In this document: positions 1-64,000 of the stretch, in pieces
How positions within the stretch are numbered: the stretch's first letter is position 1
How the letters are laid out: each line of letters begins with the position of its first letter
Origin: Asterias rubens
Lineage: Eukaryota
Assembly: GCF_902459465.1 (NCBI RefSeq)
Contig: NC_047069.1
Coordinates: 10,912,001 to 10,976,000, forward strand
Reading direction: 5' to 3'
Length of the DNA stretch: 64,000 nucleotides
Program-made: the position numbers and the translations under genes
The notes under the pieces: model-generated
What the model was told of the DNA's origin: nothing
Databases searched by the model: none
The model's input: only the letters and a program-made list of their open reading frames with translations

Positions 1-480
1 GCAGCTGCTCGCATTGTCACTCTTACCAGGAAACACACTCACATTACACCGGTTCTGAAGTCACTACACTGGCTACCAGTCGAATCTCATATTACTTTCA
101 AACTTCTGTTGCTTATCTTTCATTGCATCAATGGTTCTGCTCCTATGTATAACATTTCTTTGGTAAAAGCTTATACTCCTGTGGGATCTCTTCGATCTTC
201 CAATACATGCATGCTTCAAGTTACTAAGAGTAGCAAGTCATGGGGCGACAGGTCATTTTCCCATGCTGGACCCACACTCTGGAATGACTTGCCTCTACAA
301 ATCCGCAATATTTCTAACATCAATACTTTCAAGGTTAAGTTGAAAACCACTTTGTTTAATCTCGCCTATGTGTAACTGGTCTGTTTGTCTTACTTGCTGA
401 GTGTGGTTCCCCCTCCTGTGCGCCTTGAGCACCTCATTTTGGTGAATTTTGGCACCCTATAAATATTCTTTATTATTTAT
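1..480 (+). mobile_element. L2/CR1-group LINE 3' fragment
   Basis: ORF2 C-terminal motifs (ILKSLHWLPV; SWGDRSFSHAGPTLWNDLP), followed by a gcgccttgagcac-type 3' UTR and a (tta)n tail. Confidence 0.8.
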
Positions 481-617
481 TATTGTTGAAATTAAATGAA
501 ATTAAGGTTTCAAGTTCTGTTTAGTTGTTACTATAAGTTATGTAGCTATGTGAAATTTATATTGCAGGACGATAGAGCGGTTGACAAATTTATTTCACTT
601 GTTTTGTTCTCATTCAG

Positions 618-3600
618 CTGAAGAATGCTCTTCTTGATTTCACAAGAGCAATTCACCTCCGCCCAGATCGCCAACAATATTACATGTACAGGGTAAGTTG
701 AGATTTACAAAATGACTTAATGATAATAATAGTGGCTTCTTATATAGTCTTGGTTCAAGACTCTCCTGGATTTGTCACAAGAGGGTGCGCTATCACCCCC
801 AATGCGCTATCAACCACGAACCGCTATCACCACAGGAGAGTCTTGGCACATTCGTTAAATCTCCCCCCTAAATTGGGGGAAACCTACGCACGCGCATTAT
901 GTTTCCCCCCGATTTAACGAATGTGCCAAGACTCTCCTGTGATAGCAGTTCTCGGGTGATAGCTGTTCGTGGTTGATAGCGCGTTGGGGTGATAGCGCGC
1001 CCTCTTGTGACAAATCCAGGAGAGTCTTGAACCATGACTACTTCTTATTAACGTCCGTCGATGTCGTTTTTTTTCCCATCATCGATATATCGAAAATTCA
1101 ATATCGAGTATACTCGATATATCGAGTATTTCCCGCGCGCAAGATGAAGCCTAAAAACAGCACTTGGTATACTCATGGAGGTAGAAATATATATACCATT
1201 CTATGTGGAGAGTGAAGTGTGTTAGGAGAGTGGCGCTTCTTTATAGAAGCAATATTGTTAGATACATAATAAATATCCGCTGGTATGTTACACTACCTTT
1301 ACGGTTGAAAATGGTTGAGATAATCATCGGAAAAAAATCACTAGAAATCCCACAAAACAGAGACCATGCACAGACCTACCACTCCGCGATCACAATATAC
1401 AACGCACGCAGCATGCAGTCAAATAGTCTCCAATAAAGGCTCGTAGTCTTTTTACTTTGCATTCTATAATACAGGCAAGAAACATTGAATGCTAGAACGC
1501 CCTCTATTGTCGAAATAACGCAGTGCATCACGCGATACCGCCTTGACCAAAGACTGCACATGTCTGTGCATGCTTGGGCAAACGGGTTTTCCCCCCGAAT
1601 TGCAATAACCACACACGCTGGTGTGCACGCTTAAACTGTACAACAGCATAGTCTTCGCTGGTATGCGCGCAATAGCCGCCGACAGCGTTGTCTGCGAAGC
1701 ATATAGTTCCTCGGAAATGTTAGCTTGTTTACGAAAAACAACACAACGTGTAGGCTTTATTTGACCAAAATGACGCCATTACGATACCTTGGATTGATAG
1801 AAAGATTATTTTACTGTATAACGTAAGATTGTTTTCTTCCTTGTTTTGTTTTGTCTCGTTGATTCGGGGAAGTCTTTGCGGGGTATTTTTGCAAAGCCAA
1901 TAATGCTGTGATGACGACGCATTGATTTTGATCACATGCGCAATGGGAAGTTGCATCTTAAACGGTCGATAGGCTGGGGCAGCAGCGGCGGTTTCTTTTG
2001 AGGTTTTACCGTGCGCTCGCCGCGGGGTCGTGAATTTCTGCGGCGGGCCGGCGGCTGATGCGAAAACACAAAGAACAAGCAGACATACTTGGTTGTAAAA
2101 CGTATTTTATTTAATAGGGCAACTCAAAATGATGAAACTACATAACGACGACGGCTTTTCTAATACTCAACCACAGATTTCTTTTAAATAATCGGACACT
2201 CTTTTGGTATTTTCGATATCACTAAGGAACATCGAAATTTTCAAAACATCGAAATTTTCGATATATTGAAAATCCGATATTACGATATGATTATAGCGCT
2301 CATATCAGACACTCAGTGACACTCAAGGTGCCACAACATTCAGTATTTTCCTGCAAGGTATACAAGTGGGACTGCGTTTGAATTATGAGACCTACTCCTT
2401 TTACATAGCACAATTAAATGGTATACAAGGTGCATGTCTGGCCCATACGCAGCTAATCAAACCAGGAACACCGTGGCGAACTCCTTCTCTTTTTCTATGA
2501 CTGGGTTCTTTGAAACGGCTTTACGAAGGACGAAGCATCATAGTTAAATGTCTTGCTCAAGGACACAGGTGTCATGACTGGGACCCGAATCCACACTCTG
2601 CTGATTAGAAACTCTAGGTCAAAATTTCATAGAGCTGTATAAGCACAGAAAGCAGCCAAGCACAACAAAAGTATGCTTACCAGAATAAGGTTACTAGCCA
2701 AAATAGCATGTCACAAGTACTGTATGTGACTGGTATCCTGCTCAATCTTGCTTAGCAGAAAATTGCTTTGCAGAAAATTGCTAAGCAATTTTTTTCTGCT
2801 TAATCAGCTAATGAAATTGGGCCCAGAGCTTGAGGCCAGTGCTCCTAACCGCTAGACCATGACTTGATTTATTGGTTATCTATGTTTGATGTGAATGTAA
2901 TATGGAGTTGTGTGTAAAGGCCCGGTCACACCGGCCTCGATAATGAGAACGAAAACAAAAACGTTAACAATGCATGCCCCTGATTGGTAGGATAAGCGTG
3001 CGTGTAATCTGCGCGGAGCAATTCAACCAATAGAATATTTCGTGTGACTGGCCCTTAACCCTTTGATACTTTTCTTTCAGGGGGAGATCTTGTTAGAGAT
3101 GAAGAATCTTGAGCTTGCCAGCTTCTGTGTCAGGTCAGTGTCTTGTCAATATTTTATCTTTTTAGCATTATTACAAAATCTGTCTGGTTATGATTCAAAA
3201 GGAATCCTCAAGGGTGACTCTCAAGGTGCTTCAACAAACAGTTTTTTCCTGTAAGGTATGTTGGACTACGCTTAAATTATGTGACCTACTCCTTTTGCAT
3301 AGCACCATGTAATGGTTTACAAGGTGCTGTGGCGCAATATGCAGCCAACTTTAAAGGCACTATTGGTAATTACTCAAAATAATTGTTAGCATAAAAACTT
3401 ACTTGGTAACAAGCATTGGTGAGCTGTTGATAGTATAAAACATTGTGAGAACGGCTCCCTCTACTCTGAAGTAACATAGTTTTCGAGCAAGAAGTAATTT
3501 TCTACAAACTTGATTTTGAGATCTCAGAACTAGATTTTGGGGTTCCGAAATCAAGCATCTGAAAGCACACAACCTCGTGTGACAAGGGTGTTCTTTATTT

Positions 3601-6600
3601 CAATATTATCTTGCAACTTCGACGACCAATTGAGCTCAAGTTTTCACAGGTTTGTTATTTTATGCATATGTTGAGATACACCAAGTGAAAAGACTGGTCT
3701 TTGACAATTACCAAAGGTGTCAAGTGCCTTTAAATAAAAGCTTTTTGTGAATCCTTAGACATGCTGCTGAGCTGAGTCATGGTCTAGGCTCATCTGCTAC
3801 TCAACAAGCAGCTGTACAGTCATTCCTTCATAACTACACTAAGGCCATCAATGTACTGTCTACAGCAGCTAGATCTCAACCCTCTGCTCCTCTGTTTATC
3901 CTGCTGGGCAAGACACAGATTAAGGCTAAGAAATATAAGGAAGCTGTGGACAGTCTGGAGAAGGCACTCAACTTCATGGTTAGTAGTATTGACCCCCTTG
4001 CACGCGCGTCACACGCGGCGACTGATGCCACAATCATGTTGGTGGGCAGTTAGGTTTACGTGTATTAACGCCGCGTCGCCTAAAATGCACACTTCACTGC
4101 ATACGCACAGCATACTCTATGCATAGAGTTATATATGAAAACGCACAGTGAAATTGCCCACCAGTATGGCGCATTCAAGATTTTTCTGATGATGACGTCA
4201 GGTGAAATGGGTCAATAGGAAAGAATATTAAGTATTATATAACACCCAAGCAGATCCTTGCCATTTGATTGGAGGATTGTCCGTCACGTGATAGCAAATA
4301 AAAGTACCATTGCACGCTGAGTCACTCACCGTGCTTTTTCGTTCCATCCGAAAAGTACCATTGCACGCTGGAATGTTCCATTCAACTCGGCTCCGCCTCG
4401 TTGAATAGAACATTCCATCTTTCAACTCATGAACATATTCGCACCATTGCACTCATAAACATTCATTATGTGTATATTACTTACCAATCCATTAATCTAT
4501 CATTGTACTGACTGTGCTGTCCATTACCCATGGATGAAGGATAAAGCCCGGTTCATACTTTCTGAGAGTGCAAATGCGATACGAATTTAGATGTCATAAA
4601 TTCGCAACAAACAATTCGCATCAGTGGACTTTTGCTCAACTCCTGCGAAACATTCGCTATGTGACTTCAAAATTCGTATCACATTTGCATTCGCGGGTAG
4701 CATGAATCGGGCTTTAGACATGAAAGAAACAAGTAACTTTGAGGGATGAGGTGAACAGTAATCATAGCTGCTTTGGTGCCTGTAGCTGCTTCCAGACAAT
4801 ATTTTTAACCCTACTTTCTTCATCTAGAATTTGAAACATAACATTCAGGAGGACAAAATATTGCTGGATCAGGTCATTTATAGCGTATAGGATTTAATCT
4901 GGATTGCTATGGCTTTGGATTGTATAGGGTATGTTCAATAAGACTCGGTAAGAAACTGTGTTTAACATGATTTAACATGATTTTTCAGAAACCTTGGCAG
5001 GAGCGTCATACTTGGCCCATGGAGGCTGCTGAAGTGAATTATCTGATTGGTATGTGCCACACCGAGATTCCCAATTACCTCAAGGCTTATGAAGCATTCA
5101 ATAATGCCATAAAAATCAACACTGACTATCCACAGGTAAGCTCACACTGAATTCTTTTTTAAAACTTGTTTTACCTGCGAGTTTGCAGCTATGCTTTTGT
5201 GCGGTGTGCATTGATGTATGCCATCGCCTATTATTGATAATCTTTATTCTCTTAACTATGCTTTTGTCTGCTTTTACCAGATTATGCATAATTTAAATTT
5301 TCTTAACTATGCTTTTTGTGTGTGTGTGTTTTGATTTACCCCGTTTTTGTTAATTTCTATTTTCTTAACTTTGTAAATTTGAGTAAATCTTTGTAAATCT
5401 GACCAAAATAGGTGTCAAGTGTCAACAAGACATACATTTACATTCTTCAAACTGTCTTTATATAATTTTTTCTCACTGTTTGTGCTTTTACAGTTCATAC
5501 TGATTTCATTTTATAAATATATTTTTCTTTAGTGGATCTTTGGGTAACTTTATTCAGGAATGTTATATTTTATGTGGTTTTTACTGTTGTGATTAATTGC
5601 TAAAATATATGTATACTTTTTCCTTTATCGATTTAATGATAACATTTGTGGATCTGTTTTTTGACTTTTTCATGATTTTTCTTTTTCGTGGTTAAATGTC
5701 TTAGTTTTTCTAGCTTTTATAGTAAAGCGCCTGGGAGCATTTTTGCAATGGATTTGGTGCTATGTAAATGTGTTTTATTGTTATTATTATAACACAAGTA
5801 AAAGCCTCCAGTAAAATTGGCTAGCACTTTTGCTACTGATTCCAGCTGCTAGAATAATGGTGCCAGGCAGATATTTGTGTGAGTCCTTAACCCGTCCATA
5901 ATGTATGATGTTGGTACTTTTAATGATGATTATTGCTGTGTAGGAAAAATCATAATGAAACTTTTTTTGTGGTGTGTGATTTCAATTATTGGCTGGTCTA
6001 TTTTTGTAGTTTATATTTGAAGAAATCTTGTTGTGCTCTTTGATTATTTCCTCCTCTTGTTTGGTGCTATTTTAATTTGTACAGCGCCTTAGGGTCCAGC
6101 CATGGATGTAAGGTGCTTTATAAGCATACTTTGTTATTATGATAACATTTTGTGTTTTTAAATTGAAAATAAAACTTGGATATTGCATTTTACTTTTATC
6201 TCCTGTATTCTTACTTCAATGTTTACCATGCTCATTTGAAGGCTTACTACCAGCGAGGTTTAACTCGTATGAAGCTCCGTCAGTCTAAGGGTATTCTGGA
6301 CTTCAACCGGGCACTTGCTTTAGACCCTAAGTTGTTCCAAGCCTTTCTCAGTCGAGCTGCTTACTATGGTATGAAAGGTCGCTACTCAAAAGGAATTGTT
6401 AACTGTAACGAGGCCATCAAGCTACAACCTAATAGCGTCAGGGCTTACTTATACAGGTGGGTGTACTTAGTTACTTTGATTTGTTTACCTTTTGTGTTTG
6501 TATGAATGACGGATTTGAAAAGTGGAAAGTTACAACTGCCACTGCTCACTGCTGTTGTAGTTTCTAGACTGGATATGTGCAATTCACTTCTATATGGCCT

Positions 6601-9600
6601 TCCTTGTACTCAAATTGAACGTCTTCAACGTATTCAAAACTATGCTGCTCGTGTTATTACCTTAACTAAAAAGTCCTGCCATATAACACAGATTTTAAAA
6701 GAATTACACTGGTTACCGGTAAGCAGTCGGATTAAGTATAAACTTTTGCTTTTCGTGTATAAATCGCTCACCAACAATGCCCCTGCATATATTGATGATC
6801 TTCTCAGCTCATACAATCCTCCTCGAAAACTCAGGTCTTATAATTCTAGCCTCCTTATTGAGCCCATTTCCAAACATTCATGGGGAGACCGATCTTTTTC
6901 ACATGCTGCCCCTCGTCTATGGAGCAAACTGCCTGGACTAGTAAAATCATCCGATTCTTTGACCCAATTTAAAAAACAACTGAAAACACATCTTTTCAAA
7001 CAGGCATTTGATTCAATGGTTTAATTATTGTTATTTTTGTTACCTTTTAGGATGTTTTTTCTTAAATATTGCATTTGTATTATTGTATTCTATACCACAT
7101 GTTCTAGATTTCTCTCAACTTAGGTTTACATTTAAATTTTTGTTGTTGTTATTGTATATTAATTTAATGCTATTGTTTGTATTTTAGCGCCATGAGCACT
7201 TCTGTGGATTTGTGCGCTTTATAAGTTTTCATTATTATTATTATTATTACTATTGTTAAGCCATAGAAATAGAACCTGTAGAATGCTGAGCTTGGCCGCC
7301 CTTTGTGCTGTCTCTTGACGCGGCGTATCGATAACGCGCCATACACGTGTATGGCAAAATGATCATCGCGTAATACGCTGGTTTGGCAAAATGAGCATCA
7401 CATGACACGCATGATGGCATCGCACATAGACCGTTTCTACTGTTTTCATTGGTCAATAATGGTGTACGCACGTCCATAAAAATGGTCCCACAACAAAACC
7501 GCATGCTTAATGACACACTCAGCGTTCTCCAGGTTCTATTTCTATGTATTGAGCAGAATAGCACCCTCTAGTGACCATGTTTGGTTTACATACTTTACTC
7601 TGAGTTATGTGATTCTCCAGTGAATGGTACAGATAGATCTTCACTCTTTAATCAAGTCACATAAAAGAAAACTGCTTGTCTCTGTGTCAAACCGACTAAA
7701 TTGCCTTACTACTCGTCTAGGCAACATGGTGGCAGCGGTGGGACTCGAACCCACGCCATCCAAATGACTGGTGTTACTTCTACATAGTGGATTTCTGACA
7801 CCAGGCTACCTTTTATTTGTTGAGAAGTTGTGTCAAACCAATGACTTCCTGATATTGATGACTTAATTTTATTTTTGTTTTTAGGGGTGCTTTGAAGTAT
7901 TACATCTTAGCCTATAAGCTAGCCATTAAGGATCTATGTCAAGCCATAGAGATTGATAATACATGTTCCTTGGCGTACTTCAATCGTGCTGTATGTTACC
8001 ATACTACCAAGGATTACAGTAAAGCATTGAGAGACTATGGCATTGTGCTAATGCTGGGAGAGGCCAATGCTCTAAAGGTTAGTCAACCCTTGTATTAACT
8101 CATCAATGTTGTTAACATTATTTAAAGGCCGTGGACACTATTGGTTATTACTCAAAATAATTGTTAGCATACAAACTTACTTTGTATTGAGCAATGGATG
8201 GCTGTTTATAGTATAACAAATTGTGAGAAACTGGTCCCTCTGAAGTAGTATTGTAGTTTTTGAAAAAAGAAGTAATTTCTCACTTAAATAGTGAAAGACT
8301 TCAGCCGAAGCCTTTTATTATGTATCTGAAAGCACACAAAGTACTAGTTATTTTATGCATACTGTTGGGATACACCGACTGAAAATACTGGTCTTTGACA
8401 ATAATACCACACATGTCCAGTGCCTTTAAACATATAGTTTTTTCTATTTTACATCTCTGTCAGATTTGGGGTTTTTTTCATTGCATTAATTGAATTATAT
8501 ACTGTTCAGATACTGTATTGGATGTTGTACCGGTTATTTACTTGTGTAGTTTTTAAAGTCAAAGTATACCTGTGCTTTTTGGAAAATGCAGTAATTTGTG
8601 TTTGCCTTGGTGTGATTCTAACAGGTTCTGATCAATAGAGGCTTGATGTACTTTGCTCAGAGAGATTACATGAATGCTAAGGAAGACTTTGCTCAAGCTG
8701 TAAAGGTAAGTCAGGATGCTAGGATTTCACTTTACAGTTGCATCTCAGTGTGGAAGGTTTCTTAAACGCAGTGGACACTATTGTAAATTACTCAAAATAA
8801 TTGTTAGCATAAAAATTTACGTGGAATGAGCAATGGAGAGCTCTTGAGAGTATAAATTGTTTCGAGAAACGGCTCCCTCTGAAGTAACGTAATTTTCCAC
8901 TAAAATATTTGAATTTGATTTCAAGACCTCAGAATTAGATTTGAGGTCCCAAAATCAAGCAACTGAAAGCACACAACTTATTCCATTATTATCTTGCAAC
9001 TTCGACGACCAATTGACTTCAAATTTTCCCAGGTTTGTTATTTTATGCATATGTTGAGATACACCAAGTGAGAAGACTGATCTTTGACAATTACCAAAGG
9101 TGTCTAGTGGCCTTAAAATAAACAATCTGTGTATGCTTCAGTTAATCTCTTCCATGTTTTTTTGTATGTTTCATCTCCCATTGCCGTTACATATTCGTAT
9201 ATTTGGTAAATTGCACTCACAAAATCTTTTTTAAATCCCAACTTAAAACTTTCCTTTTATATTGGTGATGTGCAGTGAGTTTTCTATCTATTAATTTTTA
9301 ATGGTTTATATTCTGTTGTGAACTTTGTAAATGCTTTATTGTACCAAAATTGCCCTTCGTTTTACTGTATTATAGTGTTGTATGCACCTCTTTTGTCAAT
9401 AAGGCTTTGATTTATATTGTGCATATTTTTACTAGTGTACTTTTCTTAAACTTTTTCTGTGTAATTTTCTTATGGTATTTTTTTCACTGTTATACGCCCT
9501 CGAGCAGGCTGGTTCTGGAGAGAGCGCAATATCAATTCAATTATTATTATTAGTATTATTATTTTGTGAAGGATGTTTGATAACTCTCAGTGTATATTCA

Positions 9601-12600
9601 TAGTTTTATAATCTTTCAGGAATTGGTCTAAGATTGCCCTTTGCTGTCTTATGTTCATCTGGGTTTGGTGACATTCCAAAGTATAATATATATAATGTAT
9701 CATTTTTTAATAACAAATAAATGTTTAATTTACAGATGGATCCAAGAGATCCCAAGATAAGACACACGCTCGGACTTTGCTGCCACAAGTAAGAATAAAT
9801 CAACTTTAATTTGTTATAAAAACTGAAGGTTTTGTGTACATTTTAAGGCATTATTTATTTAGTATCTTGTTTTAAAGTGATCAAAACTATATGTAAAGTT
9901 ATGGAAAGGTTTGCGGTAACACCATGTAATGACTATCTCTAATGAGTTGGGGTGGTTCTGAAAAGAACCGTTGGTTTAACTCAACGTTTCGATCAGTATG
10001 CTCTGATCGTCTTTTTTGTCCTTTTTTTTTTCTCCAGAAGACAACCAAAGCATACTGATCGAAACGTTGAGTTAAACCAACGGTTCTTTTCAGAACCACC
10101 CCAACTCATTAGAGATAGTCATTACATGGTGTTACCGCAAACCTTTCCATATCGTATTTCCGCCATGCAAAGTTTCAAATCCTACTTATATGTTAAGTGT
10201 TTGGAGTTTGTATTACAATTACCAAACCTTGAAAGATTCTTTCTTGTGCTTTCTCCAAACAATTCAGAGCATAATATTTTTCCCTTTGACATGCTCTTTA
10301 ACTAAAAATCTCTCAGTATATTTATAAGCACAAATTTTATACTACTTTGTTGAACTCATATTTTCAGAACCACCCCAACTCATGAGAGATAGTCATTACA
10401 TGGTGTTTCCACAAACCTTTCCATATCATATTGTTAGCAGATGTTTTCTTTCTTACATTAATGACCTGTCTTCGTTTGTTCTTGTCCATTGTTTGTTTGT
10501 CTAGGTAACTACTTTCATTGTTAGCAGCTTGTGCATTGAACCTTCTTGATTACACCTGTTCTTTCAGGAACATTTTTCCTACCTGGAGTGGTATCTTCCA
10601 CAAGACATCAAAATAATTACACAGTGCACACGCTTGCTCAGGGACCTATAACCTTACAAGCTTTACTTCTTTATGGGTCCCTCCACAATTTCAAGGCTCG
10701 TGAATGTCCGTGCTAATTCTTCATTTAATTAAACTTATCAAACAACTATATATCTCTTAACTTCCAATTTACATTGTCTTTGATTGTGATTATGATACTG
10801 TGGAAAATAAACTGATTGAACTAGCTGTAGAAGCAGGACATGTAGAGAAGTCAGGTTGGCGCAGTGGTGTCTTGCTCGCCTTTCACCTCTGGGAACCCCG
10901 GTTCGAAACCTACCGGGGGAACTATGTGGACTGGGTTTTTCAGTCCCTACTTGACTTCGTGGGTTTTCCCTGGAACAATTCTCTAGGGGTTTTCCTCCCA
11001 CTTCTAAAACTGAAATTTCTTCATAGTCTTCTCACCTTGTCCAGATGCTGAAAAGGCTTTGACAAGTTTTATCATAGATATAGATGTAGATAGATAGGAC
11101 CAATTCTAGAGGACTTGGTATTTATGTAGCACAAAAATTATACTTTTGCATTCTGGCAGTGCCTGTACTGTCGATCCAAATTCTCTTGTGCAACTTCATT
11201 TTTGTTCTATTCTCAGACTAAACCGTCTGGAAGATGCTGTGACAGTCTTCACATCTGCTTTAGAGGTGGATATTTTCTTCCTGGATGCGTACATCGGTCG
11301 AGGCAATGCCTTTATGGACTACGGACATGAGATAACCAATCAGATGGCAAGGTACAAACTTAATCTTGAATGCGCCATTTCGTGGGCAATGTCACTGTGC
11401 GTTATTCAGTGAAGCGCGCATTTTAGGCAAAACCTATAGCCCACGACCAAAATGGTGAGTGCAGCACAGTCGCAGCGTGTGACTAGCATGCAAGGGGTCA
11501 ATATTGGAATTTGAATGAGGGTTGTTTTTGCAGTCAGTAAAGCAAGTTTGTTTTAGAATTATGGTAGTTGTTGTATTTGCATTTTTATTTATTTTTAAAT
11601 GTTAGTTGGTATAGTATACTATACATTTTTGTTTTGAGGAGTTCATAATCAATTAATCACATACTTTTTCTGTCTCTTTTTATAACATGTATTACAGAAA
11701 TGTGTTGAATCCCTGAATCTTTGCATTTGTTATTGTTCTCTAATGTTGGCTTGTGTGGTATAACAGAAATGTGTTAAATCCCTGAATATCTGCTCTTTTT
11801 TAAAGTTTTTTTTTAGGCCATCGTGTTTAGTTTGAGTTCAGTGTTTTGTTTACTTCTTCTGCTATTTGTTTTAAAGTGTTTACTTAATTAATTTGTTTGA
11901 GTATACGTGCATGTGCATTTTATATTTTTAATATTTTTTTCTTGCCTCGCCCGCAGACCTTTTGGTTCACCGAATTGTAGTTGTTATTCTTTGTCTCAAT
12001 GCAAATGCATGTCTACGGCGACCATTGCCTCCAAACTCAGCTTCTAAAATGGATCCCTCTGCGGTGTCATATTCATTTTCATCTTGATATATCCTTACTG
12101 TATTGTATTCTTTAATCTGATCTCTCTTGAGTGACACCGTCTTTTATTTCATGTTTTGAAACTGTTGAAAATAAATGACCCTCGAACCTTTGTTTGATCC
12201 AGGCGTGATTATGAGAGAGCGCTTCATCTTGACCCTAAGTGTCTACCAGCTAGGGTCAATCTTGCCTATAACCTTCAAGTCTCTGGTCATTTCCAGCAGG
12301 CATGGAACCAGCTCACAGCTTGTTTAGAAGTTGATCCAAGTAAGAACATTGTTAACCCTTAGTAGGATTTGAAACTATGCTTGGTGGAAGTATAGCTGTT
12401 GTTTTTCTGTCAATATGTAAAGGCACAAAAGCCTCTGCTTCATCTATTAAACGTTATTGTCCTACTTACCAAAATTACAAAATTTACCATGCTATAATTT
12501 GGAATGTGAAATGTAATGACAGCAATGAAGTAAGTATAGGATGATGATGATAACCAAGAGAGGTTTGTGGTAACACCATGTGACAATCTCCTGAAGGTGA

Positions 12601-14322
12601 TCGGAGCCAAGACGATGAGTCGTTATCATCAGTTTTGTTCATAACCAACACTACTGTGGAAGTTGTGTGGCCAAGCGGTTAAGAGCACCGAATTCAAACT
12701 CTGGTGTTTCTGATCAGCAGAGTGTGGGTTTGAATCCCCCAGTCCTTAAGCAAGACACTTAGCCATTGCTTTGTCCTTCGGATGGGATGTAAGCCGGTGG
12801 CCCCATGTGTTTTGTAATGCATGTAAAAAAAAAAAACAGTGCACTTATCAAAAAGAGGAGGGGTTCGCCCCGGTATTCCTGGTCTGATCGGCAGCAAATT
12901 GCGCCACAGCACCTTGTAGAACATTACATGGTGCTGTAAAATTATTAGGTCTCATAATTCAAAAGTAGTCCCACATCTTGCAGGAAATACTGTATGTTAA
13001 AAAAGCTCCAGGAGAAGCCACTATAATTATTATTACTCAAAAGAGATTTTTGTACAGTGTTACCACAAACCTCTCTTAATTATTAGCTCTGCATCATCTG
13101 TAGTTGTGTGACTGCAAAATATTTTACTTCAAAATAATGTTAAGCAGTTACTGCAACAATATATAATCCAATGTTTGTGTGTAGGCTTTAAAGACCCTGG
13201 ACACTATTGGTAATTGTCAAAGACCAGTCCTCTCACTTGGTGTATCTCAACATATGCATAAAATAACAAACCTGTGAAAATTTGAGCTCAATTGGTCGTC
13301 AAAGTTTAAAGATAATAATGAAAGAAAAAACATCCTTGTCACACGGAGTTGTGTGCTTTCAGATGCTTGATTTCGAGACCTCAAAATCTAATTCAGAGGT
13401 CTCCAAATCAAATTCAAGTATTTTAGTGAGAAATTACTTCTTTCTCAAAAACTATGTTTTTTTCAGCGGGAGCCGTTTCTCACAATGTTTATACTATCAA
13501 CACGCCAGTGATCGTTTTATGCTAACAATTATTTTGAGTGATTACCAATAGTGTCCACTGCCTTTATCTTTATTGATTACGCAGATTACAGGCCAGCCTT
13601 AGAGGGTCGTGCTGTTGTCTGTCTCCAGATGAGTGATACCTTTGCTGCATTTTTGGATCTCAACGCTGCCTTGAAGCTGAAACCGACTGCCGAGTTATAC
13701 ACAAACCGTGGTGTTGTCAATCAGTTTATGCAGGACCATCATAATGCAATGAGAGATTACCAGTCGGCAATTAAACAAGATTCAACGTATGCCTTGGCGT
13801 ACTTTAATGCTGCTAATTTGTACTTCCATAATCGACAGTTTAGACAGGTATGTATTGTTTCTCTAAGTAATAGACTTTATCCGGCCTGGAATTTCAAAAA
13901 AGTCATGTAGGCCATGTCCGCTGTGCCCTGGTCTTGGCCTTGGTGCCCCTCCAAAGTTTCCCATTGACTTTATGCCCTTTTCAAAATGAAAATGGCCTTG
14001 CCCTCTCTTAATGGTGAAATTCCAGGCCTGCAGTATGCACATGACATCAATTGAGTTGGGCTCCCTTGACTAGAGGTCAAAAGAAGGTAGATCATTGGCT
14101 GATCCTGTGCGTCGCGAGTACACAACTAGGCGTTTCCCATTGTTTCATCATAGTATGACCCCTAAGATGGCGGCTTGATAAGGTCAATGCATATTGTTAC
14201 TGTTATAAATGTTGGAGCATGTAGCAGCTACTCTGCCAGGCTTCTATCTCTATCTCTATTTTCTCTGTACTTGGTTTTTATTAGGTGTTCGGCTTTTAGC
14301 CGAAAACCTATTGTTATTGTTA

Positions 14323-14353
<31 letters not shown>

Positions 14354-17300
14354 CTCCGTCTTCTTCTTCTGCCTGAACGTTCTCCGCCAATTTTGAGAAA
14401 AACTGAAACTTGTATGAACTTGAAACTTCTCATGAACATCAACCTCGGTGAGTAGACGGCACCGCAACTTTTTTGGAATGGTGACGTCATTGATGACGTC
14501 ATTACGTTAAATAAACGTGAAATAAACCTTAAATAATTAGAAAAATCATATCTTCAAAACCAAAAGAGCTACGTTCAAGATTCTTTTTTTACATAAAACC
14601 TCTTATAAAGATCTACAAATGCGGTGCACAACGTGACCCCATTTGACCTTTACTTCCGGTCGAAACCGGAAGTTAAAGTAACAAATCATGTTATTTTGGG
14701 CTCTAGAGCCTAAGTGAATAAAAATATGAAAAAATGTCCAATGCATAAAATTTTTTTAAACTCAAGAGCATTCTAAAAATATAATGTGTGACGTCATAGC
14801 TACGTCACAACGAAAATGGTACACGAGGTCGAAAAAAAAATTATTTTGCTATCTCAAAAAATACAGCATGTACGGACTTGAAACTTACCACGTACTTAGA
14901 CCAAAGCGTGTATATGACAAAGAACAAAATTTGGAATGATGACGTCATCGATGACGTCATTATATTAAATTGAAGTTTTTTATTAAAATACTCATATCTC
15001 CAGAATCAGATATGCTACATACGTGATCTTTACACCATATGAAAGGTCATGAAGTATTAAACAAATCTTACACAGGGTGTGACCCCATTTGACCTTTACT
15101 TCCGGTCGAAACCGGAAGTAGTAGTTTGTTTTATAAAAAATCGTATCTGAATAATATTATTTTGTGTATTAATATAATAACTTAATTTTAAGGCCCTTCG
15201 ACGATTCTACAAATGTTTACAATGTGTGACCTCATTTGACCTTCATTTCCGGTCGAACCCGGAAGTATAAGTTTGTACATACAAAATTGTGTATCTTATT
15301 AATGAAACGTGGTACATTAATAATCATTACATCAATTTTGAGCTCTCTGGCAATTCTATATGTTTTGCACAAAGTGTGACCCCATTTGACCTTTAAATCC
15401 TGTCAAACCGGCTAAACTGGAAGTTCTAAAAAACGCTTAGAAAAAAGGTTATTTAATAGCTATTCACTTTGTTTTCACAATAACACACAGCATAGCTCAC
15501 TATCTCCCCAGTCAACTAAACTTAAAAAGTGATGGCTCGTTAATTCAGGCCAGAAATCCGAACACCTCGAATTTGTTATCAAACAAATTCTTATGTCTAG
15601 TCTTGTATTTGTATTTTGTTGTCTTTTTCTCTACAGCAATTACGGACATTTTTAATCACTGTGTGTTTCATGCTATATAGAAATAATTAATTAATACTAT
15701 TATCAAGATCGATACTGTTGACATGAAGGGCCCCAATCTGTATGTTTCTGTCAACTGGTACACCTTGTAGGGCCTACTTGTATTTTGTTGTATTTTTTCT
15801 CTACAGCGCATTGGGACATGTTTAATCACTATGTATGCACTATATACAAATTGTTAATTCTGAAATGACCCAGTCTGTATGTTTCTGCCAACTGGTACAT
15901 CTTGTATTTGTACTTTGTTGTCTTTTTTCTCTACAGGGTATAGGGACATAGCGCATAATTATGTTTAATCACTATTTGTTATGCACTATATAAATTTGTT
16001 TGATTACTGTTATAATTGTTAAGGTTGATACTGTTGACATGAAATGGCCCAAATTGTATGTTAGGTTTTTACTAAGTATGTTTTTGATGGCTCCAGCCCT
16101 CATTGAACATGAGTCTCACTTTTATTATCACAACTTTGTCTGTATTTGAAAATGAGACTATTGATAACTAGGATTACAATTGTTCAATTAATCAACGGGC
16201 TTGTTTCAACAAAACACCAAGATTCATCGCAAGATGAGTTGTCAATATTAATATATTGATTTATTGTGTGACATCACACTTTTCTTAGCATTTTAGATTG
16301 ACACAAATGTTAAGATAAGTCTTGGCTCTTTATGAAACAGAGCCTGAAATAATTGTTTATACAAAGCTTCTTCCTTTTGTTGCTTTTGCACTCTTCCCCT
16401 TTGTTTTCTGTGCAGCTAAGTTTTTGTCTTATTTTGTTATGACACATGTTGTGTATCAATTTTGTGGTTATTTGTAATGTAAATTTTATAAAACCTATTT
16501 TGCAAATTTATAAAACCTATTATGTGTCATGTTAGTGTTGGAAATTTATGAGTTAACAAATAATATATGATGAATATATATGTTAGTTTATAGGTTAGCA
16601 AGGACCAAAGTAGTTTAATATTTTTAAATTAAATATTCAAAAATTACTGTGATAACAACTAAACTGACTCAATATATTACACGTTGTAATTTATAGGCAG
16701 TGGATTTCTATACCAAGACGTTGGAGCATAATCCAAAGGATGAGTCAGCTGTTCTCAACAGAGGAATAACAAAGGTATCAAAATCAGGAATTCTCAAGAT
16801 ACTATTTGTAATTATTACTGTAGTGCTTGGTTAAACTTGTTCTGGCTTGCACTTTTGCAATAGAAATAACTTTGTTCCATGGCATTCCATTAAAAAATAC
16901 TTCTCTCTCTTGAATTCTTGAAATGAGAAAAAAGGCTCCTGAGGCCATAATCCTGTTTGTCTTAAACTCTTTGCTTTGAAAACCCATGAATCAAGGGCTT
17001 AATTTATGTAAAAGTAATACAGGGTTCTTTTATAGTGCTTTATCACACCCCTAGCGGTGTATTAGAAGGTGCTTTGGCGCAATAAGCAGCCAATCAAACC
17101 AGGAGCACCTTGTCTTTACGATAAGTGCACTGTGTTCTTTTTTAACATGCATTACACAACACACAGGACCTACGGCTTTATGGTCTATCCGAAGGATGAA
17201 GCAGTGGTTAAGTGTCTTGCTTTAGGACACAAGTGTCACGACCGTGACTCGAACCACGCTCTGCTGATCAGATACTCTAGAACTTTAGTCTGGTGCTCCG

Positions 17301-17846
17301 ATCCGGTAGACCATGACACACCCTAAGTGATGTGAAGGTGGAACATTTGATTTAACACATTGTTTCTTTGATCTCTTAATGTTAGGTACTGATGCGTGAT
17401 GCTCGTGGTGCGCTTGAAGACTTCCAGCTAGCTGTTAAGATGAGCCCTCTGTCTGCCCATGTTTACTTCAACAGAGGCAACCTTTATGCCTCCCTGCGCA
17501 GATATGAACTAGCAGAAAAAGACTACTCGGAAGGTAGGATATTTTATGTTGAAAAACCAAACTCACATGAGTGTTGGTTGATGTATTACTATAAATTTAG
17601 TACCATTCAATATTAAATATTACTATCAATAATAGTATCATTCAATATTAAACACAAACGAGTTTTATTTGGACTGACTGATTTTTTTTTTTTTTTTGCA
17701 CAACAGCTCTCAAATTGCAGCCTGATGACCCTCTAGTTCACAAACGCAGGGCAGAAGTACGAGGTAAAATTGGCAGACGGGCGGATGCAGTCAAAGATTA
17801 CAAGAGGGCGATTGAACTCCAGAGCAAGAAGCATCCGAGGTTGTAG
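618..17846 (+). CDS. TTC6: TPR-repeat protein, TTC6-like; 3' part of gene (14 exons, 645 codons plus stop in window, 5' end upstream of window)
   Basis: Hand-spliced join: 618-692, 3081-3133, 3759-3978, 4989-5135, 6242-6456, 7885-8077, 8625-8705, 9736-9788, 11217-11351, 12203-12339, 13585-13847, 16697-16774, 17386-17533, 17707-17846 (TAG). All introns are GT-AG, phases match and the total of 1938 nt is open. The translation is continuous TPR repeats (e.g. AYYQRGLTRMKLRQSKGILDFNRALALDP, AYFNRAVCYH, VYFNRGNLY). The TTC6 name is from my recollection of the C-terminal sequence pattern, not from a search. Confidence 0.85.
746..1039. mobile_element. Fully palindromic MITE (foldback), TA-flanked
   Basis: Long inverted arms tggttcaagactctcctggatttgtcacaagaggg / ccctcttgtgacaaatccaggagagtcttgaacca, with internal gctatca repeats. 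Confidence 0.75.
1060..2290. mobile_element. Probable non-autonomous DNA transposon with subterminal CGATAT/ATATCG arrays
   Basis: Clusters of cgatat/atcga motifs at about 1066-1132 and 2195-2290 bracket the segment; exact termini not resolved. Confidence 0.35.
2320..2862 (-). mobile_element. tRNA-derived SINE (family A), interrupted by a MITE at about 2619-2823
   Basis: Reverse complement of the 12661-12995 SINE; head split at ...aaactctag / ccagagcttg... Confidence 0.7.
3355..3729. mobile_element. TTAA-flanked MITE family A (Kolobok/T2-like termini AGG...CCT)
   Basis: TTAA at 3351-3354 and 3730-3733; TIR aggca(gtggaca)ctattggtaatt / aattaccaaaggtgtc(c)agtgcct. At least 15 copies or fragments in the window. 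Confidence 0.8.
3988..4217. mobile_element. MITE with TATTGACCC / GGGTCAATA termini; second copy at 18171-18327
   Basis: Short TIR and shared 3' body (gatgatgacgtcaggtgaaatgggtcaata). Confidence 0.65.
4545..4708. mobile_element. Harbinger-like short MITE; similar TIR elements at 2917-3057, 23815-24030, 27473-27603, 48012-48164
   Basis: TIR agcccggttcatac / gcatgaatcgggct with TAA/TTA flanks; superfamily assignment is tentative. Confidence 0.55.
6541..7252 (+). mobile_element. L2/CR1-group LINE 3' fragment in a TTC6 intron
   Basis: SRLDMCNSLLYGLP..RLQRIQNYAARVIT..HITQILKELHWLPV..GDRSFSHAAPRLWSKLP; 3' UTR and (att)n tail at 7230-7250. Confidence 0.88.
7730..7773 (-). pseudogene. 3' half of a tRNA-Leu-like sequence (tRNA fragment or SINE head)
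   Basis: Reverse complement reads CACCAGTCATTTGGATGGCGTGGGTTCGAGTCCCACCGCTGCCA, matching the variable arm, T arm and acceptor end of eukaryotic tRNA-Leu; the 5' half is absent. Confidence 0.55.
8126..8425. mobile_element. MITE family A copy
   Basis: TTAA on both sides; same TIR. Confidence 0.8.
8766..9112. mobile_element. MITE family A copy
   Basis: TTAA flanks; family TIR and body. Confidence 0.75.
9899..10151. mobile_element. Inverted pair of Penelope-like (PLE) terminal-repeat fragments; related pieces at 10365-10430, 12560-12650, 27300-27425, 29150-29400
   Basis: About 100-bp near-perfect inverted arms containing the gacgtttcgatc / gatcgaaacgt signature. Confidence 0.6.
10855..11030 (+). 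mobile_element. tRNA-derived SINE (second family)
   Basis: A box TGGCGCAGTGG, B box GGTTCGAAACC, followed by a gggttttccc...ttttcctcccac core. Confidence 0.7.
12661..12995 (+). mobile_element. tRNA-derived SINE (family A); other copies at 17050-17325 (-) and 3215-3345 (partial)
   Basis: A box TGGCCAAGCGG, B box GGTTTGAATCC; body and tail shared between copies. Confidence 0.78.
13192..13563. mobile_element. MITE family A copy (opposite orientation), ending 21 bp before a TTC6 exon
   Basis: TTAA left, TTAT right; family TIR. Confidence 0.78.
14278..15575. mobile_element. Helentron/HINE(DINE)-like non-autonomous element in a TTC6 intron
   Basis: Subterminal inverted repeat AGGTGTTCGG (14283-14292) / CCGAACACCT (15558-15567); terminal hairpin tcggct-ttt-agccga; poly-T/(CTT)n microsatellite; internal tandem subrepeats; T-rich flanks. 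No ORF. Confidence 0.55.
15590..16060 (+). repeat. Three degenerate tandem units (about 130-170 bp), each with a tttttctctacag motif
   Basis: Repeated cttgtatttgtattttgttgtctttttctctacag...ttaatcact...gatactgttgacatgaa. Confidence 0.7.
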
Positions 17847-19986
17847 AAATGATGAAATTAAACCTCTATAAACGATGGAGTTGCAAAGCTTGTAGCTTCA
17901 GATGAAATTAAACCTCTATGAACGAGGGAGTCGCAAAGCTTATCTAGCTTTGAATATGCTGATCAAGTTCCAAGGGAACCAAGTTAACAACAATTGGGAA
18001 AAAATATAAGTTTTGGGGATTATTATTGATATTGAATGATTAGTTAATCGAGTCAAATTGCTTTATAATACACCACATGAAAAGGTACTATTTTCGTTTA
18101 AGCCGAACACCCAGGCTTTTCAAGTTTTTATTTGAGAATTCGCCCCATGCGTAGCAGATGTCTTAACAGCTATTGACCCCTTGCCACGATGCCACGCTCA
18201 CCATGTTGGTGGTCAATAGGCTTACATGTAAATGCCGCGTCACCTGAATAACACACGTTGACATTGACCACCAAAATGGCGCATCCAAGATTATTCTGAT
18301 GATGACGTCAGGTGAAATGGGTCAATACCATCAAGTGTGCCTAAAGATGAGAGGCCAGTTTGAATCATATTTATTAGGGAAACAATTTGTTAAATGTAAT
18401 AATTGCACCAAGGATATGACAAACCTTGTTTTTTCAATTCCGTGTTTTTCCTCAATATGTGGTGAATGCACATAATATTGTTAAAAATGAAGAAGCGCCG
18501 AGACTTCTGCTACACAGAGAGTACAAACATTAACGGTTTTAATTTGTAAACTTCTTTTTTAAATGAATCTACAAATAGTTTTTTTTCTCTTCAACTTCTT
18601 TATTTATTTATATTGAATAGTTTTTGTCATTACCGCACTGACGTATAATTCCGTCCAAAATTTTACGATACATGGAAATGTTTTGAGTGTTTATTCAGGT
18701 ATTTTTATAATAATACAAAATGTCTGTAGTGTTTTATTGCGGAAAACTTCCTTCTATGTGTATATATGGAAAACAAAACGGAGAATTCCAATATTGGCAA
18801 CGTTAGAAAAATTCTCGTTTTTCTGGTTACCAAAGTTTAGAGTCGGTTGCATTCTTGGTAATCTTACTGATGATATTCCGTCCAGATTCCCTTACTCTGT
18901 GTGTGAACTTACAAGTTTATGTAATATCGTATTGTTTAAATAAAGCCTTTTGAAAATAATTATTAAATGATATTTGCTTCAAAACAAGGATAAACTTGGT
19001 GTGAAATTCCATAAAGAAAAACGCATGACAAGTGAAATTTAATTTAAAATTTATTCACTCAACCTTACAGATAATTATTAAGTAACTTATAACATTTGAC
19101 TTATCTGGAGAAAGCGTTCATTCGGAACCCACCTAATGCTCCCCTTTGTTCCAGTTTTCAACTCCCAAATTCCCCATTGTAGCTGTATTGATGTATATCA
19201 TTATGTTCATGGAAGGTCCATTGAATATTAATGGTTATAAAGGATCACAGTACAATGCAACATAACATTTTCAAGAATAGAAGACAAGGTACCTCTACAA
19301 AAAAAAAACTAATACAAATAAGTAACATAAATCATAAAAGCAATTTTTTTTAATTACTTTAAAAACTGCAGATAATTAAAAATCCTAACATTAGGTTCAA
19401 CAACTGACTTGAACCAAATAGTTACTTAAATTTAAAACAAACAAGTGAAATAGTTTCCACCATTTTCTGTGTATTGAGTACAGCGAAACCTCTCTAATAA
19501 CATTGAGAGACCATTATCTGTAAAACCAGTAATCATCATGATACAACTACATGTACATGTAGACGCTTTGGTTGAACTTTTTAGAAACTGTTGTCTTGTT
19601 TAAGTGTCTGGACAAAACAATATGAAACATAAATTTGGTTTTGTTTTAGATACCGTACTACTATAACATGAAAAACATTGGAAGGTGTCAATTCAAGTAA
19701 TGACCCTTGATTTAACCATTTGGTTGACTGGAAATAGGTCCAATCTTGCACTTGTTTGCAGTCGCTCTGTTTAAAGACAAACTGCACATTTTCAGGCTTA
19801 TTAAGTTTCCATTCAAGATGGCATGCCACAAGGTCAATATAAATAGCAGGGAGAAAAAATAAATAATAGTAAACTTGTGGGCACAACCATGTGTAAATCT
19901 CACTTTTTGGAGTGTTGGCTCTCACCAGTCAAGTTAAAAAATGTTAATTTTGCCTTTTTCATTTTCTTCTAATGCCTTTGAATTGT

Positions 19987-21738
<1,752 letters not shown>

Positions 21739-21743
<5 letters not shown>

Positions 21744-21875
21744 CTTGGAATAATTTGAAGAGCGACCTCTTTAGTCTAAAGGATGCCAGTGTTTGCCTGG
21801 TCCCCTATCTTTAGATTGGTGCCCTTTCTTGACGTCGCTGGCGTATAAATACCTGCTAACTTTGACAACCAATCA
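21739..21875. promoter_or_regulatory. Putative ZCCHC10 core promoter
   Basis: YY1-type CGCCATCTT overlapping the start codon (21739-21747), CCAAT motifs near 21815 and 21869, CRE-like TGACGTCG near 21830, TATAAATA at 21844-21851. Motifs only; no TSS data. Confidence 0.45.
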
Positions 21876-22652
21876 GCGGCTGGCATACTCGCATTCCCGC
21901 ACACCTGCTACACCTTTACTGTCTTTTGCACTGTTTTGAGATTTGTGTTATTTCTTGGTTTAGGTTTCACTTGGTTTTATTTGTTGAAGTTAAAGTTTCA
22001 AAAATATTTATCTAAGGTTTAGGTCATAAGTCTACCCATTTCGATCTAATGGGTTTCATTATTATATTTCTATTTTTTATTATTTTTCAACCACTGGTTT
22101 TGCATTTTTGTGATTTATTTATAATCAATATAGTTTCTTTGGTTTTTGTTTAAGGAAATCTACAACTTGAGTCAGTGTTTCACTTTTCGCATCGATCCCC
22201 CTGTCTCCGCACTGTTTAATTTAGGTTAACTGGGCTTTTCTTAAGGATACCTACAACTTGAGTCAGTTTCACTTTTTGCATCTCCCCCCTGTCTCAGCGT
22301 TGTTAAATTTAGGTTAATTGAGCTTTCCAAAAGCGAGTTCCCCCCCCCCCCCCACAGCATTTATATTAGTTTTATTCAGTTTATTCAAGTGGTCCATTTT
22401 CACCGGTTACATAATCAACAGCAAAATTGAGACTGACCCTTCCTGCAATCACCATTGTCAATCAAACGGTCTTGTTATTTTCCAAGTAATTGTTAAAACA
22501 GAACAGACTTGAAACACACCAGTTAACTGAATCAACATTATTTATTAAATCAAAAACAATCATGTTACAGTACATTTTGAGACAAGGTTCATCTTGTGTT
22601 TATTTTTATTAGGGCATAATTGTTGGGGGTCTTCAACTGCAATTTCTTTTAA

Positions 22653-23035
22653 AGGCATGGACACTATTGGTAATTACTCAAAATAATTGTTACCATAAAA
22701 ACTTACTTGGTAATAAGCAATGGAGAGCTGCTGATTGTATAAAACATTGTGAGAAACGACTCCCTCTGAAGTGACATAGTTTTTAAGAAAGGGGTAATTT
22801 CTCACTCAAATAATAAAAGACTTCAGGCCTGAAACCTTTTACTAGGCATCTGAAAGCATCTGAACAATTTGTGCAAAAAGGATATTTTTTTCTTTCATTA
22901 TTTTCTTGCAACTTCGATGACCATTTGAGTAAAACATTTCACAGGTTTGTTATTTAATGCATATACATGTATGTTGAGATACACTAAGTGAGAATACTGG
23001 TCTTTGACAAAAATTACCAAAGGTGTCCAGTGCCT
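22653..23035. mobile_element. MITE family A copy
   Basis: TTAA flanks; family TIR. Confidence 0.8.
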
Positions 23036-24094
23036 TTAACATTATACAACAATTTCTGTGGATGATTGTAAGTTTATAGTAAAGCTTTCAGATTTTGATA
23101 AAAATCAGTCATGTGCCGATCAAATCATCTGAAACGACATGAATATTTCTAATCAGTTGTTTATCAAGGTGTATCCTCATCGAGAAAATGAAATATATTT
23201 TGATAAATCTTCTGCATGATGTCATTTGAGAAGGTTGCCCTTTACCAAATGTCAAAAGAAGAAAACTCATTGGCTGATCATGTGAACCGTGTAAAGATGG
23301 CAGCATGATGACACCAGTGCATAAGGTCCACAAAAGTCTTTAGCTTACATTTTCTATTGTGATTTGTTGATATGATGGACATAATTGTATTCTAAAATAT
23401 AAGGATTGTGGACTTGATGTAAATCATGTCAAATACATAAACTGTTTGCATGAACTCCCAGTATACTTTCATGAGTTTTGTATTAAAAACAATTATCATA
23501 ATGTTACCTTACAACGCTGAACAACACAGAAAGCAATATTTTAATGGTACAAAAACCACACTGTGATGACATATGAAGAATTTGCCTTAGAGAAATATGA
23601 GACAAACATGACATGTTTGGTTGTAAACAATTCTCATTTTTATCAATTAAAGTGTGAATCTTTCAATCTCACTGTTACCCAAGTCTTTCGTCAAAAAAAG
23701 GACTAGGTCAATAATTTTTCCCAACTAATAAGTACATGAAGAATTACAGTACTGGTTTAATCTTTTATAATAAGTAACAATTCTACTAAGAAACATATGT
23801 TCTTATTTATCATCAGGGCCTTGTCACACGAGGCAACTTTTACAGGCAACTTGGAGGCAACCAACTGCAGTGCTTGCTACAGGACCACTTTGGTAGCACA
23901 TGATTCAATTTTAAAACATTGTCTCACGATCCATAGAAGAAAAATATTAACATTCAAATGGGAATGGCTTCTCTTCTTGGAGATTGCCTGGAACTGGTTG
24001 CCAGTAAATTGCCTCGTGTGACACGGCCCATGTAACTAGGAAATTTCCAATGAGCAACATGTCAAGATTGTAATGTGTGTTCGTGTGCATTGGT

Positions 24095-25219
24095 TTAATT
24101 CGCTTTATGGTGAGGCCACTCCACTTGTAGTTTACCCATCTTATGAGCTTCAAATGGACGGCATGGTGAGTTGGCATCAAGGTACCAATGTCTCGACTTC
24201 CCTGGATAATGAGCAACTGCTGGTCCATTTATCTCTGTGGTTTCTAGGAGAGACAAGGTTGGTCGGGTTTTGCGAAGAAGTACAACAGAAACTGCACATG
24301 ATTTCATTGGGCGAAGTTCCAGGGCCGTGGAGTAGTTTTGGATGATGACAGAGTCCTCCCCGGTTGGAAGGGCTGGATTACCATGCCATTCATACAACAT
24401 ATCAAGCCCAGCATTCTTAGCATATTTGCTGAAACATCCCCATGTTTCTTTATTCTTCTCATTGTCAATGTAAATAACAACTGCTCCTGGCTTGAGCTCA
24501 CGTAGAATAGCCTGAAATAGAACACTTTTTTCTGGATCATCTCGCATGAAGGCAAACACAGCTGAGAAAGACTTGACTAAAGTTAAGATTTCAGCTTTTC
24601 TGATGGCATCCAATACAAAGGAGTCAATTGTTGAATCCCTCACAAGATCACATCGGAAGTATTCAACGGGGAATGGCTCTGGCAGTTTGTTGTGAATTTC
24701 TTTCCAGGCCGCCTTCCAGCTTGGAAATGCATCTAAGATGCTACACTTGAGCATAGCTATGGGGATCAGATTGGTGTCTATAAAGAACTTCATCAGACCC
24801 ACAAGCTCAGGTGCTGGCCCACCTCCAATGCAACAGACCCTCAGATGATTCATCTGCCTCCATCTTTGAATGATACCTGAGAGGCTTGGTTGTAGAAAAG
24901 GCTGCAGTGCCATGTACATCATGTGGCAATGCTGCATGTAGTACAGAAACACATAGGCACAGCGGTTTGCAGAGTCGTCCCATTCTGATCTGGACCATGG
25001 ATCTGTGTCTCCTAATTTACATCTGTACGCCTTGGAGATCATTTGTAGCGCAAACTTGACTCTGTGTGCTTTGTCTTGGTTAGATTGACCCTCAACATGG
25101 CTCAGGAGCTCAGGCAGAACTTCACTCACGAGGTCTCGAAAGAAATCTCCAGCATTCTGTGATTCTGGGGACAAGACACTCAAATCTATTGCCTCCTCAT
25201 TCTTGATTGAAGTTGTCAT
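24095..25219 (-). CDS. MT-1: class I SAM-dependent methyltransferase-like protein, 374 aa, single coding exon
   Basis: Intact ORF with family motifs W-x-D-x-x-x-RCAYVFLY, VCCIGGGPAPELVG (motif I), ILD, RCDLV, VKSFSA, YIDN, PMKSC. Splice acceptor (tttatag) lies 10 nt upstream of the ATG; candidate donor at 25538. Confidence 0.85.
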   Translation of the reverse strand: MTTSIKNEEAIDLSVLSPESQNAGDFFRDLVSEVLPELLSHVEGQSNQDKAHRVKFALQMISKAYRCKLGDTDPWSRSEWDDSANRCAYVFLYYMQHCHMMYMALQPFLQPSLSGIIQRWRQMNHLRVCCIGGGPAPELVGLMKFFIDTNLIPIAMLKCSILDAFPSWKAAWKEIHNKLPEPFPVEYFRCDLVRDSTIDSFVLDAIRKAEILTLVKSFSAVFAFMRDDPEKSVLFQAILRELKPGAVVIYIDNEKNKETWGCFSKYAKNAGLDMLYEWHGNPALPTGEDSVIIQNYSTALELRPMKSCAVSVVLLRKTRPTLSLLETTEINGPAVAHYPGKSRHWYLDANSPCRPFEAHKMGKLQVEWPHHKAN

Positions 25220-25979
25220 CTTCCTGCACCTATAAAATTAAGAACAGATGCAAACAATTTCAAAAACTTCATGTTAAAAGCTCCTGCCTTTCCTTAATAA
25301 AAAAAAGTAAAAGTGGTATCCGGTAGTTTATCATGGTGTGTGGGACCGCAGTGCATACATAATAATGAGGATTCACATTGCACGGCCATGATCATGGTCC
25401 CATGGAGAGGCCATCCTATATGTATAATATTAATAATACGACACCGTTAAAACTAGGCGACGGTTCATTTATAATATGAAAAATCCAGAACGGACTAAAC
25501 CTTACACATTCTCATTCAATAATCAGACTATATCTCACCTTTATTGTGTTTAGTTTTCCCTCTTATCTCAGTCTTAGTTCTTCAAACAAACTGTGGCATA
25601 AGTTCGCGCAGTCCCGAAAAGTCAAAACGTCCGTAGAGACGACCATGGGTAAACTTGACCAAGTGAGGGCGCTGCAATAAATACCGCCAGTCCCGGAGGC
25701 GTGGCATCCTGGGGTAAGGGTGCACCATTGATGACTTGGGAGTCCAGAAGGCCCATCGATACTACTCCCCCTCCTTCGATCCAGGGTGCACCCCACCAAA
25801 TAATCTCCCATTATAGCACACAGTGCAAAATGCTACATATTCAAAAATGCACGAAAAATACTTAAAAGTCTTACAGCTTTTAACTTGAAAGGGAAAATTA
25901 TTGATTGACTCTTGAACTTTTATTCTCTGCTCAATTTTATATGGGGAGTCCCTGGGCCCGTCGAGTTATTCTCCCTCCA

Positions 25980-26430
25980 AGTAAAAACACCCCTTTGAGG
26001 TCTAATTTTCAAAACGTCCGAGCATCAATCTTGAAAAATGTCCCTACACCTCTCAGCAAATAGGACCATTTATTTCAGGGCCTATGTCATCCAAAATACC
26101 TCAAGCTGGAAGTCAACAACCCCCAAGTCACAATTGGGCAACATTTTTACACTGAAACACTTTCTGGGGGCTCTCAAATCTGTCTTATATGGAATATTTT
26201 CAGGGCCTACAAAATATCAATGAGCTCGACGGTCTGTTTTCTCCTTTTTGGTGGGGTGCACCATCCGATAAAAAACACGCCACGTACGTCCGAGCGTCAA
26301 TCTTGAAAAATGTCCCTCGCCTCTCGACAGGAGGCGCATTTATTTCAGGGCCTAAGTCATCCTTCAAGTGGTAATAACCTCGCCGGGCTTTCAAACATGT
26401 CTAAATGGGGGCCTGCAAAATACTATTGAG
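25980..26430. repeat. About 270-bp degenerate direct repeat, probably transposon subterminal DNA
   Basis: acgtccgagc.tcaatcttgaaaaatgtccct at about 26015 and 26286; ttcagggccta recurs. Confidence 0.5.
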
Positions 26431-27376
26431 GTGACGCTCTGTTTTCTTAAACTTCTCTACTAAGACTAAGTATTAGTAAACTTAACTAGCCGGTCAACGG
26501 GAAAACATATTGAGGAAATTTCAGTAGCCTACATGTAATATGGTATGTGGGACATGACAAAAACAGTAGTTACTAATTCGTATGATTAGACTCGTACATA
26601 AAATATACGAAATAAGTCATTTCACTATGTCCTATATATTAATACATTTCCCGCAGCATTGAACGTTTATAAAAGTTTAAGTCCCGGAGAAACAATTGAT
26701 TTTAACCCCCTTAAGTGCTGTCACTGTTAAGAAAACACAATTTAAAGAAGACCCTAATCACCATTAGTGGATTCGAAATTCAAAATAAGCGAGGCCTTCG
26801 CCATGCATGCTCTTTAATATTTTGTTTTCACACTAACTGCTCACCGCACTTAATTTTTTACAGATTGGTACGGACGTTGGGTGGGAGAAAAACTGGGGAT
26901 TTAATTTAAAAAATTTACTCTGCTATTTCAACCCCGAATAATGATACAGTTTAAATAATCACTCTTAACCATGAAATTAAAAGCTGACAAAAGAAAATGC
27001 ATATGGCATTTGTTGTGTTTTATTTTGTGCATGAGATTGTTTTTGCACTTTGGTTAATTTTTAATACCAAAAGCGTTTTATACTTATCCATGCTTATGCA
27101 ATACATAGCCCGTTATTTTCTTTTAAAAAAATGTACCCTCACATATCACAGCACAGATCTGCATAAAATAATATTTGGAGTTTTTAAACTAAGTCACATA
27201 AAAAGTTGCATAGGTTATTAAAGACTTTCCTGACAAGGTTATTTCGTGGCATAGTGGTTTTATTTTGCCCAGTATAAGTAATTTTTGCTTTTTTGATAGA
27301 AAGGTTTGTGGTAACACGTAATGATAATCTCTAAATGCGCTGCTGGGGTGGTTCTGAAAAGAGCCGTTGGTTTCAA

Positions 27377-27418
27377 CTCGACGTTTCGATCACTGCATGC
27401 TCTGATCGTCTTCTGGAG
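27377..27418 (-). ncRNA. Hammerhead-like motif with variant core (CAGAAGA) in a PLE terminus
   Basis: CUC-CAGAAGA-C-GAUCA(GAGCAUGCAG)UGAUC-GAAA-CG-UC-GAG; U4 is replaced by A. Confidence 0.45.
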
Positions 27419-27604
27419 AAAAGTTTTGCTTTGTTTGCGTTGATGATAGTTTGGAAGCTACATCTGAGCCTTAAAGGCCGGTTTATAGTCGGTCGCGCAA
27501 ATCTTACGCGCAATCCTAAGACTGATGCCTAAAAGCTATGCCTTTTGATCGCTTGGCAAGATTTTCATCGCGCGACCATCGCGCGACCGACTATAACTCC
27601 CCCT

Positions 27605-28536
27605 TCAGACCACTGTCCAGTAATCTGGTTTTCTCAACAGCAAAATTGACACTGTACAGCGTTGGAGTGGTTTAAATCCAGTGGACTTCGCGATGCTACT
27701 TATGGACTTCGCATGCTCAAATTCAGGCAAAACCATTTCTCCGTGCCATTCAAACAACACTTCTCTGACACCTCTTGAATACGCAATGTCCAGGAATTCT
27801 AAATGTTGATTGTTATATAGATTGTCGATGTAAAGCACCAAAGCACCAGGTCTCAACTCTTGGAAGATTTCACGAAGTAGATTTCCATGAGAGTTTCTTC
27901 TTCTTAAGAAAGCTGCGACGGTTGAAAAAAACTTGACCATAGTGATGATATGAGCTGATCGAACAGCAAAAAGACCACGTGGACTCAGCGAACTGTCTGT
28001 CCATAATATATTACCTGGCATATATGTCATTTTGTGAAGTTGAAAGTCATTCGGATTTGCAGTAGTCATTGTTCTCCAGCTATTTTCCCATTCTTGGAAC
28101 AAATCGATTATCGTGCATTCCACACGGGACGCTTGAAACAGTGGTGAACTGTCTCGGGTCCACCCCCGATACAGCAGATAGAAAGTACGGGGTTCCACCC
28201 CCAGCTTACCCGGAGAAGATACCCGGAGTACAGCAGTGACAGCTGCAAGCTTCGATATAGGCAAGATGGCAGTGAATGGTGAAAAAAACGGTATACGTAG
28301 GCGCATCGGTAACCACTGTCGCTCCAGTCGGGTCTACTGACACGCGTATCATGCAAGCTTTGTTTGTAAATAATTGAAATAGAGTCAAAACAAAGCCGAA
28401 GCCTCTCCGTCATTGCTTCTGTGTCAACACCGAGCGAAAAAATGAAGTCGAAATAGTTGCCGACGACATGGTCGAAATATTTTACCGCTTCGATTGATTG
28501 AACCGTATACACGTACAAAGGATCACAGTACTCCAT
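27605..28536 (-). pseudogene. MT-2: frameshifted methyltransferase-like paralogue
   Basis: N-terminal ORF 28108-28536 (DW..YRCAYVY, ICCIGGGP) and C-terminal frame 27605-28306 (ECTIIDLFQEW, MVKFFS, ELRPGALVLYIDN, FKPLQRCTVSILLLRK) are out of frame. About 10 codons after GGGP are missing relative to the paralogues. Confidence 0.75.
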
Positions 28537-30691
28537 TGTTGAAAATAAAGTTCACAATGTTTCATGCACGGTTAATATTTTTCAGAGCACGGCAGGATGT
28601 TGTTTATTATGACCCGACAAGCTTATCAATTATTCATGAATATACGATAGGTGCGTTTATTATTGCCTGTGCTCGCCATCATTATCTTTGAACCTTACAC
28701 TGCTCTGTAGATCGCCCGTCAATTTGTTTCTGTCTCGTTTTGCAACTGTGTTTCAAAACAAACAGACAACCGACCGCTTCAATCTACTTCCTACTCCTGC
28801 GTTAGTCGCATGGGTTATGTTGTCTGAAGGTAACGGTTGTGAAAGCACTGGGCCCACTTTTATAGATCCGCGTTTAGCAGAAAATATTGCTTAAAGACAC
28901 TGGACACCACTGGTAATTGTCACAGACCAGTCTTCTCACTTGGTGTATCTCAACATAATATGCATAAAATAACAAACCTGTGAAAATTTGAGTTCAATTG
29001 GTCGTCGAAGTTGCGAGATAATAATGAAACAAAAAACAACCTTGTCACACGACAAGGTTCGAATGTAACAATTAACACAAAATTAATACACAACTCAATA
29101 ATATTGATTTAACCTACATTTATTGATAGTTAGTTCACATGGGTGAGGTTTGCGATAGCACCTTGCTACCGCAAAGCTCAATGTGTTAATCTTTGTTGAG
29201 ATGTACTGGTGCTAAAGAAGAACTGGTGGCTGAGTAATAACCCTAACCCCAAACCCAACCACACCCCACCCTACTGACCCGACCGACACCAACCCCACCC
29301 ACAACCCTAACCATAATGTTGACAGAGTTGTCAACCACCGGTTCTTTTCATCAGAACCAACTCAAAAGAGATTTACACATCTTAATACCGCAAACCTCAC
29401 TTAATACTACAATGCAAAGTTTCATATCCTAATGCTTCATAAACAAAAAGTCAAAAATGTACATTATTATTTGTTAATTTCGATTGTCGTTTTTGTCGTG
29501 ACTTTTTCCAAACTGCTCTTAAACCATTTCATCTTGGAAATTTCATTACTCAAGTACACATCGTCAAAAGAGTCGTCAACATGCTTTTATTATTCGAATA
29601 AAGACCTTAAAGTAAGAGTCAAGTTCCAGGAAAAAGCAACGAATTCCTTTATTATTTAAAATATTCCCCATAATGCCTAAATGGTATAAAACAAACAAAT
29701 TAATATGAAAGTGAGATTAACATCGGTCCGACACTCAAAGCTTCACACACCTCGCGGCAAAAACAAAAAATTGCTGAACTGTGTGTAAATTAAGCATTGT
29801 TGAAAATAAAGGAAACATAATAGAGGCCCAATTGATGAATTAAAAACGTGTGATTGAGATTTGGCCTAACAATCAATGTTTAAAATTGCACATCTCACTA
29901 ATGAGAGACTTTTGGGACGCTTGGGTGGCAGCAGACTTACCAGGTAAAATCCATTGTTCTCGGGCATAGGCGCACGCTCAGAACTATGTAAACAATGGCA
30001 ATAGATCTTTTCGCAAATACCGGGGCGCGCGCGTAAAGCTTGGAATTAGGTGCATTGTGGTCTTGCTGGTATCCAAATTTGATCCATATATATCCCACAA
30101 TGCACCTCATTCAACAGTCTGCGCTTGCGCATTGGTATTTGCGATAAGGTCTATTTACCTGGGAAGTCTGCTGCCACCTAGCGTCCACTACTGCACAATA
30201 ATATTGAAAAGTAGATTAATTTTGCTTTTACACTTACACCGATGTGTCTAGCACTGTATACTCGGTACTTTCCTGTGAAAAAAAAAAATCACACGCATGT
30301 GATACTCGGGTGGCAAGCCTGTGATTTTGTTCTTCACATGACTCGGGAATGTGCTGACTGAAATACTGTGCTAGTACTTATCGGTGTAAGGTAAACCCAA
30401 AATTATATTTTTTATCCCCGATGAAAATTTAACATCTATTAATTGAGAAGTAGTTTCTCTATTGGGGACTAAGAAATGGGTAGGCCTACGTCGGTGGACA
30501 CAACACTTAATTAATTGGCTTAGATAGCATGGAAAAGACTCGAGGTTTGTTTGGTTTTACAAATCGTGTTGAGGTTCAAATGTATGGGTCTACTGTATCG
30601 TTCCCTGGTAATGGTACCATCTAACTCTACCTCCATGATGGTACATATGGAACTTGCGTACTTTTAGCAATAGGTTTACTAAAATTCTTTC

Positions 30692-31636
30692 TTACACTTT
30701 TTGTAAAAGCACCGCTCGGATTTTACAGAATCGCATCGGTTTGAAATCCACTTTACTGCTGAATTTCTTTATCGTTGCTGAGTATTTCTTCGATGGCATG
30801 ACTGTCTTACCTGACCAGTTATATAAAGTTGTCATTCCAGCAGTCAGAATAAAACTGTTGAGGAACTCCCAACTCTTGCTTGCGTTCTCATTGTCGATGA
30901 AGAGTAGCAGAGCACCTTTCTTCATTTCACGGAAGATGGTCTGCATCCTCTGTGCTCTACCGTCTTCCCTGATGAAGGCTGAGATGGTTGAAAACGTCTT
31001 GACCATAGTGACGATGTCAGCATTCTTGACCGCGTCTACGACAGGTGCTTGCAACTCTGAGTGATGAACCAAGTCACACTCTATGTACTCAACGGCTGGA
31101 AGCTCTGGTACATGTTCATGGATGCTGTCCCAAGTTTCTTTCCAACTTGGAAATAATTCAAGGACGGTGCACTTCAGTCTGGAGACGGAACACAGATCAT
31201 TTTCTCGTAGAAATGCGGCCATCCCAACCAGCTCCGAACCCGGGCCTCCTCCAAGGCTGCAAATCCGTAGATCCTTTCCATTTGTGCTCCATTGCGTGAA
31301 ATAACTTTCTCTCTGCAGTGGTTGTAAACTTAAAAACACAAGATGACTGTGTTTCATGAAGTAAAGGAACACATAGGCACAACGATTAGCAGGATCATCC
31401 CAGTCGGGTCTTGATGCTGCATCAGCTAACCCCAGCTTGGACCGGTAGGTGGCTGATATACTTCTCAGTGAGTTGGTAACCTGTTGGTGTGGTTGTTGGT
31501 TCTTCACCTTTATAAGAAGAGCTCCCAGTGTCTTTGTGAGGAGACTACGGAAGTATCCTGCTGCCTTCTTGGACTCAGGAGTCCAGAGGCAAAACAGCTT
31601 ATCTGGTATCACCATACTTTGAATTGAAGCATTCAT
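30692..31636 (-). CDS. MT-3: SAM-dependent methyltransferase-like protein, 314 aa, core domain only
   Basis: ATG at 31636 (the track starts 9 nt earlier at GTG). Acceptor ttactgcag ends at 31650; candidate donor GTAAGT at 32649. Motifs RCAYVFLYF, ICSLGGGPGSELVG, ECDLV, VKTFS, FIDN, PMRFC. Confidence 0.88.
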   Translation of the reverse strand: MNASIQSMVIPDKLFCLWTPESKKAAGYFRSLLTKTLGALLIKVKNQQPHQQVTNSLRSISATYRSKLGLADAASRPDWDDPANRCAYVFLYFMKHSHLVFLSLQPLQRESYFTQWSTNGKDLRICSLGGGPGSELVGMAAFLRENDLCSVSRLKCTVLELFPSWKETWDSIHEHVPELPAVEYIECDLVHHSELQAPVVDAVKNADIVTMVKTFSTISAFIREDGRAQRMQTIFREMKKGALLLFIDNENASKSWEFLNSFILTAGMTTLYNWSGKTVMPSKKYSATIKKFSSKVDFKPMRFCKIRAVLLQKV

Positions 31637-31866
31637 GATTTCCACCTATCTGCAGTAAGAAATACACACATGTTTGAGTATTATAATAATGAATGAATGT
31701 ATACGAATCAATGTTTCATTGATGAATGATTTTAGCATTATACAACGAAAAATCTATCCTATTCTATAGCATGCAATATCTTTCTAATCGTATGCATTTT
31801 ATAACAAACGGTTCAAACGCTTTTCAAAGACCAACTCGGTCGATCCAAGGCAACGTGTTCCTTTAA

Positions 31867-32194
31867 AGCCATTATACACTTTCGGCACAAAACAAAAAAG
31901 GTTCACATATTTACAAATAACTTACAGGGTTTACAGAAGGTAATGGTGAAAGACTTCTTTTGGAATATTATTCCATGAAATGCTTTACTTTTCGAGAAAA
32001 CATTAAAACAATTACAAATTCTCGTTGTCGAGCATTACGTATTTATTTTAAACACATGTCATGACACGGCGAAACGTGCGGAAACAAGGGTGTGTTTTCC
32101 CCGTTATTTGCTCCCGTCTCCGATGAACGATTGAGCCTAAATTTCACAGAATTGTTATTTTTTATATCACTTATACCGAAAGTGTCCGATGGCT
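31867..32194. mobile_element. TTAA-flanked MITE family B (agccattggacac / gtgtccgatggct); also 49917-50282, 53864-54229, 62598-63272
   Basis: TTAA at 31863-31866 and 32195-32198; body shared among the four copies. Confidence 0.78.
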
Positions 32195-33037
32195 TTAAGT
32201 TATCTTGTATGTGTCATAGCCGTAATGGCTGCTCCGTTTCCATGGTAAAGAAAATCCTTCTTGCTACATTTTACCAAATTTTCGAATGTTAAAATTGTAC
32301 CTCTGTGAGTAAGTTATCATCTATTGTAAAAAAATCCCACATTATAAATCTGTTTTCAAATGATTAATCTAGTTATACTGACATTTTAATTTGTTGAAAT
32401 GATGTATTGGGATAATGCACTTGATATCCAGCCGACTTAATTTATCCTGTGTCATAGCCGTCTGCTCTGTTTCCACGGGTAAGAAAACCCTAAGCTTCTT
32501 GCTACAATTTCCCAAATTTTCTAGTTTTTAAATTGTACCTCTAAAAAATCAACACCTTGTTGTCAAATGGTTAATCTAATTTTATTGACATTTTAATTTG
32601 TTTAAATAATGTATTGGGATATCTTGATAAACATAGAAGTGTTACTTACCACTGTACCGTCGGGATGTTACAGAATGATGGACAATTGAGGCCTGACAAT
32701 CGTAACAGTTTTTGCTGACGGGAAATAAGTCATTTAAAAACCAAGTATTGTTGATTGTGGCTTTGGAGGGAGATCCCCTTACATGAAATACACATAGAGC
32801 GAGTCTTTGTCACATCCTATGCAAACCATTATAAGGATAATTTATGCAGTGCTAATAATGCTTCATCATCTGCAGATGAGTGGGCTGGTGAAGTGGGTTA
32901 AACATTAACATAATGTTTCACATTATGATGTGCATCATTTCTCTCATGATGATCGGTACGCCACCAAAAACACTAGCCGGCACCACATATGGTTAGGCCT
33001 ATTGTAATGTTCTTTTTTGGTAATTGTTTTGACGAAC

Positions 33038-35963
33038 ATGGACACTTTTGGTAATTGTCAAAGACCAGTCTTCTCACTTGGTTTATCTCAACATATGCAT
33101 AAAATATCAAACCTGTGAACATTTGAGCTCGATCGGTCGTCAACGTTGCGAGATAATAATGAAAGAAAAAACACCCTTGTCACACGAAGTTGTGTGCTTT
33201 CAGATGCTTGATTTCGAGACCTCTAATTCTAAACCTGAGGTCTCGAAATCAAATTCGTGGAAAATTACTTCTTTCTCGAAAACTTCTTGTTACTTCAGAG
33301 AGAGCCGTTTCTCAGAATGTGTTATACTATCAACCTCTCCCCATTGCTCGTTACCAAGAAAGGTTTTGTGCTAATAATTACCAATAGTGTCCACTTCCTT
33401 TAACTCAAAGTTTCAACAACATACGTCTAATGGTCTATGTTAGCCTACTTCATGTGAGCCTGTGTTGAGTGTTCTCATTCAGAGTTTAACGGCACACGGC
33501 AACATTTTATGCATAAAAATAACAAATCTGTAAAAACATCGGACTCAGTTGGTCATCGAAGTTGCATAAGAATTATTTAAGAAAAAACACCTGTGTTGCA
33601 CAAAATTAGTGCGCATTCAGATGCAAACAGTGAGAAATTGCCTCTTTCTAAATTACTTCAGAGGGGCCGTTTTCTCACATTGTTTTATACTATCAACATC
33701 TCTCCATTGCTCATAATAAAGTAAGGTTTTATGCTAACAATTATTTTGTAATAAATAAATAGTGTCCGTGCCTTTAACACAACCGTACAATGACTCTGCA
33801 ATGAGTACAATGAGACCTTTGCAGAACTCCGTACCCTGTTTACAGTTAACGCCAAGGACCCTTACAGGGGAATACCCTAAATTCGATGAGAAATGTGCAA
33901 TAGCTTCCTGTTGTTTGAACTTCATATTAGTCAATGGATAATTCATTGTCGGACTTGTCACATGTGTTATTCGTTTTTGTATTCTCAAAGCCAACTAAAG
34001 ATGTGGGTTTATGTGTCAGCACAAGGGGGAAAAGTCCATATTAAATATATATATTTCTTTTTAATTTAATCTGTTAAAATCGTAGCATCGATTTCCACAT
34101 AGTTTACTCTGTCTACTATGAAATATTGTGTAGATCGTACTCTTTTGCAAAACTAGAACTTTAGCCTTAAAAAACTTTTTTTTTTAAATCATACAAAATG
34201 TTGCTTGATAAAAAACATTTGACAAGACAAAATAGATTGATAAAATAATGATATGAATGAACACTTAAGCCCCCAAATCTAGCGTATGTATTCATTAATA
34301 TTTAATGGAATGTTTTATTTATTATTAGAATGCCATGATTGAGATTCGTTAATGTGTATTTTAAACTTTAACCTGTTCAAAGATCCCTTTCCCAGTTGCC
34401 AATACAGATCATACCATTAGGACAATAATGCGACATTTAAAGATGACATTATGTATACGTACACATTTGGCGGTGTTTTAAAGGCAGTGAACACGTACAA
34501 GTAGTAATTACTAAAAAATAATTATTATCACAGCACCTTACTTAGTAACGCGTAATGGAGAGCTGTTGATAAACACATTCTGAGAAGCGGCTCCCATTGA
34601 AGTGACGTAGTTTTCAAGAAAGAAATAATTGTCCACGAATTTGATTTCGAGACCTCATTATTAGACTTTTGAGGTCTCGAAATCAAGCATCTGAAAGCAA
34701 CTTCGTGTGACAGGGGTGTTTTTTCTTTCATAGTTATCTCGCAACTTCGACGATCAATTGAGCTCAAATTTTCACAGGTTTGTTATTTTGTGCATATGTT
34801 GAGATATACCAACTGAGAAGATTGGTCTCTGATAATTACCAAAGGTGTCCAGTGTCTTTAACTGAAGGGGTTGGTTTATGATTGTTTTGCCTTTTCACAA
34901 TATGCAAAAGGTTGTCTATCTTGTATACACATCACACATAGTATATAACTATTTTAAAATGTTTACGGCAAACTCTTGCGGGGGGGGGACAATCGATTTT
35001 GGCAATTTTCGGCTTCCGTACCCGATGAGGTCGTGGGGTTGGCGGGGTTGATAATGATATGTTGTTTTTCCTAGACTTGGTTCCAAGTCGTTGATGGTGG
35101 TTTTTAGTCGTCCTAATAGCCGATCCCTCCGGAGACTTATAGAGCGCGTGGTAGCAAATCTGCGGTAATTCTGCGTGGCTGATGCAAAGAAATAACCACA
35201 GTATCAGACCTGAACCAAGGCTATAATAATGGTTTTCCCCGCAGTCACACACGCCATGAGAAATATAGCAGCGTGAATTTGTTTTGTCTTCCGGTACATC
35301 TACATGTATAGATCGAGTGTTGAGTCCGTCGGTTTAAAAACCAAACCATCCTGCAGTGTTTAATTAAGGAACATTCAAAGGGTAAGTTATAGGTCTATAT
35401 ATGATTGTGACTTCGAGACAGTCAGGATCAGCCGGGTCAGGGTTTGAACAATAATTCCAAAAACACTTGATCGTATAGTTTATCAAAATAATTTGACTTG
35501 ACAATGTATGATATATTTATGGAAAGGTGTTAAAGAATACTATAGTTCTGATAAATAGTGATGTATATATGGGCCTACTGTGCACTGGTCAACATAGCTG
35601 TTACTCAAATGATTACAACAATGCCGTTCAGTGCATTGATTATCATAAACCTTTCTTGATTACGAGTAATGGGGAGAGGTTGACAGTATAAAACATTGTG
35701 AGAAACGGCTCCCTCTGAAGTGACGTATTGTTTTCGAGAAAGAAGTAATTTTCCACGAATTTGATTTCGAGACCTCAGATTTAGAATTTGAGGTCTCGAA
35801 ATCAAGCATATGAAAGCATTCGTGTACTGTTACCATATGCGACAAGGGTGTTTTTTTTTCTTTCATTAATATCTCGCAAACAGGTTTGTTAATGTATGCA
35901 TACGTTGAGATACACTAAGTGAGAAGACTAGACTTTGACAATTACCAATAGTGTCCAGTGTCT
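33038..35963. mobile_element. Cluster of MITE family A copies (33038-33399, 33490-33774, 34482-34857, about 35600-35963); duplicated within 40185-42680
   Basis: Family TIR and body in each; TTAA at the intact ends. Confidence 0.75.
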
Positions 35964-36174
35964 TTAATGCAGTTACAAGTTCTTGTTTATTGAGAAATAC
36001 ACCGAAATGTTGTCTTTTTTGTTGGGAAAAAATTATCGAACAAAAAAAGGGTGCGGCCTCAAAAAAGGATGAGGGAGGGGGGGGCGATCATTTTGTTTCT
36101 CAACTTGGCCAAATTATACTCTCTTGCAGTGTATCGGAAAGAGCGACTGGAGACCATTACACAGACTCTTCATC

Positions 36175-37374
36175 ATGGCTACCTCTCACCAGGCAATGCA
36201 GGCTGCAGTCTGTTTCCGTGAGTTATTGGGGAAGGTTTTTAACGATCTTCTCGAGCAGGTCCCTGATCCAGCACCCTCATTGAGACTTGATTCGGTCAAA
36301 ACTTCATTAAGAAGCATATCTTTACTATACAGGAAGGGGCTATGTCGACCTAGTCAATCTGAAAGGTCAAACTGGAATGATGCTGCTAAACGATGCGCTT
36401 ATTTCTTCCTCTACTTCACGCATCATTGCTATCTCGTGTACGTCTCCCTACAACAAGTCCGGCCAGTAAGTTGGAAAAATAAGAGCATGATGAAGGTTTG
36501 TAGTATTGGTGGTGGGCCAGGTTCAGACTTAGTGGGTGTCACTAAATTCCTTCGAGATGCAAACAGGTTCCCTTCTTCGCTTCTCCAATGCCTTGTTCTG
36601 GATTTGTTTCCCAACTGGAAACTCACTTGGGATGCTATTTACCCAAATCTACCAGATGATTTCCATGTGACCTACAAGAGATGCGACCTCGTCAGAGACA
36701 CAATACTTCCAAGTGATGTCCTCAGTTTCATCAGAGATGTAGATCTGCTGACCCTTGTGAAATCCTACTCTGCTGTATCAGCGTTCTTCCGAACCGCCCC
36801 ATATCGAAGAGAACTACTGCGTTCTATTCTCGATGAGCTGAAGCATGGTTGTTTGGTGTTGTTTATTGACAATGAATACGAAGATGATGACTTCGAGGAG
36901 GTGTTCGCATCCTCCTCCGATGCTTTTGAATTGGTAGCTGACTTTAGCGGCAAAGCAAGCTCTCCTCATGGCGGATACTACGGTCTCATATCATACTACT
37001 GTAGCCTCTTTGATTACAAACCCATGCGCTCCTGTAACGTAATTATCAAAGTTTTTCGCAAAAACTATTCAGCCACAAGGTGCTGTCCGGAAAGGTCCTG
37101 TGCAAAAATGAAGAAACTGTTTGACCCAGACACCTTTGATGCTTCTGATCGGCGATCAACCTATTTCAATACATTGCTTAGATCACCACCACCTTATGTG
37201 AGGATGGAATCGCATCAAGCCAATCCCCGACCGAAAGTCCGGAGGGCTGCTTTGCAGGAAGATGACCCTCCTTACCAGCCTTTAAACCGGCCTACAACGG
37301 GACAGGCTATCCTGCTTGTGGCTGGTATTGTTGTTTTTGGTTTTTTTTCTTATGTGTTGAGGCAGTTCCGATAA
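36175..37374 (+). CDS. MT-4: methyltransferase-like protein, 399 aa, with C-terminal PPxY motif and predicted tail-anchor
   Basis: ATG at 36175, after acceptor ctcttgcag (36129); candidate donor GTAAGT at 35382. Motifs RCAYFFLYF, VCSIGGGPGSDLVG, RCDLV, VKSYSA, FIDN, PMRSC. Tail has SPPPY and a hydrophobic end ILLVAGIVVFGFFSYVL-RQFR. Confidence 0.88.
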   Translation: MATSHQAMQAAVCFRELLGKVFNDLLEQVPDPAPSLRLDSVKTSLRSISLLYRKGLCRPSQSERSNWNDAAKRCAYFFLYFTHHCYLVYVSLQQVRPVSWKNKSMMKVCSIGGGPGSDLVGVTKFLRDANRFPSSLLQCLVLDLFPNWKLTWDAIYPNLPDDFHVTYKRCDLVRDTILPSDVLSFIRDVDLLTLVKSYSAVSAFFRTAPYRRELLRSILDELKHGCLVLFIDNEYEDDDFEEVFASSSDAFELVADFSGKASSPHGGYYGLISYYCSLFDYKPMRSCNVIIKVFRKNYSATRCCPERSCAKMKKLFDPDTFDASDRRSTYFNTLLRSPPPYVRMESHQANPRPKVRRAALQEDDPPYQPLNRPTTGQAILLVAGIVVFGFFSYVLRQFR

Positions 37375-37967
37375 ATATGGATGTACATTGTACATGCTTA
37401 CATTTTCCACCTGAAACATAGATTGTTTGAACCTAAATCACCATCCAACACGTGAATTGCTTTTTAAAGAACATATAGGGGGCCTATTTCTCAATTATTT
37501 TAAATCGTTGAGGTATGCTTATCAACATTTTGAATGTCATTTGTTGCTTTTAAAACATGCATTTAAAATTATACGCTAATAGTAATTATGAATTATCCCA
37601 TTCAAGAGGGTTTTGCAAGAGTTCTATAAAGGACACATGAATTATATAATATGATCTTATATAAAACAACTTGTTTTACTTTTAAGGACTTGTATTTCTC
37701 AAAGTGTTTGTTTTATATAGCTTAAACTATAAATCAGCCATACTTGTGTTTAAACTTACGCTGAAAACTTACGCTGAAATAAATTAAATTAAGCAGACAA
37801 AAAAACAAAACATCCCCCCCCCAAAAAAAAAGGGGGATGGGAGACATAAAGGGGAGAGCAAGTAACACAAATTATCAACACAAAGTGGTTCGGCATTTAA
37901 AGTGCAGGGAAATATTGTTATACATCTCTCTTGTTTATAAGAATGCTGCTGCTTTAATTTCGTCTCG

Positions 37968-38190
37968 AGCTAAGGGCACAGGCCTGTATTTATACTACTT
38001 GGCTTAAAAACGACTGGAAGTATTCCCCTTACATCATGCGAGCCAGGGTAAGTCACCAACTCTCGTTGGTACCCATTTGTACTCCTGGACGGAGAGAAGC
38101 AATTATGTGACACAAGTGTCACAAATAGGCTAGGATTCAAACCCATGTACATTTATACAGAACTTGATTCGACTGCCTTAGATCACTTGG
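37968..38190 (-). mobile_element. SINE remnant
   Basis: Contains ggtacccatttgtactcctggacggagagaagc core and a reverse-complement B box (ggattcaaaccc). Confidence 0.5.
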
Positions 38191-38220
38191 CCACGACTCT
38201 CCAACCTTTATTTAGACCAA

Positions 38221-38408
38221 GGCCCTATTTTATAAAGCTGCTTAAGCAGGAAACTCTGCTTAAAGTGTTTCTGCTAAGCAGAAATGAGCAGGATCAGACA
38301 CAAATTGTACACCTGGCATTGTAGTTTGGCTGGTAACCTTATTCTGGTAAGCAAAATTTTGTTGCGATTAGCAACTTTTCCTGCTTAGGCAGCTCTATGA
38401 AATTGGGT
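38221..38408. mobile_element. MITE with GGCCCAATTTCATAGAGCTG-type TIR; also 2619-2823 and a copy starting near 63935
   Basis: Inverted termini and gcttaagca/tgctaagca internal repeats shared among copies. Confidence 0.65.
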
Positions 38409-39586
38409 CCTGGTCTGTCCGTTCTTCCTCCCGTCTTCATCCGTGTAGGACTATATAATTACAGCTATCATTTTGTCTTCAGTTTTTGGCCTCATCACTT
38501 TATCAACTGTTCATTAATTTCATTGTTTCGTTATAAATTTTGTTAGAGGTCTTGGCACATTTTTTCGATCTGAGAATAAACCATATGACGTGTCCATATT
38601 ATTGCTGTTTGGGTATTATTGTTGACTTAGACATGTCAAATAACATTTATGTTGAGGTGTAACTAAGTAGTTCATTATGTTTTCTTCTCAAGTGGCGGGT
38701 TTGGGGTGGCGCAGCAGATATTATACCGTTTTACGTGTTAGGAATTACGCTTGCCATTAAAACTCATACAGCCAAGCTACTATATCATATCGAACTAGTT
38801 TTGACTGGTATCCTGCTATTATAAAATATTTTTTTGGTTAGCAGAAAATGTGTGAACAACATTTCCTTCGAGCAGCTCAGTGAACGGATTTTCCCTTCAT
38901 AGATCGTCATATGCAATACCTTATTTTCTGCGAACAGCTCAGTGAACGGGTTTTCCCATCCCAGCCCATCATCTACGCAATACATTTTAGCTTATTGGTT
39001 GATGGATACTATAACACATTCATGTTGCACACAGTCATGTTCACCCTACATGCATACGTGACGATTGATGATTGGTTAATCGTAACTAGGTGCACAAGTA
39101 CACTGCAAGAAACCGTAACCAATAGAAAAGGCTGTTTCACAGTGTTAGGTAAAGTGCACGGTCACGAAAGTCATTTCACTATTCATGGCTTGTGTATTGC
39201 GTATCACAATCATTGGTGTTGATCAATATACTACGAGAACTTCAGACGCAAAAGGAACAGCCATCATTCTGTGCACACGTGTGAGGGATTCGGCTCATCT
39301 GTCTGCGGAACTATTTTAAGAGGTAGACCTTTGAAAAATTGTTTGGTTTATTCGGTTTGGTTGCTTTTAAAAGAAAGGGAGACAACCTATAGTAGGCCTA
39401 CATAAAATCAGCAGGATTGTGTCAAAACATCTATAATTTCTGACTTCCGAAAAATGTGTTTACTCTGTTTGCCAATCTCTCCATAATGGTTTGCATAAAA
39501 TAGGCCTTTACTGTCTTCAGGATTAATGATGCGGAAACGTTGGTAGAAAAACATTATTTAGATTTGTCACAAAACACAAGTATGTT

Positions 39587-39853
39587 CCCTGGTCAAAATT
39601 CCAGTTGAACCTAGTTAACTGGGGTCAACTGGTTAAACTGGAAAGTGACCAAACTCGTCCATTTTCCATATTAACCAACTGGATTGGACTAGGTTTAACT
39701 GTGTTCAACTAGGTTGAAATTATAAACCAGTTGGTTTCTGTCCATTTTCCATATTAAACCGGTTTTAACTGTGTTTAACTAGTTTATCAACTGGTTTCAA
39801 TTAGTTCCAGTTAAACCCAGTTTAACTAGGTTCAACTGGAATTTCGACCTGGG
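39587..39853. mobile_element. CACTA/EnSpm-like MITE (CCC...GGG termini, 2-bp TT target duplication)
   Basis: About 38-bp TIR, repeated aactgg/ccagtt motifs; empty site atgTTggaaaac near 49826. Confidence 0.72.
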
Positions 39854-40184
39854 TTGGAAAACATTTAGGTGACTGTTATTATGCACTGCGCCTGATAGTC
39901 ATAATATTGACACTAGTTCTGCAATTGATGCTGAACATTAATATGCTACCCCAGTCTGCAAGACATGAACATTAATAATTTAGTTGTGTATTGAGACAAT
40001 GCGTATGTTCCTCAATAGCGTAACAACCATTAATAATTAACAAGTGTGTTTTTTCTTTTTTCGCTGATTTTCGTTCGGTCCTTTTTTTGTTGTTATTAGA
40101 CGAGAGTTTTCCCACCAAATGTTCATTGAGTTCGGCATTCTAATCGGCAAAGGCGACTCGAATTCTTTTACATGGCTGCCATTT

Positions 40185-43100
40185 AGAGTTTAACGGCACA
40201 CGGCAACATTTTATGCATAAAAATAACAAATATGTAAAAACATCGGACTCAGTTGGTCATCGAAGTTGCATAAGAATAATTTAAGAAAAAACACCCGTGT
40301 TGCACAAAATTAGTGCGCATTCAGATGCAAACAGTGAGAAATTGCCTCTTTCTAAATTACTTCAGAGGGGCCGTTTTCTCACATTGTTTATTACTATCAA
40401 CATCTCTCCATTGCTCATAATACAGTAAGGTTTTATGCTAACAATTATTTTGTAATAAATAAATAGTGTCCGTGCCTTTAACACAACCGTACAATGACTC
40501 TGCATCGTGACCTTTGCAGAACTCCGTACCCTGTTTACAGTTAACGCCAATGACCCTTACAGGGGAATACCCTAAATTCGATGAGAAATGTGCAATAGCT
40601 TCCTGTTGTTTGAACTTCATATTAGTCAATGGATAATTCATTGTCGGACTTGTCACATGTGTTAATCGTTTTTTTTATTCTCAAACAATGCACCAACAGG
40701 AAAGCCATCTAAAGATGTGGGTTTATGTGTCAGCACAAGGGGGAAAAGTCCATATTATATATATATATTTCTTTTTAATTTAATCTTTTAAAATCGTAGC
40801 ATCGATTGCCACATAGTTTACTCTGTCTACTATGAAATATTGTGTAGATCGTACTCTTTTGCAAAACTAGAACTTTGGCCTTTAAAAACTTTTTTTTTAA
40901 ATCATACAAAATGTTGCTTGATAAAAAAACATTTGACAAGACAAAATAGATTGATAAAATAATGATATGAATGAACACTTAAGCCCCCAAATCTAGCGTA
41001 TGTATTCATTAATATTTAATGGAATGTTTTATTTATTATTAGAATGCCATGATTGAGATTCGTTAATGTGTATTTTAAACTCTAACCTGTTCAAAGATCC
41101 CTTTCCCAGTTGCCAATACAGATCATACCATTAGGACAATAATGCGACATTTAAAGATGACATTATGTATACGTACACATTTGGGGTGTTTTAAAGGCAG
41201 TGAACACGTACAAGTAGTAATTACTAAAAAATAATTATTAGCACAGCACCTTACTTATAGTAACGCGTAATGGAGAGCTGTTGATAAACACATTGTGAGA
41301 AGCGGCTCCCATTGAAGTGACGTAGTTTTCAAGAAAGAAATAATTGTCCACGAATTTGATTTCGAGACCTCATTATTAGACTTTTGAGGTCTCGAAATCA
41401 AGCATCTGAAAGCAACTTCGTGTGACAGGGGTGTTTTTTCTTTCATAGTTATCTCGCAACTTCGACGATCAATTGAGCTCAAATTTTCACAGGTTTGTTA
41501 TTTTGTGCATATGTTGAGATATACCAACTGAGAAGATTGGTCTCTGATAATTACCAAAGGTGTCCAGTGTCTTTAACTGAAGGGGTTGGTTTATGATTGT
41601 TTTGCCTTTTCACAATATGCAAAAGGTTGTCTATCTTGTATACACATCACACATATATAACTATTTTAAAATGTTTACGGCAAACTCTTGCGGGGGGGGG
41701 ACAATCGATTTTGGCAATTTTCGGCTTCCGTACCCGATGAGGTCGTGGGGTTGGCGGGGTTGATAATGATATGTTTGTTTTCCTAGACTTGGTTCCAAGT
41801 CGTTGATGGTGGTTTTTAGTCGTCCTAATAGCCGATCCCTCCGGAGACTTATAGAGCGCGTGGTAGCAAATCTGCGGTAATTCTGCGTGGCTGATGCAAA
41901 GAAATAACCACAGTATCAGACCTGAACCAAGGCTATAATAATGGTTTTCCCCGCAGTCACACACGCCATGAGAAATATAGCAGCGTGAATTTGTTTTGTC
42001 TTCCGGTACATCTACATGTATAGATCGAGTGTTGAGTCCGTCGGTTTAAAAACCAAACCATCCTGCAGTGTTTAATTAAGGAACATTCAAAGGGTAAGTT
42101 ATAGGTCTAGATATGATTGTGACTTCGAGACAGTCAGGATCAGCCGGGTCAGGGTTTGAACAATAATTCCAAAAACACTTGATCGTATAGTTTATCAAAA
42201 TAATTTGACTTGACAATGTATGATATATTTATGGAAAGGTGTTAAAGAATACTATAGTTCTGATAAATAGTGATGTATATATGGGCCTACTGTGCACTGG
42301 TCAACATAGCTGTTACTCAAATGATTGCAACAATGCCGTTCAGTGCATTGATTATCATAAACCTTTCTTGATTACGAGTAATGGGGAGAGGTTGACAGTA
42401 TAAAACATTGTGAGAAACGGCTCCCTCTGAAGTGACGTATTGTTTTCGAGAAAGAAGTAATTTTCCACGAATTTGATTTCGAGACCTCAGATTTAGAATT
42501 TGAGGTCTCGAAATCAAGCATATGAAAGCATTCGTGTACTGTTACCATATGCGACAAGGGTGTTTTTTTTTCTTTCATTAATATCTCGCAAACAGGTTTG
42601 TTAATGTATGCATACGTTGAGATACACTAAGTGAGAAGACTAGACTTTGACAATTACCAATAGTGTCCAGTGTCTTTAATGCAGTTACAAGTTCTTGTTT
42701 ATTGAGAAATACACCGAAATGTTGTCTTTTTTGTTGGGAAAAAATTATCGAACAAAAAAAGGGTGCGGCCTCAAAAAAGGATGAGGGAGGGGGGCGATCA
42801 TTTTGTTTCTCAACTTGGCCAAATTATACTCTCTTGCAGTGTATCGGAAAGAGCGACTGGAGACCATTACACAGACTCTTCATCATGGCTACCTCTCACC
42901 AGGCAATGCAGGCTGCAGTCTGTTTCCGTGAGTTATTGGGGAAGGTTTTTAACGATCTTCTCGAGCAGGTCCCTGATCCAGCACCCTCATTGAGACTTGA
43001 TTCGGTCAAAACTTCATTAAGAAGCATATCTTTACTATACAGGAAGGGGCTATGTCGACCTAGTCAATTTGAAAGGTCAAACTGGAATGATGCTGCTAAA

Positions 43101-43190
43101 CGATGCGCTTATTTCTTTCTCTACTTCACGCATCATTGCTATCTCGTGTACGTCTCCCTACAACAAGTCCGACCAGTAAGTTGGAAAAAT
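40185..43190 (+). repeat. Segmental duplicate of 33481-36480, flanked by an 87-bp direct repeat (40098-40184 and 43191-43277)
   Basis: Co-linear near-identity by eye, including MITEs and the MT-4 5' region; both junctions read directly. Confidence 0.9.
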
Positions 43191-43361
43191 AGACGAGAGT
43201 TTTCCCACCAAATGTTCATTGAGTTCGGCATTCTAATCGGCAAAGGCGACTCGAATTCTTTTACATGGCTGCCATTTATTTTGTGTATAGTTCAATCCAC
43301 CTCACTATCGGCCGAATGTTATGATCATAAGAGTTCGTCTCTCTTGTCTTGTTTTATCTAA
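42885..43361 (+). pseudogene. MT-5: 3'-truncated copy of MT-4 (first ~102 codons) reading on into non-coding sequence
   Basis: Near-identical to MT-4 from the ATG (42885) to ...SWKN (43190), then switches to sequence that lies upstream of MT-6/7/8. It lacks motif I. Confidence 0.8.
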
Positions 43362-43439
43362 GGGGAGGGCGGGTCCAGGGTGTTATGTTTTAAAGTCACC
43401 TGGAAGTGGTTTTGTCTGTTTAAATAATTTTATTGTGTG

Positions 43440-43481
<42 letters not shown>

Positions 43482-43846
43482 TCCATCGATCCTGTTGTTG
43501 GCGCCTGCGCTGTTGGATATGGCTGGAAAAAAGAAGAAACAAGAGTTGCATAACGTAATGCAAAAATTTTAATATCTTATTTTCAACACAATTCTAAGCA
43601 TAAGTTTTGTACCCACCACATGTTTGTAACCTAAAACATGTGTATAGAGCTTTGTGTGTTTTTGAATCCTACAAACCAAGTATAAGCAGGTGTCAAAATG
43701 AAAAACATGTTTGTCATTTAAACATGTTTAAAAAGTGGGTATACAAGAAATGTGTTTAAACTCTAAACACTGTTTTAACACCATCATTATAATGATTTGT
43801 AATAAACATCAGATAATGTCTGTTTGTAGGTGCACCGTGAATAGTC

Positions 43847-45202
43847 ATGGAGATCGAGAATAACCACACACCCGAGACCGAAGCAGCCGCTAACTACTTC
43901 AGACGTGTTTTGGCCAGTGCACTGAACCCTCTTTTAGATCAGGTCGAATACCAAGATCGAGAATCTAAGTTTGACGACGTGAAGGAGTCTCTGAGAAACA
44001 TCACAAAGTTATACAAAACGGCACTGAATCAAACCACGTCTGGCTCCCGATCTGACTGGAACGATGCGGGTAACCGTTGCGCTTACGTGTTTGTGTATTT
44101 CATGCAGCACTGCCATCTAGTCCACTACTCGCTTCAACAAATCCAAGCTGATATCTCGAAAAATTGGCAAAATAAGAGTAGTCTGAACGTCTGCAGCATA
44201 GGTGGTGGTCCTGGATCGGATCTTGTTGGGCTGACCAGATTCCTTACGGACGCAGCTTTATTTCCACCCTCACTTACTTGTGTGGTTTTGGATCTGTACC
44301 CTAACTGGAAGCATACTTGGGGGTCAGTCTACGACCAACTGCCTGAAACATTTGACGTAACCTACCGTAAATGTGATCTTGTTAACACGGCAGCGCTGCA
44401 AGATGACATTCTACGCTTTGTTGGAAAGGCCCACTTGCTGACTTTCGTGAAATCTTTCTCGGCAGTGGCTTCATTCTTACGGCAGGATCAAAGACGAGGT
44501 GACCGCCTTCGAGCTATTCTTCGCGCGTTGAAAGGGGGCACGTATGTACTTTACATTGACAATACACACTGGGACAAATCTTTCTTAAATAATTTCGCTT
44601 TACCAGCCGGTCTTAAAGTTGTGTTTGACCTTTGTGGCAAGCAAACTTTGCCATTTGGTCAACATTCACACACGATTAGAGAATTCAGTCACCACCTTGA
44701 TTTCAGACCAATGCGAAACTGCGATGTGACGATCTGGATTTTGTACAAAAATAAATCCGTTCGGAGCAATGTTCAGTCCACCGAGGCTTGTAGTAGACAA
44801 GGTCGAGGGCATTGTTGTATTAACGCACACGCACTAAGTCAAGAGTTTAGACCCGTTCCCGCCCGCATGCCTTCCGCCCAATCTGTTCCAAACACAGGTA
44901 GTCTATCACAACATTTTGTAAAGCCAATAGCAGCTCCAAAATTTCTGCCAACGGTAGATACTTCTTATAAGTACGCCTATCCGACACCAACTGTTAATCC
45001 AACACCAGCCACACCAACTGTTCGTCATCATCAAGATCACAGACCTCAGATAAATGAAGTGTACCAACCAACAAGGCCTTGCAGGGCTCAGACAAGTGAA
45101 GATACCATGCGAAGGCAGATAAATGACCGAAATAGCGCTTGGAAGTTATTTAAGCGTTGCGTTTGTTGTTGTTTTTGTTGCACAGATACATTAAGCAATT
45201 AG
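43847..45202 (+). CDS. MT-6: methyltransferase-like protein, 451 aa, Pro/Thr-rich tail ending in a cysteine string
   Basis: Intact ORF after acceptor tgtttgtag (43829). Motifs RCAYVFVYF, VCSIGGGPGSDLVG, KCDLV, VKSFSA, YIDN, PMRNC. C-terminus WKLFKRCVCCCFCCTDTLSN. Confidence 0.88.
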   Translation: MEIENNHTPETEAAANYFRRVLASALNPLLDQVEYQDRESKFDDVKESLRNITKLYKTALNQTTSGSRSDWNDAGNRCAYVFVYFMQHCHLVHYSLQQIQADISKNWQNKSSLNVCSIGGGPGSDLVGLTRFLTDAALFPPSLTCVVLDLYPNWKHTWGSVYDQLPETFDVTYRKCDLVNTAALQDDILRFVGKAHLLTFVKSFSAVASFLRQDQRRGDRLRAILRALKGGTYVLYIDNTHWDKSFLNNFALPAGLKVVFDLCGKQTLPFGQHSHTIREFSHHLDFRPMRNCDVTIWILYKNKSVRSNVQSTEACSRQGRGHCCINAHALSQEFRPVPARMPSAQSVPNTGSLSQHFVKPIAAPKFLPTVDTSYKYAYPTPTVNPTPATPTVRHHQDHRPQINEVYQPTRPCRAQTSEDTMRRQINDRNSAWKLFKRCVCCCFCCTDTLSN

Positions 45203-46644
45203 GAGAGAACATTAAGTTATTCATAGACCAATAGCCTAGCATGTGGTGTTAAATAGCTTGCTTATTGTGCAAATTGTCATCTTCTCATGATCCACGTCCA
45301 CTTTACATTGGATGCAAAAGTTAAATGATACGAATCGAAGGCATATCAACTAAAAACTTCTTCTGATTCGACATTTATAAGAAAATAAAGTGGATCTGAC
45401 TGCCCTATCAATAAGGGCTGAAGATAAACATTTTACTCTATTTTGAATTAAGTAAGAATCATAAATTCATAGTTGTTTTCAATTCGCATGTCTCCGGTCT
45501 CGTTTCACCTGATCTGAAAGGTAGTCAAATACCTTTTTTCATCGTTAAGGCCTACAGGCCAAACAAAACGTTGCATACACAATGCTACGATTGAAACGAA
45601 ACAGTAGCAAACAAACAACCTTTACAAGAAATGTTATTTTGTTGCACTTGCACATCAGGGTAAAACCTATAGCCCTGGTGGTCTTACACTTTCGTATTGT
45701 ATTACGGTGTAATACAGAGGAATAGTCCTATAATAGGGTTAGGTAAAACCCAGCCCCAGTAGTTCCCTCTGTGGGTGAAATAACGAATAACTAACTAACT
45801 ATAGACTTGTGGACAATCCGGTAACATGTCGTGTATCTAGAGACTTGTGGATAAGTCGTTAAGGGCTGAAGACAAGTATTTTTGTTCAATTTTAAATTTA
45901 GTAAGAAACGTGTATATAAATAGGCCTATATTGTTTATAATTTGTATGTCCGGCCTCTTAATAACTTTGTTAAAGCTGATGTGGTAAGGGAAGTCGTTTC
46001 CGTGGACTCCTGGTAATCTGGAAGATGATCCAATACTTCTTTGTTGCAATTTTGTTGTGTCGGTATTGTTGTACATTCAGTATTGCACATCAGGAAAAAA
46101 CCCAGCCACAGTAATTCTGTCGTGGGGGGGGGGGCACATAGTTTTGAGTGCCTGCCGCGGAGAGAGCAAAACGGCTCTCTTGTAATTATCTGGCAATAAT
46201 ATTGCTGCCGCTAGACTACTCTATACGGTCTTGCACATCAGCACAGCCCCATCGCAAGATACGGAGGGCCGTTTCATTAACGCTGCAATGTTTAAAACCT
46301 ACTATGTTTTTATAGGCCATACTTGCATTTTTTAGCAATTTCTTTCGAGATTGCGAATGTCTTTTAATAAGTGTTAGAAAGTAGCCATTCATATTTTACC
46401 TAAATCTAAAGCTGTAATCCCTTATATAGAAACACAATGATGATTTTGAACAATAGTTCTACTCCGCAACACTCGTGCAATTCGAAACATAAATATCTGT
46501 AATATTGATTTTTAGATGTATTAAATAAGCAGACTTTATTTTAAATCATACATAAATTAATAGTCGAAATCGATGTGTGGCAACACGTTTTTAAACAGGT
46601 GGTTTTTTTTTTATTATCAATTTAACATTTGTTTTTTAACCCAA

Positions 46645-47445
46645 TGTACACTATTGGTAACTACTTAAAATAAATGTTATTAGCATAAAAAGCCGCTGAG
46701 AACATTGAGAGAAACGACTCCCTTGCTCAGAAAACGTAGTTCTGGAGAAAGAGGTAATTTCTCACTCAAAAAGACTTCAGGCTTGAAGCCATTTTTAGGC
46801 ATCTGAAAGCACACACATTAACATGTGTAAGAATTGTGTTTTTTCTTTCATTATTCTCTTGCAACTTCTATGACCAATTGAGTCAACATTTTCACAGATT
46901 TGTTTCTTTATGCATATGTTTGGATACACCAAGTGAGAATATTGTTTTTTTGACAATAAGGTGTCCACGCTGCATATCATATTGTAAGACTATAGTGAAG
47001 AACAAAAACCAAAGAGTTTGTTTTCAACAAAACCAAAGTGGTCTTACAAATAATGACAAATATTGTTTAAAGGCAGTGGACACTATTGGTAATTACTCAA
47101 AATAAATATCACCATAAAACCTTACTTGGTAACGAGTAATGGGGAGAGGTTGATAGTATAAAACAATGTGAGAAACGGCTCCCTGTGAAATGACGTAGTT
47201 TTCGAGAAAGAAGTAATTTTCTGCGAATTTGATTTCGAGACCTAAGATTTAGAATTTGAGGTGTTGAAATCAAGCATCTGAAAGCACACAACTTCGCGTG
47301 ACAAGGTGTTTTTTTTCTTTCATTTATCTCGCAACTTTGACGACCAATTTAGCTCAAATTTTCACAGGTTTGTTATTTTATACATGTTGAGATATACCAA
47401 GTAAGAAGATTGGTCTTTGACAATTACCAATAGTGTCCAGTGTCT
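46645..47445. mobile_element. Two MITE family A copies (46645-46968 degenerate; 47071-47445 intact); paralogous remnants at 59604-60218
   Basis: TTAA at 47067-47070; family TIR. Confidence 0.75.
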
Positions 47446-48828
47446 TTAGCAATGCACCAATTTAATAAGATGTCAATGCACAGTTTTATTAGGATCTACA
47501 AACACAATAAATGATTATTCTAAATTTAGTGAGCTTTTTTTTTTAAACAGTAAAACTATAGCAACAATTTTTGAGAATGTTTAATTATAAATCTAAGATC
47601 AATATAGAACAATAAAAAATAAATGTGTGTTGATTAAGTAAGCCTTTGAAATCAATATTGTACTGTTATTTTTAGTGTGTTGTTCAATTCATATGTTGAA
47701 TTATAGTACCACAGATATAACATTCTTTCTGTTATACTTCAGATTTGTTTGCACTCAGAAAAATCAAAAAAATGTAATTAATCGACATTGAAAGTCAAAA
47801 TCCTTTGTTACCAGGATGTGCATGTTGCTCAGAAATTGTTGTACTCAATCAACTTTCCCTACATTTTTCACACACAACACTGAACGTTGCTTACACACAC
47901 ATTGTTGCAATAACGAAGGGACACAACCTTGACAGTGGTGTTACTTGCACATAAAGGGAAAAACCCAGTTGACAAGCCGTTAAATGTCGTTGAATGTCGA
48001 CTAGTCTACTATGGGTGCGTTCGTTTAGCTTCCCTGGGTCGACCCCGGTGTGTGGCGGTTTTTTTTCTTCCAGGACGAACGTGGGTAATTATCTGCACAC
48101 GTTCGTCCTGGAAAAAGAAAACGCCACACATCGGGGTTGACCCGGGGAAGCTAATCGAACGCACAGTATTACATTGTTTCCTGATATAGCGCCATCTTTA
48201 GGCTTTCTCCGTTATTAGCCTACTGCGAGTTGGCGTCTGATATTATAGCTAATAAATTGAGGAGAGTTTTGCGTGGCTGATGCTGATAAAATAACAACGA
48301 TCTCTCGGACTTGAAATCTAGTGCTCTTGTTCTCGAAAATTGTCATATTTCGCTCTCAGAAGCGTGGATCCTTTCCCAAATATGCGTCTTGCAGTTTGAC
48401 TTCGGGGGGGGGGGTGGTAATTTTAGAGGGATGGCTTGGCTCAAAAGTCGGCCGCTTAATTAATCGCCAAGAATTTAAGAGAAAAAAAAGGCATGGCCTA
48501 TTTGTCTCAAAATTTAAATAGAGATCTAGGTGTGTATATTCACCTTTGACCTCGGTCATTTCACATAGAGATACGCGGACTTGACAGGAATGAACTGTTT
48601 GGGCATCATATGGAAAACTCATGTCACTGTGTACGTTTATCCAACATCGAGGGTCGTGGGTTCGAATTCCACCCAAGTAATATGCCTGTGATATTTTTTC
48701 ACAGGACTCGGGAAAGTACTGAGTACAGTGCTAACACACATCGGTTTATGCAAGTTTAACATCTATTATATCGTTGCGGTACCCGCTGCCAAAACATAGG
48801 ATTCGAACTGCCTCTAGCCATCGGGCAT

Positions 48829-48900
48829 TCTCGGTAGTCTAGTTGGTAGGACACTGCTCTAGAATTGCAAGGGTCGTGGGTTCGAATCCAACCCGAGTTA
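48829..48900 (+). mobile_element. tRNA-derived SINE head (duplicated at about 52777-52848)
   Basis: GGTAGTCTAGTTGG...GGTTCGAATCC boxes; imperfect anticodon arm. A related fragment lies at 48646-48750, with its reverse complement near 30235-30390. Confidence 0.65.
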
Positions 48901-51116
48901 TCATGCGTGTGATAATTTGTCTGCTTAAGGAGCTCTATGAAATTAGGCCCTGGTCTTTCCCTTCTTCCTCCCGTCTTCATCCCTGTAAGACTATACAATT
49001 ACAACTATCATTTGTCTTCAGTTTATGGCCTCATCACTTTTTCATTTGTTCTTTTAATTCATTGTTTTATTATAAATTTTGTTAGAGGTCTTAGCAAAAG
49101 ATTTTCGATCTGAGATGAAACCATATGACGTTTCCATAATTATTGTTGTTGTGGGTATTATTGTTAACTAAGACATGTCAAATATTATTTATGTTGTGGT
49201 GTAATTAAATAATTCATTATGTTTTCTTCGCCAGTGGAGGGTTTGGGTGGCGCAGCAGACATACCGTTTTACGTGTTAGCAAAAAAACAAAACATTTATG
49301 CTTGCCAAGAAACTGTTACAGCCAAACTGCCATGTCATACCGAACTAGTTTTGACTGGTATCCTGCTATTATAAAATATTATTTTGGTTAGCAGAAAATG
49401 TGTAAAGAACATTTTCTTCGAGCAGCCCAGTGAACGGGTTTTCCCTTCATAGATCATCATCCATGCAACACCGCGACCTTTAGCTTATTGGTTGGATGAA
49501 TACGCAAGTACATGAGATCAAACCGTAGTCAATAGAAAAAAACTATTTCACATTTTAAGGTCACGGCCACGATGGGCGTTTCACTATACATTGCTTGTGT
49601 GTATTGCGTATATCACGATGTCATTGATGTTGATCAAAACTACGAGAACTTCAGACGCAGTGTGGGGGATGGGGGATTTGGCTCATCTGTTTGCTGAACT
49701 ATTTTAACAGGTAGGCCTTTGAAAAATTGTTTGGTTTATTCGGTTTGCATAAATTAGGCCTTTACTGTCTTCAGAATTAATTATGCAGAAACGTTGGTAA
49801 AAACACATTATTTAGATTGGTTACAAAATGTTGGAAAACATTTAGGTGAGTGTTGTAGGCCTTTTATGCACTGCGCCTGATAGTCATAATTATTATTCAC
49901 CAAGTTCTGCTATTAAAGCCATTGGACCCTTTCAGGACAGAAAAAACAAGTTCACAGATTTACAAATAATTTACAGGGTTTACAGGGTTTACAGAAGGTA
50001 ATGGTGAAAGACTTCTCTTGAAATATTAGCCCATGAAATGCTTTACTTTTTGAGAAAACGGTAACATAATATAAATTCTCGTTAGCGAGAATTACGGATT
50101 TATTTTAAACACATGTCATGACACGGCGAAACGCGCGGAAACAAGAGTGGGTTTACCCGTTATTTTCTCCCGACTCCGATGACCGATTGAGCCTAAATTT
50201 TCACAGGTTTGTTGTTTAATATATAAGTTGTGATACACGAAGTGTGGGACTTGGACAATAGTGTTTACCGAAAGTGTATGGTGAACAATCTACCCCAGTC
50301 TGCTAGACATGAAAATTAGTAATCTAATTGTGTATTGCGCATGTTTCTCAATAGCGTCACAACCATTAATTAACAAGTATGTTTTCTCTTTTTCGCTGAT
50401 TTTCGTTCCATCCTTTTTTGTTATTAGACGAGAGTTTTCCCACCAAATTTGTATTGAATTCGGCATTCTAATCGGCAAAGGCGACCTTTGTGACTCGAAT
50501 TCTTTTACGTGGCTGCCATTTTTTGGTGTTAACTCATTCCACCTCACTATCGGCCGAATATTAATGATCATAAGAGTTCGTTTCCCTTTTCTTGTTTTAT
50601 CTAAAAGGGGAGGGCGGGTCCAGAGTGTAACTTATGTTTTAACTATTTTTTTGATGTTAGAACTTTTCGCCATTTTAATCTCTGTCATGTTTTGTCTGTT
50701 TAAATTATATTATTGTGCTATTGTATCATTTAAAAGTTTTATCCATCGATCCTGTTGTTGGCGCTTGCGAAGATGTGGCTGAAAAAGGAAGAAAAATGAG
50801 TTGCATAGCGTAATGCACAAATTGTATGTTATACAAACACAGTGTTTAGTTTTCAACACAATTCTAAGCATAAGTTTTGTACCCACTATTCTCCACATGT
50901 TTGTAACCTAAAACATGTTTAGAGGGTTGTGTGTTTTTACTACAAACCAAGTAAGGCAGGTGTCAAAATGAAAAACATGTTTGTCATTTAAACATGTTTA
51001 AAAAGTGGGTATTCAAGAAATGTGTTTAAACTCTAAACACTGTTTTAACACCATCATTATAATGATTTGTAATAAACATCAGATAATGTCTGTTTGTAGG
51101 TGCACCGTGAATAGTC

Positions 51117-52424
51117 ATGGAGACCGAGAATAACCACACACCCGAGACCGAAGCAGCCGCTAACTACTTCAGACGTGTTTTGGCCAGTGCACTGAACCCT
51201 CTTTTAGATCAGGTCGAATACCAAGATCGAGAATCTAAGTTTGACGACGTGAAGGAGTCTCTGAGAAACATCACAAAGTTATACAAAACGGCACTGAATC
51301 AAACCACGTCTGGCTCCCGATCTGACTGGAACGATGCGGGTAACCGTTGCGCTTACGTGTTTGTGTATTTCATGCAGCACTGCCATCTAGTCCACTACTC
51401 GCTTCAACAAATCCAAGCTGATATCTCGAAAAATTGGCAAAATAAGAGTAGTCTGAACGTCTGCAGCATAGGTGGTGGTCCTGGATCGGATCTTGTTGGG
51501 CTGACCAGATTCCTTACGGACGCAGCTTTATTTCCACCCTCACTTACTTGTGTGGTTTTGGATCTGTACCCTAACTGGAAGCATACTTGGGGGTCAGTCT
51601 ACGACCAACTGCCTGAAACATTTGACGTAACCTACCGTAAATGTGATCTTGTTAACACGGCAGCGCTGCAAGATGACATTCTACGCTTTGTTGGAAAGGC
51701 CCACTTGCTGACTTTCGTGAAATCTTTCTCGGCAGTGGCTTCATTCTTACGGCAGGATCAAAGACGAGGTGACCGCCTTCGAGCTATTCTTCGCGCGTTG
51801 AAAGGGGGCACGTATGTACTGTACATTGACAATACACACTGGGACAAATCTTTCTTAAATAATTTCGCTTTACCCGCCGGTCTTAAAGTTGTGTTTGACC
51901 TTTGTGGCAAGCAAACTTTGCCATTTGGTCAACATTCACACACGATTAGAGAATTCAGTCACCACCTTGATTTCAGACCAATGCGAAACTGCGATGTGAC
52001 GATCTGGATTTTGTACAAAAATAAATCCGTTCGGAGCAATGTTCAGTCCACCGAGGCTTGCAGACAGGGTCGATTGCATTTACCCGTTCCCGCCCGCATG
52101 CCTTCCGCCCAATCTGTTCCAAATACAGGTAGTCTATCACAACATTTTGTACAGCCAAGAGCAGCTCCGAAATATCAGTCAACGGTAGATACTTCTTATA
52201 AGTACGCCTATCCGACACCAACTGTTCCAACACCAGCCACACCAACTGTTCGTCATCATCAAGATCACACACCTCGGATAAATGAAGAGTACCAACCAAC
52301 AAGGCCTTGCAGGGCTCAGACAAGTGAAGATGCCAGAAAACAGACAAATTACCGAATTAGCGCTTGGAAGACATTTAAGCGTTGCTTTTGTTGTACTCGC
52401 ACAGACGAGTTTGAGAATGAATAG
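51117..52424 (+). CDS. MT-7: methyltransferase-like protein, 435 aa
   Basis: Intact ORF; core almost identical to MT-6; C-terminus WKTFKRCFCCTRTDEFENE; same acceptor context. Confidence 0.88.
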   Translation: METENNHTPETEAAANYFRRVLASALNPLLDQVEYQDRESKFDDVKESLRNITKLYKTALNQTTSGSRSDWNDAGNRCAYVFVYFMQHCHLVHYSLQQIQADISKNWQNKSSLNVCSIGGGPGSDLVGLTRFLTDAALFPPSLTCVVLDLYPNWKHTWGSVYDQLPETFDVTYRKCDLVNTAALQDDILRFVGKAHLLTFVKSFSAVASFLRQDQRRGDRLRAILRALKGGTYVLYIDNTHWDKSFLNNFALPAGLKVVFDLCGKQTLPFGQHSHTIREFSHHLDFRPMRNCDVTIWILYKNKSVRSNVQSTEACRQGRLHLPVPARMPSAQSVPNTGSLSQHFVQPRAAPKYQSTVDTSYKYAYPTPTVPTPATPTVRHHQDHTPRINEEYQPTRPCRAQTSEDARKQTNYRISAWKTFKRCFCCTRTDEFENE

Positions 52425-55062
52425 ACCATTAGCCTAGCATGTGGTGTTAAACAATAATATGGCTGCCGCGAGACTACTCTATACGGTCTTGCGCATCAGC
52501 ACAGCCTCATCGCAAGATACAGCGGACTTGACAGGAATGAACTGTTTGGGCATCATATGGAAAACTCATGTCACTGTGTACGTTTATCCAACATCGAGGG
52601 TCGTGGGTTCGAATTCCACCCAAGTAATATGCCTGTGATATTTTTTCACAGGACTCGGGAAAGTACTGAGTACAGTGCTAACACACATCGGTTTATGCAA
52701 GTTTAACATCTATTATATCGTTGCGGTACCCGCTGCCAAAACATAGGATTCGAAACTGCCTCTAGCCATCGGGCATTCTCGGTAGTCTAGTTGGTAGGAC
52801 ACTGCTCTAGAATTGCAAGGGTCGTGGGTTCGAATCCAACCCGAGTTATCATGCGTGTGATAATTTGTCTGCTTAAGGAGCTCTATGAAATTAGGCCCTG
52901 GTCTTTCCCTTCTTCCTCCCGTCTTCATCCCTGTAAGACTATACAATTACAACTATCATTTGTCTTCAGTTTATGGCCTCATCACTTTTTCATTTGTTCT
53001 TTTAATTCATTGTTTTATTATAAATTTTGTTAGAGGTCTTAGCAGATTTTTTCGATCTGAGATGAAACCATATGACGTTTCCATAATTATTGTTGTTGTG
53101 GGTATTATTGTTAACTAAGACATGTCAAATATTATTTATGTTGTGGTGTAATTAAATAATTCATTATGTTTTCTTCGCCAGTGGAGGGTTTGGGTGGCGC
53201 AGCAGACATACCGTTTTACGTGTTAGCAAAAAAACAAAACATTTATGCTTGCCAAGAAACTGTTACAGCCAAACTGCCATGTCATACCGAACTAGTTTTG
53301 ACTGGTATCCTGCTATTATAAAATATTATTTTGGTTAGCAGAAAATGTGTAAAGAACATTTTCTTCGAGCAGCCCAGTGAACGGGTTTTCCCTTCATAGA
53401 TCATCATCCATGCAACACCGCGACCTTTAGCTTATTGGTTGGATGAATACGCAAGTACATGAGATCAAACCGTAGTCAATAGAAAAAAACTATTTCACAT
53501 TTTAAGGTCACGGCCACGATGGGCGTTTCACTATACATTGCTTGTGTGTATTGCGTATATCACGATGTCATTGATGTTGATCAAAACTACGAGAACTTCA
53601 GACGCAGTGTGGGGGATGGGGGATTTGGCTCATCTGTTTGCTGAACTATTTTAACAGGTAGGCCTTTGAAAAATTGTTTGGTTTATTCGGTTTGCATAAA
53701 TTAGGCCTTTACTGTCTTCAGAATTAATTATGCAGAAACGTTGGTAAAAACACATTATTTAGATTGGTTACAAAATGTTGGAAAACATTTAGGTGAGTGT
53801 TGTAGGCCTTTTATGCACTGCGCCTGATAGTCATACTTATTATTCACCAAGTTCTGCTATTAAAGCCATTGGACCCTTTCAGGACAGAAAAAACAAGTTC
53901 ACAGATTTACAAATAATTTACAGGGTTTACAGGGTTTACAGAAGGTAATGGTGAAAGACTTCTCTTGAAATATTAGCCCATGAAATGCTTTACTTTTTGA
54001 GAAAACGGTAACATAATATAAATTCTCGTTAGCGAGAATTACGGATTTATTTTAAACACATGTCATGACACGGCGAAACGCGCGGAAACAAGAGTGGGTT
54101 TACCCGTTATTTTCTCCCGACTCCGATGACCGATTGAGCCTAAATTTTCACAGGTTTGTTGTTTAATATATAAGTTGTGATACACGAAGTGTGGGACTTG
54201 GACAATAGTGTTTACCGAAAGTGTATGGTGAACAATCTACCCCAGTCTGCTAGACATGAAAATTAGTAATCTAATTGTGTATTGCGCATGTTTCTCAATA
54301 GCGTCACAACCATTAATTAACAAGTATGTTTTCTCTTTTTCGCTGATTTTCGTTCCATCCTTTTTGTTATTAGACGAGAGTTTTCCCACCAAATTTGTAT
54401 TGAATTCGGCATTCTAATCGGCAAAGGCGACCTTTGTGACTCGAATTCTTTTACGTGGCTGCCATTTTTTGGTGTTAACTCATTCCACCTCACTATCGGC
54501 CGAATATTAATGATCATAAGAGTTCGTTTCCCTTTTCTTGTTTTATCTAAAAGGGGAGGGCGGGTCCAGAGTGTAACTTATGTTTTAACTATTTTTTTGA
54601 TGTTAGAACTTTTCGCCATTTTAATCTCTGTCATGTTTTGTCTGTTTAAATTATATTATTGTGCTATTGTATCATTTAAAAGTTTTATCCATCGATCCTG
54701 TTGTTGGCGCTTGCGAAGATGTGGCTGAAAAAGGAAGAAAAATGAGTTGCATAGCGTAATGCACAAATTGTATGTTATACAAACACAGTGTTTAGTTTTC
54801 AACACAATTCTAAGCATAAGTTTTGTACCCACTATTCTCCACATGTTTGTAACCTAAAACATGTTTAGAGGGTTGTGTGTTTTTACTACAAACCAAGTAA
54901 GGCAGGTGTCAAAATGAAAAACATGTTTGTCATTTAAACATGTTTAAAAAGTGGGTATTCAAGAAATGTGTTTAAACTCTAAACACTGTTTTAACACCAT
55001 CATTATAATGATTTGTAATAAACATCAGATAATGTCTGTTTGTAGGTGCACCGTGAATAGTC

Positions 55063-56370
55063 ATGGAGACCGAGAATAACCACACACCCGAGACCGAAGC
55101 AGCCGCTAACTACTTCAGACGTGTTTTGGCCAGTGCACTGAACCCTCTTTTAGATCAGGTCGAATACCAAGATCGAGAATCTAAGTTTGACGACGTGAAG
55201 GAGTCTCTGAGAAACATCACAAAGTTATACAAAACGGCACTGAATCAAACCACGTCTGGCTCCCGATCTGACTGGAACGATGCGGGTAACCGTTGCGCTT
55301 ACGTGTTTGTGTATTTCATGCAGCACTGCCATCTAGTCCACTACTCGCTTCAACAAATCCAAGCTGATATCTCGAAAAATTGGCAAAATAAGAGTAGTCT
55401 GAACGTCTGCAGCATAGGTGGTGGTCCTGGATCGGATCTTGTTGGGCTGACCAGATTCCTTACGGACGCAGCTTTATTTCCACCCTCACTTACTTGTGTG
55501 GTTTTGGATCTGTACCCTAACTGGAAGCATACTTGGGGGTCAGTCTACGACCAACTGCCTGAAACATTTGACGTAACCTACCGTAAATGTGATCTTGTTA
55601 ACACGGCAGCGCTGCAAGATGACATTCTACGCTTTGTTGGAAAGGCCCACTTGCTGACTTTCGTGAAATCTTTCTCGGCAGTGGCTTCATTCTTACGGCA
55701 GGATCAAAGACGAGGTGACCGCCTTCGAGCTATTCTTCGCGCGTTGAAAGGGGGCACGTATGTACTGTACATTGACAATACACACTGGGACAAATCTTTC
55801 TTAAATAATTTCGCTTTACCCGCCGGTCTTAAAGTTGTGTTTGACCTTTGTGGCAAGCAAACTTTGCCATTTGGTCAACATTCACACACGATTAGAGAAT
55901 TCAGTCACCACCTTGATTTCAGACCAATGCGAAACTGCGATGTGACGATCTGGATTTTGTACAAAAATAAATCCGTTCGGAGCAATGTTCAGTCCACCGA
56001 GGCTTGCAGACAGGGTCGATTGCATTTACCCGTTCCCGCCCGCATGCCTTCCGCCCAATCTGTTCCAAATACAGGTAGTCTATCACAACATTTTGTACAG
56101 CCAAGAGCAGCTCCGAAATATCAGTCAACGGTAGATACTTCTTATAAGTACGCCTATCCGACACCAACTGTTCCAACACCAGCCACACCAACTGTTCGTC
56201 ATCATCAAGATCACACACCTCGGATAAATGAAGAGTACCAACCAACAAGGCCTTGCATGGCTCAGACAAGTGAAGATGCCAGAAAACAGACAAATTACCG
56301 AATTAGCGCTTGGAAGACATTTAAGCGTTGCTTTTGTTGTACTCGCACAGACGAGTTTGAGAATGAATAG
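55063..56370 (+). CDS. MT-8: methyltransferase-like protein, 435 aa, near-identical duplicate of MT-7
   Basis: Same protein as MT-7 except PCRAQ to PCMAQ in the tail. Confidence 0.85.
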   Translation: METENNHTPETEAAANYFRRVLASALNPLLDQVEYQDRESKFDDVKESLRNITKLYKTALNQTTSGSRSDWNDAGNRCAYVFVYFMQHCHLVHYSLQQIQADISKNWQNKSSLNVCSIGGGPGSDLVGLTRFLTDAALFPPSLTCVVLDLYPNWKHTWGSVYDQLPETFDVTYRKCDLVNTAALQDDILRFVGKAHLLTFVKSFSAVASFLRQDQRRGDRLRAILRALKGGTYVLYIDNTHWDKSFLNNFALPAGLKVVFDLCGKQTLPFGQHSHTIREFSHHLDFRPMRNCDVTIWILYKNKSVRSNVQSTEACRQGRLHLPVPARMPSAQSVPNTGSLSQHFVQPRAAPKYQSTVDTSYKYAYPTPTVPTPATPTVRHHQDHTPRINEEYQPTRPCMAQTSEDARKQTNYRISAWKTFKRCFCCTRTDEFENE

Positions 56371-56396
56371 ACCATTAGCCTAGCATGTGGTGTTAA

Positions 56397-56877
56397 ACAC
56401 CTACATGAGCGGAATGTTTTTCAACGGAAATGGTATTTTAACTTATTTATAATGCACTTTTTCACCATTTTAATGTAACTTCGATTTGTTTACATTTCTG
56501 GGTTTTTTCGTATTTATCGATTAAAAAATCAGGCCCCAACCTAAAAGTTTTAAAAAACTAAAACACTTCTGCCGTTGACGGCGAGGACAATGTAGTCATC
56601 TCTGGGAGTTTGCTTTGTTATACCTCCACGCTCCAACAAAGCGGCCTACAAATTGGAGCTCCCAACTATGACGTTTTTAGAGTGATTACGTAACGAGGCT
56701 TTTCGCAAATCTCTCAGAAAGGCACTGGATAAGGGCATTCAAAATGATTGTTTTTTTTGTTTACACAATTGAAATTATCTATTTATAGTCATATGACTCG
56801 ATTTCCTTATTAATTAAAAACATTTTAGGTGAAATTCAGCAAAGTTCACGGCTTGACATTTTCGTTCAAGCAGGTCT
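56397..56877. mobile_element. 481-bp TTAA-flanked insertion with degenerate TIR
   Basis: TTAA at 56393-56396 and 56878-56881; empty site gtggtgTTAAatag is present downstream of MT-6 and MT-9. Confidence 0.75.
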
Positions 56878-56881
56878 TTAA

Positions 56882-59800
56882 ATAGCTTGCTTATTGTGCA
56901 AATTGTCATCTTCTCGCGATCCACGTCCACTACAGCAAAAGATAAATGTGCGAATCAAAGGCATATCAACAAAAAACTTCTTCTGATTCGACATTTATAA
57001 CAAAATAGAATGGATCTGCCTGCCCTACAATAAGGGCTGAAGATAAACATTTTTATTATATTTTAAATTAAGTAAGAATCATAAATTGTTAGTTGTTTTC
57101 GATTTGCATGTCGGCTGGTCTCGTTTCAGCTGATATGAAAGATATTCAAATACCTTGTTTTCATCGTAAAGGCCTACAGGCCAAACAAAACGTTGCATAC
57201 ACAATAATACGATTGAAACGAAGGAGTAGAAAACAAACAACCTTTACAAGAAATGTTTTTTGTTGCACTTGCACATCAGAGAAAAACCCAGCCCCAGTAA
57301 TTCTCTCTGTGGGTGAAATAACGAATAACTAATTAGCTAGACTTGTGGACAATCCGTTAAACTGTCGTGTATCTAGAGACTTGTGGACAAGTCGTTATAA
57401 GGGCTGAAGCATTTTTGTTCAATTTTAAATTTAGTAAGAAACTTGTGTAAATATAGGCAAAATTGTTTATTATTTGTACGTCCGGTCTCTTAATAACTTT
57501 GTTTAAGCTGATGTGGTAAGGGAAGTTGTTTCCATGAACTCGTTACCTTGAAGATGATCCAATACTTCTTTGTTGCAATTCAGTATTGCACATCAGGAAC
57601 AAAAAAACAGCCACAATAATTCTGTCATGGGGGGGGGGACATAGTTAGCTGGCCTTGTGGACAAGCCAGTAAGTGCCTGCCGGCGGAGCGAGCGAAACGG
57701 CTCTCTTGTAACTATCTGTCAATAATATGGCTGCCGCGAGACTACTCTATACGGTCTTGCGCATCAGCACAGCCTCATCGCAAGATACAGAGGGCCGTTT
57801 ATATTATGGTAAAGCCTGCTAATGTTTTTTTTTATTGGCCATACTTGCATTTTTTAGCAACTGTTTCGAGATTGCGAATGTGTTTCTATAAGTGTTAGAA
57901 GATAGCCATTCATATTTTACCTATATCTAAAGATGTAACCCCTTATATAGAAACACAATGATGATTCTGAACAATAGTTCTAACGCAACACTCGTGCAAT
58001 TCGAAATGTTATTTGTAAATATTGACTCATAGATGTAATAAGCAGACTTTATTTTAAATCACACATAAATTTATAGTCGAAATCTATACGTGTAGCAACA
58101 CGTTTTAAAGAAAGTGTTTTTTATTATCAATTTAACCTTTGTTTTTTTAACCCAATGTACACTATTGGTAACTACTAAAAATAACTGTTAGCATAAAAAG
58201 CTGTTGAGAACATTGTCTTCAAAATAATGACAAGTACAATTTTTTTGCTTAACAATGCACCAATTTAATTAGACGTTCAATGCGCAGTTTTATTAGGATC
58301 TACAAACACAATAAATGATTATTACAAAATTAGTGAGCATTTTGAAAAACACATTAAAACTATAGCAACAATTTTGAGAACGTTTAATTATAAATTTAAG
58401 ATCAATATAGAACAATAAAAAATAAATGTGTGTTAACTAAGTAAGCCTTTGAAATAAATATTGTATTGTTATTTTTAGTGTGTTGTTCAATTCATATGTT
58501 GAATTATAGTACCACAGATATAACATTCTTTCTGTTATACTTCAGATTTGTTTGCACTCAGAAAAATCAACAAAATGTAATTAATCGACATTGAAAGTCA
58601 AAATCCTTTGTTACCAGGATGTGCATGTTGCTCAGAAATTGTTGCACTCAATCAACTTTCCCTACATTTTTCACACACAACACAACACAGATTTCAGACC
58701 AAAGAGGGCACGTATGTACTGTACATTGACAATACACACTGGGACAAATCTTTCTTAAATAATTTCGCTTTACCCGCCGGTCTTAAAGTTGTGTTTGACC
58801 TTTGTGGCAAGCAAACTTTGCCATTTGGTCAACATTCACACACGATTAGAGAATTCAGTCACCACCTTGATTTCAGACCAATGCGAAACTGCGATGTGAC
58901 GATCTGGATTTTGTACAAAAATAAATCCGTTCGGAGCAATGTTCAGTCCACCGAGGCTTGCAGACGAGGTCGATGGCATTTTATCTGCGCACAACCACCA
59001 AGTCAAGAGTTTAGACCCGTTCCCGCCCGCATGCCTCCCGCCCAATCTGTTCCAAATACAGGTAGTCTATCACAACATTTTGTACCGCAAAGAGCAGCTC
59101 CGAAATATCAGTCAACGGTAGATACTTCTTATAAGTACGCCTATCCGACACCAACTCACAGACCTCAGATAAATGAAGTGTACTCATCAATGTCACAGAC
59201 CTCAGATAAATGAAGTGTACTCATCATCAATATCACAGACCTCAGATAAATTAAGTGTACCGGCCAACAAGGCCTTGCAGGGCTCAGACAAGTGAAGATG
59301 CCAGGAATCAGACAAATTACCAAATTAGCGCTTGGAAGACATTTAAGCGTTGCTTTTGTTGTACTCGCACAGAGGACGGAGAGTTTGAGAATGAATAGAC
59401 CATTAGCCTAGCATGTGGTGTTAAATAGATTGCTTATTGTGCAAATTGTCATCTTCTCATGATCCACGTCCACTTTACATTGGATGCAAAAGGCATATCA
59501 ACTAAAAACTTCTTCTGATTCGACATTTTTAAGAAAATAGAATGGATCTGACTGTCCGTACAATTAGGGATGAATATAAACATTTTTATTCAATTTTAAA
59601 TTCAAGGCAGTGGACACTATTGGTAATTACTCAAAATAATTATTAGCATAAAACCTCACTTGGTAACGAGTAACGGGGAGCTGTTGATAGTATAAAATAT
59701 TGTGAGAAACGGCTCTCTCTGAAGTGACGTTGTTTTCGAGAAAGAAGTAATTTTCCATGAATTTGATTTCGAGACCTCAAGTTTAGAACTTGACCTCTCG

Positions 59801-61270
59801 AAATCAAGCATCAGAACGCACACAACTTCGTGTGACATGGGTGTTTTCTACTTTCATTATTATCTCGCAACTTCGATGACCGATTGAGAAAGTGTTCTTT
59901 ATTATCAATTTAACATCTGTTTTTAAACCCAATGTACACTTTTGGTAACTACTCAAAATAATTGTTGGCATAAACAACTGTTGATAGTACAAAACATTGT
60001 GAGAAACGGCTCCCTCGTCTCTGAAAACGTAGTTCTTGAGAAAGAAGTCTGAAAGCACACAAATTAATGTGTGTAAAATTGTGTTTTTTTCTTTCATTAT
60101 TCTCTTGTAACTTCGATGACCAATAATTGAGTCAAAATTTTCACAGATTTGTTTCTTTATGCCTATGTTGGGATACACCAAGTGGGAATATTGGTCTTTG
60201 ACAATTAGGTGTCCACAGTACGTATAATATTGTAAGACTATAGTGAAGAACAAAAACACACAGAGTTTGTTTTCAACAAAACCAAAGTGGTCTTAAAAAT
60301 AATGACAACTGTTTTGTTTAGAAATGCACAAATTTAATTAGACGTTCAATGCGCAGTTTTATTAAGATCTACAAACACCGACATGATTATTCTGAATTTA
60401 GTGATCATTTTTGATAAACACAGTAAAAGTATAGCAACATTTTTGAGAACGTTTATTCTAAATTTAAGATCAACATAGAAAAAAAAAATTGTGTGTTTAT
60501 TAAGTAAGCCTTTGGGATAAATATTTTACTGTTGTTATTGGTGTGTTGTTCACGATGTTGAATGTAGTACCACAGGCTATTTCAGATTTGTTTGCACTAA
60601 GAAAAAGAAAAAAACCATCGAAACTCAAAAACCCTTGTTACCAGGATGTGCATGTTGCTTAGAAATGTTTGTACTCAATCATTGAACTTTTCCTACATTT
60701 TTTACAGACATCACAGAACGTTGCTTTACACACAATATTACGATAACAAAAAGTGTGTATTATAACAAAGGAACAAGCCAAAAAACAACCTTGACAGTGG
60801 TGTTATTGCAGTATTGTTGTACCTTCAATATTGCACATAAAGGGAAAAACCCAGCCACAGTAGTTCTGTCTGAGGGGACATAATTAGCTAGACTTGTGGA
60901 CAAGCCGTTAATATGTCGTTGAATGTCGACTAGATAGCGCCCTCTTTCGGAATTCTCCGTCATTAGCCTACTGCGAGGTGGCGCCTGATATTATAGCTGA
61001 TAATTTGGGGAGAGTTTTGCGTGGCTGATGTTGATAAAATAACCACGATCTCTCAGACTTGAAATCTAGTGCTCTTGTTCTCAAAAATTGTCATATTTCG
61101 CTCTCAGAATCGTGGGTCCTTTTCCAAGTATGAGTCTTGCAAACTTCGGGGGGGGGGGGTAATTTTAGATGGATTGCTTAGCTCAAACGCAACGGTTAAA
61201 AAATTAATCGCCAAGAATTTAAAAGGAAGAAACGGCAGGGCCTTTGTCTCAAAATTTAAATAGAGATCTA
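56882..61270 (+). repeat. Older paralogous downstream blocks: 56882-58680 and 59400-61270 both match parts of 45240-48490
   Basis: Shared sequence such as atagcttgcttattgtgcaaattgtcatcttctc, agacttgtggacaa and gttaccaggatgtgcatgttgct, with many indels. Confidence 0.75.
58701..59398 (+). pseudogene. MT-9: 5'-truncated copy of the MT-6/7/8 type
   Basis: Homology begins abruptly at the (K)GGTYVLYIDN codons. There is no N-terminal half or motif I. The tail is disrupted by 37- and 40-bp tandem repeats (59157-59262) that introduce a stop. Confidence 0.85.
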
Positions 61271-62370
61271 GAGATCTAGGTTGAGAGACTTTTTCGGATT
61301 GTTGAATCCTCCTCCCCAGCCCATATTGATTTCAGTGGGTGCGTTCGATATAGCTTCCCTTGTCCCGATATGAGCTGACCCTCATTCAGCTCATAGTAGA
61401 CAGGCTCTTTTATTGACTTACGCTGGCTGGGTGGTCAGGGCACCATACCCACGAAAAACAGCAAGCTGTCATATCAATGGATGATGTCATCGTCAGCCAG
61501 TCATCGTGCAGGAAAACCATGAGGTTTAATGGTTGATTTTTTTTTCGTAGTGGGAGTTTTGGACTACCGGTGGAATCGCTGTATCTTGACTGGACTAGCT
61601 ACGACCCGGTCTCGCTTTTAACATTTCCGGGAAGAATATGAAATAATCTATCCATATATACTAATTGGGGACTGTTGCCGACATTCATAACGGGGAAATT
61701 TGCCGTGTTTTTGTGACTTGTTTTCTTTCTTTTTGAAGCCATTTTTACGTACAAGTTTCTCTTTTTAAAATTTGAGTTGCACCGATTTTTTCATACAAAT
61801 CGACAGATATGCTCTTCACTTCAATGTTCTCCTATATTATTTCTGTCAACACTTTTCAGATAAGGCCAAAAAAATACTGAATCTCAGAAGCCTTTTGGAC
61901 TAGTTATAAACCGAGGTCACGCATGAAAAACCACACCAACCCCTGCCGATAAAACCCTGCAAATAAGCTTATTATGGGTTGCGGGTAGACTGTAGGGCCC
62001 AGTCTACTGGCCACCGTGTTTTTGCGCCCTCTTGCGATGATAGTCGGAGTGATTGACCGATCGTACCTGGATCCGTTTTACGCTTAGGGCTCATGTTTTC
62101 CGGATTAGGGGAAGTTTCTCAGTCTTTCAACGCTTCCGGCTTCTTTTCCTTAGTGTGGCGAAGAATGAATGCGCTCCGATTCAAGATGTCTAACAAAGGC
62201 TTACTGAGTGCAGTTAATATTCTCAATGCACGATTGGGGAGAATTGCACATCATGTGAAACTCGATGTAACTTTTTTAACTGGCAAACCCAACCCCCTGC
62301 CACTTAGAGCAATGTCCCCATATGCCCCCTGCCCCTCCCACCTGAAAAGTCCTGTCATCTAATCGGCCAA

Positions 62371-63909
62371 TAGACCTTTATCATACTGCCTCAATCTTCG
62401 GCATAAAAAAAAAGGTTATGTTGGCGTAACCCGACCTACCCTAAAAAGACGGCCGACCCTGGGTATTTTTTATTTTTCCAAGGGAAGAAAATTAATGATT
62501 ACAATTTATTAAAGACATACAAATAAAATAAATGTCATCAAGAGTTTGTTGTGTGTAGCCGTGTTTTCTTTTGTTATCATGTATACTACCGTCTTAAAGC
62601 CATTGGACACCATCGGAACAGAAGAAAAAAGTTCACAGATTTTACAAAATACCTACAGAGTTTACAGAATGTAATGGTGAAAGACTTCCACAGAAATAAA
62701 TGTTGACTAGTTACATTCTACAATGAAGTTCATGTTCTCACTCCAAACAACATCAGTCAACTTCAAGTTAAACTACATCAACACTGTTTATGATAAACTC
62801 ACACGCTCATCTCATGAACTAAATTTTCTAATCCTCCAAACAAACAAGGACTGCTAGCGACAGACAATCTCTCTACCCACGCACCTTCCCCTAATGGAAC
62901 AAACTACCACCAGAAGCAAAACATTGCCCCAGATGTCCAGGTGCAAATTTAGCGATGCATGTGGTGGGACTGCACGTCAACAGCCACATCTTAGGCGATT
63001 TGTACAGTAAACTATCAAGATCAAGAAATATTATTCCATGAAACGCTTTGCTTTTTGAGAAGCATTAAAACAATTTTGTCAATTCTCGAATTACGGATTT
63101 ATTTTAAACAATGTCATGACTCTGCGAAACGTGCGGAAACAAGGTCGGGTTTTCCCGTTACTTTCTCCGACTGAGCCTAATTTTTCACAGGTTTGTTATG
63201 TTATATTTAAGTTGTGATACACCGTGGTGTGGGCCTTTGGAAAATGCTTTTTACAGAAAGTGTCCAATGGCTTTAAAGGAACACGCTGCATTGGATCGGA
63301 CGAGTTGGTCTTTAAAAAGCGTTTGTAACCGTTTGTTATAAAATGCATATGGTTGAAAAGATGTTTTAAAAGTAGAATACAATGATCCACACAAATTTGC
63401 CTCGAAATTGCGTGGTTTTCCTTTGACTTTGCGAACTAACACGGTCGGCCATTTATGGGAGTCAAACATTTGACTCCCATAAATGGCTGACCGTGTTAGT
63501 CGACGAGGTAAAAAGAAAACCGTGCAATTTCGAGGCATTTCGAGGTTTGTGTGGATCATTGTATTCTACTTTTGCAACTTCTTTCTACCCATATGCATTT
63601 TATAACAAACGGTTTCAAAGACCAACTCGACCGACCCAAGGCAACGTGTTCCTTTAAACAACTTAGAAAACATGTCATTTCCATTGCTCAGATGGGAAAA
63701 AAGAAAGAAACAAAAATCCCTACCTACCAACCCTATTTTGGGGGCCTGTTACGCCAACATAACATATTCTTTTTTATGCCTATGGTCATGTTCCTCGTGT
63801 CGATCATTTTGCAATTGGGAACCAGACTAGTTTGTTCTTCCAGCCTCGGTTTGGTAACATTGATATGAATAGGAGAAATTCAAGATGGCTGCACCATGAT
63901 AAAGATCTA
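62371..63909. mobile_element. Nested stack of non-autonomous DNA transposons
   Basis: Outer TIR tagacctttatcat / atgataaagatcta; inner about 32-bp TIR element 62400-63780; within it MITE-B (62598-63272, with an insert at about 62689-63024) and MITE-C (63277-63653). Confidence 0.7.
63277..63653. mobile_element. TTAA-flanked palindromic MITE family C; right-end fragment at about 31785-31862
   Basis: About 37-bp TIR aggaacacg(c/t)tgc.ttgg.tcgg.cgagttggtcttt; TTAA on both sides; internal arms also invert. Confidence 0.8.
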
Positions 63910-64000
63910 CAGGCCTAAAGAGATTGGTCTTGCTTGGGCTCAATTTGCGTAAGCCCGTAAGCACAAAAACTTGCTGTGCACAAACTCATCTTGCTTAGCC

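What the first reader, a model, noticed from the sequence alone, without database searches (positions are those of the whole stretch)
24095..59398. Tandem array of nine copies of an uncharacterised SAM-dependent methyltransferase family
Seen: six intact ORFs (MT-1, 3, 4, 6, 7, 8) and three broken copies in 35 kb. Three point left and six point right. All intact copies share W-x-D-x3-RCAY-x3-Y-x3-H, (C/S)(I/L)GGGP(G/A)x(D/E)LVG, an acidic residue after the next strand (LD/LE), CDLV, VK(S/T)(F/Y)S, (F/Y)IDN and PM-x-x-C. Established: a Gly-rich motif I followed by an acidic residue at the end of beta2 marks the class I Rossmann SAM-binding fold. From memory, an AY helix preceding an IGGG motif most resembles the Bmt6 (Methyltransf_34) and Rsm22/METTL17 groups. 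Inference: this is a lineage-specific birth-and-death family with no vertebrate orthologue that I recognise. Both deeply diverged and brand-new copies are present, a pattern typical of chemical-defence, detoxification or immune enzymes rather than housekeeping rRNA methylases.
Basis: partly seen in the sequence, partly recalled or inferred. Interest (0 to 1): 0.88.

Follow-up and report, generated by a model that had tools for sequence, protein, structure and literature searches.

The report
Starfish tandem array of Bmt6-like methyltransferases
A 35-kb stretch of a starfish chromosome carries nine tandem copies (six intact, three broken) of an unstudied SAM-dependent methyltransferase that is related to rRNA methylases and to a bacterial operon gene, is often membrane-anchored in animals, and probably acts on RNA, although its function is untested.

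Summary
There are nine copies, six intact and three broken, with three on the minus strand and six on the plus strand, and every quoted motif is present in every intact copy.
- One copy passes the Pfam Methyltransf_34 threshold.
- A confident AlphaFold model matches yeast Bmt6 best among Swiss-Prot models (TM 0.67, others about 0.4).
- The same model matches METTL17/Rsm22 best among solved structures (Z 17.5-20, others 13.7 or less).

The family is not starfish-specific. It occurs in four echinoderm classes, spiders, a scorpion and a centipede. It is homologous end to end (hhalign E 1e-49) to bacterial ~280-aa proteins that usually sit directly upstream of a DUF1848 gene.

New points:
- 27 of 60 animal members end in a CaaX box, a cysteine cluster or a tail-anchor helix.
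- A crinoid member is a single-ORF fusion to three RRM domains.
- MT3 has a spliced 5' leader and is transcribed.
- The MT6-8 cores were homogenised by gene conversion.
- MT2 and MT5 were disabled or created after the split from Asterias amurensis.

Best reading: a birth-and-death family of membrane-tethered, probably RNA-directed methyltransferases. The substrate and any defence role are untested. Earlier scan notes on this same window cover the tails and the 3-kb duplication.

The parts
24095..25219 (-). MT1, intact single-exon CDS (374 aa); no anchor-like C-terminus
   Evidence: ORF list, tblastn, motifs; 79% identical to orthologue P0012 in a third starfish
27605..28536 (-). MT2, recent pseudogene: a 34-bp deletion at about 28157 removes the end of SAM motif I and shifts the frame; there are also +1 and +2 bp insertions at 28288 and 28259
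   Evidence: Two overlapping ORF pieces. Alignment with the intact 320-aa orthologue in A. amurensis L006:202-1164 shows 98.2% DNA identity. P0018 in a third species also reads through
30692..31636 (-). MT3 CDS (314 aa, no tail); the only copy above the Pfam PF11312 gathering score; the copy that was modelled
   Evidence: (P0001, 100% identity); orthologue dN/dS 0.22
31650..32726 (-). MT3 5' intron (31650-32649, GTAAGT...CAG on the minus strand) and untranslated leader exon (at least 32650-32726)
   Evidence: RNA contig X2 record 15 joins 31649 to 32650; splice sites read
36175..37374 (+). MT4 CDS (399 aa): core, then a ~100-aa basic tail ending in a hydrophobic tail-anchor helix
   Evidence: Tail hydropathy is 2.6 and the helix is conserved in orthologue P0010, whereas the PPPY motif at residue 338 is not. 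Core dN/dS is 0.75
42885..43205 (+). MT5, a 5' fragment (about 100 codons) of an MT4 copy, carried by the 3-kb duplication
   Evidence: tblastn, self-blastn; the duplication has no counterpart in A. amurensis
33476..36481 (+). Parent segment of the 3-kb duplication; its copy lies at 40180-43191 (97.8% identity)
   Evidence: Both copies map to the same single L006 interval, so the duplication post-dates the species split
43847..45202 (+). MT6 CDS (451 aa): core, then a ~150-aa Pro/Thr/Ser-rich tail ending in a cluster of six cysteines
   Evidence: sparse RNA reads over the core
43716..44815 (+). Gene-conversion tract shared with MT7 and MT8 (99% identity or more), flanked by 72-94% identity
   Evidence: Sliding identity. 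Core dN 0 and dS 0.01 against tail dS 0.107. Core dS to the positional orthologue is 0.077, so conversion post-dates speciation
51117..52424 (+). MT7 CDS (435 aa), tail ending KRCFCC...
55063..56370 (+). MT8 CDS (435 aa), one residue different from MT7
48569..56399 (+). Two tandem 3.9-kb units (48569-52453 and 52515-56399), 99.77% identical, carrying MT7 and MT8
   Evidence: Self-blastn
58695..59362 (+). MT9, a 5'-truncated 3' fragment (last ~77 core codons plus tail) with a frameshift
   Evidence: tblastn hits in two frames; 84-86% DNA identity to MT6 and MT7

Best explanation
The array is a birth-and-death cluster of genes for class I SAM-dependent methyltransferases. They belong to a distinct animal branch of the Methyltransf_34 (Bmt6-like) and Rsm22-like fold group.

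Each gene has one coding exon; MT3 is shown to have a spliced 5' leader as well. The roughly 300-residue core has an N-terminal helical cap with three conserved tyrosines. It keeps an intact GGGPG motif I, the acidic residue after strand 2, an invariant Trp, and a D-N pair at the end of strand 5. It should therefore bind SAM and transfer methyl groups (inferred from motifs and fold, not assayed).

Many members, including MT4 and MT6-8, add a disordered tail that ends in a tail-anchor helix, a cysteine cluster or a CC-aaX prenylation box. This should tether the enzyme to the cytosolic face of membranes (inferred).

The most likely substrate class is RNA, through base methylation (inferred). The grounds are the nearest characterised folds, a genuine methyltransferase plus three-RRM fusion in a crinoid, and bacterial relatives linked to nucleic-acid-acting genes.

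The array evolves by segmental and tandem duplication, gene conversion of the catalytic core, near-neutral drift of the tails, and recent pseudogenisation (shown).
For: Fold and family:
- Pfam PF11312 gives 27.7 bits for MT3 (threshold 26) and 16-20 bits for the other copies.
- The AF2 model has pLDDT 82 and pTM 0.86.
- The Swiss-Prot best match is yeast Bmt6 at TM 0.67; the next matches are about 0.43.
- In PDB by VIA-align, METTL17 (8csp_7) scores Z 20.1, 6sg9_F1 19.6 and Rsm22 (8d8j_0) 17.5, while generic methyltransferases score 13.7 or less.
- Family-wide conserved residues include all SAM motifs.

Substrate clues:
- Crinoid P0046 has the core followed by three RRM_1 domains (E 2e-57), encoded by one uninterrupted 1,962-bp ORF.
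- An 'RRM domain-containing protein' appears among the AFDB fold-cluster hits.
- Bacterial homologues (hhalign probability 100%, E 1e-49) are coupled to DUF1848 in 4 of 6 contexts. One sits beside Mrr, helicase and Fic genes, and one beside AlkB-like and Ada/AlkA genes.
- The DUF1848 neighbour matches the PADLOC model RTasDUF1848.

Anchors: 27 of 60 animal members against 2 of 30 bacterial members have anchor-like C-termini, including 15 CaaX boxes.

Expression: a spliced MT3 transcript with a GT..AG intron and sparse reads on MT6-8.

Evolution.
Against: - No biochemical data exist for any member.
- Sequence similarity to Bmt6 is only about 13%, and five of six copies fall below the Pfam threshold.
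- METTL17/Rsm22, the best solved matches, act mainly as assembly factors, so resemblance to them does not prove catalysis.
- Foldseek's lowest E-values in PDB go to natural-product and small-molecule methyltransferases, although their TM scores are below 0.45.
- The RRM fusion is seen in one crinoid lineage only.
- Bacterial gene neighbourhood is indirect evidence for animal function.
- MT4 core dN/dS of 0.75 and three pseudogenes suggest weak constraint on part of the array.
- Expression is low in the runs examined, and the tissues are unknown.
Confidence: 0.6

Rival explanations
1. The enzymes methylate small molecules or lipids as part of chemical defence or detoxification. On this view the membrane anchors place them next to lipophilic substrates.
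For: Tandem expansion with turnover and relaxed constraint. Lipid or transmembrane anchors. Foldseek's best E-values in PDB are O-methyltransferases, NNMT and prenyl-diphosphate methyltransferases. Starfish and sea cucumbers are rich in secondary metabolites (general knowledge).
Against: Those PDB matches have TM below 0.45 and only generic Z scores (13.7 or less), whereas the rRNA-associated METTL17/Rsm22/Bmt6 group stands clearly apart. There is a single-ORF fusion to three RRM domains. Bacterial relatives sit with nucleic-acid-acting genes, not biosynthetic clusters.
Confidence: 0.15
2. The proteins are SAM-binding but essentially non-catalytic RNA or ribosome chaperones or scaffolds, in the manner proposed for METTL17/Rsm22.
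For: The top solved structural matches are mitoribosome assembly factors. The SAM motifs are kept, as they are in METTL17.
Against: There is no Rsm22 Pfam match and no cysteine set conserved across the family for an Fe-S cluster. A tandemly expanding, lipid-anchored family is an odd fit for a ribosome-assembly role. The D-N pair and the Trp near the expected active site are invariant from bacteria to animals, which suggests that chemistry is retained.
Confidence: 0.1
3. The animal family is a domesticated bacterial defence or repair gene acquired by horizontal transfer. It now serves innate immunity, for example by methylating viral RNA at membrane-bound replication sites.
For: The closest non-animal relatives are bacterial. 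The coding exons lack introns. The animal distribution is patchy. One bacterial locus lies in a defence-island-like setting, and DUF1848 is a DRT accessory gene. An A. amurensis copy lies inside a C-type lectin cluster.
Against: Animals form one clade in which echinoderms and arachnids are each monophyletic. That fits old vertical descent with losses equally well. No eukaryotic outgroup was available to root the tree. The methyltransferase matches no PADLOC model. No DUF1848 gene is present in the window. There are no infection-response data.
Confidence: 0.12

Closest known systems
Yeast Bmt6 (YLR063W), the 25S rRNA m3U2843 methyltransferase; Pfam Methyltransf_34 (PF11312)
   Same: Both have a class I Rossmann fold with the same N-terminal helical cap, and the whole-protein structural match (TM 0.67) is the best in Swiss-Prot. 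The Pfam HMM aligns over the motif I to strand 3 region. The glycine-rich SAM motif, shown to be essential in Bmt6 (PMC3950682), is invariant here.
   Different: Identity is only about 13%, and five of six copies fall below the Pfam gathering score. Bmt6 is a single-copy cytoplasmic protein reported only in 'lower eukaryotes' (PMC3950682). These genes are tandemly multiplied, occur in animals, and often carry membrane anchors or long disordered tails. The target is unknown.
METTL17 / Rsm22 mitoribosomal small-subunit assembly methyltransferases (PDB 8csp chain 7, 8d8j chain 0, 6sg9 chain F1)
   Same: They are the best solved structural matches, with Z 17.5-20.1 over about 250-260 residues, well above generic methyltransferases.
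   Different: There is no PF09243 match and identity is 10-14%. No cysteine set is conserved across the family, unlike the Fe-S cluster site of METTL17 (PMC11046306). The proteins here are much shorter, and nothing suggests a mitochondrial role.
Bacterial ~280-320 aa Methyltransf_34-like proteins encoded directly upstream of DUF1848 (uncharacterised)
   Same: Homology runs end to end, including the cap helices and last strands (hhalign probability 100%, E 1e-49, 274 columns, 22% identity). The same conserved residues are present. They are the nearest large clusters in the ESM Atlas.
   Different: The bacterial proteins lack tails and anchors (2 of 30) and are translationally coupled to DUF1848. 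The window contains no DUF1848 gene.

Membership tests
Class I (Rossmann-fold) SAM-dependent methyltransferases | Alternating beta/alpha core with seven strands | tested here: met
   The AF2 model (pLDDT 82, pTM 0.86) has strands at 126-131, 157-163, 185-189, 211-215, 246-252, 271-282 and 306-316. At least 500 methyltransferase matches were found.
Class I (Rossmann-fold) SAM-dependent methyltransferases | Gly-rich motif I after strand 1 and an acidic residue at the end of strand 2 | tested here: met
   GGGPG at 132-136 and D/E163 are conserved at 83-100% in echinoderm, arachnid and bacterial members and are present in all six intact copies.
Class I (Rossmann-fold) SAM-dependent methyltransferases | SAM binding and methyl transfer | not testable with these tools
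   Requires a protein assay.
Pfam Methyltransf_34 (PF11312, Bmt6 family) | Score at or above the gathering threshold (26 bits) | tested here: inconclusive
   MT3 scores 27.7 bits and passes. MT1 (16.7), MT4 (16.5), MT6 (20.1) and MT7 (20.2) fail. Precomputed PF11312 hits exist for several orthologues and spider members.
Pfam Methyltransf_34 (PF11312, Bmt6 family) | Whole-protein fold matches Bmt6 better than other methyltransferases | tested here: met
   Q12291 gives TM 0.67 over residues 9-317; the next hits are 0.45 or less.
Pfam Methyltransf_34 (PF11312, Bmt6 family) | N3-uridine methylation of large-subunit rRNA (orthologous function) | not testable with these tools
   No assay was possible. 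Identity of 13% and multi-copy status argue against simple orthology.
Rsm22 / METTL17 (PF09243) | Pfam Rsm22 match | tested here: not met
   No PF09243 hit at E up to 1 in five copies.
Rsm22 / METTL17 (PF09243) | Conserved cysteines for an Fe-S cluster | tested here: not met
   No cysteine column is conserved across the three branches. The METTL17 cluster site is described in PMC11046306. The site positions were not mapped residue by residue.
Rsm22 / METTL17 (PF09243) | Structural similarity | tested here: met
   Z 20.1, 19.6 and 17.5 for the three top solved matches.
Bacterial methyltransferase-DUF1848 two-gene module | Methyltransferase homologous over its full length | tested here: met
   hhalign E 1e-49 over 274 columns.
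Bacterial methyltransferase-DUF1848 two-gene module | Adjacent DUF1848 gene | tested here: not met
   The only tblastn hit in the window is out of frame and contains a stop. Whether the genome encodes DUF1848 elsewhere was not testable.
CaaX-prenylated / tail-anchored proteins | C-terminal Cys-aliphatic-aliphatic-X box or a single C-terminal hydrophobic helix | tested here: met
   Met for part of the family. There are 15 CaaX boxes (CTIL, CILL, CVIS, CSII and others) among 60 animal members. Tail helices occur in MT4, P0010 and P0014. MT6-8 have cysteine clusters but no CaaX box. MT1 and MT3 have neither. Actual lipidation was not tested.

The most novel reading that the evidence does not exclude
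Animals such as echinoderms, arachnids and myriapods keep an expanding family of lipid-anchored nucleic-acid methyltransferases that shares ancestry with a bacterial methyltransferase-DUF1848 module, possibly through ancient horizontal transfer. On this reading the family acts in innate immunity by methylating foreign or membrane-associated RNA.
Probability: 0.12. Interest if true: 0.85.

Novelty: new variant of a known kind. Interest (0 to 1): 0.55.

Why it matters
Bmt6-type methyltransferases were described as single-copy rRNA enzymes of fungi and 'lower eukaryotes'. This work finds a sizeable, unstudied animal branch, annotated only as 'uncharacterized protein', with three unusual traits:
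- It expands and decays in tandem arrays.
- It is repeatedly fitted with membrane anchors (CaaX boxes, cysteine clusters, tail-anchor helices).
- Its closest relatives are bacterial operon genes.

If the substrate is RNA, this would be a rare case of membrane-tethered RNA methylation in animals. It would also offer a way to study both the bacterial methyltransferase-DUF1848 pair and a possible invertebrate defence function. If the substrate proves to be a metabolite, the family would still be a new enzyme class for echinoderm and spider chemistry.

Tried and rejected
- **Genome-contig scan for bacterial relatives.** Contexts were obtained through the look-up of encoding contigs instead.
- **DUF1848 in the window.** The tblastn hit at 44730-44867 (E 7e-4) is in a different frame from MT6 and contains a stop, so it was rejected as spurious.
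- **PADLOC.** No defence-system model matches the methyltransferase, even at E up to 10.
- **Animal homologues of DUF1848.** All 120 listed hits are bacterial or metagenomic, but the list is too shallow to exclude animal copies, so the result is inconclusive.
- **Run X1.** It was set aside as transcription evidence because its contigs also cover intergenic DNA at similar depth.
- **RNA-seq strand.** First-mate ratios were not coherent between the minus-strand MT3 and the plus-strand MT6, so no strand claim is made.
- **Profile search of PDB sequences.** Only non-significant METTL6 matches were found (E about 0.1).
- **Core isoelectric points.** Starfish cores have pI 6.2-9.3 and bacterial proteins a median of 5.4, which does not discriminate between substrates.
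- **Rfam.** The interspersed repeat gave no match.
- **Deep-paralogue dN/dS.** It was unusable because dS is saturated.


Full report
**1. What is in the window**

The window is AT-rich (33-44% GC) and has no N runs. A tblastn of the six long ORFs against the window finds nine related loci between 24095 and 59362 and none elsewhere.

| Copy | Coordinates | Strand | State |
|---|---|---|---|
| MT1 | 24095-25219 | - | intact |
| MT2 | 27605-28536 | - | frameshifted |
| MT3 | 30692-31636 | - | intact |
| MT4 | 36175-37374 | + | intact |
| MT5 | ~42885-43205 | + | 5' fragment |
| MT6 | 43847-45202 | + | intact |
| MT7 | 51117-52424 | + | intact |
| MT8 | 55063-56370 | + | intact |
| MT9 | 58695-59362 | + | 5'-truncated, frameshifted |

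**2. Fold and family**

- Pfam gives only Methyltransf_34 (PF11312, the Bmt6 family). MT3 scores 27.7 bits against a threshold of 26, and the other copies score 16-20 bits.
- An AlphaFold2 model of MT3, built on an 11-sequence alignment, is confident (pLDDT 82, pTM 0.86). It shows a helical N-terminal cap followed by a seven-stranded alternating core.
- Against Swiss-Prot models the best match is yeast Bmt6 (Q12291), with TM 0.67 over residues 9-317. All other methyltransferases score 0.45 or less.
- Foldseek against PDB returns only generic class I methyltransferases with TM below 0.45.
- A Foldseek-independent VIA-align search separates three entries from the rest: human METTL17 (8csp_7, Z 20.1), a Trypanosoma mitoribosome assembly factor (6sg9_F1, Z 19.6) and yeast Rsm22 (8d8j_0, Z 17.5). 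Generic enzymes score 13.7 or less.
- AlphaFold DB fold clusters add unnamed proteins at TM 0.62-0.72, along with Rsm22, Bmt6 and one 'RRM domain-containing protein'.

Membership is still only borderline for PF11312 and is not met for Rsm22, which shows no PF09243 hit and no conserved cysteine set.

**3. Distribution**

An exhaustive profile search finds 1,166 cluster representatives at E up to 0.001 and 589 at E up to 1e-10. The named members come from these groups:
- starfish (Acanthaster, Patiria, Asterias rubens, A. amurensis)
- a brittle star (Amphiura)
- crinoids (Antedon, Anneissia)
- a sea cucumber (Holothuria)
- many spiders
- a scorpion (Centruroides)
- a centipede (Strigamia)

No vertebrate or insect appears among about 60 named hits.

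The abundant ~280-aa hits are bacterial. In four of six independent contexts the gene is immediately followed by, or overlaps, a DUF1848 gene. One of those loci lies among Mrr, DEAD/ResIII helicase, Fic and transposase genes. A fifth context has an AlkB-like dioxygenase next door and an Ada/AlkA gene nearby. The sixth has neither.

The DUF1848 neighbour matches the PADLOC model RTasDUF1848 (E 3e-42). The UG/Abi paper reports that UG25 reverse transcriptases carry an N-terminal methylase and associate with a DUF1848 cluster (PMC9226505). The methyltransferase itself matches no PADLOC model.

Animal and bacterial profiles align end to end (hhalign probability 100%, E 1e-49, 274 columns). The ESM Atlas's nearest large clusters are bacterial PF11312 proteins whose structural neighbours are Rsm22-like.

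In a maximum-likelihood tree the animals form one clade (SH-aLRT 99). Arachnids (93) and echinoderms (85) each fall on one side, and the bacteria lie outside. No fungal or protist sequence was available to root the tree, so vertical descent with losses and ancient transfer cannot be told apart.

**4. Conserved residues**

Across echinoderm, arachnid and bacterial members the conserved positions, in MT3 numbering, are:
- Y67, Y91 and Y95 in the cap helices
- G132-G-G-P-G136 and G141 (motif I)
- D/E163 at the end of strand 2
- W168, D210, S219 and G244
- D251-N252 at the end of strand 5
- K316

The SAM-binding apparatus is intact in every intact window copy. Catalysis is inferred, not shown.

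**5. Substrate clues**

The crinoid protein P0046 has the methyltransferase core followed by three RRM_1 domains (E 2e-57). The whole 653-residue protein is encoded by one uninterrupted 1,962-bp ORF in the Antedon genome, so the fusion is not a gene-model artefact. This fusion, the rRNA-associated nearest folds and the bacterial neighbourhoods all favour RNA, or at least nucleic acid, as the substrate. That is inference. The profile search against PDB sequences gave only non-significant METTL6 hits.

**6. Membrane anchors**

Twenty-seven of 60 animal members, against 2 of 30 bacterial ones, end in an anchor-like feature:
- Fifteen have a CaaX box, mostly preceded by another cysteine. Examples are Patiria CTIL, Anneissia CILL, and spider CVIS, CSII, CTII and CVIA.
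- Others have clusters of three to six cysteines, as in MT6-8.
- Others have a hydrophobic tail helix, as in MT4 and its orthologue P0010, and in P0014.

MT1 and MT3 have none of these. The MT4 tail helix is conserved in the sister species, but its PPPY motif is not (PPPR there). Anchoring is a recurrent trait of the animal branch. Actual lipidation and localisation are untested.

**7. Expression and gene structure**

An RNA contig (run X2) covers the whole MT3 coding exon and joins 31649 to 32650. The skipped kilobase begins GTAAGT and ends CAG on the minus strand. MT3 is therefore a spliced, transcribed gene with an untranslated leader exon and a single coding exon.

Raw-read runs give roughly 3-15-fold depth on MT3, 0.5-4-fold on the MT6-8 core and a few reads on the MT4/5 5' part. 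The MT2 pseudogene is weakly covered. Run X1 also covers intergenic DNA and was not counted. The tissues are unknown.

**8. Evolution of the array**

Deep paralogues are 38-47% identical with saturated dS. Each has a closer orthologue in another starfish than any paralogue in the window: MT1 with P0012 (79%), MT3 with P0002 (86%), MT4 with P0010 (93%) and MT6-8 with P0008.

The array is syntenic in two other species:
- Asterias amurensis (GCA_032118995.1, locus L006) carries MT2, MT3(-), MT4(+), MT6(+) and the start of an MT7 unit, in the same order.
- A third species' contig carries MT3, MT2 and MT1 orthologues in a row.

The window is 96-99% identical to L006. This fits Asterias rubens or a very close relative (inference).

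Orthologue dN/dS values:

| Copy | Core | Tail |
|---|---|---|
| MT3 | 0.22 | no tail |
| MT6 | 0.32 | 0.81 |
| MT7 | 0.39 | 1.28 |
| MT4 | 0.75 | 0.85 |

Recent events:
- **MT7 and MT8.** They lie in two 3.9-kb tandem units that are 99.77% identical.
- **MT6 and MT7/8 cores.** They are identical at the protein level (dS 0.01), although their flanks are 72-94% identical and their tails have dS 0.107. The tract spans 43716-44815. The MT6 core's dS to its positional orthologue is 0.077, so gene conversion happened after speciation.
- **MT5.** It rides on a 3-kb duplication (33476-36481 copied to 40180-43191, 97.8% identity) that is absent at that position in A. amurensis.
- **MT2.** It is 98.2% identical to an intact 320-aa orthologue but carries a 34-bp deletion inside motif I at about 28157.
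- **MT9.** It is a truncated and frameshifted remnant.

This is a clear birth-and-death pattern.

**9. Verdict**

The finding is real, and the fold assignment is correct. The genes form a distinct, unstudied animal branch of the Bmt6/Rsm22-like methyltransferases. I found no paper on the family in animals: a search for Methyltransf_34, PF11312 and DUF3115 returned one unrelated bioinformatics paper.

The most likely mechanism is SAM-dependent base methylation of RNA by enzymes that are often membrane-tethered. The alternatives are small-molecule methylation, a non-catalytic scaffold role, and an immune function of bacterial origin. None of these is excluded. Earlier scan notes on this same window (s1-172807, s1-172808, s1-172809) had flagged the MT4 and MT6-8 tails and the 3-kb duplication, and my tests agree with them and extend them.

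Noticed in passing
window 3358-3738, 8756-9138, 13185-13569, 22647-23067, 33039-33403, 34477-34861, 35635-35967, 41190-41576, 42347-42679, 47066-47463: A ~370-bp interspersed repeat with at least ten copies at 71-86% identity, six of them inside the array. It attracts very high RNA-seq depth (hundreds to thousands of reads) with many chimeric joints. A scan of three copies found no Rfam match. It may supply the homology for the rearrangements.
   Followed up: partly
L007:10001-11335 (A. amurensis CP134969.1): An MT7/8-like gene (P0008, 444 aa) lies on a different chromosome record from the syntenic array. With about 6 kb of flank it is collinear with window 54977-57069 and 59421-61988. It sits between tandem C-type lectin genes. 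Neither the window nor L006 contains a lectin.
   Followed up: partly
L004:519-2010 and 5762-7010: One bacterial homologue lies directly downstream of an AlkB-like 2OG-Fe(II) dioxygenase and near an Ada/AlkA fusion gene. This pairs a methyltransferase with alkylation-repair enzymes.
   Followed up: no
window 37186-37197 (MT4 residue 338): The PPPY motif in the MT4 tail reads PPPR in the A. amurensis orthologue, so it is not conserved. The tail-anchor helix is conserved.
   Followed up: yes
window 13551-13910 (+): An ORF with clear TPR repeats (TPR_1, E 2e-8), probably an exon of an unrelated gene left of the array.
   Followed up: partly
window 6506-7024 (+): A 172-aa ORF with no Pfam match. 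From memory it looks like the C-terminal part of a non-LTR retrotransposon ORF2.
   Followed up: partly
P0026 (Strigamia maritima, 909 aa): The centipede protein contains up to three methyltransferase-like stretches. One matches PF11312 far more strongly (72 bits) than any starfish copy. It may be a tandem-domain protein or a merged gene model.
   Followed up: no
window 51973-52347 and 55919-56293 (-): Identical 124-aa antisense ORFs lie inside the MT7 and MT8 tails. They are probably just a by-product of the tail's composition.
   Followed up: no
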